Positions 1 through 64,000 of a DNA stretch of 64,000 nucleotides are shown here, one piece after another. Numbering within the stretch: position 1 is the first letter of the stretch; each line of letters begins with the position of its first letter. The stretch lies in IMG/VR virus record IMGVR_UViG_3300024262_000018, positions 49,960 to 113,959 of that record; one strand, written 5' to 3'. This DNA is from a virus. Below the pieces are notes generated by a model. The model ran no database searches. It saw nothing but the letters and a program-made list of their open reading frames with translations, and was not told where the DNA came from. The translations under genes and the position numbers were made by a program.

Positions 1-153
1 GCTTACAAAAAGGAACATCTTAAACACGAAATTGCTGATGTTCTTTTAGTCACAATGATTTTAGCAGAACGCTTGGGAATCGATATAGAAGAAGCATTAA
101 AAGAGAAGATAGAGATAGTAGAAAAAAGGACATACGAAGAATATAATACATAG
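1..153 (+). CDS. 3' end of MazG-like nucleotide pyrophosphohydrolase (partial)
   Basis: Frame 1 reads AYKKEHLKHEIADVLLVTMILAERLGIDIEEALKEK..., with the MazG-type E-x-A-D motif and LGIDIE helix; ends TAG 151-153. Confidence 0.7.
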   Translation, partial: AYKKEHLKHEIADVLLVTMILAERLGIDIEEALKEKIEIVEKRTYEEYNT

Positions 154-250
154 GATCAACACTATTTTTACAGAATATTAAATTATGAATATATACATAA
201 AACACATTCTCCCCTTCCTTTGAGTTAGTTCAACTTAAAGGAGACACAAT

Positions 251-691
251 ATGGGAAGTTTTAGGCACCCAAGGACTCAACAAGAAAAAAGGCAGAATCA
301 GAATTGCGAATATTGTCGTCCTGCACGAAGACCTCATAATCTGATAGACGCTTGGGATGATGATCGTAAACATACTGACAAATGTTGGAAGAACTACAGA
401 AAAACTCAATATAAAGTAAAAGCCCTTCCTAAAAAGAAAAAGAATAGTTCTTCTTTCGCAAAATCTATGGAGAATAAAGATCATTGGCATTTAAATCACA
501 GATGCCAATATTGGTGTCATCGTCGTTTTTACGAAAATAAATGCAAAGGCTGTGAAGATAGAGAATTGAATAGAAAAGAATATGAGCAAAGAGAGTTTAA
601 AAAATTGCAGGCTCAATATGCGTTAGAACAAAAAGAGCGTCAACGAGAATGGAATAAAGAGTGTTACGAGTATTATTGGCATGGAAACTAA
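251..691 (+). CDS. hypothetical phage protein
   Basis: 146 aa ORF with AAGGAG RBS. Confidence 0.7.
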   Translation: MGSFRHPRTQQEKRQNQNCEYCRPARRPHNLIDAWDDDRKHTDKCWKNYRKTQYKVKALPKKKKNSSSFAKSMENKDHWHLNHRCQYWCHRRFYENKCKGCEDRELNRKEYEQREFKKLQAQYALEQKERQREWNKECYEYYWHGN

Positions 692-1019
692 AAAACAAAA
701 ACTGAAAGAATTAAGAAGATTATTTAGAGAACAAGTTCTTAAAAGGGACAATAACCAATGCGCATTTTGCGATTGCAAAGAAGATCTTGATGCTCATCAT
801 ATAACAAATAGAAATTATATGCCCATGTATGGATATGTAATCTCAAATGGGATAACATTGTGTAATGCTCATCATGCGTTAGCAGAACATTATTCTAGAG
901 CAATTCTTAAAGAAAGTATGGAAGAGTTTTCGCCAGAGAACTTATATAAAATAATTGATTCCTCGTATGACAAAGCATTATCAGATTGCGTAAAATTAGA
1001 AGAAGGAATTATAGGGTAA
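681..1019 (+). CDS. small HNH endonuclease
   Basis: RDNNQCAFC...LDAHHI...NGITLCNAHH. Confidence 0.8.
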   Translation: METKKQKLKELRRLFREQVLKRDNNQCAFCDCKEDLDAHHITNRNYMPMYGYVISNGITLCNAHHALAEHYSRAILKESMEEFSPENLYKIIDSSYDKALSDCVKLEEGIIG

Positions 1020-1024
1020 TAAAT

Positions 1025-1097
1025 TGGGCTCATAGTGTAGCAGTAGCACGAAACACTTTGAATGTTTTAGCTCCGGTGCAAATCCGGGTGAGCCTGT
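1025..1097 (+). tRNA. tRNA-Gln(TTG)
   Basis: Cloverleaf with anticodon loop CTTTGAA. Confidence 0.85.
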
Positions 1098-1107
1098 TAA
1101 TGTGACT

Positions 1108-1146
1108 AGGGCAGTAGCTTAGTTGGTGGTAGAACACGGCTTTGAA
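1108..1146 (+). pseudogene. 5' half of a tRNA-Gln-like gene
   Basis: AGGGCAG-TA-GCTTAGTTGGTGGTAGAAC...CTTTGAA with no adjacent 3' half; complementary acceptor strand at 2574-2580. Confidence 0.55.
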
Positions 1147-1155
1147 TATATAAAA

Positions 1156-1527
1156 ATGAAAATACATCCAACTAAAATAACTGAATATCCATATTGGCAG
1201 GAAGACTCACCAGAAAAAACGATGAGTGCTTCATACTCAGGATACTATAGCATTTGGCCCGACAATGAATATAACGACTGTTCGTTTATTTCTAGTGGAT
1301 TCAATTTCTCTGGTAATATTGTTATAGCCCTTCGACCAGGTGGGAATCAAACAGACGGTGATGTTTTTGTAATTTGTAATGGTGACAAATGGGAATCCCC
1401 CTCTGGCTATCATCTATCTCATTTTAAGATTTCTGGGGAAAGATTAAATGCAGACATGTTAGCTCAAAATAGCGGATGTACATATGAATATATACGAAAG
1501 ACAATAGAAAAAATAATCTGCAAATAA
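1156..1527 (+). CDS. hypothetical protein
   Basis: ORF; ATG at 1156 preferred because the longer start overlaps the tRNA fragment. Confidence 0.6.
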   Translation: MKIHPTKITEYPYWQEDSPEKTMSASYSGYYSIWPDNEYNDCSFISSGFNFSGNIVIALRPGGNQTDGDVFVICNGDKWESPSGYHLSHFKISGERLNADMLAQNSGCTYEYIRKTIEKIICK

Positions 1528-1531
1528 ATAT

Positions 1532-1614
1532 AGAGTGGTAGAATAATTGGTAATTCACTGGACTTTGAATCCAGGTCCGAAAGGATAATGAAGGTTCAAA
1601 TCCTTCCCACTCTA
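1532..1614 (+). tRNA. tRNA-Gln(TTG) with long variable arm
   Basis: AGAGTGG/CCACTCT acceptor, CTGGA-CTTTGAA-TCCAG, variable arm GTCCGAAAGGAT. Confidence 0.85.
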
Positions 1615-1627
1615 TTATAATATTTAT

Positions 1628-1710
1628 AGAGCGATAGAGTAATTGGCAACTCACCGGACTCTGACTCCGGACTCGTAAGGGTATTGAAGGTTCAAATCCT
1701 TCTCGCTCTG
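1628..1710 (+). tRNA. tRNA-Gln(CTG) with long variable arm
   Basis: AGAGCGA/TCGCTCT acceptor, CCGGA-CTCTGAC-TCCGG, variable arm ACTCGTAAGGGT. Confidence 0.85.
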
Positions 1711-1797
1711 TTAAACAAATATTTAGTTTCTTGAAGGAAATAGCGTAAAGAGTTAGTATGTATTATCACGCTACGTTATTTGCTAAGGAATTATAAA

Positions 1798-2592
1798 ATG
1801 AGAAAAAGAACAAATCCCATCTGGAAAGTAGATATAAAAAATTTTGTTAAAATAATTGACGAATCTAATACTATATCAGAAGTTGTAGACAAGATAGGAA
1901 TAAAAGGTAGATATAGACAAACCTGTTGCAAAACGGTTGTCCGAAGAGCAGAAGTTGAAAAAATATCTTTAGACGGTTTACGAAAACGTTTTAAAAAATA
2001 TAATAAGAACTTTTTAGCAAACATTAATAAAGAAAAAACGATACCGCTTAAAAAAATACTTATTAATAATTCACACTACAACCGTGGGCATCTAAAAGAC
2101 AGGCTAATAAAAAATAAAATACTTAAAAACGAATGTGCTATTTGTAAACAAAAACCGAAATGGAACAATCAAATCCTCGTAATGGTTCTAGATCACATTA
2201 ATGGCGTAAAAAATGACAATAGGTTAAACAACCTTAGACTATTATGTCCCAATTGCAATAGTCAACAATCTACATTTGCAGGACGAAATATTAAAAAACA
2301 ACGAAAATTAAAAAAGTCAGAAATAAACCCAGAATGGAGAAACGCATGCCGCCCAAAAACCCGAAAAGTTAAAAGACCAGATAAAGAAGAATTACTTAAA
2401 TTACTATGGGAAATACCAACCGCTCAACTCGCTAAAAGATATGGAGTAACAGACAAGGCTATAGAAAAGTGGTCAAAAGCCTATGGTATAACAAAACCAG
2501 CAAGAGGTTATTGGGCGAAAAAAAGTAAAAGTGACAAAAAATACAATAAGCTTACAATAGGTTCAAATCCTTCCTGCCCTGTTACAAAGTGA
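1798..2592 (+). CDS. HNH homing endonuclease with C-terminal HTH
   Basis: CAIC...LDHINGVKNDNRLNNLRLLCPNCNSQ; C-terminal LAKRYGVTDKAIEKW. Confidence 0.85.
   Translation: MRKRTNPIWKVDIKNFVKIIDESNTISEVVDKIGIKGRYRQTCCKTVVRRAEVEKISLDGLRKRFKKYNKNFLANINKEKTIPLKKILINNSHYNRGHLKDRLIKNKILKNECAICKQKPKWNNQILVMVLDHINGVKNDNRLNNLRLLCPNCNSQQSTFAGRNIKKQRKLKKSEINPEWRNACRPKTRKVKRPDKEELLKLLWEIPTAQLAKRYGVTDKAIEKWSKAYGITKPARGYWAKKSKSDKKYNKLTIGSNPSCPVTK
2559..2581 (+). pseudogene. 3' tRNA fragment (T-loop plus acceptor strand)
   Basis: AGGTTCAAATCCTTC-CTGCCCT-G; same T-arm as the Gln tRNAs upstream. Confidence 0.55.
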
Positions 2593-2643
2593 AGCATTTT
2601 GATCTATAATATGATAACTAGCGTATCGAAGAAGGGAAAAACT

Positions 2644-3027
2644 ATGAATAAAGATTACGTTGCTAAAGCTAAACACCTTGCTCAGAAGATCCAGGACGAC
2701 AAACAAAAAATGCGTGAGGATAGTATTAAAGACACCAAAAAGTTTGTCGCAGCTACGACTAAAATGAGGGACAAAGTGAAAGCAGCCCTGATGCCATTTG
2801 ACAATCTCCCATTAAATAGCGGAAAATTGCATATCGTATCGGATGAGATATTGAATATTCAACTTATCCAACGTAAACCGAATGAGAAAGACATAGAACT
2901 GCTCAGTCTTGGTATATATCCTAATGAAATCGTATTTGCCTATCCGGCACATTGGAATTATAACACGTACAGGTCTATAAATGAGTTGTTAGACTTTATA
3001 GCGAAGTTCGTTTCCAAACGCTTATAA
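2644..3027 (+). CDS. hypothetical protein
   Basis: ORF with purine-rich RBS. Confidence 0.6.
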   Translation: MNKDYVAKAKHLAQKIQDDKQKMREDSIKDTKKFVAATTKMRDKVKAALMPFDNLPLNSGKLHIVSDEILNIQLIQRKPNEKDIELLSLGIYPNEIVFAYPAHWNYNTYRSINELLDFIAKFVSKRL

Positions 3028-3057
3028 AACCCTATACCACCATATTAGGAGAAATGA

Positions 3058-3594
3058 ATGTTGAAGATCAACGCTTGTAGTACAACTGATGAATTTGTTT
3101 TCTTTTGGGACAGTCTTTTCAGCCAGTGGTATTCTTGTGAATTTACAGATTATACCGACAAGACAGAATATGTCTCGGCAGAACAATATATGATGCGACA
3201 AAAAGCCCTTTTATTCGGAGATGAAGAAATAGCAGAAAAAATCATGTCTGCTAAGTCTCCCTATATATGCAAGTCTTTAGGCAAACAAGTCAAAAACTTT
3301 TCTAATGAAAAATGGATTGCAAATAGGATGTCAATCGTAACACAAGGTAATTATCTAAAATTTTCTCAGGATTTAGATCTTAAGAATACTTTAACGTCTA
3401 CCGGAGATAGAATTCTTGTTGAGGCTAGCCCTAAAGATAAAATATGGGGAATAGGACTAGATCGAAACGATTCTGCCGATACCATAGAAGATGTCTCAAG
3501 TTGGCAAGGATTAAATCTTTTAGGAATATGCCTCATGAACGTAAGAAGTCATTTCAAACTTATAGATAACGTTTTTGATGCCTGGAGAAATTAA
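3058..3594 (+). CDS. NADAR (YbiA-like) N-glycosidase
   Basis: FSQWY...SAEQYMM.QKALLFGD...KFSQ...LVEASPKDKIWGIG...GLNLLG. Confidence 0.92.
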   Translation: MLKINACSTTDEFVFFWDSLFSQWYSCEFTDYTDKTEYVSAEQYMMRQKALLFGDEEIAEKIMSAKSPYICKSLGKQVKNFSNEKWIANRMSIVTQGNYLKFSQDLDLKNTLTSTGDRILVEASPKDKIWGIGLDRNDSADTIEDVSSWQGLNLLGICLMNVRSHFKLIDNVFDAWRN

Positions 3595-3597
3595 TAA

Positions 3598-4134
3598 ATG
3601 AGAGATAGTTGTCTTAATTGCGTAAGAAAACATTTATCAGTGGCTCATGTTTTGACGTTTGAAAAAACATTTCAAGGAATAGATCTATTAACCCATATCG
3701 GTCAAGCAGAAGTTCTGTTTGACGAATTTCTGACAGGCGATTATGATGTCCATTTTTGGCTATCCGTTGGTCATCTTGCGCGAATTGAAAATTATTTATA
3801 TAGTAATCATAAAATTAAAAACTTTATACAATTAGCAGACACTATTCGTAAAGAAAGGGTTATGGCTATTGAGAATGCAGATTACAGACCTGATTTTTTA
3901 TTATTAGGCAAGAATATCAGGAAACTCGTTAAAAATCTAAATATCCAGGATATTGACTACGAATGCGGAATTAAAGGTAATATTCTTGAGGCCGTTGAGG
4001 AGACTATAAAAGAGTATCCTAAATTATCAAAGAAAATATTCGCGGAGTATTCAAAAGCGATGGAACAGAAGCAAGGTTGGGAACAAATAGATTTTCTAGA
4101 ACTGATAGAAATAGCTACAGTGTTAGAAGAATAA
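3598..4134 (+). CDS. hypothetical protein
   Basis: 178 aa ORF with N-terminal CLNCVRKH. Confidence 0.65.
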   Translation: MRDSCLNCVRKHLSVAHVLTFEKTFQGIDLLTHIGQAEVLFDEFLTGDYDVHFWLSVGHLARIENYLYSNHKIKNFIQLADTIRKERVMAIENADYRPDFLLLGKNIRKLVKNLNIQDIDYECGIKGNILEAVEETIKEYPKLSKKIFAEYSKAMEQKQGWEQIDFLELIEIATVLEE

Positions 4135-4252
4135 GTATTTAATCCGCATAATCTGGTATTCTCTTCAAACTCACCATTTTGCCCTTTTTAATTTATAAAG
4201 GTTAAAGAGAGGGATTGTATAATTAATAGTGAGTTTATACTGGAGTTATAAA

Positions 4253-4705
4253 ATGGATAAAAGCGTTTGGAAAATAACAGTTCAGAAATGCGATCTATTA
4301 TTAGAGAACACTGAAGGGAACCAGATAGTTTCTATTGGTATTATTAACCGCCTAGAATCATCGATGGTGAATAAGGGGTTTGTTCGTTTAGATAGATTGC
4401 CGGAAGAATGGTGCGAGATTTATGGAATGACAAGATTTGAAGGACAGATCACGACGCTCAGAAATGTTAAGGACTTTTGGGGAAAAGTATTTCCAATATT
4501 ATTTTCACTAGCAGATGGACACCCTTTACTATGGCAGTGTTCAGCCAAACACGCTAGATTTTATAAACTTTCCTTTAGCAGGCAAAATGTATATAAATTC
4601 TCTTTTGTGGCCGGAAGTCTAGCCGGTCAAGATCCGATTGACGATTATAATAGCCTTACAGGCGGCAGCATTGACGAACAAATAGTTATGCTGGAATTAG
4701 CATAA
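4253..4705 (+). CDS. hypothetical protein
   Basis: ORF, GGAG RBS before ATG 4253. Confidence 0.65.
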   Translation: MDKSVWKITVQKCDLLLENTEGNQIVSIGIINRLESSMVNKGFVRLDRLPEEWCEIYGMTRFEGQITTLRNVKDFWGKVFPILFSLADGHPLLWQCSAKHARFYKLSFSRQNVYKFSFVAGSLAGQDPIDDYNSLTGGSIDEQIVMLELA

Positions 4706-4767
4706 TCTAAATAAAATCTATAACTTTGTGGCATCATTTCTCGATAATCTGTATATAACTCTTATAT

Positions 4768-5526
4768 ATGGAGATTAACATGCAGAATAATAGCTCTTTA
4801 GTGAGTACTTTAACCCTTGAAAATGCAAAACTTGCCACAAAAGAAATTATAGATACCTTTATTAATGAAGGTACTGAAGAGAATATAGAAATAGATTATA
4901 AGATAACCTTTGGTGTAGCTTCGAGTTGCGAAACGAATACTGCATTTAAATTCAATTTTAAAGAGAATAGTTTTTTATTCCAACTTGCTTCTTTAGCCTC
5001 GACAATCGAGGAATTATCTAGCGAAGAGCATGACGCCCTTTTAGCATTTGAGAAAATGGTAATTAAAGAAATTGAAGATCATCATTTTAATACAATAAAA
5101 GCCAAACTGAGGGAATTCACTCCCTTGGATCATGAGAAGATGTCAAAAATAAACCCTTTTACTAGGCAAAAAATATTAGAAACGATTTTTCCAATGACGA
5201 ATTCTAAAGTCATCTCTTGTCTTTTTAATTTACTATTTGTTCCTGATGGTGACGATGGTTACATTTTAATGGTAAATAAAAATTCTCCCAAGCCAGGACT
5301 CTCTACGACTTCCGTATCTAATGATTTAATTAAAAGGCACTCTGAAACTGGAAAGAATTTCGATGAAATCATTAAAGACAGAAAAGCGGCTGAGGACGAT
5401 CAATATAAATATGTAGTAAGTGTAACAAAAAAATATTATGAATACCAATGTCAATTATCGCTGCATGTGGACTATTCTCCAGCTCCAAAAGAAGAAGTAG
5501 ACGCAAAAATGAAAGACATTATTTGA
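4768..5526 (+). CDS. hypothetical protein
   Basis: 252 aa ORF. Confidence 0.65.
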   Translation: MEINMQNNSSLVSTLTLENAKLATKEIIDTFINEGTEENIEIDYKITFGVASSCETNTAFKFNFKENSFLFQLASLASTIEELSSEEHDALLAFEKMVIKEIEDHHFNTIKAKLREFTPLDHEKMSKINPFTRQKILETIFPMTNSKVISCLFNLLFVPDGDDGYILMVNKNSPKPGLSTTSVSNDLIKRHSETGKNFDEIIKDRKAAEDDQYKYVVSVTKKYYEYQCQLSLHVDYSPAPKEEVDAKMKDII

Positions 5527-5541
5527 GGATGAAAGAAAAAA

Positions 5542-6162
5542 ATGGTTGAACCAACAATATGCACCGATTACCGTCGAACGACTGCCGAATTAGAAGAGTT
5601 TTTATTATTTAGTATCTCTGTAGCTGGAAAAACCGCGAGCCAGATATCTACAGCACTAGAGCGTTTTTTTAATTTTGCAGATCAAATTATAATGCAACAG
5701 GTAAAAACTTATGATGTAAAAATCCTCATGACAGAAAAAAACAAATATAATACACCTTTTAAGGCTATAAAAAGATTGATAGAAATTGAGGAATTAGAAA
5801 ATACAATTAAAATAAGTAGTCTTGGGCAGCACAATAAATTAAAAAAATCTTTTACTGAGTTGGTTAAAAGTAACTTGGACTTGAAGAATTGCACAGTAGA
5901 TGAATTAGAAAAGATCCACGGCATTGGTCCTAAAACATCTAGATTTTTCATATTACACACAAGACCTAAGCAAAAATTAGCGGTTCTAGATACTCATATT
6001 CTAAAATATATTAAACAATACATTGCAGATACCCCAAAAACAACACCTTCGAAAAAAAGATATAATGAATTAGAACAATGGTTTATTAAACACTGTGAAA
6101 CTTTAAAAGTGGATATTGCAGAATATGACTTACAAATATGGAATAGTTATGCCAGAAAATAA
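5542..6162 (+). CDS. HhH-GPD / Ogg-like DNA glycosylase-lyase
   Basis: LEKIHGIGPKTSRFF helix-hairpin-helix followed by AVLDTHIL. Confidence 0.75.
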   Translation: MVEPTICTDYRRTTAELEEFLLFSISVAGKTASQISTALERFFNFADQIIMQQVKTYDVKILMTEKNKYNTPFKAIKRLIEIEELENTIKISSLGQHNKLKKSFTELVKSNLDLKNCTVDELEKIHGIGPKTSRFFILHTRPKQKLAVLDTHILKYIKQYIADTPKTTPSKKRYNELEQWFIKHCETLKVDIAEYDLQIWNSYARK

Positions 6163-7507
6163 CACAAAATTGAACAGATCTAGGGGAGCTTTTCTCGGTC
6201 CAAAAGTTTTAGACACGGCAGGAATAATGAAAAAACAAAAAAAATCACCAGAAAAAGAAACAGAAATTAAAAAAGTCGAGCCAAAACCGATAGCGGAATT
6301 AGCTTCTAAAGAGGCTACTGAGCCAATACCTAAGAAAATAGGTAGACAGACGCCTTCCATAGACAAACTACCCAACGATACCTATCCAGAGGCTCCTGGT
6401 GGCGGTGTAAGAGATGGAGCGGATCAAAGTGCTTTTAGACATAACAGAATGCGTGATGTCGGATTTAAAATCGGGAAATACATACAAACGCCACCATTAT
6501 TATTTACTAGAGACGGCCACTCTCTTTATCTAGGAGATATATTCCGTGGGGCGTCTGCCTTCCTAATTGCAGGAGGGCCATCTTTTAAAAATATAGATGT
6601 TGAGAAATTATCTTCTGCAGGATTTCTTACTTTCGGTCTAAATAATTCTGCAAAAAGTTTTAGACCTAACTTGTGGACATGTGTTGACGATCCAACCCAC
6701 TTTATCAAATCTGTTTGGTTAGACCCTAAGATTATGAAATTTGCTCCAATGGCCCACGCTGATAAAAAAATATTTGATAATGAAGCATGGAAAGAAATGG
6801 ATATGACTGTTGGAGATTGTCCTAATGTGCTTTATTACAGACGTAATGAAGACTTTAAGGCCGACCAATATCTCTTCGAAGATACTGTTAATTGGGGAAA
6901 CCATACCAAACTTGGTGGAGGAAGGTCTGTGATGCTTGCGGCATTACGCTTATCTTTCTATCTTGGCATTAGAAAAGTTTTCTTGTTGGGAGTAGATTTC
7001 GACATGAACGAGAATAATAAATATCATTTTGAACAGGAAAGAACAGATAAATCTATAAAAAATAATAACGATACATATGATCTGCTAAAATCGAGATTTA
7101 AACAACTAAAACCGATATTCGAAGAAAATGATTTTCAGGTGTTTAATTGCAATCCGGAATCAGGATTAAAAGTTTTTGATTTTATATCTTTTGAAGACGC
7201 AATTAAATCGGCCACAAAGATGATGCCAAAAAATTTGGAAACAGAAAGAACAGCCGGGTTATATGATCGAGGAGCCTCTAGTAAAAAAGAAAAAGAAAAA
7301 AACAAAATCAAAAAAGAGCTAGACATCGCTAGAGAAATATTAAATAAAGCAAAAGAAAAACTACAAAATACAGACGTGGATAAAATATCCGCCGAAGAAC
7401 ATAAAAAATTAGAACAAGAGATTGTAGATAAAAGACGCGTTTTTAGAACAATAGAAAGAAAAAAGAATAAAATTTGGTATGGATCTCCAGAAAGGCCAAC
7501 AGATTAA
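6149..7507 (+). CDS. Maf/DUF115-like (sialyltransferase-fold) putative glycosyltransferase
   Basis: AFLIAGGPSF...TFGLNN...LGIRKVFLLGVDF...VFNCNP. Confidence 0.6.
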   Translation: MPENNTKLNRSRGAFLGPKVLDTAGIMKKQKKSPEKETEIKKVEPKPIAELASKEATEPIPKKIGRQTPSIDKLPNDTYPEAPGGGVRDGADQSAFRHNRMRDVGFKIGKYIQTPPLLFTRDGHSLYLGDIFRGASAFLIAGGPSFKNIDVEKLSSAGFLTFGLNNSAKSFRPNLWTCVDDPTHFIKSVWLDPKIMKFAPMAHADKKIFDNEAWKEMDMTVGDCPNVLYYRRNEDFKADQYLFEDTVNWGNHTKLGGGRSVMLAALRLSFYLGIRKVFLLGVDFDMNENNKYHFEQERTDKSIKNNNDTYDLLKSRFKQLKPIFEENDFQVFNCNPESGLKVFDFISFEDAIKSATKMMPKNLETERTAGLYDRGASSKKEKEKNKIKKELDIAREILNKAKEKLQNTDVDKISAEEHKKLEQEIVDKRRVFRTIERKKNKIWYGSPERPTD

Positions 7508-7510
7508 AAC

Positions 7511-8437
7511 ATGAATAAACAAATAAATTTGAATAAAAAAAACACAGGAGTACTTTTCTTTAATTTCGGATCTAGTTGCGCTATGCGTTTAACTATATGC
7601 ATGTATACTTTAAGAAAATACTATAATGGAAATGCTGTACTTCTATTACAGCAAAATGAAGAGCATACAGACAGAATTAAAGAAAAGGCAGAACAAATAG
7701 GTATAGATGTTGAACTTGTAAATCTGGACAGGATTTGTGATAGAAACTTTAAAAGTGTTCTAGCTCCAAAGGTTCTAAAAATCAGCCCCTACGAAGCGTC
7801 TGTTCAAATAGATGCCGATGCTTCATTCCGAGCGAGTCCACGACCTATATTAGATAGATGTTATGACTATGGCGTTCTAGTCTCACATTTCTGTGATTGG
7901 ATGTCGAATGGAAGTATAATGAAGAATAGAATATCGAGTTTTGCAGACGTTATCTCTCAAGAAGATCTATTTGGGTCGTTAAATCGTCGTCCTGCTATAA
8001 ATTGTGGCGTTGTGGGTTATAGACATGGAATTGGAGATGATTTCCAAAAAGAATGGGACGACTTAACTAATAAAACAGCAGGAAGATTTATTGCAGAAGA
8101 AATAGCATGTCAATGTGTTTTTTGGAAACATCCCCACTACCTAGCTCCATCAGAGTGGAATGCTTCAGTTGTGTGGGGGGATTTAGATTCTGCTAAAATT
8201 ATTCATTATCATGGTCACAAACACACATCCCTTAAAAGACGGAATAGCCGATATTGGTGGGCCGAAGTAGGTTGGGCAATAGAAGATGGAATTTTAGATT
8301 TTGAAGAAGTTAAGTTCTGGTCACAATTTGATAAAAATGCAAAAAAAGTTATAGCAGAACAGGATTTTGCTCATATAGAGAAAGCAAAAATAGAATTCGG
8401 TCATCTCAGAAAACAAAAGGAACTAACATATGGATAA
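7511..8437 (+). CDS. GT-A fold glycosyltransferase (GT8-like)
   Basis: DxD (IDAD), INCGV, WNA, IIHYHG motifs. Confidence 0.7.
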   Translation: MNKQINLNKKNTGVLFFNFGSSCAMRLTICMYTLRKYYNGNAVLLLQQNEEHTDRIKEKAEQIGIDVELVNLDRICDRNFKSVLAPKVLKISPYEASVQIDADASFRASPRPILDRCYDYGVLVSHFCDWMSNGSIMKNRISSFADVISQEDLFGSLNRRPAINCGVVGYRHGIGDDFQKEWDDLTNKTAGRFIAEEIACQCVFWKHPHYLAPSEWNASVVWGDLDSAKIIHYHGHKHTSLKRRNSRYWWAEVGWAIEDGILDFEEVKFWSQFDKNAKKVIAEQDFAHIEKAKIEFGHLRKQKELTYG

Positions 8438-9182
8438 AATAACTGTTGTAACCGCCGTAGATGACCAACATTTAAATGAGCTATGTTGCTCCTTTAAAAC
8501 TTGGCTTAAATTTTTTCCAGATTTTTTCAAGAATAATCCTTATGTTATAATGTATGATACTTCACAGGTTAAAGATACCGATCCTAGATTTAATATACTT
8601 TCTAGCTTAGATGTCACACTTATTCCCTGGGAAGATTCTAAAAATATATACGCAAATCAAAGAGAAAAGATGCTAACCTCTTTAGTTGTCTGTCCAGGAC
8701 AACATGTAAAAACTAAGTGGTATCTTAAATTGGATACAGACACCCTAGCTGTAGAGACAAAAGACTGGATTAAACAGGAATGGTTTACCGATGATATAAA
8801 AATAATAGGAAGCCCCTGGGGTTACACAAAACCCCCCGATGCAATAGATATACTAGACGAATGGGGAGATAGCATTCCTGAGATTAGTGAGCATCCTAGG
8901 CTAAACTTGCATCCGAATCCAGGATCTAGTTTAGTTAGTCATTCAAGACTAGTAACGTGGGTGTCTTTTTGTCAAACCGAATGGACAAAGTACATATCAT
9001 CTTTTGTAGAAAGAGAAGATGGAGAATATAAGTTACCAGTAGCATCGCAAGATACCTATTTGATTTATATTGCCCAAAGAATGAAGTATGAATATTTAAA
9101 AATTAAATTTAAACGTCTAGGATGGAGTCATATTTCTAGATATCGTAAACTAAAAAGGACATGCGAAGAACTATGTCGATAA
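8430..9182 (+). CDS. GT-A fold glycosyltransferase
   Basis: WYLKLDTD DxD motif, SQDT. Confidence 0.6.
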   Translation: MDKITVVTAVDDQHLNELCCSFKTWLKFFPDFFKNNPYVIMYDTSQVKDTDPRFNILSSLDVTLIPWEDSKNIYANQREKMLTSLVVCPGQHVKTKWYLKLDTDTLAVETKDWIKQEWFTDDIKIIGSPWGYTKPPDAIDILDEWGDSIPEISEHPRLNLHPNPGSSLVSHSRLVTWVSFCQTEWTKYISSFVEREDGEYKLPVASQDTYLIYIAQRMKYEYLKIKFKRLGWSHISRYRKLKRTCEELCR

Positions 9183-9979
9183 ATCCTACAATCGAAATTT
9201 CTGTTCAAATGTTTGAATTCCAAAAGCGTTTTTGGTGGATGCTGTCATCTTTAATACAGCAAAAATCTTGGTTAGGTTTTTCAGTGCCAAAAATAAATGT
9301 CAAGATTTCGGCAATGTCTTTAAAAGATAGATTCGCCCCATTAACACAAAAAATGATAAAAACTTTTGAGGGACTAATTGATATTTCTGTTAAAGAATAT
9401 ACAGATCCAGAGATTTTCGGAAATCGAGGACTGACCAGAAGTTATGATATTCAAGAGACAAAATCAGATTGGTTATTCTTTACAGACGCAGACATGATCT
9501 TTCATCCAGAATTCTTTTCTGAAATCGCTGCCGATTATTTGGAGCAGTGGCAAGGAACAGGCAAGATAATTACATCACCGAGGATAAATGTTCCAGCAGA
9601 AACGGCTTATAGGTTGGCGAATGATTTTAATTATGACTGCTCGGCTCCAGTTCCAGGGGCGTTTAAAACCTGTTGGGATTTAAAAGGAGATTATTCATGC
9701 AAGGGTAGAGCTCCAGGAGCGGGCTATTTTCAACTAATAGAAGTAAAATATTTGAAAGATAACAAAATAACTTATTGTGATAGAAAAAGAGACAGGAACT
9801 TGTTCCATCAGAACGGTAATAAGTTTATCTCTGATAAAGTGTTCAGGAGAAAATTAAACGGAACGATTGTCATGAAAAAGCCTAAAGATGAACTAGGTAG
9901 TCGAGATATACTAAAACCACTGTTGCATTTAAACCATTGGAGAAAATGCGATTTGGAATGGACTGATGAGGGACGGTAA
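9173..9979 (+). CDS. GT2-like glycosyltransferase
   Basis: SDWLFFTDADMIF, GYFQL, LLHLNH. Confidence 0.65.
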   Translation: MSINPTIEISVQMFEFQKRFWWMLSSLIQQKSWLGFSVPKINVKISAMSLKDRFAPLTQKMIKTFEGLIDISVKEYTDPEIFGNRGLTRSYDIQETKSDWLFFTDADMIFHPEFFSEIAADYLEQWQGTGKIITSPRINVPAETAYRLANDFNYDCSAPVPGAFKTCWDLKGDYSCKGRAPGAGYFQLIEVKYLKDNKITYCDRKRDRNLFHQNGNKFISDKVFRRKLNGTIVMKKPKDELGSRDILKPLLHLNHWRKCDLEWTDEGR

Positions 9980-9983
9980 TATT

Positions 9984-10370
9984 ATGATATTCACCGTAGG
10001 ATATCACAATATAAGCCGTAAAGATTTAAAAGATAAGGTAAACGAAAAAGATGCCGCTATTATCGATATTCGATATATCCCATTCTCTAGAAATCTTTTC
10101 TGGACACAAGATCAATTGCAGGAAGTCTTTGGGTCGAGGTATTATCATATTAAGCAGCTAGGAAATGTTAATTATAAGATTAAAAATTCATTCAAAATAT
10201 CAGACATAAATGCCGGTCTAGAATCCTTATCTCCAATATTAGAAAAATATAAAAATATCTTTCTATTGTGTGCCTGTAAGGATTTAAAAACTTGTCATCG
10301 CCTCATAATCGCTGAAGAAATAAAAAATAAATTAAACATCGAATACGAAGAATTTGATATGGACTCATGA
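9984..10370 (+). CDS. DUF488 family protein
   Basis: IFTVGY...IDIRYIPFSR...LLCAC...CHR. Confidence 0.75.
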   Translation: MIFTVGYHNISRKDLKDKVNEKDAAIIDIRYIPFSRNLFWTQDQLQEVFGSRYYHIKQLGNVNYKIKNSFKISDINAGLESLSPILEKYKNIFLLCACKDLKTCHRLIIAEEIKNKLNIEYEEFDMDS

Positions 10371-11338
10371 TCCTAAAAAATAACAAATCTATAAGTCAAA
10401 AGATAGACAAGAAACACAGGCGAGATAGGAGTACTCAAAACTCTCTTGTTTTGCCCTCGACTTATCGAAAAAATCCTAATTTTGAATTCATTAAGAATAA
10501 TTTAGTAAATAGCAAATTGTTCTCAGAAATAAGTTACCAAAAGCTACTAACGGCAAAGCATAGACAGACAATTAAAGTTAATGATGTGACTTGCGTTATA
10601 GACGGCATAGATAGCCCGAGTATAGAACTAGAAGATCTGCGAACAGATAAGATTTTTGAAAACGTAAATTTCATTTTTGTTTTGCAGTTCTGTGCAGCTA
10701 AGGCTGAACATTACGCATATCTAAGTAAGAAATCTGGCATCAATATACTCCCATTAATATATGGTACAAGTGGTCGTTTTTCTATAAGACAATTCAATTG
10801 GAGAAAAACTAATCATAAGTATTTGGCCCATTTCGGATTTGGAGTTTCGGTCCAAAAACATAGAAAAAAATGGATAGCAAAAGCTAAACAAAACGGTAAT
10901 TTTCTAGTTAGTTACACTAGCGGAAAGATTTTCGCAGAAGCTCTTAAGGATTGCAAATGGGGAGTTTCTTTAAAGGGCTCTGGAGTCCGACATGATGGCA
11001 AATGTTATAGAGAAGCCGAATTTTTATCATGCGGAATGCCCTTAGCCCTAGACTATCAGCCTAGCTATTCTTTTCCGTTTCTTCCTAATGTTCACTATTT
11101 ATACTTAGATAGCCCGTCAATGCTAGATGACCTAGACAAAATAGATCCAGAACCTTTTGCGAAGCGGTCAAAAGCGCTTTGGAGGAACTATTACTGTCCG
11201 TCAACATTTACTAATTTATTTTTATCTATTCTTTATGATGAAGATTATAGGGCTTCAATACCGAATTTCTGGCCTGGTAGCAAAAAAACAAGATCTACGA
11301 TCAAATTAGAAAAAATAAGGTTTAAGAAAAATGGATAA
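10367..11338 (+). CDS. putative glycosyltransferase (exostosin/CgeB-like C-terminus)
   Basis: CKWGVSLKG...KCYREAEFLSCGMP...PNVHY. Confidence 0.45.
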   Translation: MILKNNKSISQKIDKKHRRDRSTQNSLVLPSTYRKNPNFEFIKNNLVNSKLFSEISYQKLLTAKHRQTIKVNDVTCVIDGIDSPSIELEDLRTDKIFENVNFIFVLQFCAAKAEHYAYLSKKSGINILPLIYGTSGRFSIRQFNWRKTNHKYLAHFGFGVSVQKHRKKWIAKAKQNGNFLVSYTSGKIFAEALKDCKWGVSLKGSGVRHDGKCYREAEFLSCGMPLALDYQPSYSFPFLPNVHYLYLDSPSMLDDLDKIDPEPFAKRSKALWRNYYCPSTFTNLFLSILYDEDYRASIPNFWPGSKKTRSTIKLEKIRFKKNG

Positions 11339-12395
11339 AAAAAACAGTGATATCGGACAAAAACTTATCGCTCTCAACTTTAGACCACCAGAAGATGGAA
11401 ATATAGAATATAATATAAGTAGGACATTCACTAAAGATAAATTTGTTATTATCCAGGTTGCAGATACTGGTAATAAATTTTCAGAGATCTTACTATATAA
11501 AAATATATCTTTAGCGGATATAGCTTCTAAAAATACTTTATCATCATTATATGGAAAAAATTTGATAGCTAGGTTTGTGAATAGCGAAGAAGGATGGTTA
11601 TTGGCTATTCATTGTTGTAATAAACTACCAGAAGACGATAAAGCGAATAATATTTATACAAACGGCATTATGCTGGCTCCAAACGGTGATGTGATGTGTA
11701 GATGCGGAAAAGATCGTATTAAATGGTATCTAAAAAAGGGATTAGCTAAATTAGAAAGTGATGATCCCCCAACTATAAGATTAAACTTTGAGCCAGAAGC
11801 TCATGGAAAGAAAGATGATCCGTACTATTTACAAGAAATAAAAAATCAGTGCGTTATTTGTGGTGCTGTTCAAGACTTATCTAAACATCATGTAATTCCC
11901 TACTGTTTTCGCAAATTCTTTCCAAAAGAAGTAAAAGAAAATAGCTCGCACGATGTCCTCTTACTTTGCAGAGATCATCATAATAAATATGAAAAAGAAG
12001 CTGATAAATTAAAAAAAGAATTAGCAAAAAAGTATAAATGTAATTTCTCCGGCACAATAAAAATTGATTTAAATTTAAAAAAAATAAAAGACGCCGCAAT
12101 CGCGTTACTAAAAAGAGACAACGAGATGTCGGCATCTACAATAAGGAAACTCAAACAAAAAATTAAAAAGCACTATAAAAGACAAAAATTTTCCGCGAAA
12201 GATCTAGAGAGTGCCGCCAAAATAAAGTATAGAATTAAAAGCGAAGATCGTCTTGCCTACGGAGAGCATGTAATTCGTTCTATTGGCTCTCTAGACGATT
12301 TTATGATTATGTGGAGAAAACACTTCGTAGAGTTAATGAGCCCAAAATTCTTACCAGAATATTGGGATATCAATAAAAAAATAACCAGAAACTGA
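11331..12395 (+). CDS. HNH-like nuclease resembling the EXD2 C-terminal domain
   Basis: APNGDVMCRC...WYLKKGLA...NQCVICG...KHHVIPYCFRKFFP...SHDVLLLC..HH..YE...WRKHF. Confidence 0.65.
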   Translation: MDKKNSDIGQKLIALNFRPPEDGNIEYNISRTFTKDKFVIIQVADTGNKFSEILLYKNISLADIASKNTLSSLYGKNLIARFVNSEEGWLLAIHCCNKLPEDDKANNIYTNGIMLAPNGDVMCRCGKDRIKWYLKKGLAKLESDDPPTIRLNFEPEAHGKKDDPYYLQEIKNQCVICGAVQDLSKHHVIPYCFRKFFPKEVKENSSHDVLLLCRDHHNKYEKEADKLKKELAKKYKCNFSGTIKIDLNLKKIKDAAIALLKRDNEMSASTIRKLKQKIKKHYKRQKFSAKDLESAAKIKYRIKSEDRLAYGEHVIRSIGSLDDFMIMWRKHFVELMSPKFLPEYWDINKKITRN

Positions 12396-12413
12396 ATAAA
12401 AAAGGAGAAAACA

Positions 12414-12821
12414 ATGGTTCCATTACGCCGCAAAGAAATTTATCAATCAGATGACGGACGCTATGTCGAGGTCTTTACGAAAATTAATGAAATCGGCGAA
12501 ACAAAAGAGCCAGGAGAAGTCGGTGATAACGAGCAACCCGAGTATTCTCCTGCTGAACAAGTTTTTGTTGGTGTTGCCCACATTCCTGTCGGTCCAACCG
12601 TAAAAGAAATTAAATTTGAGATCCCCGAGGCCACGACAATAGAAGATGCTTTTGATAAGTATCACGATATAGCATACGGTGCTGCTCAAGAATTTATGAA
12701 GATGTTGCAAGAGAATATGTCAAAGCAACAATCAAAAATTGTAACCGCAGACGCCACCGCGTTAGCGGGGATAGATCAACTTTCTAAACAAAATAACGGA
12801 AAGCCAACCATAATCGTTTAA
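12414..12821 (+). CDS. hypothetical protein
   Basis: AAGGAG RBS, 135 aa. Confidence 0.7.
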   Translation: MVPLRRKEIYQSDDGRYVEVFTKINEIGETKEPGEVGDNEQPEYSPAEQVFVGVAHIPVGPTVKEIKFEIPEATTIEDAFDKYHDIAYGAAQEFMKMLQENMSKQQSKIVTADATALAGIDQLSKQNNGKPTIIV

Positions 12822-12835
12822 AAGGAATCCCCAAA

Positions 12836-13183
12836 ATGAAAATAAGAAACGGATTTGTCTCAAATAGTAGTAGCGCAAGCTTTTGTATTGTAAAAAGCGA
12901 CCTAACACCTCTACAGCTTGATATGATCCGTAATGGGGAGAAATACTTAAATATTATGACAGATGCTCGATATCTTGATTTTTATAATAAAGATGATTAT
13001 TGGGATATCTGTGAAGATCTTGAAGAAATCAAGGGGCATACCACAATAGATAATTTTGATATGCGTAGCTATTTAACCTATATCGGCGTTGAAAGTTCTT
13101 ATATCAAATGGTTTGATGTTATAGGCACAAATAGATATGGAGAAGATGCTCTATATAAAAAGGATAATGAAAATGAAGATTAG
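12836..13183 (+). CDS. phage protein with N-terminal KIRNGFVSNSSS motif (copy 1)
   Basis: MKIRNGFVSNSSSASF. Confidence 0.75.
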   Translation: MKIRNGFVSNSSSASFCIVKSDLTPLQLDMIRNGEKYLNIMTDARYLDFYNKDDYWDICEDLEEIKGHTTIDNFDMRSYLTYIGVESSYIKWFDVIGTNRYGEDALYKKDNENED

Positions 13184-13709
13184 GAACGGTTTCGTAAGTA
13201 ATTCCAGTAGTTCTAGTTTTATTATATCTAGGGATGCGTATGATGACATTTTTGAAGTCGCCATAGAAATGATAGGCCAAAGAGAGTGGGCGGGTGACGA
13301 AGAATTGATAAAAAAAATAAAAATGGCTAAAGAATCCGGAGAATATGCTCTTAATGCTCCTTTAGCTTTTGACTCGTGTAATTATAATACTTTTATAATT
13401 CAAGAACATGACATAGAGAGCGGAAAAGAAGTTTATCATATTACCACTTGTCACAACCATCCATTCGAACTTAGGGGCGAAGTTGGCGGTGGAGGCGGTG
13501 AAGATGATGGAGATAATATCTGTGAAAAATATTATTTCTGGTGGCCAGAATATGATATACTAGCCAAGACCGCTACTCCTAAAGAAATAGAGAATGCTAA
13601 AATTTCTAAAGAAAACTACCATTTTTGCGAAAAACATTATTATGATTATCTAATGTTAAGAAATAAAAAAATTATTTGCCCCAAATGCGAGCAGGAGAAG
13701 AAAAAATGA
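13173..13709 (+). CDS. phage protein with KIRNGFVSNSSS motif (copy 2)
   Basis: MKIRNGFVSNSSSSSF; C-terminal CxxH...CxxC. Confidence 0.75.
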   Translation: MKIRNGFVSNSSSSSFIISRDAYDDIFEVAIEMIGQREWAGDEELIKKIKMAKESGEYALNAPLAFDSCNYNTFIIQEHDIESGKEVYHITTCHNHPFELRGEVGGGGGEDDGDNICEKYYFWWPEYDILAKTATPKEIENAKISKENYHFCEKHYYDYLMLRNKKIICPKCEQEKKK

Positions 13710-14101
13710 AAATTAGAAATGGTTTCGTGTCGAACTCAAGCAGTTCAAGCTTTTGCCTCTATGGAGCTTGCCTCGATAAAGGAGAAATGCTTGAAATTAA
13801 ATTTAAAGATACAAAAAATAAAGAAGATTACGACGAGTATGATGACGACGAAGAGTTCGGTGACAATTGGGAAAGGCTAGAAAAAGCCCTCCATGAATTT
13901 AATTTGTCTGGGGAGGGGGACTATGACTGGACGGATATATACATAGGAAGAAGTTGGACTAAAATAAAAGATGAAGAAACTGCCAGACAATTTAAAGATA
14001 ATATAGAAAAAGATATAAAAGCCTTCTTTCACACATATCTACCAAACTCTGAACAAATAATAGAATATGGAACATATGAAGAAGCATGGTATCCTAGTTA
14101 A
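13706..14101 (+). CDS. phage protein with KIRNGFVSNSSS motif (copy 3)
   Basis: MKIRNGFVSNSSSSSF. Confidence 0.75.
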   Translation: MKIRNGFVSNSSSSSFCLYGACLDKGEMLEIKFKDTKNKEDYDEYDDDEEFGDNWERLEKALHEFNLSGEGDYDWTDIYIGRSWTKIKDEETARQFKDNIEKDIKAFFHTYLPNSEQIIEYGTYEEAWYPS

Positions 14102-14122
14102 AAAATATAGGAGAATTTAAAA

Positions 14123-14923
14123 ATGAGTAAAATTGACCTTTTGCTGATTGACCCTCAGGTTTCTTTCTGCGATCCCCAAAAAGGGGAACTTTATGTTAAA
14201 GGAGCAGATAAGGATATGGAACGCTTGGCAACGATGATCAAGCGAGTTAAATCCAAGATTGATGATATCCACGTAACGGTAGACTCTCACCACTATGTAG
14301 ATGTCGCCCATCCTGTCTTTTGGAAAAATAGTGCTGGACAGAATCCAAGCCCATTCACCATCATAACATCGGATGATGTCAGAAATGGGGTTTGGAATCC
14401 AACTAATTTAAGTTGGAGAGCCAGAATGATCAGCTATGTCGAATCTCTAGAGAAGGGCGGAAAGTATCCGCTATGTATCTGGCCTCCTCACTGTATGATA
14501 GGCAGCGAAGGACACAATATATATCCAGTACTGTTCGATGCACTGCTTGAATGGGAAAAAGATTTTGCTATGGTAGATTATGTTACCAAGGGAAGTAATG
14601 TTTTTACAGAGCATTATTCAATTTTTAGAGCAGAAGTTGTAGATCCTTCTGACGCAACAACCCAAATAAATACAAGACTGGTTAACACTCTTATGGAGTC
14701 AGATATCATAGTTATTGCCGGGGAAGCCAGTTCCCACTGTTTAAGAAATTCTGGTCTAGATCTTGTTGATCTATTTAATGATGATTCTTATGTTAGCAAA
14801 ATTATTTTACTAACTGATGCCTGTAGTCCAGTCCCCGGATTTGAACAACAAGAAAAAGATTTTATCAAAGTTATGACAGATAGGGGAATGAAAACATCGA
14901 CAACCACTGAGTTCTTATCTTAA
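14123..14923 (+). CDS. isochorismatase/nicotinamidase (PncA-like) cysteine hydrolase
   Basis: LLLIDPQVSFC, DSHH, WPPHC, KG...EHYS, GEASSHC. Confidence 0.85.
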   Translation: MSKIDLLLIDPQVSFCDPQKGELYVKGADKDMERLATMIKRVKSKIDDIHVTVDSHHYVDVAHPVFWKNSAGQNPSPFTIITSDDVRNGVWNPTNLSWRARMISYVESLEKGGKYPLCIWPPHCMIGSEGHNIYPVLFDALLEWEKDFAMVDYVTKGSNVFTEHYSIFRAEVVDPSDATTQINTRLVNTLMESDIIVIAGEASSHCLRNSGLDLVDLFNDDSYVSKIILLTDACSPVPGFEQQEKDFIKVMTDRGMKTSTTTEFLS

Positions 14924-15654
14924 TTAGGCAATTTAATAGCAGCCCACCCCTGGCAACTTTTTCTATATCCCTTTGCCACACGGCACAAGTTGCTATAGTG
15001 TATGGAGTTATCTCTACAAAATTGTTTTAAATTGTGCACTATAAAAATTTTTCCGACAACAGAAGTAAGTTTCCATAATTGAGATTTGGTATTCGCCATT
15101 TTTGTTATAGTTTCTTTTTTATGTTTTTTACCCTTCCAAGATGGAGGAACTCTTCCAGATCTTTTCATTAACTCAGACATGTTCTTTTTCCATTCTTGTG
15201 TGCGAGGGGGCTTTTTAACTCCAGTGCGTATTCTACTCAATTTATTTTTTGTTTCTTCTGTGTGGCGTTTTCCGGTAAAATTATTTGGATGCGTTTCTAG
15301 CCATTTTCTTCTGCCAATTGAAACCTTTTTCTTTGATTCTTCACTCATTTTTCCACCAAGACCGCCCAAACGGCAATTATACCCATTTTTTATGCTATTT
15401 ATTTTTTTTATATAATAAATTTCTTTTTTATCTAATTCTTCTTGATTTTTACAAATGCAAATAATCTTATATAAAAAATTATTTGATCCGTATTTATTAA
15501 AAGCTCTTTCTAACTTTGGTTGATGCTTAACCCAATTATTTTTATAGCAATTCCATCGATGCTTGTAATTCCAACTTTGTCCGATATAACACTTTCCGCT
15601 CGGGCTTACCAATTTATATATAACTCCGATATCCTTCGACTTATATGACATCAT
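14920..15654 (-). CDS. GIY-YIG homing endonuclease with NUMOD3 repeats
   Basis: GVIY...CYIGQS...NGYN; GKRHTEETKNKLS and GKKHKKETITKM. Confidence 0.9.
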   Translation of the reverse strand: MMSYKSKDIGVIYKLVSPSGKCYIGQSWNYKHRWNCYKNNWVKHQPKLERAFNKYGSNNFLYKIICICKNQEELDKKEIYYIKKINSIKNGYNCRLGGLGGKMSEESKKKVSIGRRKWLETHPNNFTGKRHTEETKNKLSRIRTGVKKPPRTQEWKKNMSELMKRSGRVPPSWKGKKHKKETITKMANTKSQLWKLTSVVGKIFIVHNLKQFCRDNSIHYSNLCRVAKGYRKSCQGWAAIKLPN

Positions 15655-15832
15655 TTTCTCCTCTAAGCATTTTTTCTAATTCTGTTTCGCTGAAAATAAA
15701 CTTATGTGAACTGATCTTATTTCCCTTTAATTTTCCTTCTTGTCTCCATCTGGCTACAGTCCCGATTGCGACATCAAATTTTAATGCAATTTCTTTTGGC
15801 GAATAATATTTTTCATTTCTAATTTCTATCAT
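15641..15832 (-). CDS. MerR/excisionase-type HTH protein
   Basis: YYSPKEIALKFDVAIGTVARWRQEGKL. Confidence 0.8.
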   Translation of the reverse strand: MIEIRNEKYYSPKEIALKFDVAIGTVARWRQEGKLKGNKISSHKFIFSETELEKMLRGENDVI

Positions 15833-15996
15833 TTTCTATCTCCCCGTACATCTCTCTATATTCATCTACCGTGTACCAGCACGTTTTCCTCTTTAAAAAA
15901 AATAAAAAACAAAAAGTGGTAAAAAAATATACTATAAAAGCATATTCAATAATCCATTTCAACGACAACTACGTTTATGAATTAAAGGAGAAATAA

Positions 15997-16749
15997 ATGC
16001 CGAAACTAAATGACCCGTCTTTAGATGCTAAAAACCTTACTGGTTCTCATTATGGATATTCCGCTACTACATTAGAAAATCTAGGAGCGACAGAATATAC
16101 TCTAGCGACGATCCTTGTTGATGTTAGTGGGAGCGTAGGCGGTTTTAAGGGTGAACTAGAGAAGTGTATACAGAGTATTATAGAAGCTTGCAAATCAAGT
16201 CCAAGAGCTAATAATTTACTTGTTAGACTAATCTCTTTTGATGATATCATCGAAGAGATACACGGCTTTAAGATGCTGGACAATTGCAAACCAAATGATT
16301 ATACTGGGATTCTGACTATTCGCGGATCAACTGCATTATTTGATGCGAGTAAAAATGCTATTTTAGCATCGAATGACTATGCCAAAACCTTATACGATAA
16401 TGACTTTTCTGTCAATGGCATTATGTTCATTATTACAGATGGCGGCGATAACGCCTCCACGGCATCGGCTAAAGATGTTGGAAACGCTATTAAACAATGT
16501 GAGTTAGACGAGAAATTAGAGTCATTTATCACGGTTCTGGTTGGCGTTGGAATTAACAAATATTCTACGACATCGGCTTATCTGTCTAATTTTCAAAAAG
16601 ACGCTGGCTTAAGTCAATATGAGCAAATCGACAAGACAGACCCAGATACGTTCGCCAAATTAGCTGGATTCGTATCCAAGAGTATTAGCCTACAATCCAA
16701 ATCTCTTGGAGGATTAAGTTCATCACAACCATGTTTGTTGGATATTTAA
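15997..16749 (+). CDS. vWA domain protein (TerY-like)
   Basis: MIDAS motif DVSGS, GSTALFDA, ITDG. Confidence 0.85.
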   Translation: MPKLNDPSLDAKNLTGSHYGYSATTLENLGATEYTLATILVDVSGSVGGFKGELEKCIQSIIEACKSSPRANNLLVRLISFDDIIEEIHGFKMLDNCKPNDYTGILTIRGSTALFDASKNAILASNDYAKTLYDNDFSVNGIMFIITDGGDNASTASAKDVGNAIKQCELDEKLESFITVLVGVGINKYSTTSAYLSNFQKDAGLSQYEQIDKTDPDTFAKLAGFVSKSISLQSKSLGGLSSSQPCLLDI

Positions 16750-16750
16750 T

Positions 16751-17548
16751 ATGGTAATTGATTTTTATCGAACGACTGGCGATGCCCACCAGTTCTGTGA
16801 AGATTACGTCTGCTCCTCAGATAATGGGATCTTTCTAAGTGACGGGTGCTCATCTGCTAAAAATAGCGAGATAGGCTCAAAGATCTTGGCTCTAACAGCT
16901 AGAAAGTATTTCTATGGATATGATGTTAAGTCTATATATTCCATTGATGATATGTTAAATAGAATAATTATAAATTCTGAAAAAATAATACATGATTTAG
17001 ATGTTGATATAGAAGCTTTATTCGCCACTTTAATAACATTAATAAAGAGAGGCAATACTTTAACACTCAATATAACAGGAGATGGAGGAGCGGCGGTTAT
17101 TAAAAATGACGATACCATCGAGATCTTTGATATAGAATTCTCTGAAAATGCACCAAGATATTTAGCATATCGTTTATCTAGCGAATTTAGAGACAGATAT
17201 AGCGATATAAAATATAATTCTCGCATTTGCAGAAAGATAATCGTACAAGAAGGTAGAGATCCTGTTGTGGAAGTTCTACCGTCATATAACGATGGCGACA
17301 GTAAAACTTTTTGTATAGATACAAAAGACGTTAAAACTTGTGTTATTTTCTCCGATGGCGTAAAGTCTTTTCTTTCCCCATCTGGTAATAATATACCAAT
17401 GCTTGATATAGTTTTAGAATTAGTCAAGTTCAAAAACACAACTCAAGGTTTTGTTCAGCGACGAGTTTCCAGATTCCTACAAGAAAAAACGCAAGACGGA
17501 ATAAGCCACTACGATGATTTATCAGTAGCTGCAATTCATTTAGGATAA
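16751..17548 (+). CDS. PP2C-like protein phosphatase
   Basis: CEDY, LSDGCSS, TGDG, FSDG, DDLS. Confidence 0.85.
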   Translation: MVIDFYRTTGDAHQFCEDYVCSSDNGIFLSDGCSSAKNSEIGSKILALTARKYFYGYDVKSIYSIDDMLNRIIINSEKIIHDLDVDIEALFATLITLIKRGNTLTLNITGDGGAAVIKNDDTIEIFDIEFSENAPRYLAYRLSSEFRDRYSDIKYNSRICRKIIVQEGRDPVVEVLPSYNDGDSKTFCIDTKDVKTCVIFSDGVKSFLSPSGNNIPMLDIVLELVKFKNTTQGFVQRRVSRFLQEKTQDGISHYDDLSVAAIHLG

Positions 17549-17552
17549 TATC

Positions 17553-19262
17553 ATGAATGTCTTTGAAGTAAATGTCGGCAAAGTGACTCTAACTAAAAAC
17601 GACTTCGTAAGAAGTGGTGGACAAGCCGATGTCTATGCCAAAAAAGATAAGGCTTATAAAATATATAGTGACAAAAATTATGTTATCCAGCAAGCTAAAA
17701 TACAAGAACTATCTCTGATATCGAATAGTGACATTATTAAACCATTAAATCTCTTATTAGATAAGCAAGATAATCCTGTTGGATACTCTATGAGATTCAT
17801 TGACAAAAATGTGGTTTTGTGTCAACTTTTTACAAAGATATTTAAAAACCAAAACGGAATTACAGCTCAAAATATTTGCAATTTAATAACAGATATTAAA
17901 AATAAAATACAAGAAGTTCATAATAATAAAATACTCATTGTCGATCTAAATGAAATGAATATCTTAGTACAGCAGTGCAATTTCGAAAAATCTTTTTTAA
18001 TTGATGTAGATAGCTATCAAACTCCTAGTTTTTCAGCAACAGCCCTTATGGAGAATATACGAGATAGACACAATAAAAACTTTAGCGAAAATACCGATTG
18101 GTTTTCCTTCGCCATTTTAAGCTGCTATCTATTAGTCGGCATACACCCGTACAAGGGCAAGCACCCAGATTTTGTTGGAAATTCGTCTAACATTCTTGAT
18201 AAACGAATGAAATTGAACGTGTCTATTTTTAATAAAGATACGACTATACCTATAACATGTGCTCCAATTAAAGATATACCCGGCAGTTATAAATCCTGGT
18301 ACATCGATGTTTTTGAAAATGGAAGAAGGTGCCCGCCACCAGAGATAACGCCTGCCACTATTATCGCCATACCGCAATATGCAGGTATAGATATTAATAC
18401 TAATCTCGTTATAACCAAATTGTTTGAATATAATAGCGAGATATTGAAGTATAAGACTATTAACGGGTATAGGTTCTGCGTAAATAAATCTGGCGGCTTT
18501 ATAAATGATAAAAAAGAAAATAATCTAAAATTACTATCTGAAATCGCCATAACCCCGAAATTCAACAGGACTATAATCGCAATTCTTGAAAACGATAAGT
18601 TGAAATTATATGATGCTTTTTTTGGAAAAGAAATTGAAACGGATATCACTGGCCAAACGATATTGTCATATGACGGAAGACTATATATAAAAAATAATGA
18701 AAGTTTATACGAACTAGAGTTTATGGAATTGCCGACAAAAACACTAGCCGCGATGACATTGGTTGGTAATATTTTAGAAAATGCCACGCAGATTTTTGAT
18801 GGGGTTCTTTTTCAAAACCTATTAGAATCCACTTTCTGTTCCATATTCCCGCAAAAACAAAAACATGTACAACTACAGATAAAAGAGCTAAATGGATACT
18901 CCATTATTAATGCTAAATTCGAAAATGATATTTTAATGATAGTCGGGAGAAAAACAAGTTCTCAAAACTCCCAAACAGATAAGTTTATTATACACATAAA
19001 AGATGAGGAGTATACATATAGAAAAATAGAAAATACGCAAGATTCCGATATAAATTTCGCGGTTCTTGATAATGGTATTTGCTCTAATTACGTTGAAGAA
19101 GGCGAAATAGAATTATTCCACAAAAGTGATATAAATGGAGCAATAAGACGAATTAAAGATAATGCGATTAAAGATGTGAGACTGCACAAAAATGGGACAA
19201 AAGTTCTATTTGTGCAGGATAAAAGGGTATATTTGGTAGAAACTCAGAAAAAAGGAAAATAG
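17553..19262 (+). CDS. Ser/Thr protein kinase-like protein
   Basis: GGQADVY, AYKIY, DLNEMNIL, IDVDS, DWFS, HPYKG. Confidence 0.85.
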   Translation: MNVFEVNVGKVTLTKNDFVRSGGQADVYAKKDKAYKIYSDKNYVIQQAKIQELSLISNSDIIKPLNLLLDKQDNPVGYSMRFIDKNVVLCQLFTKIFKNQNGITAQNICNLITDIKNKIQEVHNNKILIVDLNEMNILVQQCNFEKSFLIDVDSYQTPSFSATALMENIRDRHNKNFSENTDWFSFAILSCYLLVGIHPYKGKHPDFVGNSSNILDKRMKLNVSIFNKDTTIPITCAPIKDIPGSYKSWYIDVFENGRRCPPPEITPATIIAIPQYAGIDINTNLVITKLFEYNSEILKYKTINGYRFCVNKSGGFINDKKENNLKLLSEIAITPKFNRTIIAILENDKLKLYDAFFGKEIETDITGQTILSYDGRLYIKNNESLYELEFMELPTKTLAAMTLVGNILENATQIFDGVLFQNLLESTFCSIFPQKQKHVQLQIKELNGYSIINAKFENDILMIVGRKTSSQNSQTDKFIIHIKDEEYTYRKIENTQDSDINFAVLDNGICSNYVEEGEIELFHKSDINGAIRRIKDNAIKDVRLHKNGTKVLFVQDKRVYLVETQKKGK

Positions 19263-19515
19263 ATATCAAATACCCCAGGCTAAAGCGTCGAATTTTTATG
19301 AAGTTCGACACCATTTGAGATTTTATTAGAAAACCCGTATGAAAGTGGCAGAGAAATAGCGTATTTATATTCTTGAAGGGTATCAAGGAGTATAGATTTT
19401 TGTTCTTGAGTGGGAACGAGTTTTAGTTTTCTACTTATTATCGTGTTCATATATTAAATGTTATAGAAGAAATTCCTTTATTTATTTTAGAAAAATTTTA
19501 CAAAAGAAAGGAGCA

Positions 19516-19791
19516 TTGATTCTTATGAAATTCAAAGCAGAAAAACTAATTGGGTCAGTAGCGATATGTAATCTGGGAAGGATCGGTATTATTCAAAAAG
19601 TCAGATGTCTTAATGACGGATACCTTTGGGAAGGTGTGGGAATATATGATAAAAAGAGATGGAGAAGTAAATGCCCTCTCCCTATTGCCTGGTCTATGGA
19701 AGATTACACTAAACATCAAAAAAGTTGGAAAGAACTACGAACTGATATAAAAAGAGAGGCAATTGAAAATGGCAAAAATAACAAAAGATAA
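19516..19791 (+). CDS. hypothetical protein
   Basis: ORF with AAGGAG RBS. Confidence 0.55.
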   Translation: MILMKFKAEKLIGSVAICNLGRIGIIQKVRCLNDGYLWEGVGIYDKKRWRSKCPLPIAWSMEDYTKHQKSWKELRTDIKREAIENGKNNKR

Positions 19792-20512
19792 TAAAGCTGA
19801 ATTAATAGATTTGGAAGACGATAAAACCGTAAGTCCAAAGGCTAAAATTACAACCCATTATCTATTAATCCTTGATAAGAGTTCATCTATGATGGTGGCT
19901 CAAGAAAACACGATTAAAGGGTTCAATGAAAATATCAAAACAATAAAAGAATTAGCAACAAAGCATCCTAATCAAGAATTTTATATTTCTTTGGTTATGT
20001 TTAATCATGAAGTCGAAACTGTTCTTTGGGAACGTCCGCTAACAGATATAAATTATATTGACAACACAGTATATTCTCCTTCCGGCCTGACCGCTCTACA
20101 CGATGCTCTTGGTTCTAGTATGGACAGACTTGAAAAAGAATTAAAAGATGAGTTGGATAAAAATAAAGATTCAAAAATTGTCGTAACCATATTCACTGAT
20201 GGAGCAGAGAACGCTTCTAAGGACTATGCTCATGCCCAGATAGCCGATAAGTCTGAAGTCCTACAAAAAACAGAACAATGGCTTTTTAGCTATATCGGAG
20301 CGAATCATGATGTTGCCTATGTCGCTAAATCATTAAATATCCCATTAAGTAATACAATGAAGTATTCAAGTTCTATGGTCGGGACCGCACAAGCGTTTGA
20401 CAATCAGACAAAAGGACTACACAAATATGTATCTGATCGCTCGCTAGGCATCACGGATAATCATTTGTACACTGAAAAAGAAGATCTATTAGATATCAGT
20501 GATGATGAATAG
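19769..20512 (+). CDS. vWA domain protein
   Basis: LDKSSSM, GLTALHDA, FTDGAENAS. Confidence 0.85.
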   Translation: MAKITKDNKAELIDLEDDKTVSPKAKITTHYLLILDKSSSMMVAQENTIKGFNENIKTIKELATKHPNQEFYISLVMFNHEVETVLWERPLTDINYIDNTVYSPSGLTALHDALGSSMDRLEKELKDELDKNKDSKIVVTIFTDGAENASKDYAHAQIADKSEVLQKTEQWLFSYIGANHDVAYVAKSLNIPLSNTMKYSSSMVGTAQAFDNQTKGLHKYVSDRSLGITDNHLYTEKEDLLDISDDE

Positions 20513-20521
20513 CGGCTAAAA

Positions 20522-20593
20522 GCTCATATCCGCTAACTGGTAAGCGAAAAGACTCTAAATTTTTTAATCGAGGTTCGAGTCCTCGTATGGGCG
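20522..20593 (+). tRNA. amber suppressor tRNA, anticodon CTA
   Basis: GCTCATA/TATGGGC acceptor, CGCT/AGCG D-stem, AAAGA-CTCTAAA-TTTTT anticodon arm, CGAGG-TTCGAGT-CCTCG T-arm. Confidence 0.85.
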
Positions 20594-20600
20594 ATTTCAA

Positions 20601-20627
20601 TAAAGGAATTATAAAAATTTTCGATAA
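20601..20627 (+). promoter_or_regulatory. sigma28-like promoter
   Basis: TAAA-N15-TTCGATAA versus the FliA consensus TAAA-N15-GCCGATAA. Confidence 0.5.
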
Positions 20628-20648
20628 TAGAATAACAAGGAGACAATT

Positions 20649-20978
20649 ATGACTTAGCTTAACAATAACACGCCGTATATTTATATTATCACTCGAAAAG
20701 ACTTAACATTCCCACAGAAGGCTGTACAATCTTCTCATGCCGCAATTGAAGCCGCAAAAGCTTTTTATGACCCATCGGTTATAGATCATCCACATCTGGT
20801 TCTATCTGAACTCCCCTCTGAATTACATTTGCTCAAATTTATTAATAAATTATCTGCGGAGAGCTTGCGCTTTATTATCTGGAGAGAACCAGATCTAAAT
20901 GAGGTCACAGCGATTGCAACAGAACCGATTTTTGGAGCAAAAAGAAAACTTTTTAAGAAACTTCAACTTTTAAAATAA
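20649..20978 (+). CDS. Pth2-like peptidyl-tRNA hydrolase with in-frame TAG at codon 3 (absent from ORF track)
   Basis: AAGGAG RBS, ATG ACT TAG, then open to TAA 20976-20978: YIYIITRKDLTFPQKAVQSSHAAIE...WREPDLNEVTAIATEP...RKLFKKLQLL. Confidence 0.8.
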
Positions 20979-20989
20979 GGAGATTTAAA

Positions 20990-21463
20990 ATGGAAATAAC
21001 ACAACAGTATTATAAAACAAGATTTAACTATTTCGCCCCTTTTGATTTCGAAACTTATAAAAAAATAAAAAAAATTAAAGCTGTGCTTAATATCTCCGGA
21101 ATACAAGCTATTCGCTATGGAAAATGGGCAAGAAAACTGCCCAAGAATAGGAGAACAAAAAAACCGATCTTCTGTGAATTATTCTATATTGCGACATCTT
21201 ATATGGACTATTATATTAATTGGGATGATGAAAAAGGCAAATACGTTGAGACAAATGTTGAAATTGAATTTGCGAAAAAAACCGAATTAAATGCGTTAAT
21301 TGTAGATCTTTGGCAATATGCTACAGCGAAACCACTAGAAACAGATATAGGACCAGAACCAGAATTTATTAAAACAATAGATATAGATCAGATATATGTA
21401 GAATGCAAAGAGTTCTATAGGAGCTTCATAGATCATAACATGCGAGATAATATTGGCTTATGA
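20990..21463 (+). CDS. hypothetical protein
   Basis: AAGGAG RBS directly after the Pth2-like gene. Confidence 0.7.
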   Translation: MEITQQYYKTRFNYFAPFDFETYKKIKKIKAVLNISGIQAIRYGKWARKLPKNRRTKKPIFCELFYIATSYMDYYINWDDEKGKYVETNVEIEFAKKTELNALIVDLWQYATAKPLETDIGPEPEFIKTIDIDQIYVECKEFYRSFIDHNMRDNIGL

Positions 21464-21552
21464 GTATTTTTAACAAACATTAAAGGAAAATGCTCTATTA
21501 CGCGACATTATAGTATAGAAGTTTTTGTCATTTTTACTTATTGGAGTATTCT

Positions 21553-21810
21553 ATGAAACGAGTCGGCAAGAAATGGATAGGACACCCTGTAAAGGTTGAA
21601 ATTCTTGATCACGCCGAAAATGTTGGGAATGTCGTGCCAATAAATGTATATGGAATATTACAAAAAGTCTCCAAAACTCAAATACTAGTTCGTTCTTGGG
21701 ATGCTGGAGAAGAATTGTCTAAAGAGATATCCAATTGCAATACTGACTTTTCTATAGTCCGATCAGCAATAATTCGATTTACCCCGTTAAAACCTTTTTA
21801 TAATAAATAG
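21553..21810 (+). CDS. hypothetical protein
   Basis: GGAG RBS, short ORF. Confidence 0.6.
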   Translation: MKRVGKKWIGHPVKVEILDHAENVGNVVPINVYGILQKVSKTQILVRSWDAGEELSKEISNCNTDFSIVRSAIIRFTPLKPFYNK

Positions 21811-21895
21811 GGATAATATGTCTCTATTCTTTATTTTTAAAAGGACAATATATTTATATTTAGAAAATAAATAATAACTTTTTTGGATTAAAATA

Positions 21896-24800
21896 ATGAG
21901 ATACAAAATATCACAAGCAAATATGAGTATACAAGGACCAGCAGTTGTATCACTAATACAGATAGTACAACAAATGTATGGATTAGGGGCTCCAACGACT
22001 TTTGACGATCAAGGATTCAACAAAACAGACTATGTAAACTCTAATTTTCAGTATATTGCTCGGCTCCCAGTAAGTGATAGAACTCAACTGCCTATACAAC
22101 AAGCTGTTGCGGCTGTTCAGTCTTTAGGGAAATATAAAAAAACACAACTGGCGGGAACGTGGGAACAACTATATGCAGATATACAAAAAGCGATCAATGA
22201 AGCTCAAGGGCAATCGGAAGTTCCAAATACTACTCCTGTAGAGCAGAACAAAGTTTTATATAAAGGAAGAAACCGATGGGGGAATGATAGTTATTACATC
22301 TTCAGTTTAACACCGCAGAAATATAATAGTATGTTGCGTCTTGTCGGGGCAAAGCTAGGAGAGATGGGACAAAACGCATCGAACGCTTGGAAGGCTTTTT
22401 ATAAAGACAAAAAAGGAGGATTAGACCTCTACCAGATAGACCCACGATTTACTGTTTTCCTTAAAGATTTACTTGCAGGCTATGGCTACGATACGTCTGA
22501 AATGTTCATCCGCGATGAAAAAGCTGACGAAATAAAAAAACCTACAGAAGAAGATAGTGAATATAGTAAAGATGACATACAGAAATTTCAAATTAAAAAG
22601 GTAGAATTAGCGAACGGGAAATTAACAGTAATTCTAGGAAGATGGTCAACTCTCTGGAATGAGACTATACGAAATCTAAAAGAAAATTATACTATAGGCT
22701 ATAGTAAGCATGATCATGCCAGGATATTTACAAATCCAGATAAGGTTTTGATAACAACATTAATAAACGCATTAAAAAATGAATTTGACGTAGCCCCGTT
22801 AGAAGCATTATTAGAACAGGTCCCTGATAAAATTGATCAGCCAAAACCGGCTAGCCAAGTTATTATTACAGATAAGGGGATACAGTTAAATGTCGTAAAT
22901 GTTTTGGAGAACACTAAAGGAAAGTGGCATATTGCTATTTCATACTTAAAAAAAGGCACTAAAGAGGGCAAGACTTTATTAGATATTATAAAATTTATTT
23001 GTCCCGCTTTTGGAAAAGACGAAAGTAGATTTTCAGGGGTTATTCCAGACATCTCTAATCCATACGATCCAGCGGATAAAAAAGATCCTGATTATCCCGG
23101 CGATGGTGGCGGATATAACTATGCATATTTGATTAAAGGTGATTATAACCAATATAGACAGTTGAGTATGATATTCAAAAAATATGGATTTGACACCAGG
23201 AATCTTAATAAAATTATAGCAGGCTTAGTTTCCGAAGGTGTAGTAGAAACTACAAGAGTAGAAGGGGATCTGGATGGCTATCAAAAAGAAGTCGGCTTTA
23301 CTGACGCCGCCGGAAACAGAAGGACAACTAAAGTTAATGATCATGATAAGTTTATAAAAGAATTAGATACTTATAATAAAAAAATAGTTAAAGACGGCAA
23401 AGAATTTGATTTTGCTCTTTATCCTCTTCAACGCGAAGGCGTGGCCTTCCTTTACGGTAGAAACTCTGCCCTTTTAGGCGATGCAACCGGCGTGGGAAAA
23501 TGCAAAATTGGAACATCACATGTCCAAACAAATTTAGGAGACTTTGAAATCCAAGACATATGGAATAAATTTGCAAAAAAAATATCTTCCGTAAAAGAAA
23601 ATGAAGAATGGGGAGATCTAAATGTAGATTTATGCGTCCATAGTATTAATAACGACGGGAAGGTTGTTAGAGGAAAAGTAAATAAGTTGTATAGGGAAAG
23701 ATTTAAAGGAAAACTGATTAAATACAAAACAGATAATGGCAAAGAAACAGTTGTAACAAGAGCACACAAATTCTTAACTGAAAACGGATGGAAAAATGAC
23801 CTGTCTGTCGGAGATCGGATTTGTTCATCTTCAAATCAATTTTCTATACATGAGCCAAATAATACAAAAAAAGATCTTGCCTATTTAATTGCCTGGCAAA
23901 TAGCAGAAGGGTGTGAACTTGATAATAAAATACATTCTCAAACGAGCTTAAGTATAAACCAAAAAGATAAAAATATTTTAGAAAATTTATCAAAAATTAT
24001 CAAAAGCCTTAATATAACAAAATACAGATCAATAAAAAAGATAGAACCTAGAATTAAAAAAATAATAAGACATGGAAATCAGATTAATCGTATGGAACTA
24101 ACATCTGTTAATTATAAAAAATATCTTGAAAGTCTAGGATATGCATGGGGGCTAAAATCTAAAGACAGAGTTGTTCCAGAGTTTATTATGAATTCTTCGG
24201 ATGAGGTTGTGAAATATTTCTTACAAGCATTCTTTGACGCTGAAGGATACACTAGTAATCAAGCTAGAGGAATTGCCGTAACCTCAGCTAGTCAAAAACT
24301 CATTTATCAAATTTCATTATTATTACAAAGATTTAACATCTTTTGCACCTATAGAAAAATGATGAAGTGTTCCACAAACGGGACAAAAATAAAACGTCCA
24401 TATTATGAATTAAAAATTGTAGGAAGTGGCATGGATATTTTTATGCGAGAAATAAAATTTTCATATGTTTATAAAACTAAAAAATATAATAAATTTACTG
24501 ACGTAAAATATAACTATAATAAAGAAGGAAAACCCATCTATTTGGCGTTAGAACCGTTTTTTAAAAAATACAAATTGCCACCCAAAATAATAGGGCTTAA
24601 TGACGACGCCTATATTTCCGGAGACAAATGGATGAACGATGATAGTATAGAAAATGTTATTAATAAATTGAAAAAGTTTAGAAATTCTAAAATAATAAAT
24701 GAATATGCCCAATTAAAAAGATCAAAATGGACAAATTCGACAACTGCCGTTTTAGAGCATATAGAAATAAAAGATGTAGAAAACTGTATCCAATCACTAG

Positions 24801-26449
24801 AAAAATTAAAAAATAATGATCTTCAATATGAGAAAATAATTTCCGTAGAAGAGATCTCCCACGATGGATATATTTATGATTTAAGTATCGAAGAAAACCA
24901 CAACTATATTTCTGATAATTTAATTTGCCATAACACAATAGAGACTATCATAGCTGCCGATATGAGAATGAAAAATTCTGGCGGAAGCTGTTTAATAATT
25001 ACGCTTACCGTTGCTCAAGAACAATGGGCTAGTGAGATAGAAAAGTTTGCGAAGCATAACCCCGAAGACATATCTCTCAGTCCAGACGAATTAAAAACAT
25101 GGAATGTTTTAACATATCCTATGTTCCAAACCAAAAGTACTAGAGAAGCAACTGTTAAAAAATTACAAGATTATGTTAGAAGCGGAAAAATTACTTGCCT
25201 AATACTGGACGAATGCCATAGTGTTAAAAACAGTGGAGCATCTAGAACGGAAAATATACAAAATATATCTGACGTTATTGACGTAGATAAAGACAAGGTT
25301 AAATTAGCAGAATATCAAATTCCTTTTGTTTGGGGAGCGAGTGCAACTGTTGTTGCGAATAGGCCCGTTGACGTATATAACCAACTGAAGGCTATAAACC
25401 ATCCATTAGGTAAATTGAGCTTTGCTAATTTTGCCAAAGAGTTCGGAGGAATGAAACCTGGGCGTTATGGCTGGGAAGACACTAGTATAGAGGAACAGAT
25501 AAAAGCCGCGAATAAACTAAAAGAATGGTTGATAAATTTTGGGGTATATATAGCTAGAACCAAAAAAGATATTAGAGAAGATATGCCAGAACTTTATGTC
25601 GATGACGAATTTGCTCAAGTTGACCAGGCCAATTTATACAAGTGTGTAAGTTCAAAAGTCTCTGGATATAAAAAACCAGAATTGCCAATTTCTGTTATGA
25701 TGGCTACAAGAGACTGTTTAGCTCTTGCCAAAACTCCACATTCATTATCACTCGCAGAACCGATATTAAAAAGTGGAAAGAAAATAATGATTTTCACTGC
25801 TTTCAAAGCTGCTGCTAAGTATTTGGAATATGGACTGCAAAGAATACTAGATTCTATAGGAGAAGGGGGCCAAGTAGGAATTATAATAGGAGGGATGCAT
25901 AAAAAGACCAGGTCTGAAAATATAACTAATTTTAAAGATCCAAATAGCGACATAAAAGCTATGGTATTAATGATACAGGCGGGCGGAACGGGCTTAGATT
26001 TTCCAAATGTTGTTGAAGATGTTATAGAAAATGACTTTGATTGGACTCCGGCCTCTAACGAACAGATGAAAGGTAGAGGTTACAGAATAACAAGCAAATT
26101 GCCAGTTAGAATTAAATCTGTTATTGCGGAAGGAACAGAAGATGAAGACTTTAAACAAAGAGTTGATTCGAAAATAGAAGTTGCCGAAATCGTTATGAAA
26201 TTAACAAAAGAGCAATTAGAACTTTTTTCTTTATCAGAATCAGAAAAAACACAAAGTGTAAAAAATAGATTGCAAGATATAGAACAACAACTGATAGAAG
26301 CGGTTAAGCGACAGATTGAGCAAGAAGAAACGGAAGCGGAATTTGAAGAGCATATGGCTACTCAAATTAGAAATAAAATGGGAATGTCGGACAGAAGCAC
26401 TTTTGCTAAAACTAATTGGTATAGGAAAACTTGTTTTGGGAGAAAATAA
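21896..26449 (+). CDS. SNF2-family helicase with intein
   Basis: LYPLQREGV, GDATGVGK|T (motif I split by intein), LILDECH, SAT, GGTGLDF, QMKGRGYR. Confidence 0.88.
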   Translation: MRYKISQANMSIQGPAVVSLIQIVQQMYGLGAPTTFDDQGFNKTDYVNSNFQYIARLPVSDRTQLPIQQAVAAVQSLGKYKKTQLAGTWEQLYADIQKAINEAQGQSEVPNTTPVEQNKVLYKGRNRWGNDSYYIFSLTPQKYNSMLRLVGAKLGEMGQNASNAWKAFYKDKKGGLDLYQIDPRFTVFLKDLLAGYGYDTSEMFIRDEKADEIKKPTEEDSEYSKDDIQKFQIKKVELANGKLTVILGRWSTLWNETIRNLKENYTIGYSKHDHARIFTNPDKVLITTLINALKNEFDVAPLEALLEQVPDKIDQPKPASQVIITDKGIQLNVVNVLENTKGKWHIAISYLKKGTKEGKTLLDIIKFICPAFGKDESRFSGVIPDISNPYDPADKKDPDYPGDGGGYNYAYLIKGDYNQYRQLSMIFKKYGFDTRNLNKIIAGLVSEGVVETTRVEGDLDGYQKEVGFTDAAGNRRTTKVNDHDKFIKELDTYNKKIVKDGKEFDFALYPLQREGVAFLYGRNSALLGDATGVGKCKIGTSHVQTNLGDFEIQDIWNKFAKKISSVKENEEWGDLNVDLCVHSINNDGKVVRGKVNKLYRERFKGKLIKYKTDNGKETVVTRAHKFLTENGWKNDLSVGDRICSSSNQFSIHEPNNTKKDLAYLIAWQIAEGCELDNKIHSQTSLSINQKDKNILENLSKIIKSLNITKYRSIKKIEPRIKKIIRHGNQINRMELTSVNYKKYLESLGYAWGLKSKDRVVPEFIMNSSDEVVKYFLQAFFDAEGYTSNQARGIAVTSASQKLIYQISLLLQRFNIFCTYRKMMKCSTNGTKIKRPYYELKIVGSGMDIFMREIKFSYVYKTKKYNKFTDVKYNYNKEGKPIYLALEPFFKKYKLPPKIIGLNDDAYISGDKWMNDDSIENVINKLKKFRNSKIINEYAQLKRSKWTNSTTAVLEHIEIKDVENCIQSLEKLKNNDLQYEKIISVEEISHDGYIYDLSIEENHNYISDNLICHNTIETIIAADMRMKNSGGSCLIITLTVAQEQWASEIEKFAKHNPEDISLSPDELKTWNVLTYPMFQTKSTREATVKKLQDYVRSGKITCLILDECHSVKNSGASRTENIQNISDVIDVDKDKVKLAEYQIPFVWGASATVVANRPVDVYNQLKAINHPLGKLSFANFAKEFGGMKPGRYGWEDTSIEEQIKAANKLKEWLINFGVYIARTKKDIREDMPELYVDDEFAQVDQANLYKCVSSKVSGYKKPELPISVMMATRDCLALAKTPHSLSLAEPILKSGKKIMIFTAFKAAAKYLEYGLQRILDSIGEGGQVGIIIGGMHKKTRSENITNFKDPNSDIKAMVLMIQAGGTGLDFPNVVEDVIENDFDWTPASNEQMKGRGYRITSKLPVRIKSVIAEGTEDEDFKQRVDSKIEVAEIVMKLTKEQLELFSLSESEKTQSVKNRLQDIEQQLIEAVKRQIEQEETEAEFEEHMATQIRNKMGMSDRSTFAKTNWYRKTCFGRK
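23501..24934 (+). mobile_element. intein with LAGLIDADG endonuclease in helicase Walker A motif
   Basis: Starts CKIGTS, TRAHKF block B, IAWQIAEG and FLQAFFDAEG motifs, ends YDLSIEENHNYISDNLICHN|T. Confidence 0.92.
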
Positions 26450-26770
26450 ATGAGCGAAAATGAGAAATACAAATTGGACCAAGAGATAAAAGACTTAGCT
26501 ATAGATTGGGCAGAAAAAATCTATAATAATATATACAGAGCCCTAACCGATCCGGTTCAGGGAATGACTCCTGATACAGTAAAATTATACAATGATCTCT
26601 GTGCTTGGGGCTGGTTTGATATTATAAACATTGATGACGACAATGCTCACCATCTTTTAATCAAACTTCTAGCTATGCCAAGGTATAAACAGCTATTAGA
26701 TCAAAAAAAGAATCCCCCATTATCTAAATGGCAAAAAGTGGCTGGACGTGGCTTAACTTCCAAACGCTAA
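26450..26770 (+). CDS. hypothetical protein
   Basis: ORF abutting the helicase stop. Confidence 0.6.
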   Translation: MSENEKYKLDQEIKDLAIDWAEKIYNNIYRALTDPVQGMTPDTVKLYNDLCAWGWFDIINIDDDNAHHLLIKLLAMPRYKQLLDQKKNPPLSKWQKVAGRGLTSKR

Positions 26771-26841
26771 ACTCTCGAATTAAAAACAATATTTATCATC
26801 TTAAGGGCATATAATGTACATATTACATTATGGAGGAGTGA

Positions 26842-27648
26842 ATGACTAAAACCGAATTATCTATCTTGTGGAAAGTATTTAAAAAAACAAATAAACAAGA
26901 AAAAAGAAACGAACTCGTAAAACATTATTATAGCTTAGTAGAAAAAATAGCCAGAAACGTATCTAAAAAAATAAATTATAAAGTCTCTAGCGACGAATTA
27001 GCTTCGCATGGAGTCGATGGGCTATTTAAAGCTATCGAAAGTTTCGACCTCAATCGCGACATTAAATTCGAAACATATGCTTATTCGAGAATTAGAGGTT
27101 CTATGATCGATGGCTTACGCTCTAATGATTGGGTTCCTAGAAGCGTTAGAATCAGACAATCTAAAATAGAAAAAGCTATAGAAGAGTTAGAAGTAGAGAC
27201 AGGAGAAAAGGCTGAATTTTTATCTGCCGTTAATAAAGCTGGAATAGATACTTTCGAGTATATAAAAAATCCTAAAAAATTTAAAGCAACTATGTGTTCT
27301 AGCTTAGACACATCATCCTGTTTGGGTGAAGATGAAGATGTAAAAAAAGATTTTAATCTTTACCTAAAATCCGATGTTCCTTCGCCAGATATTAAAATTA
27401 TACGACGAGAGTTTCTGAGTAAATTTTTAGGAAAAGGATTACGCTCTACCGAGCGTGTAATTGTTTATTTATATTATTATGAAAAACTAACAATGAGAGA
27501 AATAGCCATCCGACAGAATACAACCGAATCCCATATCAGTCAAATGCACAAAGCGATCTTAAAAAAAATAAAAACCAAGATATCGAAAAACCAACAGTAT
27601 CTAAAAGAATTTACAGAGATTTTTTCTTGCAGGGATAAGATAGTATGA
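26842..27648 (+). CDS. FliA/WhiG-family (sigma28) RNA polymerase sigma factor
   Basis: GLFKAIESFD...KFETYAYSRIRGSMIDGLRSNDWVPRSVR; LYYYEKLTMREIA...ESHISQMH. Confidence 0.9.
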   Translation: MTKTELSILWKVFKKTNKQEKRNELVKHYYSLVEKIARNVSKKINYKVSSDELASHGVDGLFKAIESFDLNRDIKFETYAYSRIRGSMIDGLRSNDWVPRSVRIRQSKIEKAIEELEVETGEKAEFLSAVNKAGIDTFEYIKNPKKFKATMCSSLDTSSCLGEDEDVKKDFNLYLKSDVPSPDIKIIRREFLSKFLGKGLRSTERVIVYLYYYEKLTMREIAIRQNTTESHISQMHKAILKKIKTKISKNQQYLKEFTEIFSCRDKIV

Positions 27649-28154
27649 TAATCGTATCTCAAGCAAACATAATAAAGACAGATTCAGAAGCTATCGTTAG
27701 CCCGACTAATGGGCTATTTATAAATAACAAAGGAGCATCTGGCTCTATTCTATCTGCCGCAGGAAATATTACCAAAAATGAAATAGAAATATATAAAAAA
27801 AAACAATTGTCTATAAAAGAAGGTGATTTTTATAAAACTTCGGGAGGAAAACTAATCAAGAATGGCGTAAAAATCATTTATCATGCTGTTATAAACATGA
27901 CTCCCAATAGCAATACGAGTATATATTCTATAAATATAGTTATGAATAGAATTTTAGATTCTGCAATTAAAAATAAAATAAAATCTATTGCCTTTACTGG
28001 CTTAGGAACAGGATGTTGTTGCCTAAATAAAAAAATAGTTGCAACTAACATGGTTAGTATCGCCCAAAAATACTGTGGCTTATTGACGATAAATATGATA
28101 GATCTAGATAAACAGATGGTAAAAGATTTTAACGAATGTCTATTTAAGGATTAA
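27645..28154 (+). CDS. macrodomain protein
   Basis: EAIVSPTN...GASGSILSAAG...IYHAV...SIAFTGLGTG. Confidence 0.8.
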   Translation: MIIVSQANIIKTDSEAIVSPTNGLFINNKGASGSILSAAGNITKNEIEIYKKKQLSIKEGDFYKTSGGKLIKNGVKIIYHAVINMTPNSNTSIYSINIVMNRILDSAIKNKIKSIAFTGLGTGCCCLNKKIVATNMVSIAQKYCGLLTINMIDLDKQMVKDFNECLFKD

Positions 28155-28157
28155 AAA

Positions 28158-28793
28158 ATGGAAAACGACGTATTAAATAGCCCGGTCTTGGTTTTAAACA
28201 AAAACTGGACAGCAGTTCGTGTCCAGACATTAAAGAAGGCGATCACCAAAGTTACAAATGGTAGAGCAAAATTCTTAGATACTGAATCTTATTTACTATA
28301 TACTTGGAGTGAATGGGTGGATGTCTTTGTTACCCCCCATGACGAGATAGTCGATTACCCCGTTATCCGCTCCCAACATATAGCATTAAAAAGGCCAGAA
28401 ATAATAGTATGCACAGATTATAGTAGAGTTCCACATTCTAGTTTAAAACTGTCACGACGCAATATCTTAATTCGAGATATGTTCCAGTGTCAATATACAG
28501 GAAAAAGAGTAACCTATAAAACTGCAACACTAGACCACATATTACCTCGCTCAAAAGGAGGAAAAACCTCATGGAACAATCTTGTAACTTGTTCTCTTGA
28601 GGCAAATGCAAAGAAAGCAAATAGAACTCCAGCAGAAGCAGGAATGAGATTACTACATCCTCCAAAGAAACCCAAATGGAGCCCTATTTACGCAATTAGT
28701 TTAAAAAGAAGACCAAAATCTTGGGCCAAATTTATTAAACAAGAAAATTTAGAAGCGATAGAGGATTACGAGGCTGAAATTCTAAATGATTAA
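28158..28793 (+). CDS. HNH endonuclease (McrA-like)
   Basis: VLVLN...SRRNILIRDMFQCQY...TLDHILPRSKGGKTSWNNLVTC...KKANRTP. Confidence 0.88.
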   Translation: MENDVLNSPVLVLNKNWTAVRVQTLKKAITKVTNGRAKFLDTESYLLYTWSEWVDVFVTPHDEIVDYPVIRSQHIALKRPEIIVCTDYSRVPHSSLKLSRRNILIRDMFQCQYTGKRVTYKTATLDHILPRSKGGKTSWNNLVTCSLEANAKKANRTPAEAGMRLLHPPKKPKWSPIYAISLKRRPKSWAKFIKQENLEAIEDYEAEILND

Positions 28794-29481
28794 ACGTAAA
28801 TTGCAGATAAAATATTCTTTATGGAATAAACATAAACAAGTAGCGGCATGGAAAAATAAACTGATAGGTGTTCCGTGTTTTATTATAGGGAATTCTCCCA
28901 GCTTAAACGACTATCCAACCCATTTGCTAAATGGACTTTTTACAATCGGTATTAACAGGGCTTTTAAAAAATTAGAAACAACTATACTTCTATGGCAAGA
29001 TATCGAACTGTACTTAAGCTGTCAAAAAGAACTTAAAAATATTAAATCTATTCTCTATTCACGAGACGCCGCAGACCCTAAAGGCATAGCTTATCATTTT
29101 AAATTATTACATACTCCATATAATTTGACAAATAGTCCTTTAAGACTCTCTGGGCGCGGAAGTTCTGGTCCGTTAGCCTTTCAACTGGCCCACTCTCTAG
29201 GCTGCGATCCAATTGTTTTTTTAGGTTATAATTGCAAGTATAGAGGAGAGCAAACAGATTTTTGGGGAATAAATAAAGACCATAAACCTCATACGCTGGT
29301 CGCTTGCTCTCGCGGATTGAATTGGATTAAAAAATGTGATCACAAAAGAAAACTTGTTTTTTGTGATGACAGTGATAGCAAAAACAATAAAATATCATTA
29401 GAAAAAGCGTTAGAAATTTGCAAAATAACAAAAGATAGTTATAAAAATAAGGATTATTTCGAAAATAGACTTTTTGAATAG
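28786..29481 (+). CDS. Maf/DUF115-like protein (paralog of 6149..7507)
   Basis: CFIIGNSPSL...TIGINR...LGCDPIVFLG. Confidence 0.6.
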   Translation: MIKRKLQIKYSLWNKHKQVAAWKNKLIGVPCFIIGNSPSLNDYPTHLLNGLFTIGINRAFKKLETTILLWQDIELYLSCQKELKNIKSILYSRDAADPKGIAYHFKLLHTPYNLTNSPLRLSGRGSSGPLAFQLAHSLGCDPIVFLGYNCKYRGEQTDFWGINKDHKPHTLVACSRGLNWIKKCDHKRKLVFCDDSDSKNNKISLEKALEICKITKDSYKNKDYFENRLFE

Positions 29482-29489
29482 GAGTACAC

Positions 29490-30860
29490 ATGCAAAAAAA
29501 TATGTTTTATAATAAAGATCATAATACCGGATTATCTGAAACTGAAAAAAATATATTACTTAAAAATTGTAATTTAGAAGAATATAGAAAAGCAAATGGT
29601 CGAAGCTATTTAGAGACAAACGTATTAAAATCTTTTTTTAAAGACAAGAGTATATTCATTATAGCCTCAGATTGCCCCGCATACTCCCATAATCTACTGC
29701 AATTTAATATGAATGGTTTCTTCACATCCGAAGGTTTTTCTAAAGAGTGCGATTTTTCCATAAGAGATGAAGAGTTTATAACCCAATCAAGAAAATCTCA
29801 AGTTCAATATGATAATGAAAAATTCTTTGATGCATATTTCGAGGCATATCTATTCTATAAAAATAAAAAAGACAAGAAGATATGCGTAAAAATAGACAAA
29901 AGATATTCTTCAAATACATTCTATTATGAATTTTTCTCGACAGAAGAAAATTGCGATCTTTTTCTTAAGTGGAAAGACTATAGCAAAGAAAATAATTTTT
30001 ATAAGGGCAAAAAGCTCAATGCCGATTGTTCTTTCTTGCAATTAAACAATGATATTGAGTGGGATGATATAATATTAGAACCAGCTATAAAAACAGTTAT
30101 CCAAAATAATATCGAAAAACTATTCAGCGTATCCGATATTCTTAAAAAGAATGCTATCCAATTAAAAAGAGGTATAATATTATCTGGATGTCCAGGGACT
30201 GGAAAAACGCTTGTATGCAAAGTTTTATCTAAAGAACTTAAAACAACGGTTCTCTATGTGCTACCAACCCATATTCAAAGCAGAAATGATATAGCGACTA
30301 TATGCGATATGGCTAAAGATCTAGCCCCAACACTTTTGATATTAGAAGACATAGACTACATCGCCGAAGATAGAGAATCCCAGAATGGCTGGGCTGTTAT
30401 TGATTTAATGAATAAAATGGATGGGTTGGAAGGTTTTGACAATGTTATAACACTGGCAACAACGAACTTAATAACTAAAGTCGAAAATGCTATCAAAAAC
30501 AGACCTGGCCGATTTGATAGGGTAATAACTCTAGATGTTCCTTCCCACGAATTAAAACTTAAAATGTTTAAAAAATTCACAGAAAATCTTATTCTGGACA
30601 AGACTGTAGACTTTAGCAAGATAGTCAAGAAAACCGAGAAACTAAGCGGAGCCTATATAAAAGATCTTTGCATTACAGCAGCTCTAATCGCCCTTTATGA
30701 TAATAGTATGTCAAAAGCTCAGATTATAATTGTGAAACAAAAACATTTTATAGAAGCATTAACAGAGATTAATAATAAAGATTTCTCCCAAGCAGTATCA
30801 AATAGGCCCAGTAGAGTTATGGGTTTTGGAGTAGAACCGGGAGATGATTGCTCGGGATAA
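29490..30860 (+). CDS. AAA+ ATPase
   Basis: GCPGTGKT, LILEDID, ATTN, RPGRFD. Confidence 0.9.
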   Translation: MQKNMFYNKDHNTGLSETEKNILLKNCNLEEYRKANGRSYLETNVLKSFFKDKSIFIIASDCPAYSHNLLQFNMNGFFTSEGFSKECDFSIRDEEFITQSRKSQVQYDNEKFFDAYFEAYLFYKNKKDKKICVKIDKRYSSNTFYYEFFSTEENCDLFLKWKDYSKENNFYKGKKLNADCSFLQLNNDIEWDDIILEPAIKTVIQNNIEKLFSVSDILKKNAIQLKRGIILSGCPGTGKTLVCKVLSKELKTTVLYVLPTHIQSRNDIATICDMAKDLAPTLLILEDIDYIAEDRESQNGWAVIDLMNKMDGLEGFDNVITLATTNLITKVENAIKNRPGRFDRVITLDVPSHELKLKMFKKFTENLILDKTVDFSKIVKKTEKLSGAYIKDLCITAALIALYDNSMSKAQIIIVKQKHFIEALTEINNKDFSQAVSNRPSRVMGFGVEPGDDCSG

Positions 30861-31014
30861 TAAACAAAAATCTTTTTTTTAAAATCTTCAATTCTTCGTC
30901 CTACAAGTGCTTATAATAACTCCTATTTTTTCTAAGAGATTGAAAGAAAGGAATGATTTTACACTGTTTGTAAGTTCAAAATAACATATATTTTTAATAA
31001 ACTTTGGAGAAAAA

Positions 31015-34000
31015 ATGACAGAAACGATCAGCGATAATAAAACAAATCAATTTATAAACATGCCCGAGGTAGAAATAACTACAAGATTTGAAGATGTAAA
31101 AACCCAAACGACTGAAGATTATTTCCAAAATAATCAATTTTCTATTGACGCTTTTAATAAAAAATATACGCTATTCGATGGCGAGACATACGTTATGGCA
31201 ATAAAAAGAGTATGTGATTTTATCGCTTCAGCAGAAAAGACTAATAAACTAAAAACATATTGGTCAAACCGATGGTTTGATGAAATATATAATGACTGGT
31301 GGCACCCGGCAGGAAGCATAATGCAGGGAGCCGGATCAGAAAAAAAAATAAGCTTATCAAATTGTACGTGCATCTCCTTGGGTAATGAAAGACCAGATGA
31401 AGAGTGGGATAATCTAGAGTCTATTATTAAAAATTCGTCTTATGCTATAGCTAAAACCGCTGCTTATCGGCAAGGTTTAGGCATAGACTTCTCTCGCCTC
31501 AGGCCCAACAAAGCAAAAATAATGAACTCAGCAAACGAAGGGCAGGGCTGCACTCATTGGATGAAGTTTGCCGATTCTATTGGATATTATGTGGGACAAA
31601 AAGGAAGAATTCCTGCATTTTTATTTTCACTAAAATGCTCCCACCCAGATGTAGAAGAGTTTATAAAAATAAAATCCGATTATACAAAAATTCAAAATGC
31701 TAATATATCAGTACAATGCACAGATGATTTCTATAAGGCTATAGAAACTAATTCAGACTGGGATCTATCTTTTGAAATCCCAGAAGTTAAAATAGGACAA
31801 AAAGTTTATATTGACATTCATAGTACAGACATGGATAGTCAGTATGATAAAAAGAAAAAGAGATGGTATTATATCGCAAAAAAACATCGTCCTTTCGAAA
31901 AAATTTCCAAGAAGGTTAATGCTAAAGAACTTATGGAGCTTATCGCAAAATGCATGCATGCTAATGCTGAGCCAGGAATACAAAATATAGATATAGCAAG
32001 AAAATATTCAAACTCAGATTATGTTTATAATCCGGAAGATATATATGATAGTAGAATAGTAGGAACAAATGCCCCTCTTATCGGCTCTACAAAAATTCCT
32101 ACTAAAAACAAAATCACTACCATTAAAGAATTGTATGAAAAGTATGAGCAAGGAAATAATATTGAGTTAATATCTGACACTATTTCGTCTTTGCCCAAAG
32201 GGCATATTGATTGGCTGCAAAACAAAAATCAGAGAGGAATAAATTATTTCCCAACACAAACATTCCCCGTCCCAGCAAAAATTAAAAAATTCCCAAACCA
32301 AAAAGTTTGGAAAATTGTTTTGTCTAATCAAAAAGAGTTGTTCTGCAACGGAGAGCATTCATGGTTGGTTAATGGGGAAATGACACCAACTAAGAATATC
32401 AAAGCTGGAGATAAGATGTTCTCTCCCAACGGCGGGGTAGTTGATGCTTATGGTATTGAACCCAATTTTGAGTCTCAACCTTTTAAAGATGGCGAATTAA
32501 TTGGGTATATTGTTGGTGACGGCTGGATAGGAAAGAAAAGCAATATACATAATGAATCTATTGGTATTGTTTATGACGAAGATTGTGAATATTACAGTAA
32601 ATTATTCAGAAAGAAATTTTTTGAAATAACCGGAACATCTTTAAATTACGAAAGAGATAGAGGGAAGATTAAAGAAGTTAGAACAGAAAGCACTAAGTTT
32701 GTACAATGGGTAAAGTCATTTGGTTTTGATAAAAACAAAAACCATACTCCTGCACGATGCTTTGAAGATATTGATTTTTGCAGAGGTTTTCTTAGAGGCT
32801 TGTTCCAAGCAGATTCTCATGTAGAGCTTAGTAAACGTCAAAGTCGCGTAACCTTAACATCTGTTTCTAAATCATTAATTTTAGATGTAGAATCGTTGTT
32901 GTCTAATTGGTTTGGTATTTATCCTACGATTAAGGAATCAGAGTGTAGAGGAGTCCCATACGGAGATGGGAAAATCAGTAATGCAAAAAATAGATTCGAT
33001 TTACGTTTCGGAAGATATGATTTTATTGATAAATTTACAAAAAATGTAGGATTGATAGGTAAAAAGGGCGAGAAGTTATTTGCTGCATTAAAAAATAATA
33101 ATCAAAGAAATATTCGTAATTTCAAATTAGTCACTTCAGTAGAAGAAACAGATGATGTCCAAGATATGTACTGTGCTGTTGTTGATGGCATTCATTCCTT
33201 TGTTGCAAATGGATGTTTGTCCTCAAATTGTTCCGAGCAGTATCTTTCGCGCGATGGGCTTTGCGTTCTATCTTCTGAAAATATGGGGAGATTCGATACG
33301 GATCCGGAGATCTATGAAAAGCAACAGGAACGAATTTCCTATTCAATGAATAGATTTCTTGATGATGTTAATACAATGGAAATAAAGAGCGGGACTTATG
33401 CAACGCCATTTCAAAAAATAGGTATAGAAAAACTTAGAAGAACAGGAGCGGGGGTTACTAACATAGATGGGTGGCTGTTTAAAAAGGGATTACAATATGG
33501 AACACCTGAAGCTAATGAGGCCGTGGCTAAATTAATAGAAACGTTTAACTATTACCTTTATAAGTCTTCGATAGAAATTGGAAAAGAAAAAGGTAGTTTC
33601 GGGTTATTTGATAGGTCTAAATTCGAAAAATCTCCATTTATAAAAAGAATGATTGAAAAAGGTTTAATTTTTGAAACTATAAGAAATTGCACGTGCTCAA
33701 GCATCGCTCCAACAGGTACGATCTCTCTTATGTTTCGAGGGCTTGTTTACTCGTATGGAATAGAGCCGTCTTTTGGTGTCTATTTCTGGAAACGAACGAG
33801 GATGTCTGGCAACTATGAATATTATTTTTATGTTCCATATGTTGTAAGAGAACTATTAAAGAAATCAGGAATAAACCTCCCGATGGAAGGAGACTGCATA
33901 AAGGACACTATCGACGGGAAATACGGAAAACCAATTGCTAAAATAATAGACGAGGAGCTAAAAAATATAAATTTTAACTTTAAAGAATCTACCGAAATAA

Positions 34001-34857
34001 AAGCAATGGACAAATTAGATCTCATGGCAAAGGTTATGAAATGGATAGATTCATCTATCTCTGTCACTTATATGTTGCCAGAAAATTCAAAATGGCAAGA
34101 TGTATATGATTTTATTATAGAAGCCCATAAAAAAGAAGTTAAAAGTATTGCGTGTTTTCCTGATAAAAAAATGTATGGTATAGTCTCACTAATTCCATTT
34201 TTAGATTTAGCAGTAAATCTTACGAACGAAGGTGTAGAAATATCAGATCAAAATTTCTCCGAAGATGAGATAGATTTGTTAAAAAAACTGACAAATAGAT
34301 ATCAAGAGGAAAATGTCGAAAATAAAATAATAAAAACAACCGCTCCGAAACGCCCAAAATTACTTCCCTGCGATATGCATCACATTAAAGTTACAAAGAA
34401 ATTAGACAAAATAAGAACTTTTGATTATATTGTGTTCGTAGGTCTATTACACAACAATCCATACGAAGTTTTTGTTATGGAAAATGGACATATTAATAAA
34501 AAACACAAACAAGGAACAATAACTAAAAAGAAAAGAGGAGTTTATGGTGCGAATTTTGATGAGGAATCGATTGAAGATATAACATCTAATTCTTCCGAAA
34601 CAGAAGATATTTTAACCCGCCTTGTCTCTACAAGTCTTAGGCATGGGGCAGATATAGCCTTTATTGTAGAACAACTTGAAAAATCAGAAGGAGATCTATT
34701 CTGTTTTTCAAAAGCGATAAGTAGAGTACTAAAAAAATATATAAAAGACGGATCTGTTGTAAACGGAATAAGTTGTCAAAAGTGTGGGGGTAAAAATATG
34801 ATTAGACAATGTGGGTGTGCTGTCTGTGGAGATTGTGGATATAGCAAATGCGAATAA
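31015..34857 (+). CDS. nrdJ: class II (B12-dependent) ribonucleotide reductase with intein
   Basis: PAGSIMQG, NANISV, AEPG, TNA|CSEQ, RRTGAG, SIAPTGT, C-terminal TSCPD-like region and Zn ribbon. Confidence 0.85.
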   Translation: MTETISDNKTNQFINMPEVEITTRFEDVKTQTTEDYFQNNQFSIDAFNKKYTLFDGETYVMAIKRVCDFIASAEKTNKLKTYWSNRWFDEIYNDWWHPAGSIMQGAGSEKKISLSNCTCISLGNERPDEEWDNLESIIKNSSYAIAKTAAYRQGLGIDFSRLRPNKAKIMNSANEGQGCTHWMKFADSIGYYVGQKGRIPAFLFSLKCSHPDVEEFIKIKSDYTKIQNANISVQCTDDFYKAIETNSDWDLSFEIPEVKIGQKVYIDIHSTDMDSQYDKKKKRWYYIAKKHRPFEKISKKVNAKELMELIAKCMHANAEPGIQNIDIARKYSNSDYVYNPEDIYDSRIVGTNAPLIGSTKIPTKNKITTIKELYEKYEQGNNIELISDTISSLPKGHIDWLQNKNQRGINYFPTQTFPVPAKIKKFPNQKVWKIVLSNQKELFCNGEHSWLVNGEMTPTKNIKAGDKMFSPNGGVVDAYGIEPNFESQPFKDGELIGYIVGDGWIGKKSNIHNESIGIVYDEDCEYYSKLFRKKFFEITGTSLNYERDRGKIKEVRTESTKFVQWVKSFGFDKNKNHTPARCFEDIDFCRGFLRGLFQADSHVELSKRQSRVTLTSVSKSLILDVESLLSNWFGIYPTIKESECRGVPYGDGKISNAKNRFDLRFGRYDFIDKFTKNVGLIGKKGEKLFAALKNNNQRNIRNFKLVTSVEETDDVQDMYCAVVDGIHSFVANGCLSSNCSEQYLSRDGLCVLSSENMGRFDTDPEIYEKQQERISYSMNRFLDDVNTMEIKSGTYATPFQKIGIEKLRRTGAGVTNIDGWLFKKGLQYGTPEANEAVAKLIETFNYYLYKSSIEIGKEKGSFGLFDRSKFEKSPFIKRMIEKGLIFETIRNCTCSSIAPTGTISLMFRGLVYSYGIEPSFGVYFWKRTRMSGNYEYYFYVPYVVRELLKKSGINLPMEGDCIKDTIDGKYGKPIAKIIDEELKNINFNFKESTEIKAMDKLDLMAKVMKWIDSSISVTYMLPENSKWQDVYDFIIEAHKKEVKSIACFPDKKMYGIVSLIPFLDLAVNLTNEGVEISDQNFSEDEIDLLKKLTNRYQEENVENKIIKTTAPKRPKLLPCDMHHIKVTKKLDKIRTFDYIVFVGLLHNNPYEVFVMENGHINKKHKQGTITKKKRGVYGANFDEESIEDITSNSSETEDILTRLVSTSLRHGADIAFIVEQLEKSEGDLFCFSKAISRVLKKYIKDGSVVNGISCQKCGGKNMIRQCGCAVCGDCGYSKCE
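32074..33228 (+). mobile_element. class 3-type intein (Pro1) with LAGLIDADG endonuclease at the RNR active-site Cys
   Basis: PLIGSTKI...CNGEHSW...LIGYIVGDG...FLRGLFQADS...MYCAVVDGIHSFVANGCLSSN|C. Confidence 0.85.
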
Positions 34858-34870
34858 AAGGAGATTGGTA

Positions 34871-35380
34871 GTGAAAAACTTAGATAAACAAACAAATATT
34901 ATTAAATTTAAAAAGTTAGATAAAAAGGCAATTATTCCAAAGTATCAAACTGCGGGATCGGCGGGATTCGATTTTCATGCCGTTATAGATAAGATAAGAT
35001 ATCACGGAGAATTACCCGAAGAGGGCAAAAATGACATTGAAATCAAACCGGGACAGCAAGCTATTATAAAAACAGGGTTATCGGTAGAAATACCTCAAGG
35101 TTGGCAGATGGAGATAAGACCACGATCTGGCCTAGCCTTCAAGCATAGTATCACTATTACAAATGCCCCCGGCACAATCGATTCAGACTATGTTGATAGC
35201 GAAATAAAAATTATCCTTTATAACCTTGGAACTGAAGATTTTATTGTTAAACAAGGAGATAGAATTGCTCAAGGAGTAGTTATGCCAGCCCCGCAATTCA
35301 AAATAGAAGAAATTCAAGACTTTTCAGAAGAAGCATTAAAAAGAAATCGTAATGGTGGTTTTGGCTCAACCGGAAAATAG
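34871..35380 (+). CDS. dut: trimeric dUTPase
   Basis: AGFD, RPRSGL, GTIDSDY, GDRIAQ, RNGGFGSTG. Confidence 0.95.
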   Translation: MKNLDKQTNIIKFKKLDKKAIIPKYQTAGSAGFDFHAVIDKIRYHGELPEEGKNDIEIKPGQQAIIKTGLSVEIPQGWQMEIRPRSGLAFKHSITITNAPGTIDSDYVDSEIKIILYNLGTEDFIVKQGDRIAQGVVMPAPQFKIEEIQDFSEEALKRNRNGGFGSTGK

Positions 35381-35453
35381 TTAAATTTCCCAAAGGAAAT
35401 CTATTGTCTCTAGAGTATCAGATATAATGGTCTAATATTTTGGAGATAAATTT

Positions 35454-36380
35454 ATGAATAATGTAAATTGCACAACTTGTAATAAAGAGTTTAATGTATA
35501 TCCATCCCGTTTCGCTTCTAGAAAAAATTTCTTTTGTTGTAAAAAATGTGAAGCTATATATACCAGCGAAACACGATCTCAAAAAATAAAATGTAATTGT
35601 ATTATATGTAAAAAAGAGATAAAAATAAAACTTTCTCAATTCAACCGCAGGAACAGAAACCAAGAAATAACATGTTCTACAAAATGTATGGGTATACATC
35701 GACAAAATAAATATACAGGAAGAAATAATCCTAATTGCAGATATAATTTAGACGATAATTTTTTCAACAAAATAGATTGCCAGAAAAAAGCCTATATTTT
35801 GGGATTTATTGCAAGTGACGGAACTGTTGCTAAAAATAATGCTATAACAATTTCAATAAAAAAAATAGATATAGATATCCTTGAAAAAATGCGAGATTTT
35901 ATTTTAAAAGACCTACCTATAGCCTATGGCAGTGCTTCAAAAAAAGATTTTGTTACTTTAAGACTCTGCTCAAAACAGATGTCAAAAGACATATGTAAAT
36001 GGCTAAAAATACATCCTGGTAAAAAAGACTTTATAGTACAACTGCCAAACTTAGATAAGGAAATGCAATGGCATTTTTTAAGAGGGTATTTTGATGGAGA
36101 TGGGAGTGTCGGTATAAAAAAACGACGATACAAAGATAAAATGCATTTATATTTAACTTCTAACATCGCATCAACCTCAATAGAAATTAAACAACAAATT
36201 AAAGAACTAGTAGGATTCGGGGGAGTTTATGCTATGGCAATATACTGGTCGCATAGTCAATCTATGAACTTTTTAAGTAGATTATATAAAAACTCTTCTA
36301 TTCAAATGAACAGAAAATATAACAGATATCAAGAATGTCTAAAAATTACAGATAAAAGGTTAAAAGAAAGCATAATATAA
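35454..36380 (+). CDS. free-standing LAGLIDADG homing endonuclease with N-terminal Cys-rich repeats
   Basis: AYILGFIASDG and HFLRGYFDGDG. Confidence 0.9.
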   Translation: MNNVNCTTCNKEFNVYPSRFASRKNFFCCKKCEAIYTSETRSQKIKCNCIICKKEIKIKLSQFNRRNRNQEITCSTKCMGIHRQNKYTGRNNPNCRYNLDDNFFNKIDCQKKAYILGFIASDGTVAKNNAITISIKKIDIDILEKMRDFILKDLPIAYGSASKKDFVTLRLCSKQMSKDICKWLKIHPGKKDFIVQLPNLDKEMQWHFLRGYFDGDGSVGIKKRRYKDKMHLYLTSNIASTSIEIKQQIKELVGFGGVYAMAIYWSHSQSMNFLSRLYKNSSIQMNRKYNRYQECLKITDKRLKESII

Positions 36381-36469
36381 TGCCAGCTCCTATTTTCTCT
36401 ATAATAGAAGTTGATGAATTAACAGAAACCGAAAGAGGAACAGTAGGCTTTGGATCTACTAGAAAATAA
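36380..36469 (+). pseudogene. displaced duplicate of the dUTPase C-terminus
   Basis: MPAPIFSIIEVDELTETERGTVGFGSTRK* parallels dut MPAPQFKIEE...RNGGFGSTGK*. Confidence 0.85.
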
Positions 36470-36494
36470 TAACTAAATAATAATGATTTATACT

Positions 36495-36518
36495 AAAAAG
36501 CCCCTTTTGGGGCTTTTT
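36495..36518 (+). terminator. intrinsic terminator
   Basis: AAAAAGCCCC-TTTT-GGGGCTTTTT. Confidence 0.85.
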
Positions 36519-36705
36519 ATTTATCAGCAATTTTTAATTCCATTTATAGAGGATTTTCTTATTTTTTAACGAACTATTATAGCAATAGTATACTGTCCTC
36601 TAATCAAAAGTCTAACATAGAGCGTACGTAGTATAAGTCTCTTAGCGGTCAGAAACACTATATTTATATTTTTAATAAACCCGAACCGATTACGGAACCA
36701 TAACG

Positions 36706-38898
36706 ATGGCAGATAACTCTTCAAGTTCAAGCTCTTTAGGAGTTTCTAGTTCTTCTAGTTCTTCTAGTTCTTCTAGTTCTTTAGGAATTTCAAGTTCTTC
36801 AAGTTCTTCGAGTTCTTTGGGCGTTTCTAGTTCAAGTTCATTTGGAGTTTCAAGCTCTTCAAGTTCTTCTTCAAATTCTTCAAGCTCAGGATTGGTAGAT
36901 TTAAGGATTCATGCGACTCGTTCTATTGATTCTAAATTATCTTTATCTAAAGAGAAGCCTATATTTTTACAAGAGCCCATAGCAACTATAAGATCCCTTT
37001 TTTATGGCGATATGAAATCTTTCAGAAATGCAAATTGCGAAGACAATACTCCAGTTAAATTTATTGCTGTGTATGGAGCATCTTTACCAGCCCCGCTCGT
37101 GGAAAGCACAATATACTATACAACTGAGCTCGTGGACACCTCCTCTATATATGTAAGATATATTCCGGACGGACCAACAGTTGCATTTTCAGCAGATCCA
37201 CCGTCGCAAACACTAGCTCCCCCGGGGGCTATAGAAATGTATCCTGCTAGCGGGGAATATGCTTATAATACAGATTGCTGGTTAAATGGATTAGATATTT
37301 CGAGTATTAGCCCCTGGAATAGTAATGAAACATATTCTTATCGCGGGGCAGGAACACTAATAAGCCCAAGACATGTTCTTTTTTCTCAACACGTCTTAAA
37401 TCCTATTGTCGGTGATTATATGCATTTTGTATCTCAAGACGGAACTGTAACTAGACGGCAATTGACTGGTTTTCTGTCGCACCCAGATTATGTAGCTTAT
37501 TATCCTGATATTAAAATTGGATTACTTGAATCAGACGTGCCTTCAACAATTTCTTTTGCGAAAATATTACCGGATAACTGGCAAAATTATTTTATCCCTG
37601 ATGTCAGAGGAGATAAATATTTACTATCTGATCTTCCGATCCTATTGACCGATCAAACCAACAAAGCACTAGTTTGGGATATAGACTATATGGGTTCGTG
37701 GTACGGAATGTATCAAAACGAGCTAAAAACGAAAGTCCCAACAGATCCTTTGCGATATTTTTTCTGCGAAGATAGCATTCCTGGCGACTCTGGCGAGCCA
37801 TTGAGTCTAATAATAAATAGCGAGGTAGTGATTTTAAGCACAATAACATTTGGAACGACTGGAATTCTCGGAGACACGCCAGCAGATGAGCAAATTTATG
37901 GAACAGATATCACTCATTTTAAAGATGATATAAATACAATGATGGATACTCTTGGTGGAGGATATCAACTTACTGAAATAGATTTAAGTGATTTTTTTGA
38001 TTATACTACAATGTCTTCCAGTTCAAGCTCTTTAGGAGTTTCTAGTTCTTCAAGTTCATTAGGAGTTTCCAGCTCAAGTTCATTAGGAGTTTCTAGTTCA
38101 AGTTCATTAGGAGTTTCCAGTTCAAGTTCATTAGGAGTTTCTAGTTCTTCAAGTTCATTAGGAGTTTCTAGTTCTTCAAGTTCATTAGGAGTTTCAAGTT
38201 CAAGTTCATTAGGAGTTTCAAGTTCTTCAAGCTCTTTGGGCATTTCAAGTTCTAGTTCATTAGGGGTTTCCAGTTCAAGCTCTTTAGGAGTTTCTAGTTC
38301 TTCGAGTTCTGTAGAGGTCTCCAGTTCTAGCTCATTAGGAGTTTCCAGCTCAAGTTCATTGGGAGTTTCCAGTTCTTCCAGCTCATCAAGTTCATCTGGA
38401 GATGACGATATACTGGTTTTTCCACTAGAATTGTATACAACTATAAACACAGATATTATGAGGCTAATTGGAGAAGACAACGATGAATTTTTGATTCGTT
38501 TAAATTCCAGAACTACCATAATAATAATTGACGGAGATACGCTAGAATGGTATAATCCGGTAACAGGTTATACTATTATATTGTCTTTAGAAAACGATAC
38601 AGATTTTATGCATATTATAGATAGAAATTGTTATATGCAACTTTTATCAATTAACCCATTTAGAATAATATTTTATTTACAGGGAATAAATTGCAATAAT
38701 GAGCATCTAACGCAAGATTTAACAGCAGATTTGACGGATGACTTAAATGGAATAAATGAAGAAAGCCCACCCAAATTGTGGAGTTCTTATAATGAAGACT
38801 ATAAAAATTGGTTACATTTTAAGATTCTTGCTAAACAAGGGGTTATTTGTACTAGCGAGATTCCAAACGAACCAAAAATAGAAGAATATACCGGATAA
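36706..38898 (+). CDS. Ser-rich repeat protein with trypsin-like serine protease domain
   Basis: (LGV)S5-6 repeats flanking GTLISPRHVLFSQH / YPDIKIG / PGDSGEP. Confidence 0.75.
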   Translation: MADNSSSSSSLGVSSSSSSSSSSSSLGISSSSSSSSSLGVSSSSSFGVSSSSSSSSNSSSSGLVDLRIHATRSIDSKLSLSKEKPIFLQEPIATIRSLFYGDMKSFRNANCEDNTPVKFIAVYGASLPAPLVESTIYYTTELVDTSSIYVRYIPDGPTVAFSADPPSQTLAPPGAIEMYPASGEYAYNTDCWLNGLDISSISPWNSNETYSYRGAGTLISPRHVLFSQHVLNPIVGDYMHFVSQDGTVTRRQLTGFLSHPDYVAYYPDIKIGLLESDVPSTISFAKILPDNWQNYFIPDVRGDKYLLSDLPILLTDQTNKALVWDIDYMGSWYGMYQNELKTKVPTDPLRYFFCEDSIPGDSGEPLSLIINSEVVILSTITFGTTGILGDTPADEQIYGTDITHFKDDINTMMDTLGGGYQLTEIDLSDFFDYTTMSSSSSSLGVSSSSSSLGVSSSSSLGVSSSSSLGVSSSSSLGVSSSSSSLGVSSSSSSLGVSSSSSLGVSSSSSSLGISSSSSLGVSSSSSLGVSSSSSSVEVSSSSSLGVSSSSSLGVSSSSSSSSSSGDDDILVFPLELYTTINTDIMRLIGEDNDEFLIRLNSRTTIIIIDGDTLEWYNPVTGYTIILSLENDTDFMHIIDRNCYMQLLSINPFRIIFYLQGINCNNEHLTQDLTADLTDDLNGINEESPPKLWSSYNEDYKNWLHFKILAKQGVICTSEIPNEPKIEEYTG
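38014..38397 (+). repeat. coding tandem repeats LGVSSSSS(S)
   Basis: Degenerate 24/27-nt units such as TTAGGAGTTTCTAGTTCAAGTTCA. Confidence 0.9.
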
Positions 38899-39275
38899 GA
38901 AAATATTTATTTTTCTTTAAGCTTTGAATTGTTTATGCCGAAGTACATATTAACAAAGCAGATTGTTCTTACTTATTCGGGTTTTACTTGTACTGTAAGG
39001 CATAGCCGAAAGTGAAAATCCAGTTGCCGTTAATGTTATAATACAAAGACGACTATAAAAGTATTATAATGAAGATTTCTGATAAATTGGGCGAGTTTCC
39101 AACAGGAATCCTACTTTGAACGGTGTCGTCAAGACCTAATAAGTATGCATTCGATTATATTCTTATTTTTCCACTTCCTATAAGGGGATTTTCTACCTAT
39201 TTTTTTCTCCGGTGTACACTGAGTACATAGAGTACATAAAAAAATATTTAAAAAATAATAAAAAAGAAACTACTA

Positions 39276-39300
39276 ACCGTTCTTGAAAAGAACGGTTTTT
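39276..39300. terminator. hairpin/terminator between convergent genes
   Basis: AACCGTTCTT-GAA-AAGAACGGTT followed by T residues. Confidence 0.6.
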
Positions 39301-39317
39301 GCGAGCGAAGCGAGCTT

Positions 39318-39683
39318 TTAAACGATAGGAAGTTCTACATTTCCAGATAAAACTTTATTTAATTGATATAATGAATAAATTTCAGCATCAAAACACCCGA
39401 AAACAATTAAAGTTTTATTTGATGTTTCAAAGAAATCTTTAATAATATCTTTTTGTGTTTTATTTGCTGGTTTTGTTAGTTGTATATTTAATTCTGAATC
39501 TTTTGTTTTAATGATGCGAATATAATTATTTTCAAAAGCAATTCTATAATACAGGATGGTTTTATCTTCTACAAACGGTATGTTAAATATTTTTGCAATA
39601 CTGTGAGCATGATCCTGCGCTGGAGATGTTATAAGCTGTCCATCAGGAGATAACCAATAACCAATATCTACATTATCTTTCAT
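39318..39683 (-). CDS. hypothetical phage protein
   Basis: GYWLSPDG...H...YIRI motif. Confidence 0.65.
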   Translation of the reverse strand: MKDNVDIGYWLSPDGQLITSPAQDHAHSIAKIFNIPFVEDKTILYYRIAFENNYIRIIKTKDSELNIQLTKPANKTQKDIIKDFFETSNKTLIVFGCFDAEIYSLYQLNKVLSGNVELPIV

Positions 39684-39756
39684 ATTTTCTATTTCCTATT
39701 ATCTTAGTGTTCTATTTGCTTCAATAAATACCTTTTGATTTTTTTAAAAATAAATA

Positions 39757-40056
39757 TTATAATCCGAGATTCTCATATTCCCATATAACTGAAGAAAGTT
39801 TATTATATGCTTTATGAGGACTTAATACTTCTGATAACAATAGACTTTTAGCTCGCTGTACGAAATTATTTATTTTTTCAGAAACAGACAGGCTTTCATC
39901 ATATTTTGATAAATAATTTTTAAGAACAGGAAGTAGTGAATCAATAGTCCCCATATCTCCTTTGTCAGAAGCTTTTGTTATACTCTCCATTACACTGCAA
40001 ATCCAGCGTTCTTGCGATGAAAGTGTTTCTTTGTTTTTTGTATACCAATTTGTCAT
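39757..40056 (-). CDS. hypothetical protein (N-terminal NWY motif)
   Basis: MTNWYTK. Confidence 0.6.
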   Translation of the reverse strand: MTNWYTKNKETLSSQERWICSVMESITKASDKGDMGTIDSLLPVLKNYLSKYDESLSVSEKINNFVQRAKSLLLSEVLSPHKAYNKLSSVIWEYENLGL

Positions 40057-40099
40057 TATATACCTATACTAAAACGGTCTAATATATCCTATAATAAAA

Positions 40100-41128
40100 T
40101 TAGATATCTAAACAAAAACAAGAGACATCGAATTTATTTTCTAATATCTCTATAATTTCAAGTTGAGAATTTTTATTCCTTGTTAAAATTTGAGCAGAAC
40201 CATCTCCTTGACTGCCTACTCCTTTTGCTCCATACATTAAATCTTGTATTGAAGACTCATATAAAATAGAATGCAATTTAGGGGCTATAAGTTCTTTTGG
40301 ACAATAAGAAGTTAAATATTGATCAAAATTATATTGAGATTGTTTCATTAAACTTCCTAATGTTTTAAAATCTCCGATTTTCAGGCATTTTACCGCAGAC
40401 ATTACGATTTTTTTATTTTCTATTCCTAAAACGCTTTGTTTTTTATAATCTTCATTTTCGATAGCAAATGGATATCCTTTATTGAGAGCAGACAGGATTC
40501 TGGGAGTGTTCTTTGACGCGTGCAAATCTACGATTATTATAAATAAATTATTTTTAATTTGTAGCGGTACGCTTTTTAATTCGTCCCCATCAAAAATCAG
40601 CAAAGTTGGTTTATTATAGGCGCACGACTGATCCATTTTTCCGCATCTAGAAGGCGTTGTGATTTCTCCTAAATAAGCCATTTCCATTTCTTGAGGAATC
40701 GTCCATCCTAAATTAAATAATGCGTTGTACGCCCTTGTGACAAGCACACAAATAGAAGCAGAGCTAGAGAGTCCCTTTTTAATAGGAAGTGTAGAATTAT
40801 AATTATCAATTTCTATTCCTGGCATATCTTTTTGGGTAAGAGATATTTGATATAGAGTTCCAGCAATATAATTATAAAAATCAGTAGATTTGGCTAGTTC
40901 TAGCAACTTATGAGGATCTAAGTCTATTTCTTTTATTAAATTATCTTTTAAAATGAATCTACAGACTTTTTTGCGGATTTTTTTTACTCTTGCATAATTG
41001 CCTTGATTTGTAGGGCAGACAATTGCATAGCCTTTTTCTAATTTTGAATTTTGACGACGATAACCGCCAGCCCAATCGCTATGTTCACCTAATAGACATA
41101 ATCTTCCGGGAACGAATAATTCAATCAT
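40100..41128 (-). CDS. GHMP-family sugar kinase (galactokinase-like)
   Basis: PGRLCLLGEHSD, LPIKKGLSSSAS, CGKMDQ, GAKGVGSQGDG. Confidence 0.88.
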   Translation of the reverse strand: MIELFVPGRLCLLGEHSDWAGGYRRQNSKLEKGYAIVCPTNQGNYARVKKIRKKVCRFILKDNLIKEIDLDPHKLLELAKSTDFYNYIAGTLYQISLTQKDMPGIEIDNYNSTLPIKKGLSSSASICVLVTRAYNALFNLGWTIPQEMEMAYLGEITTPSRCGKMDQSCAYNKPTLLIFDGDELKSVPLQIKNNLFIIIVDLHASKNTPRILSALNKGYPFAIENEDYKKQSVLGIENKKIVMSAVKCLKIGDFKTLGSLMKQSQYNFDQYLTSYCPKELIAPKLHSILYESSIQDLMYGAKGVGSQGDGSAQILTRNKNSQLEIIEILENKFDVSCFCLDI

Positions 41129-41204
41129 ATAATGCCTCTTTTATAAAGGATATCGCCAGACAAATAATAAACTATTAAATGTACACTTATTTATGGATTA
41201 AAAA

Positions 41205-41486
41205 ATGAACTGGTTTAATAAATTCTCACAACAACAATTCTCTCTTTTTGACGAGAAATCCTCTAAAGAAAAGCCAAAACCACAAGTTTCTATTTGGGGG
41301 CTAAGTCCGTCTGGAACTCTAACAGTAATAATAAACGGTAAGCAATACGAATATTATAATGTAACACCTCACGAAGAAAGTCAACTTAATAGTCTATTAA
41401 AACATAAAAATTATTCTAAGTTTTTTGCGATAATAAAACAACTAAGTGGAAGAGACATGAAAGAACCTTTTAAAAGAACATTATAG
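41205..41486 (+). CDS. hypothetical protein, possibly KTSC-like
   Basis: MNWFNKFSQ...LTVIINGKQYEYYNV. Confidence 0.5.
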   Translation: MNWFNKFSQQQFSLFDEKSSKEKPKPQVSIWGLSPSGTLTVIINGKQYEYYNVTPHEESQLNSLLKHKNYSKFFAIIKQLSGRDMKEPFKRTL

Positions 41487-41502
41487 GACAAAAGAAAAAA
41501 CT

Positions 41503-42222
41503 ATGATAAAGAATCTATTTCCATTATTAATTATTTTATTAATGACTTGTTCACTTACGGTCCAAAAAGCGGGCGGTGCCTGAGCGGGTAGCGGCTGTGG
41601 ACCCACGGGTGGTTCAACTCCAGTAAAACCGACTCCAGCTAGTTGTGCGGCCACATTCACAGGATGGAATATCGGTACTAATAATTCTGCTCCTACTGTT
41701 CTTCTAAATGCGGTTCCAAATAAAATGTCATCTATCGCAAGCTTTATAGCAAGCAATATTGACGATGAAAAAGCGAAGAAGGGAATACTTAATCCTATTC
41801 CGACTATTAATGAATTAGTCCCGATTTTAAAAATTGGCGATAAAATTAAAATAGATTTTGTATATGTTGGAAAACGATACTGGATAAATAGAGTAACGCT
41901 TCTGAATAAAAAGTCTTCTATCTATGATGATGCAAATAGCAGCAGCATATCATTTAAAACAGATAGTATTAGATTAGTTAAAAATAATACAAGACATGCT
42001 TTAAGAGTTACAAGAGGCACGCTATCATGGATGTTTTTGGTTCCATCTATAACGAAAACCGATACTAAAACAGGAAAGACTACTGAGATAAGCGACCCTA
42101 ATATCTTGGCTAAAATTAAACAATTTAAAACAGGAGAGAATGTTTTTATCGATTACGAGACGGTAAAATATACTTTTATTTTAAAAGATATTCGTCCGGT
42201 AAAAACAAAATCAAAAAAATGA
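41503..42222 (+). CDS. secreted protein with in-frame TGA at codon 27 (candidate selenoprotein)
   Basis: Signal peptide MIKNLFPLLIILLMTCSLTVQKAGGA, TGA 41581-41583, frame continues AGSGCGPTGG... into the ORF tracked from 41725. Confidence 0.6.
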
Positions 42223-42989
42223 AAATATTATTACTTATATTCGTTCTCTTGTTAGGTTGTGACAAAACAAATAATATGTTTTATTATTACAATGGAGAAT
42301 CTCCATCATTACCAATAGTGAGGAAAATAAGTAATTCTACAGTAGACATATATGATTATAAGAACGCAGGAACAGGTACAATACTAAAAAAAACAAAAGA
42401 ACATGCCTATATCCTTACTTGTGCTCATGTAATAGCAAACAGAAAGAGAAAACACACTCCTATATTCGATTTTAAGGCGTTAGGCCAATATAATATAACC
42501 CCGAAAACAACTTTTCTTGAATCCATTATTAAACCTCTTTTAGTAAAACAAACTAAATGGGTAGATGGACTGCCAATAACTTACTCACATAGTGCTGATA
42601 TATTTTTTCTAGATAGGTCGGTCGATATCTGTATCCTCAGAATAAATGGAAAAATTTATGGAGAAGAGATATCTCCATATAATAATAGTACAGTCGTTCC
42701 AACAGGAACAGAAGTTTATCATGTCGGTAATCTTTTTGGAAGTTTAAATTATTCTGTGACATCAGGGATTATTTCTCATAATTCTCGCGGATTATTTGGA
42801 GAAAGAATACAAGTAGATATAGATGTTACATTTGGTTCTAGTGGCGGCGGCATTTTTACAAAAGATAAAGGCGAATATGTCGGGATGGTGACCGAAAAAG
42901 CCACAAGGGATAGTAGTATTGCTATTATTATTCCTATTAAAAAGATAATAAAATGGCTCGAAGTTTACAGCGTCGAAAGAAATTTTTAA
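42219..42989 (+). CDS. trypsin-like serine protease, probable lipoprotein
   Basis: LLGC lipobox; LTCAHV, VDICIL, FGSSGGG. Confidence 0.85.
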   Translation: MKILLLIFVLLLGCDKTNNMFYYYNGESPSLPIVRKISNSTVDIYDYKNAGTGTILKKTKEHAYILTCAHVIANRKRKHTPIFDFKALGQYNITPKTTFLESIIKPLLVKQTKWVDGLPITYSHSADIFFLDRSVDICILRINGKIYGEEISPYNNSTVVPTGTEVYHVGNLFGSLNYSVTSGIISHNSRGLFGERIQVDIDVTFGSSGGGIFTKDKGEYVGMVTEKATRDSSIAIIIPIKKIIKWLEVYSVERNF

Positions 42990-42997
42990 TTTTGTTG

Positions 42998-43026
42998 TTG
43001 CTTTTTTACGTTCTCCTGCCTATAAT
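42998..43026 (+). promoter_or_regulatory. sigma70 promoter of tRNA array 1
   Basis: TTGCTT-N17-TATAAT. Confidence 0.8.
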
Positions 43027-43055
43027 CTTGTGAACAGCGATAAAGGCTAAGTTTT

Positions 43056-43163
43056 ATGAATAACATTCAAAACAACTCAACTCAGAACAACGGGACTCTC
43101 GTCCTGTCGTCCCTTTATTGTTTATCTGGGCACTCTTTGTCCCTCGGCTATTATAGTCTATAA
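43056..43163 (+). CDS. putative attenuator leader peptide (Leu/Ser/Tyr/Cys/Gly sensor), 35 aa
   Basis: MNNIQNNSTQNNGTLVLSSLYCLSGHSLSLGYYSL*, between promoter and terminator. Confidence 0.7.
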   Translation: MNNIQNNSTQNNGTLVLSSLYCLSGHSLSLGYYSL

Positions 43164-43220
43164 GACTAGCTTGAGCCGGACACAAAACTCTCTTTTTATT
43201 CCCGGCTCGGGTCATTTTTT
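43164..43220 (+). terminator. putative attenuator terminator 1
   Basis: CTTGAGCCGG (43170-79) pairs with CCGGCTCGGG (43202-11), then T6; competing pairing with CTCGGCTA 43143-50. Confidence 0.6.
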
Positions 43221-43242
43221 GAAAAATTAATATGAGTTCTAT

Positions 43243-43326
43243 GGGTTGGTTGAGCAACTGGACGCTCTGGCGACTGTAACTCGTCCGTCCGAAAGGACAT
43301 TGCAGGTTCGAGTCCTGTCCAACCCG
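43243..43326 (+). tRNA. tRNA-Tyr(GTA)
   Basis: Cloverleaf, loop CTGTAAC, long variable arm. Confidence 0.9.
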
Positions 43327-43333
43327 GTGATAT

Positions 43334-43423
43334 ACCCTTGTAGCAGAATTGGCTTATGCGATTGACTTAAAATCAATTGAGGAGTATAAACTCCTCGTGT
43401 GGGTTCGACCCCCGCCAAGGGTA
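43334..43423 (+). tRNA. tRNA-Leu(TAA)
   Basis: ATTGA-CTTAAAA-TCAAT, long variable arm. Confidence 0.9.
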
Positions 43424-43429
43424 TTACTT

Positions 43430-43517
43430 GCTCCTGTGGCGTAATTAGCAGCCGCGCTAGGTTTAGACCCTAGTGGGAATATCAAATCCCGTGCTGGTGC
43501 AACTCCAGTCAGGAGTA
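43430..43517 (+). tRNA. tRNA-Leu(TAG)
   Basis: CTAGG-TTTAGAC-CCTAG. Confidence 0.9.
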
Positions 43518-43524
43518 CTTATCT

Positions 43525-43610
43525 GCCCCTTTGGTGTAATTGGAAGCCACGATAGTTTCAAGAACTATTGCACTTTAACGTGCGTCTCGGTTCGAGTCCG
43601 GGAAGGGGCA
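43525..43610 (+). tRNA. tRNA-Leu(CAA)
   Basis: ATAGT-TTCAAGA-ACTAT. Confidence 0.9.
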
Positions 43611-43654
43611 TTTATATATTTTTCGCGCAAAATTATTTTCAAAGTGTAAAACAG

Positions 43655-43739
43655 GGAAAGTAAAGTTCATAGGTTGAGCCACCGTCTGCTAAATGGTTGG
43701 AGTGAGAAATCGCTTGTGTTTCGATTACACTGCTTTCCG
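43655..43739 (+). tRNA. tRNA-Ser(GCT)
   Basis: ACCGT-CTGCTAA-ATGGT, long variable arm, G73. Confidence 0.8.
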
Positions 43740-43755
43740 TTAATTAGGAAATAAA

Positions 43756-44337
43756 ATGAAAAAAGAACATTTTGATTATGGTTCCTATAAGAAATATATA
43801 AACCGCCAAACTAAGCTAGCCTCTCAAACAGTTTTCAAAACTCTTAGAGATAAGAAGTTTATCGAAGAAAGAGTTAAAGATCTCCTATCTCTTTATCCTA
43901 ATTATAAAAATGTTTTATGCTTAGGATCTAGACATCCAGTAGAAGTGGAAGCGTTTTTAACTGCTGGTTGTTCTGCTATAGGTATTGATCTTTTTGAAAC
44001 GCTACCACATATTATAAAATGCGATATGGCGAAGATGTATGAAAACTCAATACTTCGAAAAAGAAAACCATTTGATATCATATATATGAGCCATTCTTTA
44101 GAACATTGTTTAAATATCGAAGGGCTATTACAAGGAATTCAATGGAGTAATGCGACAGTCTTATATATAAGAGTTCCTATAAAGAATAAACCTGAAAAAT
44201 GGGATTGCACATTATTAGAATTTATGCTTCCAGATGGTAATCCCAATACGATAGAAGAATTATTTACCGGATGGACTCTTAAGGAGTTTACTCCGCTAAG
44301 TAATGAAAAGATTTTTATTTTAGAAAAGAGGAAATAA
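43756..44337 (+). CDS. class I SAM-dependent methyltransferase
   Basis: VLCLGSR...GIDL...FDIIYMSHSLEH. Confidence 0.75.
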   Translation: MKKEHFDYGSYKKYINRQTKLASQTVFKTLRDKKFIEERVKDLLSLYPNYKNVLCLGSRHPVEVEAFLTAGCSAIGIDLFETLPHIIKCDMAKMYENSILRKRKPFDIIYMSHSLEHCLNIEGLLQGIQWSNATVLYIRVPIKNKPEKWDCTLLEFMLPDGNPNTIEELFTGWTLKEFTPLSNEKIFILEKRK

Positions 44338-44338
44338 A

Positions 44339-44650
44339 ATGTCAGCATATTTTGTAGATTTAGATGGAACATTGTTTGAGTTTGGCACAGATATCTTCTT
44401 GCCAGGGACTAAAGAGTTTTTAGAGTTTATTAAAGAAAACAATCATCAACTTATACTAACAACTAGAAGGGGCGATTGGAGTGGGGTTTTTTCAAAAGAA
44501 AGCACTTTAAAAGCCCTTAAAGATCATGGTATAGAATATCATAGTATTATTTTTGGAGTTGATAGTCCTAGAATTGTTGTGAATGACGACGGATGCTCAG
44601 CTATTAATGTTATAACTAATATTGGTATGGAGAAAAAAGATTATGAATGA
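44339..44650 (+). CDS. small HAD-family phosphatase
   Basis: FVDLDGTL, LTTRR, VNDD. Confidence 0.75.
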   Translation: MSAYFVDLDGTLFEFGTDIFLPGTKEFLEFIKENNHQLILTTRRGDWSGVFSKESTLKALKDHGIEYHSIIFGVDSPRIVVNDDGCSAINVITNIGMEKKDYE

Positions 44651-44858
44651 GATTAAAATTGAATTTAAATCAAAGAGATATGGAGATACATTAGATGTCG
44701 GATATGGATATTCCAATAGCGAGGTTTTTGAAGGAGAGTTAAAAGAAGTTATTCGCAGGCTAGTTGACATAGACAAAAAATGTTATAAATATAATAAAGT
44801 AAATGTTTCTGTTGACCTTGTGGACGGGTATATAGAATTTATTGGAATTAAAAATTAA
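44643..44858 (+). CDS. hypothetical protein
   Basis: Short ORF overlapping the previous stop. Confidence 0.5.
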   Translation: MNEIKIEFKSKRYGDTLDVGYGYSNSEVFEGELKEVIRRLVDIDKKCYKYNKVNVSVDLVDGYIEFIGIKN

Positions 44859-44866
44859 TAATAACT

Positions 44867-44952
44867 GGATGAACTGGACATCGGTGAGTCCACTTGTTTT
44901 GAAAACAAGCAGGCCCGAAAAGGTCTTGGGGGTTCGAATCCCTCTTCATCCG
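44867..44952 (+). tRNA. tRNA-Ser(TGA)
   Basis: CTTGT-TTTGAAA-ACAAG. Confidence 0.88.
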
Positions 44953-44956
44953 GTAT

Positions 44957-45043
44957 GGAAGAACTGGGTATTTAGCGAACCCACTCGTCTCGAAAACGAG
45001 CAAGCCTGAAAGGGTTTTGAAAGTGCGAATCTTTCTTCTTCCG
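44957..45043 (+). tRNA. tRNA-Ser(CGA)
   Basis: CTCGT-CTCGAAA-ACGAG. Confidence 0.88.
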
Positions 45044-45128
45044 TTTAATTAATAAAATATAAAAATATTGAGTTGTGGCGTTTAAAAAGTTATAAAGAGG
45101 TATAAAACTTTGATGTAGGAGAAAAACT

Positions 45129-46286
45129 ATGACACCGCTTTTTGATCAATTAGAACCACGATTACTGTTGGATGGCACTTTTCCCGGCGACCTCAACCTT
45201 GATGGTTATGTCAATATGGAAGATCGTACTGAGGTTCATTCTGCTGCGGACTACATCGCGTGGAAGCGTAATATCGGCAAGACCGAGACAATCTCTCTGC
45301 TGGAAACGGTTCCCGGTGAGATACTTGTACAGGGGACGAATCATGCCGATACGATTTTTATAACGAACATTGGTGGTCGTGTTCAGGTTAATGGACAAAA
45401 CGCGGCAGGGGACGGAACCGTTGTTATCCTCGGCGGGAGTGGTGACGATATCATCTCGGTAGTCGGTCGTGATGCGATTGTAGATGCGGGTTCGGGTCGG
45501 GACATCGTTTGGTGTACTGACCCAGATACGGTTACAGATGCCGAAATCGTGCATGTATGCCCGAATTGGCTTCTTGACGGCACACCACTTCCTGAGATTG
45601 CTGGAGTAGAGTCAGGACAGAGTACTGATCTTTCGCATATACCGCTGTTTCCGCATGCTCCAGTGTACACTGATGTACAGCAAGGCATGTTGAATACTGG
45701 TTGGTTATTAGCGGCCTGTTCCTCTATTACGAAACAGCATCCCACGTGGTTAAGAGACAACCTTGTCGCATTCGGCGACAGTACCTACGGTGTAGCTTTT
45801 GCAGACGAGATTGTCCGGGTTGATGCCTCGTTCTGGATTTACCAGTCTGCTGTGGTTGAGGATAAAGGTCCACTGTGGCCCGTTGTTGTTGAAAAAGCCT
45901 ATGCGAGTAGTTTGGTTGGGGGGTATGATGCTTTAGAAAATTGTAAACCAGAAGATGCTATCGAGAAATTACTCGGCTGTAATTCCAGTCTTGTTGCGGG
46001 CGATTTCTTTGATTCAGCAGTAACTGCTTTGAAAGCAAAAAAAACTGTCGTGGTTCAGTTTGCCGAACTGCCGCTGAATGGCATTATTATGCCATTTCAG
46101 ACGTACGCCGTTCTTGCGGCATGGACTGGATATGATCCTGGAGAACAGTGGGTAACGCTCTATGATCCATTTAACTGTGATTATTCACCGAACTATGACG
46201 GCAAGTCGGCTGACGGTTTATATACATTACCTGCGAGTATCTTGGACACGTGCTGGTACATGGTATTAGAGTTGAGTGGCTCTTAG
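45129..46286 (+). CDS. LEPR-xLL / dockerin-like / calpain(C2)-like protein, probably catalytically inactive
   Basis: FDQLEPRLLL, GDLNLDGYVNMED, DVQQGMLNTGWLLAA, LWPVVVEKAYA; visibly GC-richer than flanks. Confidence 0.7.
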   Translation: MTPLFDQLEPRLLLDGTFPGDLNLDGYVNMEDRTEVHSAADYIAWKRNIGKTETISLLETVPGEILVQGTNHADTIFITNIGGRVQVNGQNAAGDGTVVILGGSGDDIISVVGRDAIVDAGSGRDIVWCTDPDTVTDAEIVHVCPNWLLDGTPLPEIAGVESGQSTDLSHIPLFPHAPVYTDVQQGMLNTGWLLAACSSITKQHPTWLRDNLVAFGDSTYGVAFADEIVRVDASFWIYQSAVVEDKGPLWPVVVEKAYASSLVGGYDALENCKPEDAIEKLLGCNSSLVAGDFFDSAVTALKAKKTVVVQFAELPLNGIIMPFQTYAVLAAWTGYDPGEQWVTLYDPFNCDYSPNYDGKSADGLYTLPASILDTCWYMVLELSGS

Positions 46287-46293
46287 AAAAATT

Positions 46294-46383
46294 GGAGGGT
46301 AGCAGATATGGTATCTAACTAGTTTAGAAGACTGGGCTAGCCTAATGTAAGTTGGGTTAATTGTTCGATTCAATTACTCTCCG
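46294..46383 (+). tRNA. tRNA-Ser(AGA)
   Basis: GGAGGGT/ACTCTCC acceptor, CTAGT-TTAGAAG-ACTGG, long variable arm, G73. Confidence 0.75.
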
Positions 46384-46438
46384 TACGCAAAGTGGTTTTT
46401 TTTCGCGATAATAAAAAAAACAACAACAAGGAATAAAA

Positions 46439-46714
46439 ATGACAGAATATAAAAATTATGATGATTGGTATGACAATGGACCTGGCAGCGAAAACTTCAC
46501 AAGAAAAATTGTCCAAAGTTCGAAAGTGTATCAAGAGGAAGAATACGAAAAAAAACGCGAAGAAGTAGTAAAAATTGAACGAAGAGATAAAAGGCAAAAA
46601 GCAGAAATAAAAAGATTGCGTAAAGAAAATAAAGAATTAAAAGTCGCATTAAAAAGCATGGTAGACAAACTAAATAGTGTGAAGCGCTATGTTAGTGTAT
46701 ATGATTGGAATTAG
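46439..46714 (+). CDS. hypothetical coiled-coil protein
   Basis: AAGGA RBS, 91 aa. Confidence 0.6.
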   Translation: MTEYKNYDDWYDNGPGSENFTRKIVQSSKVYQEEEYEKKREEVVKIERRDKRQKAEIKRLRKENKELKVALKSMVDKLNSVKRYVSVYDWN

Positions 46715-46717
46715 CAT

Positions 46718-46788
46718 GACCGATTGGCCGAGAGGCGAGGCGGCGTTCTGCAAAAACGCATACGTGGATTCGAATTCCACATCGGTCT
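46718..46788 (+). tRNA. tRNA-Cys(GCA)
   Basis: GCGTT-CTGCAAA-AACGC, U73. Confidence 0.9.
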
Positions 46789-46799
46789 TTTTTAAACAA

Positions 46800-46874
46800 G
46801 CACCATTAGTGTTTAACGGATCAGCATCTTTGATTTCCAATCAAAAGGTTCCAGTTCGAATCTGGAATGGTGTA
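46800..46874 (+). tRNA. tRNA-Gly(TCC)
   Basis: TTTGA-TTTCCAA-TCAAA. Confidence 0.88.
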
Positions 46875-46881
46875 GTTGCAA

Positions 46882-46953
46882 GCGGGATTGGTGTCAACAG
46901 TAGCATAGGAAATTGCCTATTTTCAGGAATCAGTGCAAATCTGATATCCCGTA
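46882..46953 (+). tRNA. tRNA-Gly(GCC)
   Basis: GGAAA-TTGCCTA-TTTTC. Confidence 0.8.
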
Positions 46954-46986
46954 TATCAAAGAACTCATATTAAAAAGGATGAAATA

Positions 46987-47808
46987 ATGCTAAGAGTTTT
47001 GGTAACAAGTGGCGGAACAAAAGTTAAATTAGATGATGTCCGGTCAATAACAAACATGTCAAAAGGGACATTCGGTGCTAAAATCGCAACTGAGTTCCTT
47101 AAAGCAGATCCGGAAATATATTTAACGTTTTTATCTGCCGAGGGAAGCAAAAACCCTTTCGATATAAATTGTTCAAGATATTTATCTCTTTGGCAAAATA
47201 TAAAAGAAGCTAATAGAGTTCGTAAATTCTATAATTCGCGTCGAACTCGTTATAGCGAAATTTCTTATAAGACTTATAATGATTATGCGGTAGAACTTAA
47301 AGGTCTTTTGGAAGGGAAAAGGTTTGATATTGTTGTCTTGGCTGCGGCAGTTAGTGACTATATTGTAGCTAATACAGTCGAGGGTAAAGTTCGCTCGACA
47401 GAAACTTTAAATATTGAACTAAAACCAGCCGAAAAGTTAATTTCTCAAGTCAAAAGTAAGATGGCTTTTCAAGATAACATTCTTGTTGGATTTAAATTAT
47501 TAGTCGGTAGCACCCATGAACAACTTATTCAAGCCGCTCAAAAAAGCATCTATGATAATGGATGCGATTTGGTTATCGCTAACGATTTAAGGGATATTCG
47601 TAACAGCAATCACAAACTAAGCATTTTAGAGCATCGTTCTGAACTTTATAATGGAGTGTGGAGTGATTCTATAGATCAATATAGCCATATTGACGCATTT
47701 GGAAAACCCCATGAAAATAATTATTTAGCATCTGTTGTAGCTAAAAGAGCGATTCATAAATGGAATAAAACTTTTGGACCGAAAGCGAGGCGAAAATATG
47801 GAGAATAA
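46987..47808 (+). CDS. coaB: phosphopantothenate-cysteine ligase (CoaB)
   Basis: VLVTSGGT...DDVRSITNMSKGTFG...LAAAVSDY...VGFKL...IAN. Confidence 0.88.
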   Translation: MLRVLVTSGGTKVKLDDVRSITNMSKGTFGAKIATEFLKADPEIYLTFLSAEGSKNPFDINCSRYLSLWQNIKEANRVRKFYNSRRTRYSEISYKTYNDYAVELKGLLEGKRFDIVVLAAAVSDYIVANTVEGKVRSTETLNIELKPAEKLISQVKSKMAFQDNILVGFKLLVGSTHEQLIQAAQKSIYDNGCDLVIANDLRDIRNSNHKLSILEHRSELYNGVWSDSIDQYSHIDAFGKPHENNYLASVVAKRAIHKWNKTFGPKARRKYGE

Positions 47809-48967
47809 AAAGAAAGTTCTTTGGGGTTTAACAGGATCAGTTGCAAGTGTTTTAACTTCTAAAATAACAAATGAAGCTCCTTGCAGATATGATGTTAAAT
47901 TCGTGGCTACTAAATGTGCCAGATCATTTTTCCATCTATCTCATGTAGACCCTCATAGTAAATTATATTTAGAAAAAGATGAATGGGAATGGACAGAAGA
48001 TAAAAATCAAACAACACAGATGAAAGAACAGGTAACAAAAAGATATTATACCTCAATACGAACAATTTGGCAAAAAGAGGATCCAGTTCTGCATATCGAG
48101 TTAAGAGACTGGGCAGATGTTTTGGTAATTGCTCCCTTAACTGCAAATACTTTAGCAAAAATGGCTAATGGCATCTGTGACAATCTATTAACTTCCATCG
48201 TAAGAGCGTGGCCTAGAGAAAAACCAATGGTAATTGCTCCTGCCATGAATACTGTTATGTGGGAAAGTCCATTTACAAAAGAACACATTAATAAACTTTC
48301 TAATATATATAATCTTAAAGTGGCTTGGCCAGTAGAAAAAGAATTAGCCTGTGGTGATCATGGCCTTGGGGCGATGGCTAATTTAGATACTATTTATGAG
48401 AAAATAGATAATGCCTTCCAATGGATTTCGCCAGTATCAGAATGTAATGGAATTCCTGTAGGTAAACATCCTGGGGCATTTGGCGTACAACGAAAGTATT
48501 CTAAACACTGCGGAGTTGATTTATATGTTAAGGATAATGTTACGGTTCACGCTATGGAACCAGGAAAGATTGTAGCAATTGAACCATTTACTGGTGCTCA
48601 AGATAATTCTCCTTGGTGGAACAATACAGAGTGCGTTTTAATACGTGGCCACTCTGGAAGAACTATTTGCTATGGAGAAATTACTACATCTAATCTCAAT
48701 CCGCCCTTGCGAGTAGGCCAATTTGTAACAAGAGGTCAATATATAGGGAATGTAATACCCGTTTTAAAAGAAGGCAAAGAACGTCCAGATATTCCTGGAC
48801 ATTCAAGATGCATGCTCCATATTGAACTTTATAAAAATAAAACAAATGTTCCTTCAGATGGTTGGGATAAAACAAAAGATATCGTTGGTTTAACTGATCC
48901 TACGCCATTCTTGCTGGACTTTTCCAATGGAAATTTTAAAAAATTAGAGATGACGGAAAATAAATAA
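47798..48967 (+). CDS. coaC: phosphopantothenoylcysteine decarboxylase (CoaC) fused to an M23 peptidase domain
   Basis: GLTGSVA, HIELRDWAD.LVIAPLTANTLAKMANGICDNLL, PAMNTVMW, LACGD.G.GAM; then HCGVD...HIE. Confidence 0.85.
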   Translation: MENKKKVLWGLTGSVASVLTSKITNEAPCRYDVKFVATKCARSFFHLSHVDPHSKLYLEKDEWEWTEDKNQTTQMKEQVTKRYYTSIRTIWQKEDPVLHIELRDWADVLVIAPLTANTLAKMANGICDNLLTSIVRAWPREKPMVIAPAMNTVMWESPFTKEHINKLSNIYNLKVAWPVEKELACGDHGLGAMANLDTIYEKIDNAFQWISPVSECNGIPVGKHPGAFGVQRKYSKHCGVDLYVKDNVTVHAMEPGKIVAIEPFTGAQDNSPWWNNTECVLIRGHSGRTICYGEITTSNLNPPLRVGQFVTRGQYIGNVIPVLKEGKERPDIPGHSRCMLHIELYKNKTNVPSDGWDKTKDIVGLTDPTPFLLDFSNGNFKKLEMTENK

Positions 48968-48981
48968 AATTAATTTTTCAC

Positions 48982-49010
48982 TTGCATTTCGCCCGCAAAA
49001 CGTCTATAAT
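48982..49010 (+). promoter_or_regulatory. sigma70 promoter of tRNA array 2
   Basis: TTGCAT-N17-TATAAT. Confidence 0.8.
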
Positions 49011-49047
49011 ACTGTGGTGCCGAAAATTCGGACCAAATAGGTGATTT

Positions 49048-49122
49048 ATGAAACGAATGTTTAAACATATTAATGTAGAGAATACATGGGTCTTTAAGAC
49101 CCGTTTAAGCGTTCGTGCGTAA
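49048..49122 (+). CDS. putative attenuator leader peptide (11-amino-acid sensor), 24 aa
   Basis: AGGTGA RBS; MKRMFKHINVENTWVFKTRLSVRA*. Confidence 0.75.
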   Translation: MKRMFKHINVENTWVFKTRLSVRA

Positions 49123-49142
49123 AGCCTTTCCTTCTTAAAAAA

Positions 49143-49175
49143 GCTCATCGCACAAAAATGCGATGGGCTTTTTTT
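49143..49175 (+). terminator. putative attenuator terminator 2
   Basis: GCTCATCGCA-CAAAAA-TGCGATGGGC-T7; competing GTGCG (49115-19) pairs with CGCAC (49149-53). Confidence 0.85.
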
Positions 49176-49199
49176 ATTGATAATAAGAAAGAATATAAA

Positions 49200-49358
49200 A
49201 TGAGTAAAAATAAAATAAATAATTTAATTAAAGAAATAGAAGGTACATTGAATAGTTGCTCTATTGTTGATATCGAATATCATTTTATCGAAGTAAAAGA
49301 TGAAATGCTTGAAAAGCTTCGAGAATTAAGAGCAGAATTAGGAATTTGGGATAAGTAA
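49200..49358 (+). CDS. small hypothetical protein
   Basis: ATG 49200, downstream of the terminator. Confidence 0.45.
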   Translation: MSKNKINNLIKEIEGTLNSCSIVDIEYHFIEVKDEMLEKLRELRAELGIWDK

Positions 49359-49365
49359 ATAATAT

Positions 49366-49440
49366 GGTGTCGTGAGTGTGACGGTTTAGCATTTTTGATT
49401 GTGAGTCAGAAGGAACCAGTTCGACTCTGGTACGATACCC
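49366..49440 (+). tRNA. tRNA-His(GTG)
   Basis: 8-bp acceptor including G-1, loop TTGTGAG. Confidence 0.88.
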
Positions 49441-49537
49441 GTTAAAAGAAAATGATATATTTTCTAGCATACAATTGATATATAAATAGAGCGAAGAAAA
49501 CGTTTTAAGGGTGGAAGGTGTTGATCCGCCCTTATAC

Positions 49538-49608
49538 ACGCTCTTGGTGTAACAGCAGCACAGGAATCTCCAAAATTTCAAGCGAAAGTGCAAATCTTTC
49601 AGGGCGTG
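49538..49608 (+). tRNA. tRNA-Trp(CCA)
   Basis: GGAAT-CTCCAAA-ATTTC. Confidence 0.85.
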
Positions 49609-49615
49609 TTAATAC

Positions 49616-49688
49616 GGGTACTGAGCAAGTCTAGTGATTGCGCAAGTCTGAAGAACTTGAGAAATTGGAGCATAACCAATAGTACCCA
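49616..49688 (+). tRNA. tRNA-Phe(GAA)
   Basis: CAAGT-CTGAAGA-ACTTG; atypical T-loop AGCATAA. Confidence 0.8.
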
Positions 49689-49705
49689 TTTAAAATTGAT
49701 TTAAC

Positions 49706-49819
49706 GTGGCGGTTGCATAATGGCAATGCAGCAGGAGACTTGAAAATGGTCTGTGGACATTATTTATACTGCGAGGGGTTAGACACCATCAAATATAGGT
49801 TCGATTCCTGTCCGTCATA
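49706..49819 (+). ncRNA. tRNA-like RNA with expanded central region
   Basis: GTGGCGG/CCGTCAT acceptor, GCAT/ATGC D-arm, ATAGG-TTCGATT-CCTGT T-arm, about 60-nt insert with no clean anticodon arm. Confidence 0.55.
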
Positions 49820-49820
49820 T

Positions 49821-50342
49821 TTATAGAGGTAGAACAGAGTATGCGAAAGGAGACATCCTTCTTTGAGTCCCTGTAATCACTTCTATCTGTTTAGGACTGA
49901 TTACTCGAACAACAGTAGCAGGATTTTCAGATTCAGGGTATTTGATTAAAGACACTTTATCTCCTGGCTTTAAATTAGATAAATCATGTATCTGTAAAGT
50001 AGAAGTTTCTATAATTCTTGGTTTTCCTACAGTATCTCCAATGGTTATTAAAGAGAAACGATTGTTTTGTTGATATGGTCCCATATATGCACCAACAAAA
50101 GTTTGATTTGTTTTGGGATCTATAAAAATAACACCATCTCCAGCCTTAAAACTTTGTTGAGGTACATTTTGTTGAGGTACATTTTGTTGAGGTACATTTT
50201 GTTGAGGTGTGCTATTTTTTTGTTGTAGAATTTCTTGAACGTTAACCATACGTTGAGGAGCATCCTGTTGAGGCGCATTTTTTCTTTGTTGTAAAACTTC
50301 TTGAATATTAACCATGCGTTGAGAAAATTTATACCAGTTCAT
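49821..50342 (-). CDS. Gln-rich repeat protein (NWY N-terminus) antisense within the tRNA array
   Basis: MNWYKFSQ, duplicated QRMVNxQExLQQ, 15-nt PQQNV tandem repeats. Confidence 0.7.
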   Translation of the reverse strand: MNWYKFSQRMVNIQEVLQQRKNAPQQDAPQRMVNVQEILQQKNSTPQQNVPQQNVPQQNVPQQSFKAGDGVIFIDPKTNQTFVGAYMGPYQQNNRFSLITIGDTVGKPRIIETSTLQIHDLSNLKPGDKVSLIKYPESENPATVVRVISPKQIEVITGTQRRMSPFAYSVLPL

Positions 50343-50399
50343 AAAATATAATACAAAAAATAAAAGATTAAACCTTTTTAAATAAAAGCAAAAGTATTT

Positions 50400-50437
50400 G
50401 GGTCAGAAGCTCAATGGACGAGCGTTGAATTTCATAA
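50400..50437 (+). pseudogene. 5' half tRNA remnant upstream of an HNH gene
   Basis: GGGTCAG-AA-GCTCAATGGACGAGC-GTTGAATTTCATAA, no T-arm follows. Confidence 0.55.
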
Positions 50438-50454
50438 AGGTTTATAAGGTTTTA

Positions 50455-50482
50455 TAAAGTTTTATCGCAGCCCTGCCGATAA
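50455..50482 (+). promoter_or_regulatory. sigma28 (FliA)-type promoter
   Basis: TAAAGTTT-N12-GCCGATAA. Confidence 0.65.
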
Positions 50483-50518
50483 ATTAACAAGTCTTGTTAA
50501 TTACTGAAAGGGCTTAAA

Positions 50519-51271
50519 ATGAGCAAAGCCTCTGAAGCTGTAAAACTTTGGCGAAAAAGAACCAAAGAAAGAATAGTAGAATCTATGGGCGGTAAATGCG
50601 TCTGTTGCGGATATGATTATTGCAATGATGCTTTAGATTTACATCATTTAGACCCAACAGAAAAAGAATTTTGTTTTGGATCTATAAAAGCTAATTGCAA
50701 AAGCTGGGCAAAAATTGTTGTTGAACTAAGAAAATGTATTTTATTATGTAGCAGATGTCATAGAGAAATACATTCAAATATGCGACAGATTCCTAAAAAT
50801 CCTAAACGATTTGATGAAAATTATATTAATTACACTAATAACAATAGAAAACATAAAAAAAGTTATTGTCCTATATGTGGAAAAGAAAAAGAAGAATTTA
50901 ATAAAACATGTTCTCATTCCTGTGCCGCCAAATTAAATAAAATGACCGACTCTGATTGGGAAAAAATTGACATATATGATCTTAGAGTTAATAAAAATTT
51001 TAATTGGTGTCAAATAGCAGATATGGTTGGGATATCAAGCTCAGCAGCACAAAAGCGTTTTAAAAAAATATATGGAAAATGGGTATATGGAAAAAGAGTA
51101 TATATCCCTCGCCTTAAACAACGAAAAGTAGAAAGACCTACAGAAGAACAAATTCTAGAAGATTTAAAAAAAATGTCTTGTTGTGCTGTTGGTCGAAAAT
51201 ATAATGTTTCTGATAACTGTATAAGAAAATGGTTAAAGTATTATAAAAAAGAAAAGAACACTAAAAAATAA
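50519..51271 (+). CDS. HNH homing endonuclease with C-terminal HTH
   Basis: GGKCVCCGY...LDLHHLDP...KCILLCSRCHREIH; VGRKYNVSDNCIRKW. Confidence 0.85.
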   Translation: MSKASEAVKLWRKRTKERIVESMGGKCVCCGYDYCNDALDLHHLDPTEKEFCFGSIKANCKSWAKIVVELRKCILLCSRCHREIHSNMRQIPKNPKRFDENYINYTNNNRKHKKSYCPICGKEKEEFNKTCSHSCAAKLNKMTDSDWEKIDIYDLRVNKNFNWCQIADMVGISSSAAQKRFKKIYGKWVYGKRVYIPRLKQRKVERPTEEQILEDLKKMSCCAVGRKYNVSDNCIRKWLKYYKKEKNTKK

Positions 51272-51278
51272 ATTACAT

Positions 51279-51353
51279 TCCCCTGTAGCTCAATTGGTAG
51301 CATGCGTTCGGCTGTTAACCGAAAGGTTGCTGGTTCGACTCCAGCCGGGGGAG
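51279..51353 (+). tRNA. tRNA-Asn(GTT)
   Basis: TTCGG-CTGTTAA-CCGAA. Confidence 0.92.
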
Positions 51354-51360
51354 TTTACAT

Positions 51361-51453
51361 TCCGGGATATGCTAACTGGGAAGCAACTTGACCGTTAATC
51401 AAGTGTAATCGAGTAGAGAATACCGTATCCAGGTTCGAGTCCTGGTCCCGGAG
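51361..51453 (+). tRNA. tRNA-Asn(GTT), C33 and long variable region
   Basis: CTTGA-CCGTTAA-TCAAG plus 25-nt variable region. Confidence 0.8.
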
Positions 51454-51459
51454 TTTCAT

Positions 51460-51533
51460 CTTCCTATAGCTCAACGCGAGAGCATGCTCCATCGGGGAGC
51501 AATACGCAGGTCCAACTCCTGCAAGGAAGACCA
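51460..51533 (+). tRNA. atypical tRNA, possibly Arg(TCG), with encoded CCA
   Basis: TGCTC-CATCGGG-GAGCA arm (A33), T-loop TCCAACT, ends ACCA. Confidence 0.55.
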
Positions 51534-51536
51534 TTT

Positions 51537-51609
51537 GGGTCTATAACATAGTGGAATAATGTATCTGGCTCTTACCCAGAAAACCAAGGTTCGATTCCTT
51601 GTGGACCTA
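51537..51609 (+). tRNA. tRNA-Lys(CTT)
   Basis: TCTGG-CTCTTAC-CCAGA. Confidence 0.88.
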
Positions 51610-51623
51610 TTGTATAATATTAC

Positions 51624-51695
51624 GGGCTTTAAACTTAGATAGCGAAGTAACACTCTTTTAAAGTGTAAAGGACAGTGCAAGTCTGTCAAGGCCCA
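51624..51695 (+). tRNA. tRNA-Lys(TTT)
   Basis: ACACT-CTTTTAA-AGTGT. Confidence 0.82.
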
Positions 51696-51697
51696 TT

Positions 51698-51913
51698 ATG
51701 AATAATTGTAAATATTTTCCTTGTCACGAAAAAATGGATGATTGTAGATTTTGCTACTGTCCGCTTTATCCCTGTTTAAAAATTTATAGGGGCGGAAAAA
51801 TGATTATAAATCAAAGTGATAAAGAAATTTGGGATTGTAGCGGTTGCAACAAACTTCATAATAAAAAAGTCGCAGAAAGATTAGATAGATTTATTAATAG
51901 AAAAATAAAATGA
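51698..51913 (+). CDS. cysteine-rich small domain protein
   Basis: CKYFPCH...CRFCYCPLYPC...WDCSGC..LH. Confidence 0.8.
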   Translation: MNNCKYFPCHEKMDDCRFCYCPLYPCLKIYRGGKMIINQSDKEIWDCSGCNKLHNKKVAERLDRFINRKIK

Positions 51914-52173
51914 AAAAATGTAAAACAATGACACAATGCAAATTAGAACTCAATGGCCTTATAGATGTGGCCTGGATTCCTACTAAATTCGCCAAAAAAG
52001 ATAATTACTTAGAAATTCAAGGAGTCAATGGTTGGAAAGTATTAGAAGTCTGGACAACTGAAGATACGGATGAAGTCAGAGATCAAGAGCAAGATTACAA
52101 AAAGACTCGTATAACATCCGATATGCCTCATGGAACCTTATCAGATACAGTTAAGAAGGCAATGGAAAAATGA
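51910..52173 (+). CDS. hypothetical protein
   Basis: ORF coupled to both neighbours. Confidence 0.6.
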   Translation: MKKCKTMTQCKLELNGLIDVAWIPTKFAKKDNYLEIQGVNGWKVLEVWTTEDTDEVRDQEQDYKKTRITSDMPHGTLSDTVKKAMEK

Positions 52174-52646
52174 TTAAAGTAATAACAGACGATCTATTAA
52201 CAACTGATATCCAATACATTGCCCATCAATGTAATTGTGTCAGTAAAAAATCTGCTCATCTTTCTAGAGATATATTTGAAGAATTTTCTTATGCAGATGT
52301 TTATACTGGGAGAACTGTTCCCGATACTTTGGGGACGGTAAAAGTTCGCGGCAATGGGAAAGAGGAACGATATGTAATAAATATGTTTGGGCAATATTAT
52401 CCAGGAACAGTAAGATATCCCAAAAGCCCTAAAGATAATTATCAAGCGAGAGAAAGAGCCTTTAAGTCTTGCCTAGAAGACATCGAGAAGATCCCAGGAT
52501 CGACTGAGATCGCTTTTCCTTATAAAATAGGTTGTGGAGCCGCTGGAGGAGATTGGGTAATTTACAAAAAAATGTTAGAAGATTTCGCAGAAAGAGTTTA
52601 TCCTTTTATCGATGTATATATTATTAAATTAAAAACGTCCTTATAG
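52170..52646 (+). CDS. macrodomain protein (OARD1/DarG-like)
   Basis: IAHQCNC...INMFGQ...IAFPYKIGCGAAGGDW. Confidence 0.85.
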   Translation: MIKVITDDLLTTDIQYIAHQCNCVSKKSAHLSRDIFEEFSYADVYTGRTVPDTLGTVKVRGNGKEERYVINMFGQYYPGTVRYPKSPKDNYQARERAFKSCLEDIEKIPGSTEIAFPYKIGCGAAGGDWVIYKKMLEDFAERVYPFIDVYIIKLKTSL

Positions 52647-52710
52647 TGAAAATGGATCATCACGACTTTTTACGGAAAAGTAATTCCGGGTTCGAGTCCT
52701 GGTAGGGATA
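52637..52710 (+). tRNA. tRNA-Arg(ACG)
   Basis: ACTTT-TTACGGA-AAAGT. Confidence 0.88.
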
Positions 52711-52712
52711 TT

Positions 52713-53426
52713 ATGAAAGTAGAATTAAACATAACATTGGCTTGCAATCTCTCTTGTCACGGTTGTGATAGGATGTGTAATATCTATAAAAATCGCACAG
52801 AACACATGTCTTTAGAACAAATTGACAAATTTATAAAGCACTCAAAAGGAAGGACAATTGAGAGAATAAAAATACTTGGAGGAGAACCATTATTACATCC
52901 TCAATTTGTTGAGATATATAATAAATTAATGTTTGCTTTTATAGGAAACAGACGAACTAGATTAATAAAAGTAGAAAGTAATCATTTACTCCCTATCCCG
53001 GATATAAAACAAACCTTTTCAATGCTGGTTGCGGGCGTTGACCCTATAGAAAAAAAACATTTACCTTATTGGTGGCATCCTAAAGATTTGGGATATGATA
53101 TCCCCGCACAGTATAAGTGTCGTCATCTAAATAGATGTGGAACATCATTAGATAAATACGGATACTTACCATGTTCCGCCGCAATTATGCTTGTTAGACT
53201 ATTCGGTTTGACAGATTTATATAGAGATTATTTACCTTATAAACCTTGGGGACTAGAGAAATTGTGCCAACATTGCATATTTGGTATGTCGAAGAGTTGG
53301 AGAGCGAAACATTCTAAATATATAAAAGAATTTCCTGAAGAATACAAAATCCCAACGAAAAGATTTAAAGAGGCGATGGAAAAGTTTGATCATAACGAGT
53401 TTTACAAGACGCAAAAAGAATTTTAA
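52713..53426 (+). CDS. radical SAM protein
   Basis: CNLSCHGC, LGGEPLLHP, C-terminal Cys cluster. Confidence 0.85.
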   Translation: MKVELNITLACNLSCHGCDRMCNIYKNRTEHMSLEQIDKFIKHSKGRTIERIKILGGEPLLHPQFVEIYNKLMFAFIGNRRTRLIKVESNHLLPIPDIKQTFSMLVAGVDPIEKKHLPYWWHPKDLGYDIPAQYKCRHLNRCGTSLDKYGYLPCSAAIMLVRLFGLTDLYRDYLPYKPWGLEKLCQHCIFGMSKSWRAKHSKYIKEFPEEYKIPTKRFKEAMEKFDHNEFYKTQKEF

Positions 53427-53428
53427 AC

Positions 53429-53501
53429 GGGCGATTAGGAAAGTAGCTAATCCGATTGTTTTACACGCAATAAATCACTGGTGCAAATCCAGTATCGCCT
53501 A
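53429..53501 (+). tRNA. tRNA-Val(TAC)
   Basis: ATTGT-TTTACAC-GCAAT. Confidence 0.85.
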
Positions 53502-53522
53502 TTATATCAAGGGAGATGGAAT

Positions 53523-54029
53523 ATGAAAATAGAGATGTTCAAAGGTAAATTGTTAGAAGACGATATTCTTATTATGTCAAAAGATGAATTATTGGAAAAA
53601 CAAAGTTTTGAAGAAAGTCCTATTGGTCGAATGTGCTGGATGCAGGTTTTTACTAATTTATCTGGATATCCTTGTATTCAGCCAGTAAAGGCAGGAAGCA
53701 AATTCGCCCGATGGAGTCCTAATCTTGAAGTAATTGAAGAATCTAAAAACGAAGAAAGCATTCCTATAATAATCTTTGAAGATGATGGATATATTGTTAA
53801 TTTAAATGCATTAGATGACTCTCCATTTTTAACTGACGAAAAAGGAACATGTTGTGGATCGGGCTCAAGTTTGGCTTTCAGTGATGATGGTGAAACTTGG
53901 TATATCTTTGGAGACGATCCTTTTTCAATCGATATAGATGAAGATGAACAATACTATAGCAAAAGAGTTATGGACACTGTTAAAAAATTAAAGGAGCAAG
54001 GAGTTCTGTTTGTTTTAAATTATCTATAA
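53523..54029 (+). CDS. hypothetical acidic protein
   Basis: ATG 53523 after GGAG. Confidence 0.6.
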   Translation: MKIEMFKGKLLEDDILIMSKDELLEKQSFEESPIGRMCWMQVFTNLSGYPCIQPVKAGSKFARWSPNLEVIEESKNEESIPIIIFEDDGYIVNLNALDDSPFLTDEKGTCCGSGSSLAFSDDGETWYIFGDDPFSIDIDEDEQYYSKRVMDTVKKLKEQGVLFVLNYL

Positions 54030-54037
54030 TTTTACAA

Positions 54038-54112
54038 ACCCCTATCGTCTAATCGGTTTAGGTACACTGGATTCTCAGTCCAGAAATCGGAGTTCGAATC
54101 TCCGTAGGGGTA
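54038..54112 (+). tRNA. tRNA-Glu(CTC)
   Basis: CTGGA-TTCTCAG-TCCAG. Confidence 0.9.
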
Positions 54113-54118
54113 TTAAAC

Positions 54119-54193
54119 GCCGTCATCGTCTAAATGGTTTAGGATACTTGATTTTCAGTCAAGCAGATCAGGGTTCGAATCCCTGTGGCGGTA
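54119..54193 (+). tRNA. tRNA-Glu(TTC)
   Basis: CTTGA-TTTTCAG-TCAAG. Confidence 0.9.
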
Positions 54194-54212
54194 TTAAATA
54201 AGGAGATCATAT

Positions 54213-54506
54213 ATGGATGTTGAAAAATATATAAAACATATTAAAGATTGTCATGAAAGAACAGTTATTGCTGGCAAAATGGTTTGTCATGATGGGGATT
54301 GTGGAATATATGGATGTAATGTTCCTGTTTGCACTTGTGGATTATTACACAAAATAAAACCTTTTGCCGCCTCATATCCAGAAGAAGCAATGAAGTTATA
54401 TCCTAAATATGAGGAAGATTTAGAAAAACAAAGTGTTTGGGAAACTTTAGATCAATACATTGACGAGAAAGATATAAAAAAGTTGTTAGAATTTTTAACA
54501 ATTTGA
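54213..54506 (+). CDS. hypothetical Cys/His-rich protein
   Basis: AAGGAG RBS; CHDGDC...CTCGLLH. Confidence 0.65.
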   Translation: MDVEKYIKHIKDCHERTVIAGKMVCHDGDCGIYGCNVPVCTCGLLHKIKPFAASYPEEAMKLYPKYEEDLEKQSVWETLDQYIDEKDIKKLLEFLTI

Positions 54507-54511
54507 ATTAC

Positions 54512-54584
54512 GCGATTATAGCTTAATTAGAAAAGCATCCGACCGATAATCGGAAGAGTTCTGGTGCGAGTCCAGATAATCGCA
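54512..54584 (+). tRNA. tRNA-Ile(GAT)
   Basis: TCCGA-CCGATAA-TCGGA (C33). Confidence 0.88.
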
Positions 54585-54591
54585 TTTAATT

Positions 54592-54663
54592 GTTTCTATG
54601 GTGAAATGGATATCATATTTTTCTCCTAAAAAAAAGTTTCCGGTTCGAATCCGGATAGAGATA
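54592..54663 (+). tRNA. tRNA-Arg(CCT)
   Basis: TTTTT-CTCCTAA-AAAAA. Confidence 0.85.
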
Positions 54664-54670
54664 TTAAGTC

Positions 54671-54743
54671 GCTCTTATGGTGAAATGGACTATCATATTT
54701 TTCTTCTAAAAAAAAGTTTCCGGTTCGAATCCGGATAAGAGTA
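54671..54743 (+). tRNA. tRNA-Arg(TCT)
   Basis: TTTTT-CTTCTAA-AAAAA. Confidence 0.85.
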
Positions 54744-54750
54744 GTTTTTT

Positions 54751-54822
54751 GCTCCCTAAACATTGCCGGTGATGCCTTAGCCCGTAACTAAGTACAAGTC
54801 AGTTCGAGTCTGACAGGGAGCT
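54751..54822 (+). tRNA. tRNA-Thr(CGT)
   Basis: CTTAG-CCCGTAA-CTAAG (C33). Confidence 0.82.
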
Positions 54823-54827
54823 TCTAT

Positions 54828-54899
54828 GCCGATTAATCATAGAAAGCGATGAACCTGTCCGGTACACAGGATAGAGAGGTGCATGTCCTCTAGTCGGCT
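54828..54899 (+). tRNA. tRNA-Thr(GGT)
   Basis: CCTGT-CCGGTAC-ACAGG (C33). Confidence 0.82.
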
Positions 54900-54902
54900 T
54901 TA

Positions 54903-55238
54903 TGAACTACTCCAGGCTAAAGCCCCGGAGTTTCCTCACTCAACGAGTGAACTTACTCTAACACTATGAATACTTTTAAGTTTATCCATAATAGAAAGAA
55001 TAGAGGTTCTACTCTCCTGAGGCTTTAATTCCCTATATTCCGTAGGTACTCGTTTATCTTTTAATCCTTCTCTCAATATGTTTCTTGAAGCATTTACGTC
55101 TCTATCTTCTTCACAACCACAACTTGGACAAACATAAGTTCTTTTATCTTGAGACATTTTTTGTTTATTTCCACAGCTAAAGCATAACTGAGAAGAAGGA
55201 AAAAATCTATTTATTTCTATAGTAAGATGTGCCGCCAC
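54903..55238 (-). mobile_element. tnpB: IS200/IS605-family remnant: TnpB C-terminus plus right-end hairpin
   Basis: FFPSSQLCFSCG...YVCPSCG...DRDVNASRNI; end GAAACTCCGGGGCTTTAGCCTGGAGTAGTTCA on the minus strand. Confidence 0.85.
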
Positions 55239-55402
55239 AAATGCGGCTTGTGCTCATACTGAATCAAGAAATAGAGATTGGTGGATGGATAAATATTATA
55301 ATTTGAAAAAACAATTTGATAAAATTACACAAGAGTCTTTGGTCGTTAAAGCTTCTTGATTCAGAAAAGTACTAAATTGTTTTTGTTTGCGAAAATAAAA
55401 TT

Positions 55403-55474
55403 GCCCGCGTAGCTTAACTAGTAGAGTCCCTGTTTTGTACTCAGGAGGTACGGGTGCGAGTCCTGTCGCGGGCT
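55403..55474 (+). tRNA. tRNA-Thr(TGT)
   Basis: GCCCGCG/CGCGGGC acceptor, loop TTTGTAC. Confidence 0.85.
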
Positions 55475-55480
55475 GTATTT

Positions 55481-55553
55481 AGCGGTATCGTATAATGGTT
55501 TATTACATCTTTTTCATAAGGAGAAAATCAAGGTTCAATTCCTTGTACCGCTA
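55481..55553 (+). tRNA. tRNA-Met(CAT)
   Basis: TCTTT-TTCATAA-GGAGA. Confidence 0.85.
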
Positions 55554-55633
55554 TTCTTAAAGGAAAAACTTTAAAAAAATATAAAGAGTGAGTGCTAAAA
55601 TACTTACTCTTTTTCTATTTAGAGGAGATAACT

Positions 55634-56056
55634 ATGTTACCGGTATTAGCTATTTTATGGTTTATTTTGGGATTTTGTTGGTATACTTTTTGCCTTTTAG
55701 GATATTATTATCAATGGAAAATTTTTACCGACAATATCAATATCTGGAACCCTATGCTAGCAAGGACAACCTATAGCAAAACAACTAATTACATAATTAT
55801 GGGGGCCTGTGCTTTAGTTGGACTTGTCGGGGCTGTTGGATTATGGTTTGGATGTCTTTGGGCGATTATATTGGCAGTATTAGTAAGCGGCAATGAGGTT
55901 TATCGCGGTGCTACTTATTATATGCAAGAGGGATTATACTGGGAAACGGTTAAGCATATGATAATTCACGCTTTTGTTGTAGGTTATATATTCTCCTGGG
56001 TTCTTTTCGTTAAGTATGCTGTTTTCGCTATGATAGCTGCTTGGATAGGATTATAA
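55634..56056 (+). CDS. multi-pass membrane protein
   Basis: GAGGAG RBS; several hydrophobic segments. Confidence 0.7.
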   Translation: MLPVLAILWFILGFCWYTFCLLGYYYQWKIFTDNINIWNPMLARTTYSKTTNYIIMGACALVGLVGAVGLWFGCLWAIILAVLVSGNEVYRGATYYMQEGLYWETVKHMIIHAFVVGYIFSWVLFVKYAVFAMIAAWIGL

Positions 56057-56058
56057 AA

Positions 56059-56949
56059 ATGGAAGATATTAATTCTCATTTATTAGATAAAGATATTTAT
56101 GTTATTTCTGATCTCCATATCGGAGACAAAAGTGATACTGACAACTTTCATTCGGTAGAAGATAGACTATTATCTTTTTTAGATTATTTCGAGAGTCTAG
56201 ATAATAGTGCTCTTATTTTAAATGGTGATGTATTTGAATTTTGGCAGTCTTCGCTCGCAGATGTTTTTTATAATAATTATCAATTGATACAAAGATTTAA
56301 AAAGAATAATGCTATTTTTATTGCAGGAAATCATGATTATGAGATGCTGACACTCGCCAAAATGCCACATGTTAAACAGCTTTTAAATCAAATTGTTCCC
56401 AGTATAACGCTAAACATTAATAATAAAGATATTAAAATATTGCATGGTCATGAGTTTGATCCATTCAATCAGCCTGGAAAAGCCGCCTTTACTGGCAGAA
56501 TGATGGCATTATTATTCGCCAATTTAGAAACCAGCAATCCAAGTTCTGGAATCGAAGGCTGGAACCAAAAATATATAGAACCGGTTATTAGACAGATAAT
56601 CTTAACTATATCTCTTTTATATAAAAAACTTTTTACTAACAATCCCAGGCTTAATGGCTGGTTAGATATCGCTTTGGAAGAATATCACAAAGAAAACCCA
56701 GATCAAATACTAATTGCCGGTCACATTCATAAGGCTGGTTGGTGGAATGATTTTTATGTTAATTCTGGGACTTGGCAAGAAGATGAAGATGCTCATTATA
56801 TTAAAATAGATACTTCAGGGAATGTTAAAGTTTTTCACTGGCCATCTCAAAAAGAAGTGACAAAACAAATAGATTTATACGGCTATATAAGTGAAACGGC
56901 AGTTAAGAACTTGTACTATAATCGTAATGATGATAAAAATCAGATATAA
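56059..56949 (+). CDS. calcineurin-like metallophosphoesterase (LpxH-like)
   Basis: SDLHIG, NGD, GNHD, HGH, GHIH, NSGTW. Confidence 0.88.
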   Translation: MEDINSHLLDKDIYVISDLHIGDKSDTDNFHSVEDRLLSFLDYFESLDNSALILNGDVFEFWQSSLADVFYNNYQLIQRFKKNNAIFIAGNHDYEMLTLAKMPHVKQLLNQIVPSITLNINNKDIKILHGHEFDPFNQPGKAAFTGRMMALLFANLETSNPSSGIEGWNQKYIEPVIRQIILTISLLYKKLFTNNPRLNGWLDIALEEYHKENPDQILIAGHIHKAGWWNDFYVNSGTWQEDEDAHYIKIDTSGNVKVFHWPSQKEVTKQIDLYGYISETAVKNLYYNRNDDKNQI

Positions 56950-57496
56950 AAAACCTATAGTTTCAAAGCAAAGAAAAAAGAAAAAGAATATTAAATTAGA
57001 TATAGAGCGAATGCCAGGTCGCGGGCCTGCGAACCATCAGAATTTTCAGGTCAATTATCTATTTGGATTAAATGACTTGTGTAAGAAATATTTATCAAAA
57101 GATAAAATAGTATTAGAATTAGGGTCGAATGAGGGAGTGAGTACTTCATTATTTTCTTTTTATTGTAAAAAAGTAGTAGCAGTAGACAGAATCAAAAAGA
57201 CTCAAATAGAAAAGATTGTATTAAAGAATAAAAATATAGAGTTCCACCATATGAACTTTTATGATTTTGCAAAAATATATACTAGTCGGAAATATGATTT
57301 AGTATATATCGATGGAGATCACGAATTCCAGTCAGTAAGCAAAGATATTAGAACTTTTTTGCCAAAAATAAAAAAAGATGGTTATATCTCAGGTCATGAT
57401 TTCTGGATTAAAGGCGTAGAAGATGCTGTTAATTTGATCTTTCCAAAACGTAAAATCGAGATATTCTCAGATAGCTCATGGCTGATAAAAATTTAA
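56927..57496 (+). CDS. SAM-dependent methyltransferase (Methyltransf_24-like)
   Basis: VLELGSNEGVS, YIDGDH, GYISGHDF. Confidence 0.85.
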   Translation: MMIKIRYKKPIVSKQRKKKKNIKLDIERMPGRGPANHQNFQVNYLFGLNDLCKKYLSKDKIVLELGSNEGVSTSLFSFYCKKVVAVDRIKKTQIEKIVLKNKNIEFHHMNFYDFAKIYTSRKYDLVYIDGDHEFQSVSKDIRTFLPKIKKDGYISGHDFWIKGVEDAVNLIFPKRKIEIFSDSSWLIKI

Positions 57497-57610
57497 TTTA
57501 TTTTTTACTAAACTTCCATCAAAAATTGTCGATTTATAATAATAGTCCTAAACCGACTTTAATTTACTAGAGTATTCAGTCGGTATACTCGCAAAATAGG
57601 AGAGTATAAC

Positions 57611-58423
57611 ATGGTGTACAAAGATCAATTCGTAGCAGTAATCAAAAATGGCGGTCAAATTCTTCGAGAGTCTCGCTCTGGACAAGAAGATGTTATTCAG
57701 CTTCCCTTTGGATCTGAATATTCAGTTCATCTAAAAAATCTGTCCTCAACCCGAGCAGCAGTTAGCGTTTCTATAGATAATGTAGATGTCCTAAACGGAC
57801 ATCGAATTGTCCTGGGAGCTAATGAAGCACATGATTTAGAAGGGTTTATGGAGAATGGCGTTGTAAAGAACAAATTTAAATTTATTCAAAAAACAAGAGA
57901 AATCGCGGAACATCGTGGAGATTTTATTGACGATGGAATAGTTAAAATTAGTTATCAATTCGAAAAACCAACTGTTTATCCTTGTATTAATGTAACAAGT
58001 CATTGGCCTTATCAAGACATTTGGAATAAAACATATGGCGGAACTGGAGATAGGCTTATTGGAGCCCATAGTTCTGGATCTGTATTAAGAGGGTTTGGGG
58101 GCGTCCAGGGGCAAAGCATGAGTAATAGCGTCGAATGCTTCGCCAAAAGCTTTACATCGGCTCCAGAGCCCCCACAGCCAGCACAGGACGAAGGAATAAC
58201 AGTCAAAGGCGGTCAGACCAATATTCAGTATAGCAATACTTATTTAAATGAGTTATTTCCAGAAGTTAAGGTTATAACGTTTAAGCTGGTAGGCGTCTCT
58301 AGAAACAATGTTAAACTCGCCAGACCAGTCACCGTTAGACAAAAGATTAACTGTCCTACTTGCGGTCGCAATAATAATTCAAGATATGATTTCTGTACTA
58401 ATTGTGGAACTTGCTTGAAATAA
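57611..58423 (+). CDS. hypothetical protein with C-terminal zinc ribbon
   Basis: AGGAG RBS; CPTCG...FCTNCG. Confidence 0.75.
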   Translation: MVYKDQFVAVIKNGGQILRESRSGQEDVIQLPFGSEYSVHLKNLSSTRAAVSVSIDNVDVLNGHRIVLGANEAHDLEGFMENGVVKNKFKFIQKTREIAEHRGDFIDDGIVKISYQFEKPTVYPCINVTSHWPYQDIWNKTYGGTGDRLIGAHSSGSVLRGFGGVQGQSMSNSVECFAKSFTSAPEPPQPAQDEGITVKGGQTNIQYSNTYLNELFPEVKVITFKLVGVSRNNVKLARPVTVRQKINCPTCGRNNNSRYDFCTNCGTCLK

Positions 58424-58435
58424 TTGTTTAAAAAG

Positions 58436-58469
58436 AAAATGGGCGAGAGAATATTCTCTCGCCCATTTT
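58436..58469. terminator. bidirectional terminator
   Basis: Perfect inverted repeat AAAATGGGCGAGAGAAT/ATTCTCTCGCCCATTTT between convergent genes. Confidence 0.88.
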
Positions 58470-58482
58470 TTATATAGATGTT

Positions 58483-60478
58483 TTAGACTGGATTAAACCC
58501 GCTTAGGTCGATTTCGGTTAACTGGTATCCACCTCCCAAAGTTGTCATCATTGTATTGATGTCGTCTTTAAAGTATGAGAAATTAGTACCAACAGGTCCA
58601 GCGCTAGTTATAACCGAAAGTAGGACAAGTTCGTCATTTATAATAATAAATATAGGGTTACCTGAATCTCCAGAAATAATAGTCTCATAGAATAAAGCTC
58701 TATCTGCATCTAGCGGAGTCGTACAAGATAATGTGGCATTTACCGATTCCGGTGGAACATAAAGTTTCCATGCATCAGAAACTAATATCTTTTCCTCTTG
58801 ATCTATATAAACGGCAGGAATACCCCATAAACTGTATTCCGCTGGTCCGGCTGCCCACGGAACATATTCGCTACCCGATGCTAGATAAGGAATAACATAA
58901 TCACGCCAATCTTGAGGTAATATCTTAGCAAAGGTTATCGAAGATGGAACATCGCTATCTAATACGCCAATGGCGATGTCTGGGTAATACGGAGCATAAT
59001 CAGGATGAATAATCATAGTATCCATCGTGCGTGTCACTACCGTGCCGTCAGCCTCTATGAAACGTATTGTACTACCATCAGGTATGGGCAAATGCCCAGC
59101 ACACGCAATATGTCTCGGGCTTATCATAACGCCCGCTTTCGTATAAAGCCCTGATGAATTCCAAGGACTAATACAGGTTAGATCCAAACCATATGCCCAA
59201 CAATTTGTATTTCTGACATACGTTGGAGTTCCATGATCCTGCGTAGAGTAAATCTCTTCGTCCTTAAGTGCTGATAAACGGGAATCAACATTATAAATCG
59301 CATCTACTCTTAAATCAGGCAAACCAGAACTTGAAGAGCTAGATTCCTCAGAACCACTGGAAGAGCTAGATATCCCTACTGAACTTGAACTAGATACTCC
59401 TATCGAACTTGAAGAACTAGATTCATTAGACCGACTAGAAGAACTAGAGATAGCCACCGAACTAGAACTTGATACTTCTAAAGAGCTAGAGGAACTAGAA
59501 ATTCCTACAGAACTCAAACTCGAATTACCTAAAGAGCTAGAAGAACTTGAGCTAGATACTCCTAATGAGCTAGAAGAACTAGATACTCCTAATGAGCTAG
59601 AAGAACTCGAAACTCCTAATGAACTTGAAGAACTTGAAGAACTAGAAGAACTAGAAACACCTACTGAGCTAGAGCTAGAAACTCCTAATGAGCTAGAAGA
59701 ACTAGAAATTTCTAATGAACTTGAACTAGATATTTCTAGAGAGCTTGACGAACTAGAGGATTCTGGTGGAGCTTGACGAACTAGAGGATTCTGGTGGAGA
59801 TATTTCAGTTATCTCGCTTATCCAGTCTTGCAATCCTGGAACTTGAGATTGATTAGAAATCAAATCAACTGTGCTGTTTCCAGAGACATATAAGTCTATC
59901 CAATCAAAAACCTGGGTATAAAAACTTTTATTATTTAAGCGAATCCTGAACTTCCATTCTATTTTGGAAACTAAATTTAGCAAATCACTGGGAGGCATGC
60001 CCAAATGAGCCGTAGGCAAGATAAAGGGTCCATCGTAGCCCAAGTTAGATAATGCTGCCAGGAACTCGCTATTGTTCATTAAAATATAGAATATGTCATA
60101 ATAAGAAAAGATATCCGAGGTAGTTATGTCTTCCTCATCAACTAGAGTCTCTTGACAGACCGCTTTATAATAATCTATAGTTTCTCCATTTTTAAAATTA
60201 ATTCGAGTATCAAAAGAAAATAATGGATAATCATCTACAGCGTATATAATTATTGGCTCATCGTTTATACGAATTCTTAATAGATCTGGGCTAGTTAATA
60301 ACGAATAAGATTTCGTATAATAACGTCGATTTGTGAGCATTTTAAAACTGACTTTAGATGTTAAAAATGTTCCGAAGACCTTCGTGCTATGAGGTTGAAT
60401 AATTACACTATCGGGGTTAATGACGAGTGAAGCGTCATAATTTATAATATCTATGAAAGTTTGTATAAAATCTGGCAT
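58483..60478 (-). CDS. Ser-rich trypsin-like protease-domain protein, frameshifted by a 28-bp tandem duplication
   Basis: Removing one repeat copy (59741-59796) gives a single 655-aa frame; ISPRHIACAGH / YPDIAIG / SGDSGNP; paralog of 36706..38898. Confidence 0.75.
59741..59796. repeat. exact 28-bp tandem duplication
   Basis: GAGCTTGACGAACTAGAGGATTCTGGTG x2. Confidence 0.95.
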
Positions 60479-60479
60479 T

Positions 60480-60947
60480 CTAGTCTAATGCGTCCCTAAA
60501 CCAAGAAACTTCTAGTAAATCTTCTGGATTTTTATCTGCCCGATCTAGGGCCTTTGTAATCTCGTGATCAGTAAATAGTAAAGATATATTATCTCCATTG
60601 AGTTCTACACGAATATGATTATATGTTTTAGCTGCGGCAGAAAACTTTTTCTGGTTTTTAACTCTTTGTAAATCTGCTAGCCGCTCTTCGTCAATGACTT
60701 CAGTTTGTAAAGTTTCCCATAGCCATGATGTTTCTGGGAGGTCTTCTGGGTTCCTGCTTGCACGGTACTTCGCTCTTTTGATTGTAGCATCTGTGAATAA
60801 TAAATGTCTCTCATCACCTTCAGGGAATTGAACTCTGATATGATTGTATTTATAAGCAGCTAATTTGTGTTTTTTTGTATTGTCAACTTCTGTCAAGTCG
60901 CCTATACGTTTAACAACAATTTTTTCACCTGTAATATTGATAGCCAT
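60480..60947 (-). CDS. hypothetical protein with internal duplication
   Basis: YNHIRV...LLFTD..I..A..RA..NPEDL...SW occurs twice. Confidence 0.75.
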   Translation of the reverse strand: MAINITGEKIVVKRIGDLTEVDNTKKHKLAAYKYNHIRVQFPEGDERHLLFTDATIKRAKYRASRNPEDLPETSWLWETLQTEVIDEERLADLQRVKNQKKFSAAAKTYNHIRVELNGDNISLLFTDHEITKALDRADKNPEDLLEVSWFRDALD

Positions 60948-60958
60948 AACATTTTCTC

Positions 60959-61198
60959 CTATTTTAAGAATATGCTGAAATTGGACTTGCCAGGAAATTC
61001 AGCTTCCTCTTGTAACATTTTTATTATCTTTTCTTTATGATCAAATGTAGTTTTTAATATTATTTCTCTCGCATAGCTGTCATAAACTAATTTTATTTGA
61101 AAATTAAAATCGCTTTGATCTATAGCAGAAACGATAATAATATCTCCGTCTTCCGATTGATACACTTCACCATCAGTTTTAACTTTCCACCATTTCAT
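60959..61198 (-). CDS. hypothetical protein
   Basis: Short ORF in the minus-strand run. Confidence 0.55.
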   Translation of the reverse strand: MKWWKVKTDGEVYQSEDGDIIIVSAIDQSDFNFQIKLVYDSYAREIILKTTFDHKEKIIKMLQEEAEFPGKSNFSIFLK

Positions 61199-61202
61199 TC
61201 CA

Positions 61203-61667
61203 TTATCCTATCATAATAATAAGAAAATCTGGATTCTTCGTGATATAACCGGTGGCAAATGAATATATCTTATTTAAATCTTGTTCTTTTACGCAAGACG
61301 CAGTATTAACTATGATATAGTTTATATCAGGGATGCCACGAAAATCCTCAATACTGTATGCTGTTGCCAAACGATAATTAGAAAAAGAACGATTATTATC
61401 TTTAAAATATCTAGATTGATGTATGGTCGGATGAACTATCATAAATTGTTTATCCGAATTCTCCTCTATCATTTTTCGAATACAAGAGTCATGGCCTGAG
61501 CGTCTAGCGGCTTGAAGTCTAATTGTGCAAAAATCTCTTAGCCAAACAATATCTCCAATGAGTTCTTGTTGATGTTGTTTTTTTATAATCTGGGTAACAT
61601 CTATCAAATTTTCTAAGGCGGCATATAGCATTGAAACTGTATCTACTGTATCTTTCAAAGTTCTCAT
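61203..61667 (-). CDS. hypothetical protein
   Basis: AGGAG RBS. Confidence 0.65.
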   Translation of the reverse strand: MRTLKDTVDTVSMLYAALENLIDVTQIIKKQHQQELIGDIVWLRDFCTIRLQAARRSGHDSCIRKMIEENSDKQFMIVHPTIHQSRYFKDNNRSFSNYRLATAYSIEDFRGIPDINYIIVNTASCVKEQDLNKIYSFATGYITKNPDFLIIMIG

Positions 61668-61711
61668 TTTTTTCTCCTATCTTTCTTCTATTATATCGGT
61701 TTTTCCACAAA

Positions 61712-61740
61712 AAAAAGGCGACTTTAAAAGTCGCCTTTTT
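61712..61740 (-). terminator. intrinsic terminator
   Basis: AAAAAGGCGACTT-TAA-AAGTCGCCTTTTT, with a long A-run on the + strand. Confidence 0.85.
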
Positions 61741-61752
61741 AATAACTATTTA

Positions 61753-63723
61753 TTATTCTACATAAGTATTGCTAATGTCATATCCTGCGTCAGAACTTAA
61801 AGTCTGCCATGTTGAGCTAATAAGTAGCCCTAGATTATCAGCAAAATACTCGTTGATATCTTCATATGAACCTCTTACAATAACATGATTATTCAATGCC
61901 GTAACAGCAGGCATTAACCCAGAAGGAGTCTCAACAAAATTAGCTGTGATTAAATATGTGCTCCAATATTTAGCAAGTAAGTCAACCTCTTGCGCCAACT
62001 CATTTAATGTAATAACGTGATAAACCGCATCAAATAGATCTCCATTCGCTAAGAGTTCTTTATCTCTTGCTCCAGCGTAATAATCTGATATAATCTTGTA
62101 GTCGGCAGCATTAATTAAACCTAAAATTGCGCCATCAGAGAAAATAACATTTACGTTTCCACCCGAGTCGGTACTTGTATAGGCTAACAACGGGCTTGCA
62201 GAAGACATGTCTAAATCGGAGATGACTCCCTGATAAACTCTACCAGAGATGTTCTCGTTACTAGCCGCTACAAATCCTGTTCCAACTAGCGTTCCCCCAT
62301 TCATATATAGATTACTATCCCCAAAGTCTATACCGCTCAAGAGGTTATCTGCATGTCCTCTAGCGATACTTCCAATCTCGCAGGTTCCTGATAGAACAAT
62401 TTTACCAGACAGGTTTGCCGCTCCTGCTCCACCAAGAACAAGACTATTTAGATCACATCCATCTGTTCTTATAACCCCTACAGTTCCAGCCAAACCAGAC
62501 TGAATTCTAGTAGATCCAGATATATTAAATACTCCAGTTTGTGTCAAAACAGAGCCGTCAGAAGTAAATATTAAAGACGGTCCTCTAAGCGGTAAACTAT
62601 TTCCTACGTCTGTATTCAGGTTAACTGCTAAAGCTGATTGAATTGTTCCCTCTAAGTCTGCAAAATCATTTACAGGGTTTTGAAAAATAATAGTATTGCC
62701 GGTTACTACGGCACCGGCAGGAACTTCTGCTCTTAGGCACCTTGCATCTGCTGCTAGTGTTAATGTAATAGCAGCATCAATGTCCATCTGGTCTAAAACA
62801 ATATCTGTGTCAGTTAATGTCCAAGTTCCATTATCTTTTTGTGTGACAGCTCCTGTATTTGTCCAATCACTAGTATTGACAGCAGATATGTCCCCATACA
62901 AATTTATGCCAAAACTATCGCCATCAAGACTACTTAAGGCAGTAATGCTCAATTCTTGAATCGCCGGTTTATCGAGCATTGTTATAGCGTCATTTACAAC
63001 AAAATATAAATATGTGCTATCCCCGCCATCAAAAAATACACTAGAAGTTCCATCTATATCAAGTTCTAAAGCCCCTGTTAATGTCCAAGTTATATTATTT
63101 TCAGCAACATTAAAATCTCCAGAACAAGTAATAAACCCAAGAACTCCGACTATTTCTGATGCTCCTGTAGTAACAAAAGATCCAACGTCTAGCTCTCCAC
63201 CCCCGTCCAGTTCTACAATAGATCCTGCTTCAGCAGTAAAGGCATTAGTAACCTCAAACAAACTACTACAATCAAGATAACCACTATTGGTGCAAGTTGT
63301 TGCCCCGCCGCCAGGGGCTGAAATAACAAGAAAGCCGCCGGACGAGATGATTATATTGGTAAAGACCATCGGCGCACTATTTCTTACCATTCCGTTAGTT
63401 ATAGTTAAGTCGGCTCCAGAAACAGTATTAGCCAAAAAAATTTCAGTAGCCGCAGAATTTATGGTTAAGTCATTTATCCCAATATTTGTATCTAATGTTC
63501 CTCCAGTATAAAGTCCTGTAATTTGAACGTCGAAACTACCCCCGAAAGGAACATTCGCTGTTGGGATGGAATTATCAAGATCTCCAGTATATCCAGTTTC
63601 ACCTCCATCAAAAATAATAGTGTCTCCAATTACCGGCCCGCCAACTGGAGCTGCCGGGTTCCAATCGGCTTGAACCGCCCAATCTCGCCCACCACTAGTA
63701 TTTAACCATGTATATGTAGCCAT
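61753..63723 (-). CDS. large acidic beta-rich protein, probable virion structural/fibre protein
   Basis: MATYTW...DW..QADWNP N-terminus; Gly/Thr/Asp-rich beta-helix-like composition. Confidence 0.55.
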   Translation of the reverse strand: MATYTWLNTSGGRDWAVQADWNPAAPVGGPVIGDTIIFDGGETGYTGDLDNSIPTANVPFGGSFDVQITGLYTGGTLDTNIGINDLTINSAATEIFLANTVSGADLTITNGMVRNSAPMVFTNIIISSGGFLVISAPGGGATTCTNSGYLDCSSLFEVTNAFTAEAGSIVELDGGGELDVGSFVTTGASEIVGVLGFITCSGDFNVAENNITWTLTGALELDIDGTSSVFFDGGDSTYLYFVVNDAITMLDKPAIQELSITALSSLDGDSFGINLYGDISAVNTSDWTNTGAVTQKDNGTWTLTDTDIVLDQMDIDAAITLTLAADARCLRAEVPAGAVVTGNTIIFQNPVNDFADLEGTIQSALAVNLNTDVGNSLPLRGPSLIFTSDGSVLTQTGVFNISGSTRIQSGLAGTVGVIRTDGCDLNSLVLGGAGAANLSGKIVLSGTCEIGSIARGHADNLLSGIDFGDSNLYMNGGTLVGTGFVAASNENISGRVYQGVISDLDMSSASPLLAYTSTDSGGNVNVIFSDGAILGLINAADYKIISDYYAGARDKELLANGDLFDAVYHVITLNELAQEVDLLAKYWSTYLITANFVETPSGLMPAVTALNNHVIVRGSYEDINEYFADNLGLLISSTWQTLSSDAGYDISNTYVE

Positions 63724-63740
63724 TTATGTTAACTCCTGTA

Positions 63741-63950
63741 TTATTCTATTATCTCTATAACGTCTCTTGATATAGGAAGAGCTCTTACTTTAACTTTTAT
63801 ACTGGAGATATTGTCGCCAGTAACATTTGTATCTATTTCCATAAGATCATGAGTGCTTCCATCTGGCATTGTTATTTTAACGGTTGCAGTTCCAGATTGT
63901 TCACAAAAAATATTTGCATTTCCTCTACAATCTAAACGGTTTGTTGTCAT
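63741..63950 (-). CDS. hypothetical protein
   Basis: 69 aa ORF. Confidence 0.5.
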   Translation of the reverse strand: MTTNRLDCRGNANIFCEQSGTATVKITMPDGSTHDLMEIDTNVTGDNISSIKVKVRALPISRDVIEIIE

Positions 63951-64000
63951 TTGCGTTTTTAGTTTTTTGCTAATTGTCGTTATTCGTTGTACTTTTGCTT

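What the first reader, a model, noticed from the sequence alone, without database searches (positions are those of the whole stretch)
20522..20978. Amber-suppressor tRNA followed by a Pth2-like gene that needs TAG read-through at codon 3
Seen: an intact tRNA with CTA anticodon, and 55 nt later AAGGAG-N6-ATG ACT TAG CTT..., then an open frame with Pth2-fold motifs (YIITRKDL...AVQSSHAA...REPDL..VTAIA..P...LFKKLQLL). No in-frame ATG, GTG or TTG lies between the TAG and the conserved N-terminal motifs. TAG is otherwise a normal stop in this window. Established: Pth2 recycles peptidyl-tRNA, and prfB uses an early in-frame stop as a release-factor sensor. Inference: hydrolase output is set by competition between RF1 and the phage suppressor tRNA, a switch that frees sequestered tRNA when termination fails. 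It fits with the tRNA attenuators.
Basis: partly seen in the sequence, partly recalled or inferred. Interest (0 to 1): 0.9.

Follow-up and report, generated by a model that had tools for sequence, protein, structure and literature searches.

The report
Suppressor-tRNA-gated phage Pth2-like gene
A fragment of a huge phage that otherwise uses the normal genetic code carries its own UAG-reading tRNA directly in front of a small peptidyl-tRNA-hydrolase-like gene whose third codon is UAG. About 47 distinct phage sequences, some from lab-grown phages, keep the same early stop, so the enzyme is probably made only when that tRNA overrides the stop.

Summary
A canonical tRNA(CUA) lies at 20522-20593. 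Fifty-five nt later come AAGGAG, 6 nt, then ATG ACT TAG, followed by a 106-codon open frame with no usable start codon. The contig uses the standard code.

The product has a Pth2 fold: AF2 pLDDT 88, and the 14 PDB matches with E below 0.001 are 13 Pth2-family chains plus one protein of unknown function.

The TAG is not a mutation. Of 47 distinct homologous gates in huge or jumbo phages, 45 are SD-ATG-(0-7 codons)-TAG, 2 use TGA and none uses TAA. Both TGA gates have a tRNA(UCA) 97-330 nt upstream. About 30 TAG-gated loci have a same-strand tRNA(CUA) within 3 kb, and six genomes without one in the flank carry a UAG-reading suppressor elsewhere. The base after the stop is a purine in 42 of the first 43 gates. 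Close relatives keep ATG ACT TAG at dS about 0.8-0.9 and dN/dS 0.06-0.09, and they add a second TAG.

Best reading: hydrolase synthesis depends on read-through by the phage's own suppressor tRNA. Why the two are coupled is untested.

The prfB-like RF1-sensor idea is only partly supported, because the stop type follows the tRNA's anticodon.

I found no published account. Two phage genome papers say they could not identify targets for their suppressor tRNAs. This scan has noted the same cassette before on other DNA (at least 81 genomes).

The parts
20522..20593 (+). Amber-suppressor tRNA, anticodon CUA, 72 nt, no encoded CCA
   Evidence: ARAGORN and Rfam RF00005 at 54.6 bits. In an alignment with three tRNAs from close relatives, the cloverleaf is kept through changes on both sides in 7 of 19 pairs, and the CTA anticodon never changes.
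20594..20636 (+). Spacer between the tRNA and the ribosome-binding site. No promoter-like or terminator-like site on the + strand, so co-transcription with the tRNA is likely (inferred).
   Evidence: Consensus scan. The nearest + strand promoter-like sites lie at 19763 and 20659, and there is no + strand terminator in 19400-22000.
20637..20642 (+). Shine-Dalgarno AAGGAG, 6 nt before the ATG
   Evidence: Sequence. An SD-like motif lies within 20 nt upstream of the mini-ORF ATG in 31 of 43 distinct gates.
20649..20657 (+). Gate: ATG ACT TAG, an in-frame amber stop at codon 3. The base after it (+4) is C.
   Evidence: Relatives L104 and L105 have the identical ATG ACT TAG despite dS of 0.8-0.9.
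20658..20978 (+). Pth2-like open frame, residues 4-109 of the read-through product P0001, plus the TAA stop at 20976-20978
   Evidence: Pfam PTH2 E 2.5e-4, 21.7 bits. AF2 pLDDT 88.1, pTM 0.80. Foldseek: the 14 PDB matches with E below 0.001 are 13 Pth2-family chains (TMq 0.57-0.76) plus Atu0240, a protein of unknown function. A profile of the family matches solved Pth2 chains at E 3.6e-8 and 3.4e-6.
20775..20777 (+). Ser43 codon TCG, in a loop before the DHPH motif. This is the position where close relatives and at least two other clades carry a second in-frame TAG.
   Evidence: DNA alignment and read-through translations.

Best explanation
This is a two-part cassette: a phage suppressor tRNA(CUA) and, probably on the same transcript, a Pth2-like hydrolase gene whose only usable start (SD plus ATG) is followed two codons later by UAG.

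Ribosomes that start at the ATG either terminate and release a dipeptide, or accept the phage tRNA at UAG and go on to make the 109-residue protein. The amount of hydrolase therefore reports how well the suppressor tRNA is expressed, matured, charged and able to outcompete the release factor.

Residue 3 lies in a disordered N-terminal tail, so the identity of the inserted amino acid should not matter.

Shown here:
- the anatomy of the cassette;
- the Pth2 fold;
- family-wide conservation of the early stop;
- the match between stop type and anticodon;
- the presence of a suppressor able to read the stop in every gated genome checked;
- purifying selection on the frame.

Inferred:
- that read-through is the route of expression;
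- that the tRNA and the mRNA are co-transcribed;
- the purpose of the coupling.

My preferred purpose, at about 35% of the weight, is feed-forward. The hydrolase is made in proportion to suppressor activity and clears peptidyl-tRNA or stalled complexes that read-through of ordinary stops creates. A self-limiting feedback on the suppressor itself gets about 25%. A timing device or something else takes the rest.
For: 1. Anatomy and genetic code.

2. Pth2 fold. Residues 1-3 have pLDDT below 50.

3. Conservation of the gate: 43 distinct gates in a first set (41 TAG, 2 TGA, 0 TAA), plus 4 more TAG gates, from IMG/VR huge-phage contigs, metagenomes and cultured phages. The cultured phages inspected are Erwinia pEa_SNUABM_19, Acinetobacter ME3, Cronobacter GAP32 and Ralstonia RsoM2USA.

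4. Covariation: both TGA gates (L009, L030) have a tRNA(UCA) 330 and 97 nt upstream. About 30 TAG-gated loci have a tRNA(CUA) within 3 kb, always on the gene's strand. There is no mismatched pairing.

5. Six genomes had no suppressor in the flank, and all carry one elsewhere. The ME3 and GAP32 records annotate a CTA or Sup tRNA 0.5 and 3.1 kb away.

6. The +4 base is a purine in 42 of 43 gates. That context raises amber suppression as much as 10-fold for supE (PMC6266110).

7. Selection: window versus L104 and L105 gives dN/dS 0.06-0.09 at dS 0.57-0.94, with ATG ACT TAG unchanged.

8. A second TAG sits in the same loop in at least three clades.

9. Gene callers miss the start: several phage records leave the gene unannotated or truncated. 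Of 149 family representatives, 61 begin inside strand 1 and 32 begin M-x(0-5)-Q. One such Q-bearing protein, P0003, reads like L104 translated with TAG as Gln at both of its TAG positions (by eye).
Against: - There is no experimental evidence that the tRNA is charged or that the full-length protein exists.
- The covariation rests on only two TGA cases.
- The window's own gate has C at +4. This is the one pyrimidine in the first 43 gates and a poor context for suppression.
- The position that I recall as the catalytic Lys of archaeal Pth2 is Gln or Glu in this family, so the enzyme's substrate may differ from classic Pth2.
- Three ungated homologs (L019, L059, L032) still sit in genomes with a tRNA(CUA). 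The tRNA-enzyme link therefore does not always need the gate.
- In one gated genome (G001) the clear suppressor has anticodon UUA, and the CUA call there is doubtful.
Confidence: 0.8

Rival explanations
1. Release-factor sensor. The sensed variable is host RF1 activity, as RF2 is for prfB. When RF1 termination fails, read-through rises and the hydrolase rescues the consequences. The tRNA only sets the gain.
For: Read-through at a stop is by nature a tRNA-versus-RF competition. The stop is early, as in prfB. A hydrolase is a plausible response to termination failure. TAG is read by RF1 only (established knowledge).
Against: Where the tRNA has anticodon UCA the gate is TGA, which RF2 reads, so the design tracks the tRNA rather than RF1. 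No frameshift site is present and the frame continues in phase. No RF-1 domain gene lies in the 114-kb fragment, although the fragment is only 26% complete. This model does not exclude the best explanation.
Confidence: 0.12
2. The mini-ORF is an ordinary upstream ORF. The hydrolase is made by re-initiation, or by initiation at a non-canonical codon (ATT or ATC) after the stop, and the tRNA is irrelevant.
For: In-frame ATT and ATC codons lie 8-11 codons after the TAG. In some homologs (L002, L014, L029, L016, L018) a canonical start follows the stop.
Against: An upstream ORF could end in any stop, but none of 47 gates uses TAA, although TAA ends 68% of this contig's ORFs. Stop type matches the tRNA anticodon. 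The SD is placed for the ATG, not for a downstream codon. Residues directly after the stop are conserved as protein in close relatives: L/V/I, N/D/E, N/D, N, T. ATT or ATC starts would delete part of strand 1.
Confidence: 0.04
3. The phage uses a reassigned code throughout (TAG read as Gln, code 15), and this gene is just one of many recoded genes.
For: The phage encodes a tRNA(CUA). The protein database holds translations of relatives with Q at the gate position.
Against: Under table 11, coding density is 90% and 20 of 120 ORFs end in TAG. A scan of the whole contig for SD-ATG-(0-7 codons)-stop followed by a long open frame found only this gene plus one weak candidate, which I rejected.
Confidence: 0.02
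4. Recent nonsense mutation, pseudogene or assembly error.
For: A stop at codon 3 would normally inactivate a gene.
Against: 47 distinct gates carry the same feature. dN/dS is 0.06-0.09 downstream of the stop. The ATG ACT TAG is identical in two independent metagenome contigs.
Confidence: 0.01

Closest known systems
Stop-codon recoding in phages with phage-encoded suppressor tRNAs (TAG read as Gln 'code 15', TGA read as Trp 'code 4'; crAss-like, Lak and other gut phages; Borges et al., preprint 10.1101/2021.08.26.457843; Peters et al., PMC9523058)
   Same: A phage tRNA reads an in-frame stop in a phage gene inside a standard-code host. Recoding is proposed to act as a post-transcriptional switch.
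   Different: Those genomes carry in-frame stops in many, mostly late, genes and show low coding density under table 11. Here the genome is standard-code, and a single small gene (two TAGs in relatives) is gated at codons 2-8. The tRNA is usually next door, and the target is a translation-related enzyme.
prfB (RF2) autoregulation through an early in-frame UGA
   Same: An early in-frame stop whose decoding efficiency sets the yield of a translation factor.
   Different: prfB needs a +1 frameshift with an internal SD and senses its own product. Here the frame continues in phase, read-through needs a dedicated tRNA, and the stop type follows that tRNA.
Archaeal and eukaryotic Pth2 (PF01981; for example MJ0051 2zv3, AF2095 3erj, S. 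solfataricus 1xty, human Bit1/PTRH2 1q7s). Iyer et al. 2021 (PMC7824862) noted PTH2 in jumbo phages.
   Same: Same fold, and shared RxDL, Q..HA and acidic-loop motifs.
   Different: The position that I recall as the catalytic Lys is Gln or Glu. The DAG motif is replaced by an invariant E-P-D. The window protein scores just under the Pfam cut-off. That review mentions neither an early stop nor a link to a suppressor tRNA.
Programmed read-through of a stop codon (Q-beta A1 protein, retroviral gag-pol)
   Same: A stop is decoded as sense in a fixed fraction of ribosomes.
   Different: Those cases extend a protein at its C-terminus using host near-cognate tRNAs. Here the stop sits at the N-terminus, gates the whole protein and uses a virus-encoded cognate tRNA.
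'Orphan' suppressor tRNAs of standard-code phages (XacN1, PMC5852040; Summit, PMC9022506; Atu_ph07, PMC6102473)
   Same: A tRNA(CUA) or tRNA(UCA) in a phage that uses the standard code.
   Different: The XacN1 and Summit papers state that no target gene could be identified. The Atu_ph07 paper only points to the many UGA stops in phage and host as potential targets. This cassette supplies a target. Xoo-sp13 has ATG AAG AAG TAG in front of its homolog, with an ordinary ATG four codons later. XacN1 has a homolog too, but I did not inspect its start.

Membership tests
PTH2 peptidyl-tRNA hydrolase (Pfam PF01981) | Sequence match above the Pfam gathering score (23 bits) | tested here: inconclusive
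   The window protein scores 21.7 bits, E 2.5e-4, over profile positions 4-113 of 115. Homologs pass: Xoo-sp13 scores 29.5 bits, and P0004, P0006, P0009 and P0010 carry PF01981 in the database.
PTH2 peptidyl-tRNA hydrolase (Pfam PF01981) | Pth2 alpha/beta fold | tested here: met
   AF2 pLDDT 88.1, pTM 0.80. The 14 Foldseek PDB matches with E below 0.001 are 13 Pth2-family chains (TMq 0.57-0.76) plus Atu0240 of unknown function; the next match has E 0.34. The family profile matches solved Pth2 chains at E 3.6e-8 and 3.4e-6.
PTH2 peptidyl-tRNA hydrolase (Pfam PF01981) | Active-site residues (Lys and Asp of S. solfataricus Pth2; the residue numbers are recalled from memory and were not checked in a paper) | tested here: inconclusive
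   The acidic position aligns with the invariant E80/D82, and RxDL, Q27 and H30 are kept. The Lys position, four residues before the conserved Gln, is Q or E in the family.
PTH2 peptidyl-tRNA hydrolase (Pfam PF01981) | Hydrolysis of N-acyl-aminoacyl-tRNA | not testable with these tools
   This needs an enzyme assay or complementation of a pth(ts) strain.
Genome-wide stop-codon reassignment (code 15 or code 4 phages) | Phage-encoded suppressor tRNA | tested here: met
Genome-wide stop-codon reassignment (code 15 or code 4 phages) | Many genes with in-frame stops, and low coding density under table 11 | tested here: not met
   Coding density is 90%, 20 of 120 ORFs end in TAG, and only one gene is gated in 114 kb. 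The contig is only 26% complete.
prfB-type autoregulatory recoding | +1 frameshift at the early stop, with an internal SD and a slippery codon | tested here: not met
   The frame continues in phase after the TAG. ACT TAG C offers no re-pairing in the +1 frame (sequence).
Pyrrolysine system (ARAGORN labels the tRNA 'Pyl') | tRNA-Pyl architecture together with pylS and pylBCD genes | not tested
   ARAGORN gives this label to any CTA anticodon. The tRNA fits the general tRNA model over its full length with ordinary D and T loops. I did not search for pyl genes.

The most novel reading that the evidence does not exclude
The tRNA and the enzyme form a closed homeostatic loop. The Pth2-like protein, made only through the suppressor's own read-through, hydrolyses the charged or peptidyl form of that suppressor tRNA. 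Read-through in the infected cell then limits itself at a set point. This would be a tRNA-based counterpart of prfB autoregulation, and it would let a standard-code phage keep a suppressor without wrecking its own TAG-terminated genes.
Probability: 0.2. Interest if true: 0.9.

Novelty: new variant of a known kind. Interest (0 to 1): 0.8.

Why it matters
Suppressor tRNAs keep turning up in phages that use the standard code, and two phage genome papers say they could not identify a target gene (PMC5852040, PMC9022506). This cassette supplies one: a conserved, suppressor-dependent gene for a translation-related enzyme.

It shows a minimal, single-gene form of stop-codon recoding, which may be what precedes, or is left after, genome-wide recoding.

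It explains why annotation pipelines miss or truncate this gene family. The family has about 1,900 clusters at E 1e-10 or better.

It can be tested directly, because cultured phages of Acinetobacter, Cronobacter, Erwinia and Ralstonia carry it (inspected here), and homologs in Serratia BF and Yersinia phages are left unannotated in their records.

A natural tRNA-and-gate pair may also be useful as an orthogonal expression switch.

Tried and rejected
I settled this indirectly: P0003 reads like L104 translated with TAG as Gln at both of its TAG positions (by eye).
- The viral-contig scan with the single protein found nothing, and alignment A1 was too diverse to search with. A2 and A4 worked.
- Blastn of the region against the phage collection gave no match.
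- Second gate candidate in the window: ATG at 21490, seven codons, then TAG. I rejected it because the downstream gene has its own GGAG plus ATG at 21553.
- Which amino acid the tRNA carries could not be determined. Nearest-neighbour comparison of 50 suppressor tRNAs with about 300 other phage tRNAs gave no consistent isotype. The only hint is Q in L010 where L004 and L011 have their second TAG.
- Back-up stops after TAG-terminated genes are not enriched: median extension is 7.5 codons against 7 and 5, p = 0.79.
- Searches of the contig for RF-1 (PF00472) and PTH2 (PF01981) found nothing at that tool's thresholds. The PTH2 result conflicts only in sensitivity with hmmscan.
- The second scan for more TGA gates found only TAG gates.

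Full report
**1. What is in the window**

ARAGORN finds 27 tRNA genes in the window. One of them, at 20522-20593 on the + strand, has anticodon CTA. Rfam's tRNA model matches it end to end at 54.6 bits against a cut-off of 29. No CCA is encoded.

After a 55-nt spacer come these features:
- AAGGAG at 20637-20642, followed by 6 nt;
- ATG at 20649, then ACT, then TAG at 20655-20657;
- an open frame that runs to TAA at 20976-20978.

The first canonical in-frame start after the TAG is 57 codons downstream. No + strand terminator-like or promoter-like site separates the tRNA from the gene, so the two are probably co-transcribed. That last point is inference.

The window lies in a 113,959-bp virus record. 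CheckV estimates it as 26% complete, and its GC content is 35%. It is therefore a fragment of a phage of several hundred kb. Under table 11, ORFs cover 90% of it and end in TAA 81 times, TAG 20 times and TGA 19 times. The genome is not recoded.

**2. The protein**

Read with any residue at codon 3, the 109-aa product (P0001) gives these results:
- It matches Pfam PTH2 over nearly the whole profile, at E 2.5e-4 and 21.7 bits, just below the 23-bit cut-off.
- An AlphaFold2 model built on 16 homologs has mean pLDDT 88.1 and pTM 0.80. Only residues 1-3 fall below pLDDT 50.
- In Foldseek against the PDB, 14 matches have E below 0.001. Thirteen are Pth2-family chains (MJ0051, AF2095, PH1539, TA0108, S. 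solfataricus Pth2, human Bit1; TMq 0.57-0.76) and one is Atu0240, a protein of unknown function. The next match has E 0.34.
- A profile of the family matches solved Pth2 chains at E 3.6e-8 and 3.4e-6, and the RxDL, Q..HA and acidic-loop/TA motifs line up.

The canonical DAG motif is replaced by an invariant E-P-D. The position four residues before the conserved Gln, which I recall as the catalytic Lys of the Sulfolobus enzyme, is Gln or Glu here. The fold is settled. The exact substrate is not.

**3. The early stop is a family trait**

A tblastn search of cultured and assembled phages found homologs only in jumbo phages. Many of these are unannotated or annotated from an internal start. The first two that I read also open with an early amber stop:
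- ATG ACG CAC TAG in Erwinia phage pEa_SNUABM_19;
- ATG ACT CAC TAG in the 595-kb record LR756511.1.

A scan of IMG/VR with a family alignment returned 62 loci, and a second scan added five new contigs. A metagenome scan gave two close relatives.

After removing duplicates there are 47 distinct gates of the form ATG, 0-7 sense codons, stop, with the Pth2-like frame continuing in phase. An SD-like motif precedes 31 of the first 43. Forty-five gates use TAG, two use TGA and none uses TAA. At this contig's TAG share of 0.17, the probability of at least 41 TAG among the first 43 is 2e-29.

Cultured carriers that I inspected are Acinetobacter phage ME3 (ATG ACT TAG), Cronobacter GAP32 (ATG GCA CAA TAG), Ralstonia RsoM2USA (ATG TTG TAG) and Erwinia phage pEa_SNUABM_19. 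Tblastn also finds homologs in Serratia BF, Yersinia and Pectobacterium phages, several of them unannotated, but I did not inspect their starts.

The base after the stop is G in 22 gates, A in 20, C in 1 and T in none. A purine at that position raises amber suppression, 10-fold for supE when C is changed to A (PMC6266110). The single C is the window's own gate. Its relatives L104 and L105 have G and A there.

**4.

- About 30 TAG-gated loci have a tRNA(CUA) within 3 kb, always on the gene's strand and often 100-650 nt upstream.
- The only two TGA gates (L009, L030) have a tRNA(UCA) 330 and 97 nt upstream.
- No gate is paired only with the wrong suppressor.

Six large genomes had no suppressor in the flank, and I searched each of them whole. 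All carry one able to read UAG:
- LR756511.1, 8 kb from the gene;
- pEa_SNUABM_19, 3.3 kb;
- G002, 7.7 kb;
- RsoM2USA, 13 kb;
- G003, a 93-nt tRNA(CUA);
- G001, a tRNA(UUA) plus a doubtful 86-nt CUA call. By established wobble rules a UUA anticodon reads both UAA and UAG.

The ME3 and GAP32 records already annotate a 'CTA' or 'Sup' tRNA 0.5 and 3.1 kb from the gene.

Among homologs with an ordinary start, RaK2 (8 tRNAs) and G005 have no suppressor, but L019, L059 and L032 do. A gate therefore implies a suppressor, but a suppressor does not imply a gate.

Because the stop type follows the anticodon, the design is built around the tRNA rather than around RF1 specifically.

**5. Selection**

Two metagenome relatives (85-86% protein identity) keep ATG ACT TAG. 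The rest of the gene has diverged to dS 0.57-0.94, with dN/dS 0.06-0.09.

Their suppressor tRNAs keep the cloverleaf through changes on both sides in 7 of 19 pairs, and the anticodon stays CTA. L104 has two such tRNAs in tandem.

These relatives, and at least two other clades, carry a second in-frame TAG in the loop before the DHPH motif, where the window has Ser43. Two gates would make output depend on the square of suppression efficiency. This fits a gene that lives under suppressor control.

**6. Size of the family and the annotation artefact**

A profile search of 1.84 billion cluster representatives gives 1,924 proteins at E 1e-10 or better. Of the top 149:
- 61 are called from inside strand 1;
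- 32 begin M-x(0-5)-Q.

P0003, one such protein, reads like L104 translated with TAG as Gln at both of its TAG positions (by eye). I therefore take these Q residues to be code-15 translations of the gate rather than sense codons, though I could check that for one protein only.

**7. Mechanism**

I rate at 0.8 that expression of the hydrolase requires read-through of the gate by the phage suppressor tRNA, in competition with the release factor. Rivals:
- A pure RF1 sensor like prfB (0.12) is weakened by the TGA/UCA variants and by the absence of a frameshift.
- Re-initiation or a non-canonical start (0.04) does not explain why TAA is never used, nor why the stop matches the tRNA.
- Genome-wide recoding (0.02) and a lesion or assembly error (0.01) are contradicted.

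The purpose of the coupling is inference. The enzyme may scale with suppressor activity to clear peptidyl-tRNA or stalled complexes caused by read-through of normal stops. That is my preference, and it is close to the ribosome-rescue role that Iyer et al. proposed for phage PTH2 (PMC7824862). Alternatively the enzyme may act back on the suppressor itself, or the gate may serve as a timer. I found no enrichment of back-up stops after the contig's TAG-terminated genes.

**8. Literature and earlier notes**

Full-text searches found no paper that links a PTH2-like gene, an early stop and a phage suppressor tRNA.
- The XacN1 paper reports that read-through of 18 amber stops uncovered no target.
- The Summit announcement says the same.
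- The Atu_ph07 paper names no specific target and only points to the many UGA stops in phage and host.
- The jumbo-phage review lists PTH2 without mentioning a stop.
- The recoding preprint describes genome-wide recoding, not a single-gene gate.

This scan has already noted the same cassette on other DNA, with 101 notes in at least 81 genomes. I formed my reading before that look-up and tested it independently.

**9. Verdict**

This is a real, conserved recoding device. It is a new variant of phage stop-codon recoding and can be tested directly in cultured phages.

Noticed in passing
L012:4230-4640 and L065:3959-4357: A second gene family, about 131-134 aa with no Pfam match, also opens with ATG (TCG) TAG. 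It lies just downstream of the tRNA(CUA) in two related phages, so the layout is Pth2-like gene, tRNA, second gated gene. The window's contig has no homolog.
   Followed up: partly
L034:3250-4100: In one relative the Pth2-like gene is split between the EPD and TAIA motifs by an insertion of about 840 bp. The insertion carries a 244-aa Cys-rich ORF on the opposite strand, so it may be a mobile element or an intron with a homing endonuclease.
   Followed up: partly
L104:1288-1442: Two different tRNA(CUA) genes lie in tandem, 11 nt apart, directly upstream of the gated gene in the window's closest relative.
   Followed up: partly
L092 (G001:167265-167425): A 527-kb phage has a tRNA(UUA), an ochre-type suppressor, next to a doubtful 86-nt tRNA(CUA) call. 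L016 carries both a CUA and a UCA suppressor.
   Followed up: no
L027:3001-3540: One homolog has a C-terminal extension of about 60 aa rich in CxxC pairs, which looks like a zinc ribbon, fused to the Pth2-like domain. Xanthomonas and Stenotrophomonas phage homologs (L002, L014, L029) have an N-terminal extension of about 180 aa with no Pfam match.
   Followed up: partly
window 21896-26449: A 1517-aa ORF that looks to me like a helicase or ATPase is interrupted, in its translation, by a segment with intein-like ends and LAGLIDADG-like motifs. I judged both points by eye from the translation only.
   Followed up: no
window 1531-1711, 46293-46384 and 51360-51454: Unusual tRNA calls: two 85-nt tRNA-Gln, a 95-nt tRNA-Asn and a tRNA-Ser with anticodon AGA. 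They may contain introns or be miscalled.
   Followed up: no
window 20658: The window's gate is the only one of the first 43 with a pyrimidine (C) after the TAG. Its two closest relatives have G and A. This may mean weaker read-through here.
   Followed up: partly
window 17553-20512: The genes upstream of the tRNA encode a protein with a weak kinase-like match (Pkinase, E 7e-4, below the cut-off) and a von Willebrand factor A domain protein (VWA, E 8e-6).
   Followed up: no

Follow-up and report, generated by a model that had tools for sequence, protein, structure and literature searches.

The window analysed here, the whole 64-kb stretch of DNA, is the 3′ part of a single 113,959-bp IMG/VR virus contig from an uncultured phage. 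The locus under study contains a gene for a protein with two predicted OB-fold domains (termed here the OB protein), the reading frame of which includes a TGA at codon 27, followed directly by a gene for a putative protease. The features of the locus, together with three others in the window that bear on its interpretation, are listed below with their coordinates in the window.

41503–42222, plus strand: the whole OB-protein gene, with 239 sense positions and a stop codon, and one in-frame TGA at codon 27
41503–41571, plus strand: predicted signal peptide, codons 1–23 (MIKN / LFPLLIILLMT / CSLTVQKA), from reading of the sequence and alignment
41581–41583, plus strand: the in-frame TGA, codon 27, with the same codon at 3269–3271 in the metagenome contig L001
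41595–41608, plus strand: 5-bp hairpin CTGTG-GACC-CACGG with one G-U pair, 11 nt past the TGA
41620–42213, plus strand: two predicted tandem OB-fold domains, residues about 40–138 and 139–237 (AF2, Foldseek, VIA)
42219–42989, plus strand: putative trypsin-like (S1, Trypsin_2) serine protease with the lipoprotein signal MKILLLIFVLLLGC (Pfam)
20522–20593, plus strand: phage tRNA with anticodon CUA, an amber suppressor (ARAGORN; Rfam tRNA, 54.6 bits)
20649–20978, plus strand: PTH2-like gene with a TAG at codon 3 (20655–20657) (sequence, Pfam)
49537–49609, plus strand: phage tRNA-Trp(CCA) with a U11–A24 pair in the D stem (ARAGORN structure)

The OB-protein gene opens at ATG 41503, where direct reading of the sequence gives MIKNLFPLLIILLMTCSLTVQKA followed by GGA. 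The first of these segments comprises a basic n-region, an 11-residue hydrophobic core and a V-x-A site of the signal-peptidase-I type, and from the sequence and the alignment cleavage is predicted directly after VQKA. The signal-peptide-like N-terminus described in the initial annotation of this DNA is thus present. TGA-27 lies four residues past the predicted cleavage site, within a Gly-rich linker that is predicted to be disordered. It forms part of the motif U-AGSG-C, in which the codon for Cys32 is located at 41596–41598. Beyond TGA-27 the frame is open until the terminator TGA at 42220–42222, so that the in-frame TGA, the open frame and the motif are all as that annotation had reported. 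The first in-frame ATG, GTG or TTG downstream of TGA-27 is at 41725. A lipobox at Cys16 was rejected because the residue is Phe in the homolog P0002 and in L001, while lipoboxes at position 27 or 32 were rejected on the grounds that the hydrophobic core is too distant and the residue at −3 is poor. Frameshifting at the TGA-27 site was also rejected, as the +1 frame meets a TAA after 14 codons.

Homologs and structure prediction together support a single gene for a predicted exported tandem-OB-fold protein. Homologs of 239–240 aa span the full gene, with 76% identity for P0002 and P0005 and 37% for P0004, and in three lineages the 239 codons contain no other stop or frameshift. A profile search brought in about 30 further, more distant family members, mostly longer and from GC-rich organisms, and in distant homologs the signal peptide is fused in the one frame. 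Six of the distant, longer proteins (P0010, P0011, P0019, P0022, P0023 and P0026) share a conserved G-[VI]-D-A-[VL]-[TS]-x-A-T just past the N-terminal hydrophobic segment, and have an extra C-terminal domain with a WL[DE]xI end. The OB protein has no family in Pfam or PHROGs, and its leads in the ESM Atlas were all sub-threshold. A tblastn search against 50,697 phage records found no homolog, and no relatives were found among viral contigs searched with patterns for the OB protein, the protease and a GHMP kinase as well as at the DNA level. Among genome contigs the protein patterns gave no match and the DNA pattern gave 17 matches, about the chance expectation, none of which encodes the OB protein. 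A protein search for shorter versions of the OB protein found nothing.

The AF2 model of the OB protein has a mean pLDDT of 83. Residues 1–36 are predicted to be disordered, with pLDDT below 50, and values exceed 90 across most of residues 41–232. In the predicted structure this region adopts the five-stranded closed β-barrel that defines the OB fold. Foldseek matches the model to tandem-OB proteins such as HIN-200, Teb1, LEF-3 and SSB, which share the predicted arrangement of two OB barrels. The VIA Z scores reach 10.5 for single OB folds (with an RMSD of 2.1 Å over 82 residues for the Rim1 SSB) and lie at 7–9 for many others. The predicted barrels also resemble those of periplasmic single-OB proteins, CusF/SilF and the B subunits of AB5 toxins. 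The phage protein differs from known OB proteins in its lack of a Pfam or PHROGs family match and in its signal peptide; given such a signal, it is unlikely to act by binding nucleic acids.

On record, the gene is called only as a 165-aa product from 41725 (P0003), and the initial annotation had allowed that homologs might begin there. The corresponding residue, Met75, is Thr in P0002 and Lys in L001, and in the AF2 model a start at this position would delete strands 44–60 and 63–72 of the first OB domain (OB1). As Met75 is unconserved and a start there would truncate OB1 by two strands, 41725 was rejected and the upstream ATG at 41503 is taken as the true start.

The ATG of the downstream gene overlaps the stop codon of the OB gene as ATGA. 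Its product matches Pfam Trypsin_2 (PF13365; 3e-17, 64 bits against a cut-off of 27.6), with the domain located behind an LLLGC lipobox, and H56, D122 and S194 are invariant across an alignment of 10 homologs. By the Pfam match and the His, Asp and Ser residues it would be an S1/Trypsin_2 serine protease. No Shine–Dalgarno motif lies upstream of the protease gene, whereas many other genes of the phage have one. The ATGA overlap, the Trypsin_2 match and the lipobox bear out the earlier proposal that the OB gene is translationally coupled to a lipoprotein protease gene, at the level of sequence. Protease homologs have 55–78% identity, two of them appear from matching sizes and source to share contigs with truncated OB gene calls, and the gene pair thus appears conserved in at least two other lineages. 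The OB protein may be an envelope-located binding partner or modulator of the protease. Elsewhere in the window, 47774–48967 is a single ORF in which a flavoprotein (CoaC/HFCD-type) domain is joined with an M23 peptidase domain. Upstream of the window, the minus strand encodes a lipoprotein-like ORF (LGLASSVLYGC) at G000:C1 11822–12516; it includes a Pro-rich tandem repeat (SPRLTP ×4) and was missed by the codon-usage gene set.

The TGA can be followed into a second contig. Among the metagenome matches listed, L001 (Ga0307379_10086195) is syntenic with 39212–41765 at 78–83% nucleotide identity, and has a TGA at exactly codon 27 despite a pS of about 0.4–0.56. Between the window and L001 the pN/pS ratio is 0.38 for codons 1–26 and 0.49 for codons 28–74; over the N-terminal 87 codons it is 0.44, significantly below 1 (Fisher p = 5e-4). 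The in-frame UGA is therefore conserved between these orthologs, and its read-through is needed to make the protein. L001 also contains an extra 382-aa gene (2018–3163) that is absent from the window, located between a 93-aa ORF and the OB gene; its product has an N-terminal CxxC pair, a TM segment and a vWA-like DRSGSM motif.

These data bear on the possibility that the TGA has no function, being a nonsense mutation in a decaying gene, a sequencing error, or simply the end of a separate 26-codon ORF upstream of a gene starting at 41725. The recorded 165-aa gene call would agree with the last of these. Moreover the pN/pS of 0.44 exceeds that of three neighbouring genes (about 0.2), and chance retention of an unselected TGA at such divergence is not rare, with a probability of roughly 0.2. 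However, because a separate metagenome contig shares the TGA and pN/pS is significantly below 1, with purifying selection on both sides of the codon, a sequencing error or decaying pseudogene is unlikely, and the sequencing error that the initial annotation had raised as a danger to its reading is not borne out. The frame free of further stops and frameshifts in three lineages, the unconserved Met75 with the truncation of OB1, and the signal peptide of distant homologs in the same frame also stand against a trivial origin, which we consider highly improbable in all its forms.

The protein-database entries of the closest full-length homologs, P0002 and P0005, show W at position 27, and in P0004 a Gly is aligned to this position in a gapped region of the linker. 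The linker around the site is variable and Gly-rich across the family. The recorded W could correspond either to TGG or to a TGA translated under table 4. P0006 is a 92-aa call from the internal Met148 that falls in the same 90% cluster as P0002, and its contig and that of a protease homolog come from the same source and are both 3548 nt in length. This truncated call and the shared contig suggest that there is an upstream in-frame stop under table 11, and that the W derives from a table-4 call. On the other hand P0002 and the window protein end at the same residue, and in the window the stop there is TGA. Under table 4 the call would continue past that TGA, so the end of P0002 favours table 11 and mildly suggests that the W is encoded by TGG. 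The initial annotation had held that Trp in homologs would contradict its proposal of selenocysteine. Trp is nominally what P0002 and P0005 have, but it may stand for TGA under table 4; neither outcome supports selenocysteine. The same annotation called for homologs with TGA or Cys at the site. TGA occurs in L001, but none of the full-length homologs has a Cys aligned to UGA-27, which is a weak test as few sequences cover the site.

About 10 distant members of the family are recorded as N-terminally truncated calls that start with Met where their relatives have Val (for example P0007 at V120, P0008 at V71 and P0013 near position 53), and other calls, such as those for P0009, P0012, P0014 and P0018, begin inside the linker. 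Such calls could mean that 5′ in-frame stops are common in the family, or they could arise from contig ends or from the behaviour of gene callers. If the truncated calls (P0007–P0009, P0012–P0018) reflected the same in-frame stop, then recoding could be family-wide.

The contig as a whole uses TGA as a stop. CheckV estimates that it is about 26% complete, giving a genome of roughly 440 kb, with a GC content of 33% and at least 32 tRNA genes in the contig (ARAGORN, Rfam); the nearest TerL, at 24% identity, is in a 485-kb uncultured phage. In a crude set of 128 ORFs (table 11), used for the stop and codon counts, there are 86 TAA, 22 TAG and 20 TGA stops, with many of the TGA codons in ATGA overlaps. 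The coding density in table 11 is 90%, and the large apparent coding gaps hold ordinary ORFs or tRNAs. Pairs of ORFs in the same frame that are split by a single TGA prove from their domains to be separate genes. TerL and a portal-like ORF, both upstream of the window, are intact and have no in-frame TGA; a general recoding of TGA in late genes was therefore rejected for this portion of the genome. The helicase and ribonucleotide reductase genes of the window (21896–26449 and 31015–34857) each contain an intein with a LAGLIDADG domain.

If the host read UGA as sense throughout, either as Trp (table 4) or as Gly (table 25, as in Gracilibacteria/Absconditabacteria), no special decoding of codon 27 would be called for; with Gly the segment would become AGGA-G-AGSG, a natural Gly-rich linker. 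The composition of the linker and the Gly aligned in the gapped region of P0004 would suit such a host, P0004 was binned with a CPR bacterium, and the genome is AT-rich. Yet there is just one in-frame TGA in about 34,000 codons, compared with 489 in-frame TGG codons in the contig and about 2,000 Gly codons. Some 20 genes end in TGA exactly at their boundaries, many in ATGA overlaps, and the OB gene itself is terminated by TGA. Given the table-11 density, the TGA stops and the distinct domain content of the TGA-split ORF pairs, a host reading TGA as sense under table 4 or 25 is very unlikely, and we regard it as the least probable of the readings discussed here.

In the initial annotation UGA-27 was read as selenocysteine, inserted by host SelB and tRNA-Sec under the direction of the hairpin at 41595–41608. 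The mature N-terminus would then be GGA-U-AGSG-C, in which Sec27 and the conserved Cys32 could form a selenylsulfide. The hairpin exists as described, with arms CTGTG (41595–99) and CACGG (41604–08) and the loop GACC, and it overlaps the conserved codons of Cys32-Gly-Pro-Thr; in L001 it is TTGTG-GACC-CACGG. As in bacterial selenoprotein genes such as E. coli fdhF there is a single in-frame UGA in a standard-code genome, with a hairpin having a G-initial loop downstream. The spacing is fdhF-like in both DNA sequences, with 11 nt to the stem and 16 nt to the loop. The UGA is site-specific and conserved, and the Cys at +5 is kept in three close lineages and absent, like the UGA, in P0004, which fits a U/C pair.

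In folding and resampling tests the hairpin is nevertheless no better than chance. Its fold z-scores are +0.4 to +1.5 against dinucleotide shuffles, and when the peptide is re-encoded by resampling of synonymous codons, a SECIS-like hairpin of equal quality arises in 34% of cases. The actual 45-nt MFE is weaker than the mean of those resamplings. By estimate from the window and L001, codons 32–38 have 1 synonymous change where about 2.6 would be expected, a difference that is not significant. The GC-rich patch noted earlier is present, but GC3 within it is not significantly raised and it is accounted for by Gly, Ala and Pro codons, that is, by amino-acid composition. An Rfam search with E values up to 10 matched neither a SECIS nor any other element at this position, so the SECIS prediction that had been suggested as a check gave no match to any such family and a hairpin that is unremarkable against resampling. 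A search of the 114-kb fragment (~26% of the genome) turned up no tRNA-Sec, SelA, SelB or SelD, and a literature search found no published phage selenoprotein. Unlike the bacterial genes, the phage gene has no Cys homolog, and its UGA is in a disordered, variable linker beside the signal-peptide cleavage site, not in a structured redox motif. With Sec at position 27, the exported protein would have three Cys-like residues, an odd number; the entries for P0002 and P0005 have W there; and the second stop-gated gene, by the amber-suppressor tRNA (see below), points to tRNA suppression instead. Selenocysteine at UGA-27 is thus not supported, and we judge it to be unlikely. The special residue would indeed lie close to the mature N-terminus, four residues past the predicted cleavage site; it is its identity as selenocysteine that lacks support. 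Taken as a whole, the earlier description holds for a gene of an exported protein, coupled to a protease gene, in which a UGA must be decoded, but is not supported for the amino acid it proposed. Were selenocysteine nonetheless present this would apparently be the first bacteriophage selenoprotein, as far as we have found, and would extend selenoprotein biology to phages.

A second gene of the phage has an early in-frame stop, and is adjacent to a suppressor tRNA. The PTH2-like gene follows 55 nt past the tRNA(CUA), where a strong ribosome-binding site and the early stop read AAGGAG-N6-ATG ACT TAG, and its frame is open to 20978. The Pfam PTH2 match begins at residue 12 and covers profile positions 4–113 of 115 (E = 2.5e-4), with a score of 21.7 bits that is just below the cut-off of 23. 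A scan for early stops placed the next in-frame start 57 codons downstream of the TAG. As the TAG lies directly behind the tRNA(CUA), the phage would seem to use suppression of early in-frame stops. A third candidate from the scan, at 46933–46944, was rejected as an ordinary intergenic region ahead of a normal start with a ribosome-binding site.

Thus a suppressor tRNA matching the stop is present for TAG. For TGA, no tRNA(UCA) was found by ARAGORN or Rfam in the 114 kb (~26% of the genome), and the contig has no release-factor gene. The phage tRNA-Trp(CCA) is a candidate near-cognate reader of UGA. It has a normal 5-bp anticodon stem, and the U11–A24 pair places an A at position 24; in E. coli the Hirsh suppressor of UGA is a tRNA-Trp with the substitution G24A (PMC11805395). 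The U11–A24 pair is common among tRNAs, and so is not by itself evidence of suppression, leaving this tRNA as a lead. Two tRNA-Gln genes of the window (UUG and CUG; 1531–1615 and 1627–1711), each 85 nt long, possess long, paired variable arms, an unusual feature in a tRNA for Gln, and reach 36 and 21 bits with the Rfam model of tRNA-Sec, short of its cut-off. A further two genes, at 51624–51695 and 49706–49819, were found by Rfam and missed by the default ARAGORN run; one is a tRNA-Lys(UUU) and the other is a 114-nt tRNA-like sequence with a long insertion and an ambiguous anticodon.

The interpretation that we prefer, and whose chances we consider to be evenly balanced, is that selection maintains UGA-27 as a gate, passed by suppression or read-through with Trp as the probable residue, that throttles production of the OB protein and of the coupled protease. 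By this mechanism most ribosomes would terminate at UGA-27, releasing only a 26-residue signal-peptide fragment that we propose to be harmless. Full-length protein would be made only when a tRNA reads UGA-27, most likely as Trp. The reader might be an opal-suppressor tRNA encoded in the remaining three quarters of the ~440-kb genome, or the near-cognate tRNA-Trp(CCA), a copy of which the phage itself encodes. The stop at codon 27 would act as a gate of dose or timing. It would also limit the lipoprotein protease, because that gene lacks a Shine–Dalgarno motif and starts within the stop codon of the OB gene, and ribosomes halted at codon 27 would never arrive there. We infer the decoding tRNA, the amino acid, the role in timing and the effect through coupling. 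According to the model the inserted residue should not matter, as position 27 is within the disordered residues 1–36, in the variable Gly-rich linker; the W recorded in P0002 and P0005 is consistent with reading of the UGA by tRNA-Trp.

A gate is favoured by the same TGA codon in L001, by the purifying selection on both sides of it and by the lack of a plausible alternative start. In addition TGA is otherwise a genuine stop in this phage, and there is a second gated gene, with a TAG, behind the tRNA(CUA). Against it are the lack of a tRNA(UCA) in the 114 kb, the TerL and portal-like genes without an in-frame TGA, and the conservation of the Cys at +5. The published route to stop-codon recoding in phages passes through low GC, TAA-dominated stops and the gain of a suppressor tRNA, after which in-frame stops initially appear in late or lytic genes (bioRxiv 10.1101/2021.08.26.457843). 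The profile of the present genome fits that route.

If the gate is real, then stop suppression would be used gene by gene, with TGA here and TAG in the PTH2-like gene, while the standard code would apply elsewhere in the genome. The drift model for alternative codes predicts an intermediate of this kind, for which there has been little direct evidence so far. As a test case the locus would be both small and clonable, at about 60 codons. There is also a consequence for annotation, in that standard gene callers cut the protein to 165 residues and its export signal is lost.

The closest parallels are with known read-through and recoding systems. In Qβ the short product is the main functional protein, and read-through appends a C-terminal domain. 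At the present locus, by contrast, the short product would be just the 26-residue signal peptide, and all function would therefore rest on read-through. The likeness to the A1 read-through coat protein of Qβ and to the Hirsh tRNA-Trp G24A (PMC11805395) would lie in the low-efficiency reading of UGA as Trp to give a minor, longer product, and with the Hirsh suppressor in the A24 of the tRNA-Trp(CCA) that the phage itself encodes.

In the stop-codon-recoded phages, where TGA is reassigned to Trp or TAG to Gln, suppressor tRNAs delay the expression of late and lysis genes (Borges et al., bioRxiv 10.1101/2021.08.26.457843). The present phage is similar in being a large low-GC phage with TAA-dominated stops and an encoded suppressor tRNA, and in having in-frame stops in genes whose products, here an exported protein with an envelope protease, would be harmful if made early. 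It differs in the scale and the location of its in-frame stops. Recoded phages have many such stops and a low coding density in table 11, whereas here there are just one in-frame TGA and one in-frame TAG in 114 kb at a density of 90%. Both stops are at the extreme 5′ ends of their genes, the structural genes in view are unrecoded, and no opal suppressor was found in the contig. The phage looks like a case of single-gene gating, or of the earliest stage of recoding, and not of a changed code.

Follow-up and report, generated by a model that had tools for sequence, protein, structure and literature searches.

Promoters, leader ORFs and tRNA blocks

The window, a stretch of 64,000 nucleotides from a viral contig of 113,959 bp in IMG/VR, carries two blocks of tRNA genes, each headed by a promoter, a short ORF and an intrinsic terminator (Table 1). 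In a motif search, TTGC.T-N17-TATAAT occurs at exactly three sites in the contig, all on the + strand and each heading a tRNA block, and downstream of all three the same elements follow in the same order: short ORF, intrinsic terminator, tRNA block. The original prediction had this architecture occurring twice; both copies are confirmed, with promoters and leader ORFs placed as in Table 1, and a third copy lies 2.5 kb before the window. Promoters 1 and 2 are passed over by a promoter scan because their -35 hexamers match at just 3 of 6 positions. Promoter 1 has an A/T-rich stretch upstream, and its upstream part aligns with that of promoter 3.

The 20 amino acids are split among the three blocks without overlap: Y, L, S, C and G in block 1, H, W, F, N, K, R, V, E, I, T and M in block 2, and P, A, D and Q in the block before the window. 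The non-overlap claimed for the two arrays is thus borne out and extends to the third. The amino acid sets of the arrays were correctly predicted, but the arrays are not pure, as protein genes interrupt the tRNAs. Those of unit 1 encode a methyltransferase, a HAD-like protein, a calpain-like peptidase, CoaB, a CoaC-M23 fusion and small ORFs, and unit 2 likewise has protein genes between its tRNAs. In its default run ARAGORN missed Ser(gct) 43655-43739, Phe(gaa) 49616-49688, Lys(ttt) 51624-51695 and Thr(cgt) 54751-54822, the first of which was recovered at a lower threshold.

A terminator scan found no strong + strand terminator inside unit 1 (43756..48967), and therefore transcription of this unit probably reaches terminator 2, which probably ends unit 1 as well; the scan also detects terminator 2 on the - strand. 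The small ORF between terminator 2 and tRNA-His has no family match, and in a relative (locus L053) a small ORF unrelated in sequence lies at the same place. The conserved box immediately 5' of the first tRNA is common to block 1 and the block before the window; it is present as a single copy in the window, and its matches elsewhere in IMG/VR are due to chance.

Table 1. Coordinates of the promoters, leaders, switch elements and tRNA genes
Feature	Position	Strand	Details
Promoter 1	42998..43026	+	-35 TTGCTT (42998-43003), 17-nt spacer, -10 TATAAT (43021-43026)
Leader ORF 1	43056..43163	+	35 codons + TAA; AAGG 9 nt 5' of ATG
Candidate antiterminator strand, leader 1	43143..43150	+	codons 30-32; pairs with 43167-43175, outer terminator 5' arm
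Terminator 1	43170..43221	+	stem 43170-43180 / 43202-43212, 21-nt loop, CA, six T (43216-43221)
Conserved box	43219..43241	+	immediately 5' of first tRNA
Block 1, first tRNAs	43242..43739	+	Tyr(gta), Leu(taa), Leu(tag), Leu(caa), Ser(gct) (ARAGORN)
Remainder of unit 1	43756..48967	+	protein genes with tRNAs interspersed
Unit 1, later tRNAs	44866-44953, 44956-45044, 46293-46384, 46718-46788, 46800-46874	+	Ser(tga), Ser(cga), Ser, Cys, Gly, respectively
Promoter 2	48982..49010	+	-35 TTGCAT, 17-nt spacer, -10 TATAAT
Leader 2 region 1	49039..49066	+	Shine-Dalgarno AGGTGA, ATG, first codons; without ribosome pairs with region 2 (49103-49127)
Leader ORF 2	49048..49122	+	24 codons + TAA
Antiterminator strand, leader 2	49115..49129	+	like terminator 3' arm; pairs with 5' arm, 5+3+3 pairs
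Terminator 2	49137..49175	+	arms 49137-49152 / 49159-49174, loop 49153-49158, seven T, T-run to 49175
Small ORF	49158..49358	+	66 codons, or 52 from ATG at 49200
Unit 2 tRNAs	49367..55554	+	His, Trp, Phe, ambiguous intron-bearing tRNA, Asn x2, Lys(ctt), Lys(ttt), Arg(acg), Val, Glu x2, Ile, Arg(cct), Arg(tct), Thr(cgt), Thr(tgt), Met
Candidate intron-bearing tRNA, ambiguous	49706-49819	+	in unit 2
Unit 2 closing terminator	55583..55620	+	12-pair stem, then T-rich tail; 29 nt past last tRNA
Third leader	L001:7418-7483	+	ahead of Pro/Ala/Asp/Gln block, before window

Leader composition and its recurrence in other huge phages

Each leader ORF is built largely from the amino acids of its own array, as had been predicted. 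In leader 1, residues 15-35 are nearly all Leu, Ser, Tyr, Cys or Gly; 21 of 34 residues belong to its own set (binomial tail 2e-5), against 5-15 of 34 in other frames, and among 524 small ORFs it ranks second for the amino acids of its own block (shuffle p 3e-4 and 1.3e-3). Leader 2 ranks first of the 524 (shuffle p 3.5e-4 and 1.5e-3): its codons 1-19 specify block 2 amino acids exclusively, Leu, Ser and Ala are among the last five, and 20 of 23 residues are from its own set (binomial tail 9e-4), in a composition test that has little power with sets as large as that of block 2 (11 of the 20 amino acids). The search proposed for leaders ahead of the Gln, Pro, Ala and Asp tRNAs turned up the third leader, which also ranks first of 524 for its own set. 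When residues are counted by block (before-window/1/2), the third leader has 11/0/9, leader 1 has 2/21/11 and leader 2 has 1/2/20 (chi-square p 5e-10 for the table of three leaders by three blocks). Mono- and dinucleotide shuffles give p 1e-4 to 1.5e-3 for each of the three, and the match is confined to the leader reading frame, the other five frames showing none.

At the codon level the leaders are diverse. Leader 1 contains each of the six Leu codons and five for Ser, with 15 distinct codons versus 12.3 expected, and six leaders together use 83 distinct synonymous codons versus 69.1 expected, a value reached in none of 5000 simulations. The codon-level match is imperfect; GGC and ACC, for example, are read by no block anticodon under standard wobble.

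The co-variation proposed for related huge phages was found: three of them carry seven more matched leaders, whose compositions follow each own array. These are L008 in genome G001, L051 and L053 in G005, and L056, L058, L059 and L061 in LR756501.1, a published huge phage of 735 kb. In the leader of the Arg/Val/Gln/Ala unit in G005, 19 of the 27 residues are Arg, Val, Gln or Ala (p 1e-8), and a strong terminator directly follows the last Ala tRNA of this unit. Phe is present in the block leaders whose array has tRNA-Phe (our leader 2, L008 and L053) and absent from leader 1 and L051, whose arrays are without it. The true pairing of leaders to arrays ranks 2 of 720 permutations. When 302 short ORFs lying upstream of tRNAs were screened without bias, our own leaders and three from relatives came out in the top eight; the same screen gave no significant matched ORF in G002, G003 and G004, which are related and have large arrays. 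A census of terminators at least -17 kcal/mol in strength, at most 450 nt upstream of a tRNA and with a short ORF ending beside them found matched leaders at all but one, in L049. Leaders 1 and 2 and the leaders of L051 and L053 each have a normally spaced Shine-Dalgarno motif, while the ATG of the L008 leader coincides with the predicted transcript start.

Alternative structures in the leader RNAs

At equilibrium, terminator 1 (-17.7 kcal/mol) forms with a probability of 0.97, and terminator 2 has a stability of -19.8 kcal/mol. Equilibrium folding of the full-length leaders yields the terminator wherever the ribosome is placed and does not discriminate between states; the case for a switch accordingly depends on kinetic arguments about co-transcriptional folding and on a simple model that we devised, in which only the RNA ahead of the ribosome is folded, before the terminator 3' arm exists. 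In this model the antiterminator of leader 2 stays paired while the A site is at codons 2-19 and is gone once it reaches codons 20-25. In leader 1 the pairing is present with the A site at codons 2-26 and gone from codon 27, but it is predicted to be weak, because the inner CCGG of the terminator arm remains free, and matched residues persist through the "off" window (9/9). The competing antiterminator that had been predicted is thus present in the model of leader 2 but weak in leader 1. In nine of the ten leaders the model gives an antiterminator with the A site in the matched codons that is lost near the ORF end, and 127 of 184 residues are matched within the antiterminator window versus 28 of 63 after it (p 5e-4).

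The third leader has no antiterminator. The 5' arm of its terminator is formed by its last five codons (17-21), with the stop codon in the loop, and a ribosome at the stop codon would therefore also block termination. This leader may work by direct occlusion of the terminator arm by the ribosome rather than through an antiterminator.

A proposed attenuator of tRNA transcription

The analysis shows the anatomy, the statistics of the match, its reappearance in other phages in step with array content, and the alternative pairings that the model predicts. Since each tRNA block lies behind a strong promoter, a codon-matched short ORF and a terminator, the phage probably switches the block on when ribosomes read the matched codons slowly. 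We consider it likely that the leaders are multiplex ribosome-stalling leader-peptide attenuators that couple transcription of the tRNA blocks to decoding capacity. Each block would be one transcription unit, with a host-type sigma-70 promoter and a ribosome-mediated attenuator at its head, and the leader ORF would be translated during its own transcription. Its central codons would demand the amino acids of the block and sample many of the synonymous codons read by the phage tRNAs downstream. A shortage of charged tRNA for any matched codon would stall the ribosome within the matched window, and the segment at or just past the 3' end of the ORF, which resembles the terminator 3' arm, could pair with the terminator 5' arm, allowing RNA polymerase to continue into the tRNA genes. 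With fast decoding, a ribosome at the ORF end would cover that segment and the terminator would form, leaving a truncated transcript, a leader RNA of about 150-190 nt. The net effect would be negative feedback, with phage tRNA output rising at low decoding capacity for those codons and falling once it is restored, and the protein genes embedded in the blocks would rise and fall along with the tRNAs. We infer translation of the leaders, the sign and size of the response and its natural trigger, which may be tRNA cleavage by host anticodon nucleases or any shortage of charged tRNA. The attenuator logic of the original prediction, in which ribosome stalling selects read-through, is supported by the fold model, where the switch falls at the end of the matched codons. 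Transcription "only when" tRNAs are short claims too much, since terminators 1 and 3 look leaky.

The sign of the response could be reversed. The pyrBI and pyrE attenuators sense nucleotide pools through RNA polymerase pausing and, like the third leader, have a terminator within or at the end of the leader ORF, which the ribosome can therefore block physically; they differ from the phage leaders in that their composition is unmatched to the regulated product. By analogy with pyrBI, a ribosome close behind RNA polymerase would melt or cover the terminator, so that efficient decoding gives read-through and slow decoding termination, and the tRNA genes would be made only once translation already works. 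The overlap of coding sequence and terminator arm in the third leader, where an A site at codon 14 or beyond abolishes the hairpin, fits this arrangement, as does the halved probability of terminator formation with a ribosome at the leader 1 stop codon. In leader 2 and the seven leaders of other phages, however, the stop codon lies well before the terminator, and the ORF end mimics the terminator 3' arm, so that covering it favours termination. Matched codons, moreover, cluster where stalling preserves the antiterminator and not beside the terminator, and positive feedback on tRNA supply would be of no obvious use. We regard the reversed sign as unlikely.

It is rather improbable that promoter, short ORF and terminator make up an independent small gene, encoding a micropeptide or a stable small RNA, that has no effect in cis, with other promoters driving the tRNAs. 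The leader 2 RNA is indeed very strongly structured (minimum free energy -66 kcal/mol, z -8.9) and has its own promoter and a strong terminator, and reports on Sinorhizobium (10.1101/606483, PMC7298713) describe terminated attenuator RNAs and leader peptides that can act in trans. Yet such a gene would leave unexplained the frame-specific match to the downstream tRNAs, the mimicry of the terminator 3' arm and the recurrence in four phages with unrelated leader sequences; these regions match no Rfam family, and no further promoter of the TTGC.T-N17-TATAAT type lies between leader and tRNAs. Finally, it is highly improbable that RNA structure or local base composition produces the composition match as a side effect, or that a random pattern was singled out post hoc. 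The matched stretches do have more G+C or pyrimidines than the genome and overlap structured RNA, and the leader ORFs were first picked by eye, but this reading was not supported by the shuffles, the other five frames or the 302-ORF screen, and position defines the ORFs, each being the first ATG ORF downstream of one of only three such promoters.

The proposed ribosome-stalling attenuator has close parallels in the enterobacterial leader-peptide attenuators (trp, his, leu, pheA, thr with Thr and Ile, and ilvGMEDA with Ile, Leu and Val). They share the promoter, the short translated ORF rich in regulatory codons, the mutually exclusive antiterminator and terminator ahead of the regulated genes, and the selection of the antiterminator by a ribosome stalled for want of charged tRNA; the predicted pairing of regions 1 and 2 in leader 2 would likewise give termination without a ribosome. 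They differ in controlling biosynthesis enzymes, whereas the phage leaders would control tRNAs and embedded protein genes; in monitoring one to three amino acids, compared with four to eleven per phage leader; and in using runs of one codon in place of scattered single codons, many of them synonymous. The phage system is also viral and splits the 20 amino acids over several attenuators. We found no description of leader-peptide (trp-operon-style) attenuation of tRNA genes in the literature. In the E. coli pheST attenuator, the pheM leader peptide controls phenylalanyl-tRNA synthetase in answer to charged cognate tRNA, and thus also governs part of the decoding apparatus and not a biosynthetic pathway; it covers one amino acid and the output is a cellular synthetase, whereas the phage output would be tRNA and the sensor multiplex. 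T-box riboswitches (Rfam RF00230) likewise monitor the state of a particular tRNA by matching codon to anticodon and act by a terminator/antiterminator switch upstream of translation-related genes, but they bind uncharged tRNA directly through one specifier codon and need no ribosome, while the phage codons belong to an ORF that has its own start, stop and ribosome-binding site. No T-box or other non-tRNA Rfam family reaches the gathering score in the window, and all sub-threshold non-tRNA matches there fall on tRNA genes, none in the leaders.

A further comparison is the trn operon of Anabaena sp. PCC 7120, a long tRNA array that is induced under translational stress and repressed by TrcR through direct repeats that overlie the -10 box (PMC8421152, PMC10272220). 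The terms "leader" and "attenuat" are absent from both papers. Like the phage blocks, this is an extra, horizontally spread tRNA array held low and induced when translation is impaired, but it differs in relying on a transcriptional repressor, with neither a codon-matched ORF nor per-block specificity.

Organization of the tRNA transcription units

The contig, which probably stems from a subsurface metagenome, is a piece of a large phage genome: it comprises 113,959 bp at 35% G+C and is without a terminal repeat. Its final 64 kb, the window, encode a helicase and a ribonucleotide reductase that both contain inteins, together with an AAA ATPase and numerous proteins of no known family. All of its tRNA genes lie on the + strand. 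The motif TTGC.T-N17-TATAAT occurs at exactly three sites in the whole contig, always on the + strand, and in all three cases it is followed by a short ORF and a terminator, beyond which a tRNA block begins. Two of these sites are the sigma70 promoters that the original prediction had placed at 42998 and 48982, and their positions are confirmed; a consensus promoter scan omits them because their -35 hexamers match at just three of six positions. The short leader ORFs proposed downstream are indeed the first ATG ORFs after these promoters, and the terminator hairpins said to follow them were recovered, at about -18 and -20 kcal/mol with T-runs. Each element spans approximately 200 nt, with sigma-70-type signals.

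Coordinates of the leader units, of tRNA genes missed by default ARAGORN, and of composition-matched leaders in related phages. Positions refer to the window unless a fetched locus (L number; L001 is a stretch of the same contig) or the contig is named; rc, reverse complement. p values refer to the match between a leader and its tRNAs.
Sequence	Feature	Position	Strand	Remarks
This contig	Promoter 1	42998-43026	+	TTGCTT-17-TATAAT
This contig	Leader ORF 1	43056-43163	+	First ATG ORF after promoter 1; AAGG 9 nt 5' of ATG
This contig	T1, predicted intrinsic terminator	43170-43221	+	-17.7 kcal/mol, T-run; between leader 1 and tRNAs
This contig	Promoter 2	48982-49010	+	TTGCAT-17-TATAAT
This contig	Leader ORF 2	49048-49122	+	First ATG ORF after promoter 2; AGGTGA 5' of ATG
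This contig	T2, predicted intrinsic terminator	49137-49175	+	-19.8 kcal/mol, T-run; between leader 2 and tRNAs
This contig	Third unit	L001:7286-7580 = contig 47285-47579	+	Promoter at contig 47285, 2.5 kb before window
This contig	tRNA Ser(gct)	43655-43739	+	Missed by default ARAGORN
This contig	tRNA Phe(gaa)	49616-49688	+	Missed by default ARAGORN
This contig	tRNA Lys(ttt)	51624-51695	+	Missed by default ARAGORN
This contig	tRNA Thr(cgt)	54751-54822	+	Missed by default ARAGORN
G001 (151,773 bp)	Leader	L008:2495-2569		tRNAs Phe Leu Ser Val Leu Ser Asn Cys Tyr ...; 16-residue core = exactly those seven amino acids
G005 (527,112 bp, complete)	Leader	rc L051:2575-2661		tRNAs Arg x3, Val, Gln, Val x3, Ala x2; 19/27, p 1e-8
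G005	Leader	rc L053:2020-2094		tRNAs Phe x2, Tyr x2, Ser x3, Leu x5; p 3e-5
LR756501.1	Leader	rc L056:987-1067		Glu/Met/Gln/Ile block; p 1e-4
LR756501.1	Leader	rc L058:1044-1112		Five Leu tRNAs; p 2e-3
LR756501.1	Leader	rc L059:1110-1205		Trp/His/Phe/Lys/Ser block; p 2e-4
LR756501.1	Leader	rc L061:1005-1133		Arg/Ala/Thr/Val/Gly/Pro block; p 8e-5

The two predicted tRNA arrays stand as blocks, with corrected gene lists: the four tRNAs listed in the table were recovered with Rfam or a lower threshold, and protein genes are interspersed among the tRNAs. The latter encode a methyltransferase, a HAD-like protein, a calpain-like peptidase, CoaB, a CoaC-M23 peptidase fusion, an HNH/HTH protein, a radical-SAM protein and others. 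No strong + strand terminator was found inside block 1 or block 2; unit 2 is closed by a terminator at 55583, just past its final tRNA, and unit 1 probably ends at T2. Within block 2, an ORF of 100 codons on the - strand (54936-55238) contains two CxxC motifs and by eye resembles the C-terminal zinc-ribbon part of IS200/IS605 TnpB.

The third site heads a unit that answers the suggestion, made with the original prediction, of a leader ahead of the Gln/Pro/Ala/Asp tRNAs. Its order is promoter, an odd non-canonical tRNA-Met(cat), a 21-codon ORF (L001:7418-7483), a terminator that takes its 5' arm from the last five codons of the ORF, and Pro, Ala, Asp and three Gln tRNAs, which sit just before the window and at its start. 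Together with the window tRNAs, these give the phage a set that covers all 20 amino acids. Because the tRNA-Met lies between promoter and leader ORF, it would escape the attenuator. A tRNA-Met is also found 5' of the leader in the related record G001 (L008:1883) and directly after the promoter in G005 (rc L052:3022); no clear leader was found in that G005 array, which has the promoter and tRNA-Met at its head.

Agreement between leader composition and tRNA content

The amino-acid sets of the blocks do not overlap, as had been claimed for the two window arrays: P A D Q for the third unit, Y L S C G for block 1 and H W F N K R V E I T M for block 2. Counted after the initiator Met, the residues falling into these three sets, in that order, number 11/0/9 in the third leader, 2/21/11 in leader 1 and 1/2/20 in leader 2 (own-set binomial tails 4e-4, 2e-5 and 9e-4, respectively; chi-square p 5e-10 for the leader-by-block table). 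When all 524 ATG ORFs of 18–45 codons on either strand of the contig are ranked by their agreement with a block's set, the third leader and leader 2 each come first for their own set and leader 1 comes second. Shuffling gives p values of 1e-4, 3e-4 and 3.5e-4 (mononucleotide) and 6.5e-4, 1.3e-3 and 1.5e-3 (dinucleotide) for the third leader, leader 1 and leader 2, and the remaining five frames of each leader stretch show no match to the block set. As the leader ORFs are defined by position and not by composition, these ranks, shuffles and frame tests rule out chance or base composition as the source of the match, and the statement that each leader is built largely from the amino acids of its own array is borne out.

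Searches of IMG/VR with a single protein or a 20-mer of the tRNA-Tyr found no close relative, nor did the conserved box directly before the first tRNA of block 1 (43219-43241), whose five matches are attributable to chance. More distant relatives are plentiful. CoaB and the CoaC-M23 fusion lie between the two tRNA blocks (46987-48967), the fusion adjoining leader 2, and the fusion has thousands of homologues, common in huge-phage contigs, many of 200–620 kb, and often beside tRNA arrays. The best of these on long contigs are approximately 50% identical, and the closest overall, at 63–85% identity, are on short ENA contigs. For comparison we used the tRNA regions of five related IMG/VR records (G001-G005) and the published 735-kb phage LR756501.1. 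Every ATG ORF of 12–45 codons that ended no more than 400 nt upstream of a tRNA was given a score for its agreement with the amino acids carried by the tRNAs after it.

The best-scoring ORFs include the three leaders of our contig and new ones from G001, G005 and LR756501.1; the co-variation anticipated for related huge phages is seen in seven leaders from three phages. Every new leader has a promoter-like element on its 5' side and a strong terminator on its 3' side, and the Arg/Val/Gln/Ala unit of G005 has a strong terminator directly past its last Ala tRNA. Leader sequences are unrelated between phages; composition alone tracks the local array. Phe, for instance, is present in leaders of blocks whose array includes tRNA-Phe and absent from our leader 1 and from the G005 leader in L051. 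When six leaders were set against six arrays, the true pairing ranked second of 720 permutations. The six leaders use 83 distinct synonymous codons against 69.1 expected from the codon usage of each phage, a value reached in none of 5000 simulations, and this excess diversity is consistent with a device that samples many isoacceptors. No significant matched ORF emerged from G002-G004, and inspection of loci L005, L007 and L011 by eye gave no convincing matched leader; thus, either the design is not universal or the screen is underpowered in G002-G004.

Some upstream features are particular to single phages. In G001 the palindrome ATTCGCGAAT, which may be a regulator binding site, occurs in the leader-promoter spacer (L008:2465-2480) and again just before the first tRNA (2685-2700). 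The four LR756501.1 leaders (L056, L058, L059 and L061, reverse complement) share a box 40–70 nt or so before the ATG, consisting of an A-run, TGAC, a T-run, a short spacer and ATATATA, probably the promoter type of this phage or its host. In G005, a long G+C-rich hairpin and then a second hairpin with a T-run (rc L051:2400-2545) separate a TTGACA-17-TATGAT promoter from the leader ORF.

Predicted switching and its direction

In equilibrium folds of the full leaders the terminator always wins, wherever the ribosome footprint is masked, which is uninformative on switching because attenuators are kinetic devices. We therefore folded only the RNA ahead of the ribosome, starting 13 nt beyond the first base of the codon in the A site and ending at the terminator loop, as this is the RNA that exists at the moment of choice. 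In nine of the ten leaders, the 5' arm of the terminator is predicted to pair with a segment 5' of it as long as the A site is in early or central codons, and to be free once the ribosome has reached the last codons or the stop. The pairing segment is situated at or just past the 3' end of the ORF and, compared by eye, resembles the 3' arm of the terminator. Across nine leaders, 127 of 184 residues in the stall window predicted to keep the antiterminator are matched, versus 28 of 63 after it (p 5e-4).

The competing antiterminator claimed originally for both window units is accordingly predicted for leader 2, as it is for the seven leaders of relatives, and is weak in leader 1. The modeled switch of leader 2, whose predicted antiterminator strand is 49115-49129, falls between codons 19 and 20, the exact point where block-2 amino acids end and Leu, Ser and Ala begin. 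When no ribosome is present, its ribosome-binding site and first codons are predicted to pair with the 3' end of the ORF, leaving the terminator free, in the same four-region layout as classical attenuators. The predicted antiterminator of leader 1 is short (43143-43150 with 43167-43175), and its matched residues reach the stop. The third leader is predicted to have none: once its A site had reached codon 14, a ribosome would cover the terminator arm directly, making the sign of the response less certain there.

We infer that the leaders are translated, that transcription terminates at the predicted sites and that the units respond to tRNA supply. Stalling in a leader would then give read-through into the tRNA block, the net effect being that decoding capacity feeds back negatively on tRNA transcription, and on the folding model we consider this direction likely. 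Its main rival is the same device with the opposite sign, as in pyrBI. A T-box riboswitch is rejected, as the leaders have no Rfam match at the gathering score or at E up to 1, and specifier loop, T-box sequence and stem I were not detected by the Rfam model.

Under negative feedback, host anticodon nucleases are one possible trigger. Any shortage of charged cognate tRNA would act alike, be it a mismatch between host pool and phage codons or host tRNA decay in infection. It could also be imagined that the attenuators are on-demand counter-defence switches against loss of host tRNA species, which we regard as rather improbable. Each block would be largely silent until a replaceable tRNA is lost to a host anticodon nuclease or to phage-induced decay of host tRNAs, and stalling at the matching codon would turn on exactly that block, supplying nuclease-resistant replacement tRNAs and the embedded tRNA-related enzymes. 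If so, the phage would possess several independent sensor-effector pairs that jointly cover all 20 amino acids.

Proposed leader-peptide control with tRNA genes as target

Leader-peptide attenuation has stood in the textbooks for 45 years. The analysis supports the original attenuator interpretation as to kind and logic. The matched-leader tRNA blocks would be a variant of known leader-peptide regulation with tRNA genes as a new target. They share with the multivalent leader-peptide attenuators of amino-acid operons the promoter, the short ORF with ribosome-binding site, the matched codons and the intrinsic terminator. Those attenuators control enzymes of amino-acid biosynthesis or aminoacylation, whereas here the downstream genes are tRNAs and assorted protein genes, and it is the tRNAs that set the present units apart. 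To our knowledge, all described leader-peptide attenuators act on biosynthesis or aminoacylation genes; attenuation is, as far as we have found, always tied to amino-acid supply or synthetases and never to tRNA genes, and we know of no attenuator that senses up to eleven amino acids at once. Full-text literature searches returned no description of leader-peptide control of tRNA genes, in agreement with the original supposition that no multiplex attenuator of such genes had been described, and the paper publishing LR756501.1 makes no mention of leaders or attenuation. Among published accessory tRNA arrays under regulation, the Anabaena trn operon comes nearest; there a repressor acts at promoter repeats and the papers do not mention a leader or attenuation (PMC8421152, PMC10272220).

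If real, these attenuators bear on why phages carry tRNAs, for which the explanations now discussed are compensation for codon usage, decay of host tRNAs and evasion of anticodon nucleases (PMC11555353, PMC11464382). Huge phages would gauge host decoding capacity per codon family and tune their own tRNA supply. The leader design additionally provides a rule for locating tRNA-array transcription units in unannotated huge-phage genomes, including LR756501.1, and the leaders would be compact, natural and programmable sensors of codon-specific translation speed, reusable as reporters. Their small size and sigma-70-type signals make them directly testable in a cell-free system.

Several individual genes are unusual in themselves. 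The tRNA-Ser(gct) has approximately 79% identity to sites without annotation in T4-like phages of Acinetobacter, vB_AbaM_Lazarus among them. A tRNA-like, intron-bearing sequence at 49706-49819 (Rfam, 33 bits) has a predicted 23-nt insert in its anticodon arm, and its ARAGORN call as Asn(att) is doubtful. The tRNA-Gln and tRNA-Asn genes at 1531-1615, 1627-1711 and 51360-51454 are, at 85–95 nt, over-long for their isotype and may contain inserts or introns. An amber-suppressor tRNA (anticodon cta) is encoded at 20522-20593, yet TAG appears to be a stop in the long ORFs of the window. The genes for the helicase and the class I/II-type ribonucleotide reductase (21896-26449 and 31015-34857) each contain an intein that includes a LAGLIDADG endonuclease domain.

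Follow-up and report, generated by a model that had tools for sequence, protein, structure and literature searches.

What purpose dozens of tRNA genes serve in large phages, and how the expression of these genes is timed, is an open question. A short leader in front of a tRNA gene block on a virus contig bears on this question, and here we ask how the transcription of such a block might be controlled. The analyzed stretch of DNA (the window) was the right-hand 64 kb of a 113,959-bp IMG/VR virus record with a G+C content of 34%. The completeness of the record was estimated by CheckV to be 26%, and at least 30 tRNA genes were found on the contig (ARAGORN, Rfam). These two features, together with the presence of inteins, indicated that the window is a fragment of an uncultured giant phage. 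The inteins, which contained a LAGLIDADG endonuclease domain, were located in a helicase-like gene (21896–26449) and in the gene for the ribonucleotide reductase large subunit (31015–34857). A lone tRNA with a CTA anticodon (the amber suppressor type, labelled Pyl by ARAGORN) was found at 20522–20593, distant from the three tRNA blocks.

The region ahead of the first tRNA block was arranged in the order of a sigma-70-like promoter, a Shine-Dalgarno (SD) sequence and ATG, a 35-codon open reading frame (ORF), and a hairpin with a T6 tract, followed 22 nt later by the gene for tRNA-Tyr (Table 1). The block comprised genes for tRNA-Tyr, three tRNA-Leu, three tRNA-Ser, tRNA-Cys, and tRNA-Gly, with a few protein genes interspersed, and this set agreed with the one named in a preliminary description of the DNA. 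The promoter, the SD sequence, and the terminator look compatible with standard bacterial systems. Based on the sequence and on modeled folds, we think it rather probable that the leader is a multivalent leader-peptide transcription attenuator, which gates this block of phage tRNA genes. Protein genes were located within or just after the block (45129–46286 and 46987–48967), one of which encodes a calpain-like cysteine protease. A split CoaBC-like pair was also found among the genes of these two intervals, and its flavoprotein half was fused to an M23 peptidase domain.

Table 1 Positions of leader 1, its tRNA block, and the two parallel leaders. Positions refer to the window unless stated otherwise.
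Feature	Position	Strand	Basis and remarks
Putative sigma-70-like promoter, TTGCTT-17 nt-TATAAT	42998..43026	+	Sequence level; likely start near 43033-43034
Shine-Dalgarno-like TAAAGG	43041..43046	+	Read from sequence; 9 nt ahead of ATG
Leader 1 ORF, 35 codons, MNNIQNNSTQNNGTLVLSSLYCLSGHSLSLGYYSL and stop codon	43056..43163	+	Translation; start, stop, and frame kept in L003/L004
Hairpin P1, 7 bp, loop UCUC (43090-96 with 43101-07)	43090..43107	+	Codons 12-18; in the minimum-energy fold
Candidate antiterminator hairpin	43138..43182	+	5' strand in codons 28-32; -17.4 kcal/mol
Intrinsic-terminator-like hairpin, 11 bp (43169-79 / 43202-12), 22-nt loop, then CA and T6	43169..43220	+	Folds; -18.1 kcal/mol
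21-nt motif TTTGAAAAATTAATATGAGTT	43218..43238	+	Just before the first tRNA; kept in L003
tRNA-Tyr(GTA), tRNA-Leu(TAA), tRNA-Leu(TAG), tRNA-Leu(CAA)	43242..43611	+	ARAGORN, Rfam
tRNA-Ser(TGA), tRNA-Ser(CGA)	44866..45044	+	ARAGORN, Rfam
tRNA-Ser, anticodon AGA according to ARAGORN	46293..46384	+	ARAGORN
tRNA-Cys(GCA), tRNA-Gly(TCC)	46718..46874	+	ARAGORN, Rfam; final tRNAs ahead of the next promoter and leader at 48982
Leader 2, promoter TTGCAT-17-TATAAT, peptide MKRMFKHINVENTWVFKTRLSVRA	promoter 48982		Block: His, Trp, Phe, Asn, Lys, Arg, Val, Glu, Ile, Thr, Met; 20/23 residues from own set (P = 9e-4)
Leader 3, same promoter TTGCTT-17-TATAAT, peptide MNNNIIFFDAPANAQPDPAQI	promoter contig 47285		Block: Pro, Ala, Asp, Gln x3; 11/20 residues from own set (P = 4e-4)

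The amino acid composition of the leader peptide corresponded to the tRNAs encoded downstream. The ORF encodes exactly the peptide quoted in the preliminary description, whose counts were reproduced: Leu, Ser, Tyr, Cys, and Gly account for 20 of the final 23 residues, all six Leu codons are used (CTC, CTG, CTT, TTA, TTG, CTC, CTA), and five kinds of Ser codon occur (TCA, TCG, TCC, TCT, TCT, TCC, AGT). Codons 15–35 consist almost entirely of Leu, Ser, Tyr, Cys, and Gly codons, and 10 of the 11 codons from 15 to 25 are cognate to the block. Across the entire peptide, 21 of 34 residues belonged to this set, compared to a background of 26.7% calculated from the 87 long ORFs of the contig (binomial P = 2e-5), and mononucleotide shuffling of the leader gave P = 5e-4 for the same share. 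When the same bases were read in the other two frames, 13/34 and 10/34 residues fell in the set; the bias was thus frame-specific, and a pyrimidine-rich RNA alone is insufficient to explain it. The 114-kb contig contains 588 short ATG ORFs in six frames, of which four reached the set share of leader 1, and leader 1 was the only one with 18 set residues in a stretch of 20. Hydrophobicity is moderate in the C-terminal half of the peptide. A search against 1.84 billion representative proteins yielded two low-complexity matches in long proteins and no homologous small protein.

The codon spread in the leader had been called unexpected, and sensing at the level of single isoacceptors had been proposed. 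Under the phage's own codon usage, six kinds of Leu codon in seven uses had a P value of 0.013, which is thin support for the first claim, and five kinds of Ser codon in seven uses were not unusual (P = 0.23). With these values, and with only five of the six Leu codons (no CTG) in the related leader of contig L003 described below, the case for isoacceptor-level sensing is thin. That ARAGORN found no tRNA-Ser(GCU) for the AGT codon in the array also counts against it.

Relatives of the protease gene upstream of the leader were found on three metagenome contigs, L002, L003, and L004, with identities of 77%, 58%, and 66%, respectively. Contigs L003 and L004 were identical to each other across the leader region and had the same layout as the window, with promoter, ORF, hairpin, 21-nt motif, and genes for tRNA-Tyr, three tRNA-Leu, and three tRNA-Ser, to which L004 added tRNA-Cys. 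The L002 contig ended just past the promoter. Contigs of four soil metagenomes, aligned to the window at 80% likeness, matched it from 43054, 2 nt upstream of the ATG, as far as 43240, 1 nt short of the tRNA, and were unlike the window on both flanks. The comparison comprised two full independent leader sequences (the window and L003/L004) plus the listed soil-contig variants. No RNA run was listed among the sequencing runs that contain the stretch. Near and distant searches revealed no cultured-phage record alike in DNA to the locus at 42200–47000 or to the leader. Within IMG/VR, searches for relatives of the locus with its single proteins gave no match, an alignment search recovered distant, non-syntenic protease relatives only, and DNA pattern scans with leader segments and the 21-nt motif returned nothing or chance matches without tRNAs.

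The signals for transcription and translation were conserved among these sequences. The promoter hexamers and their 17-nt spacing were identical in the window, L003/L004, and L002, although the spacer sequence was different in all three, and in the soil contigs the 17-nt length was retained through a +1 indel offset by a −1 indel within the spacer. The preliminary description had cautioned that the ribosome-binding site is weak. This caveat was softened by the relatives, since L003 has AAAGGTG 8 nt ahead of its ATG and the soil contigs keep an AAGG(T) core although their upstream ends are unlike the window. The SD sequence and ATG were kept in every lineage.

The leader DNA was 82–90% identical between the window and L003 (83% in the ORF and 90% from the stop codon to the tRNA), which was higher than in the protease gene (73%) and in the tRNA genes (58–81%, with 60–65% for the three tRNA-Leu genes). 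The gene for tRNA-Tyr (3530–3622 in L003 and 43242–43327 in the window) was 58% identical, though the adjoining leader was about 85–90% identical, and this difference suggests that tRNA-Tyr may have been replaced or may be changing fast behind a fixed leader.

Compared to the window, L003 had two 3-nt deletions and a +1/−1 shift that was compensated within six bases, so the start, the stop, and the frame were kept. The L003 peptide, MKNIHNNSTQNNKSLGLSSLYLSGSLLSLGYSL, differed from that of the window by seven replacements and two deletions, and the composition was kept. The replacements T14>S, V16>G, H26>S, and S27>L remain in or enter the cognate set, and the final 20 residues of the L003 peptide are exclusively Ser, Leu, Gly, or Tyr. 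The soil differences, among those listed, included N2>K, V16>G, and H26>L, as well as synonymous changes at N3, Q5, S24, and G25. The soil indels, again among those listed, comprised a deletion of 3 nt at 43148 as well as single-nucleotide indels, which were paired where both partners appeared. All indels seen in full, in L003 and in the soil contigs, kept the frame. Codons 6–12 showed no change at all between the lineages, synonymous changes included, and the 22-nt loop of the terminator (43180–43201) was identical in the window and L003, though it is drawn unpaired. These unchanged codons and the invariant loop point to RNA-level constraints beyond the attenuator model. The 3' half of the loop resembles a segment upstream of the antiterminator strand.

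Leader 1 was not the only such element on the contig. Promoter sites of this type occurred four times in the 114-kb contig, and three of them headed tRNA blocks. For the amino acid set of its own block, each of the three leaders ranked first or nearly first among the short ORFs of the contig, leader 3 contained no residue from the Leu/Ser set, and a 3 × 3 table of leaders against block sets deviated strongly from independence (chi-square p = 5e-10). Leaders 1 and 3 have an MNN start in common. Otherwise the three peptides were unrelated in sequence and had no common length, charge, or hydrophobicity pattern, so that the match to the tRNA block was the sole feature shared by all of them.

The leader 3 region was located at 47285–47579 of the contig (about −2674 to −2380 in window numbering; L087 2286–2580). 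A tRNA begins there almost at the transcription start, ahead of the ORF (Rfam, 38 bits; missed by ARAGORN). The stop codon of leader 3 forms the apex of a strong hairpin, which is followed by repeated CCCGC/GCGGG segments permitting alternative pairings, and the region ends with the 21-nt motif and tRNA-Pro. In the leader 2 region (window 48982–49366), the ORF (49048–49122) lies inside a very stable fold (z = −7.8), a strong, 16-bp A/T-flanked terminator is present at 49137–49175, and a further ORF of 52–66 codons separates this terminator from tRNA-His. Among the tRNAs at 49616–49688, 49706–49819, and 51624–51695, tRNA-Phe(GAA) was found only at the relaxed threshold of ARAGORN, and two more Rfam matches were not called by ARAGORN, one of which, 114 nt long, may hold an intron.

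The 21-nt motif is shared by leaders 1 and 3 in the form TTTGAAAAnTTAATAnGAGTT. Its second copy was located at contig 47551–47571, and it was found nowhere else in the contig. No recognizable −10 or −35 element was identified in the motif, which might serve in RNA processing, act as a promoter specific to the phage, or belong to the terminator. A hairpin that merely terminates the protease gene was also considered for leader 1 and was ruled out: the terminator cannot simply be the end of that gene because it lies downstream of a conserved promoter. The genes upstream of leader 3 are all on the minus strand, and the hairpins of leader 3 therefore cannot end an upstream gene.

The leader RNA as a whole folded better than its shuffles (z = −3.9). 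The terminator stem proposed in the preliminary description does pair at 43170–79 and 43202–11 (eight Watson-Crick and two G-U pairs), with T6 at 43215–20. Soil variants with T>C at 43171 and 43172 convert G-U pairs of this stem into G-C pairs, and the L003 terminator has one mismatch and a weaker U-tract, TTTATTCTTT. The antiterminator had been drawn as CTCGGCTA (43143–50) pairing with TAGCTTGAG (43167–75). Both segments are present, but the best competitor of the terminator is the longer hairpin listed in Table 1 (43138–43182, −17.4 kcal/mol). Its stems pair 43138–42 with 43178–82 and 43146–49 with 43174–77, and an apical stem (43154–59 / 43163–68) holds the stop codon. The two hairpins share 43174–79, and by taking 43174–82 the antiterminator excludes the GC core of the terminator 5' arm. 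Antiterminator and terminator were close in predicted stability, with −17.4 versus −18.1 kcal/mol in the window and −18.4 versus −17.9 kcal/mol in L003. Since the antiterminator bases are invariant between the window and L003, covariation offers no support for this hairpin.

Upstream of these alternatives, P1 differed between the window and L003 at three pairs, two of which had changed in a compensatory way and one on a single side; no pair was broken, and the compensatory changes alter the peptide. A U-rich stretch comes after P1, and no pairing joins P1 to the antiterminator strand. From these sequence features, it may be an RNA polymerase pause hairpin that keeps the polymerase and the ribosome in step. 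We found no Rfam family match at the gathering threshold, T-box included, and a search of 42900–43300 at E values up to 10 gave four chance-level matches to unrelated families. The T-box covariance model, with its Stem I specifier loop and T-box antiterminator bulge, was not matched by the leader.

A ribosome stalled upstream had been predicted to leave the antiterminator free to form. In constrained folds with the ribosome masked and the 3' arm of the terminator absent, 43174–82 was paired upstream when the A site was at codon 26 or earlier, in agreement with this prediction, and was not paired upstream with the A site at codon 28 or later. However, the same pairing was also obtained without a ribosome, so that nascent RNA free of ribosomes forms the antiterminator as well, which departs from the textbook scheme. 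No trp-like 1:2 protector helix was found in the leader folds. When the 3' arm of the terminator was present, the minimum-energy fold was the terminator under every ribosome mask. Because the terminator always wins at equilibrium, any switch must be kinetic, as in classical attenuators, and masked thermodynamic folding cannot separate classical from reverse logic. A ribosome on the stop codon covers about half of the terminator 5' arm, with 55% of the terminator pairs able to form, a second departure from the textbook scheme that leaves room for a reverse logic like that of pyrBI.

The broader proposal of a translated leader with a terminator/antiterminator switch ahead of matching tRNAs was supported by every computational test run, namely promoter conservation, frame-preserving indels, set-preserving substitutions, frame-specific composition, the parallel leaders, and the competing hairpin. 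Three points of the preliminary description changed, in that the competing hairpin differs from the one first drawn, the isoacceptor-level part is thin, and the caveat on the ribosome-binding site is softened.

The order of the elements, the compositional bias, the sequence conservation, and the alternative folds were observed directly; from them we infer, as follows, how the leader would be translated, where the polymerase would pause or terminate, and which way the system would respond. Host RNA polymerase would start near 43033, and a ribosome would load at the SD sequence and ATG and translate the 35-codon leader. P1 (43090–43107) may pause the polymerase, thereby keeping transcription and translation in step. 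If the cognate codons were decoded slowly, the ribosome would linger at codons 15–26 and leave 43138–49 free to pair with 43174–82, and this antiterminator would form before the 3' arm of the terminator is synthesized. The polymerase would then continue into the genes for tRNA-Tyr, Leu, Ser, Cys, and Gly. Loss or cleavage of host tRNAs in infection is our conjecture for the cause of slow decoding. If decoding were fast, the ribosome would reach the stop codon in the apical loop and melt the antiterminator, the terminator (43169–79 / 43202–12) would form, and transcription would end at T6. A generalization of this scheme, to which we give even chances, is that each tRNA block of a giant phage is gated by its own tiny test gene written in the amino acids of that block, so that the block is transcribed only when ribosomes slow there, for example because of host tRNA decay or cleavage by an anticodon nuclease.

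Four other explanations were weighed. In order, they are ribosome-position control or a reversed effect, a structured leader without a coding role, a separate small gene with a distinct promoter for the tRNAs, and chance. Under a pyrBI-like scheme of control by ribosome position, a ribosome arriving in time at the stop codon (43161) would cover the 5' arm of the terminator and prevent termination, and the block would be made when translation is healthy, or else the response would be set by the site of the stall. The stop codon lies just 6 nt ahead of the terminator stem, and only the 55% of terminator pairs noted above are possible with the A site on it. Stalls at codons 28–34 abolish the antiterminator and leave the terminator intact, and half of the cognate codons (26–35) fall in this stall-sensitive zone. 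We nevertheless consider such control unlikely, as a cut in tRNA output under scarcity would serve no evident purpose, an antiterminator that is conserved and just as stable would be superfluous, and codons 15–25, upstream of the antiterminator strand, are cognate as well (10/11). Slightly less likely, in our judgment, is that the ~190 nt from promoter to terminator act as non-coding RNA, either as a structured 5' leader or as a small stable RNA, with an incidental ORF; the stable RNAs of unknown role in the tRNA region of phage T4 provide a comparison. The conservation of the DNA above that of the neighboring gene, the lack of synonymous change in codons 6–12, the invariant terminator loop, the compensatory P1 changes that alter the peptide, and the z-score of the fold (−3.9) are all in keeping with an RNA function. 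A non-coding RNA would not explain, however, why the composition bias is confined to one frame, why the fully seen indels all keep that frame and the SD sequence and ATG occur in every lineage, or why three unrelated leaders each match their own tRNA block, and no Rfam family was matched.

At two blocks and at no other site, the 21-nt motif is placed exactly between the leader terminator and the first tRNA. This would fit an arrangement in which the ORF forms a separate small-protein gene, complete with terminator, and the tRNAs are transcribed from another signal, such as this motif (43218–43238) acting as a phage-specific promoter. The moderate hydrophobicity of the C-terminal half of the peptide would also fit a small protein. 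But the motif has no recognizable −10 or −35, the leader peptides share nothing in length, charge, or hydrophobicity beyond the match to their tRNA blocks, the peptide is poorly conserved (seven replacements and two deletions) while its composition is kept, and no homologous small protein was present among the 1.84 billion representatives, which together render this arrangement improbable. Least credible, and in our view very improbable indeed, is a chance pairing of an ordinary intergenic terminator with a random short ORF. In its favor, the contig is rich in short ORFs (588), and six codons specify each of Leu and Ser, but the composition statistics, the conservation above that of the flanking genes, the frame-keeping indels, and the parallel leaders all speak against it.

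If the leader-peptide attenuator is confirmed, the supply of phage tRNAs would be tied directly to a shortage measured in the ribosome, and leader-peptide attenuation would be extended from amino-acid operons to the tRNAs themselves. Because the composition of a leader names its block, it would also provide a readable rule for the tRNAs that belong to one regulatory unit. The element would then be a ribosome-based sensor combined with a counter-measure for tRNA depletion, and the first case of leader-peptide attenuation acting on tRNA genes. In full-text literature searches, no paper was found in which a leader peptide or attenuation was linked to tRNA arrays or to the tRNA genes of phages.

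Among enterobacterial attenuators, which include those of trp, his, leu, and pheA, some are multivalent: the thr leader responds to Thr and Ile, and the ilvGMEDA leader to Leu, Val, and Ile. Like the thr and ilvGMEDA class, the proposed phage element has a promoter and a short ORF with SD sequence and ATG in which codons of the regulated amino acids abound, hairpins that compete for a common strand, a GC-rich hairpin with a U-tract ahead of the regulated genes, and several amino acids per leader. Unlike the enterobacterial leaders, it is a phage element and its targets would be tRNA genes instead of biosynthetic enzymes. Its five amino acids are interleaved instead of occurring in runs, its stop codon lies in the apical loop of the antiterminator, and no 1:2 protector helix was found.

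Attenuation of the pheST operon, which encodes phenylalanyl-tRNA synthetase, by the pheM leader is similar in that a leader peptide reporting on the charging of tRNA controls part of the decoding machinery and not a biosynthetic pathway. There the target is a cellular synthetase gene serving a single amino acid, whereas here the tRNAs themselves would be controlled, for several amino acids. T-box riboswitches likewise sense the status of tRNA and place a terminator/antiterminator switch ahead of translation-related genes, but they bind uncharged tRNA directly and need no ORF, and the phage leader has no T-box match.

The closest idea in the literature is a silent operon of tRNA genes in Anabaena PCC 7120, the trn array, which is induced by translational stress (PMC8421152, PMC10272220). 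That array is under the control of a protein repressor, TrcR, and no leader is described for it (PMC8421152, PMC10272220); the 2021 paper does not contain "leader", "attenuat-", or "terminator". The proposed phage element thus differs from the Anabaena array in its mode of control, a leader peptide in place of the TrcR repressor, and resembles it as a supernumerary, horizontally mobile tRNA array that would be switched on when translation is impaired.
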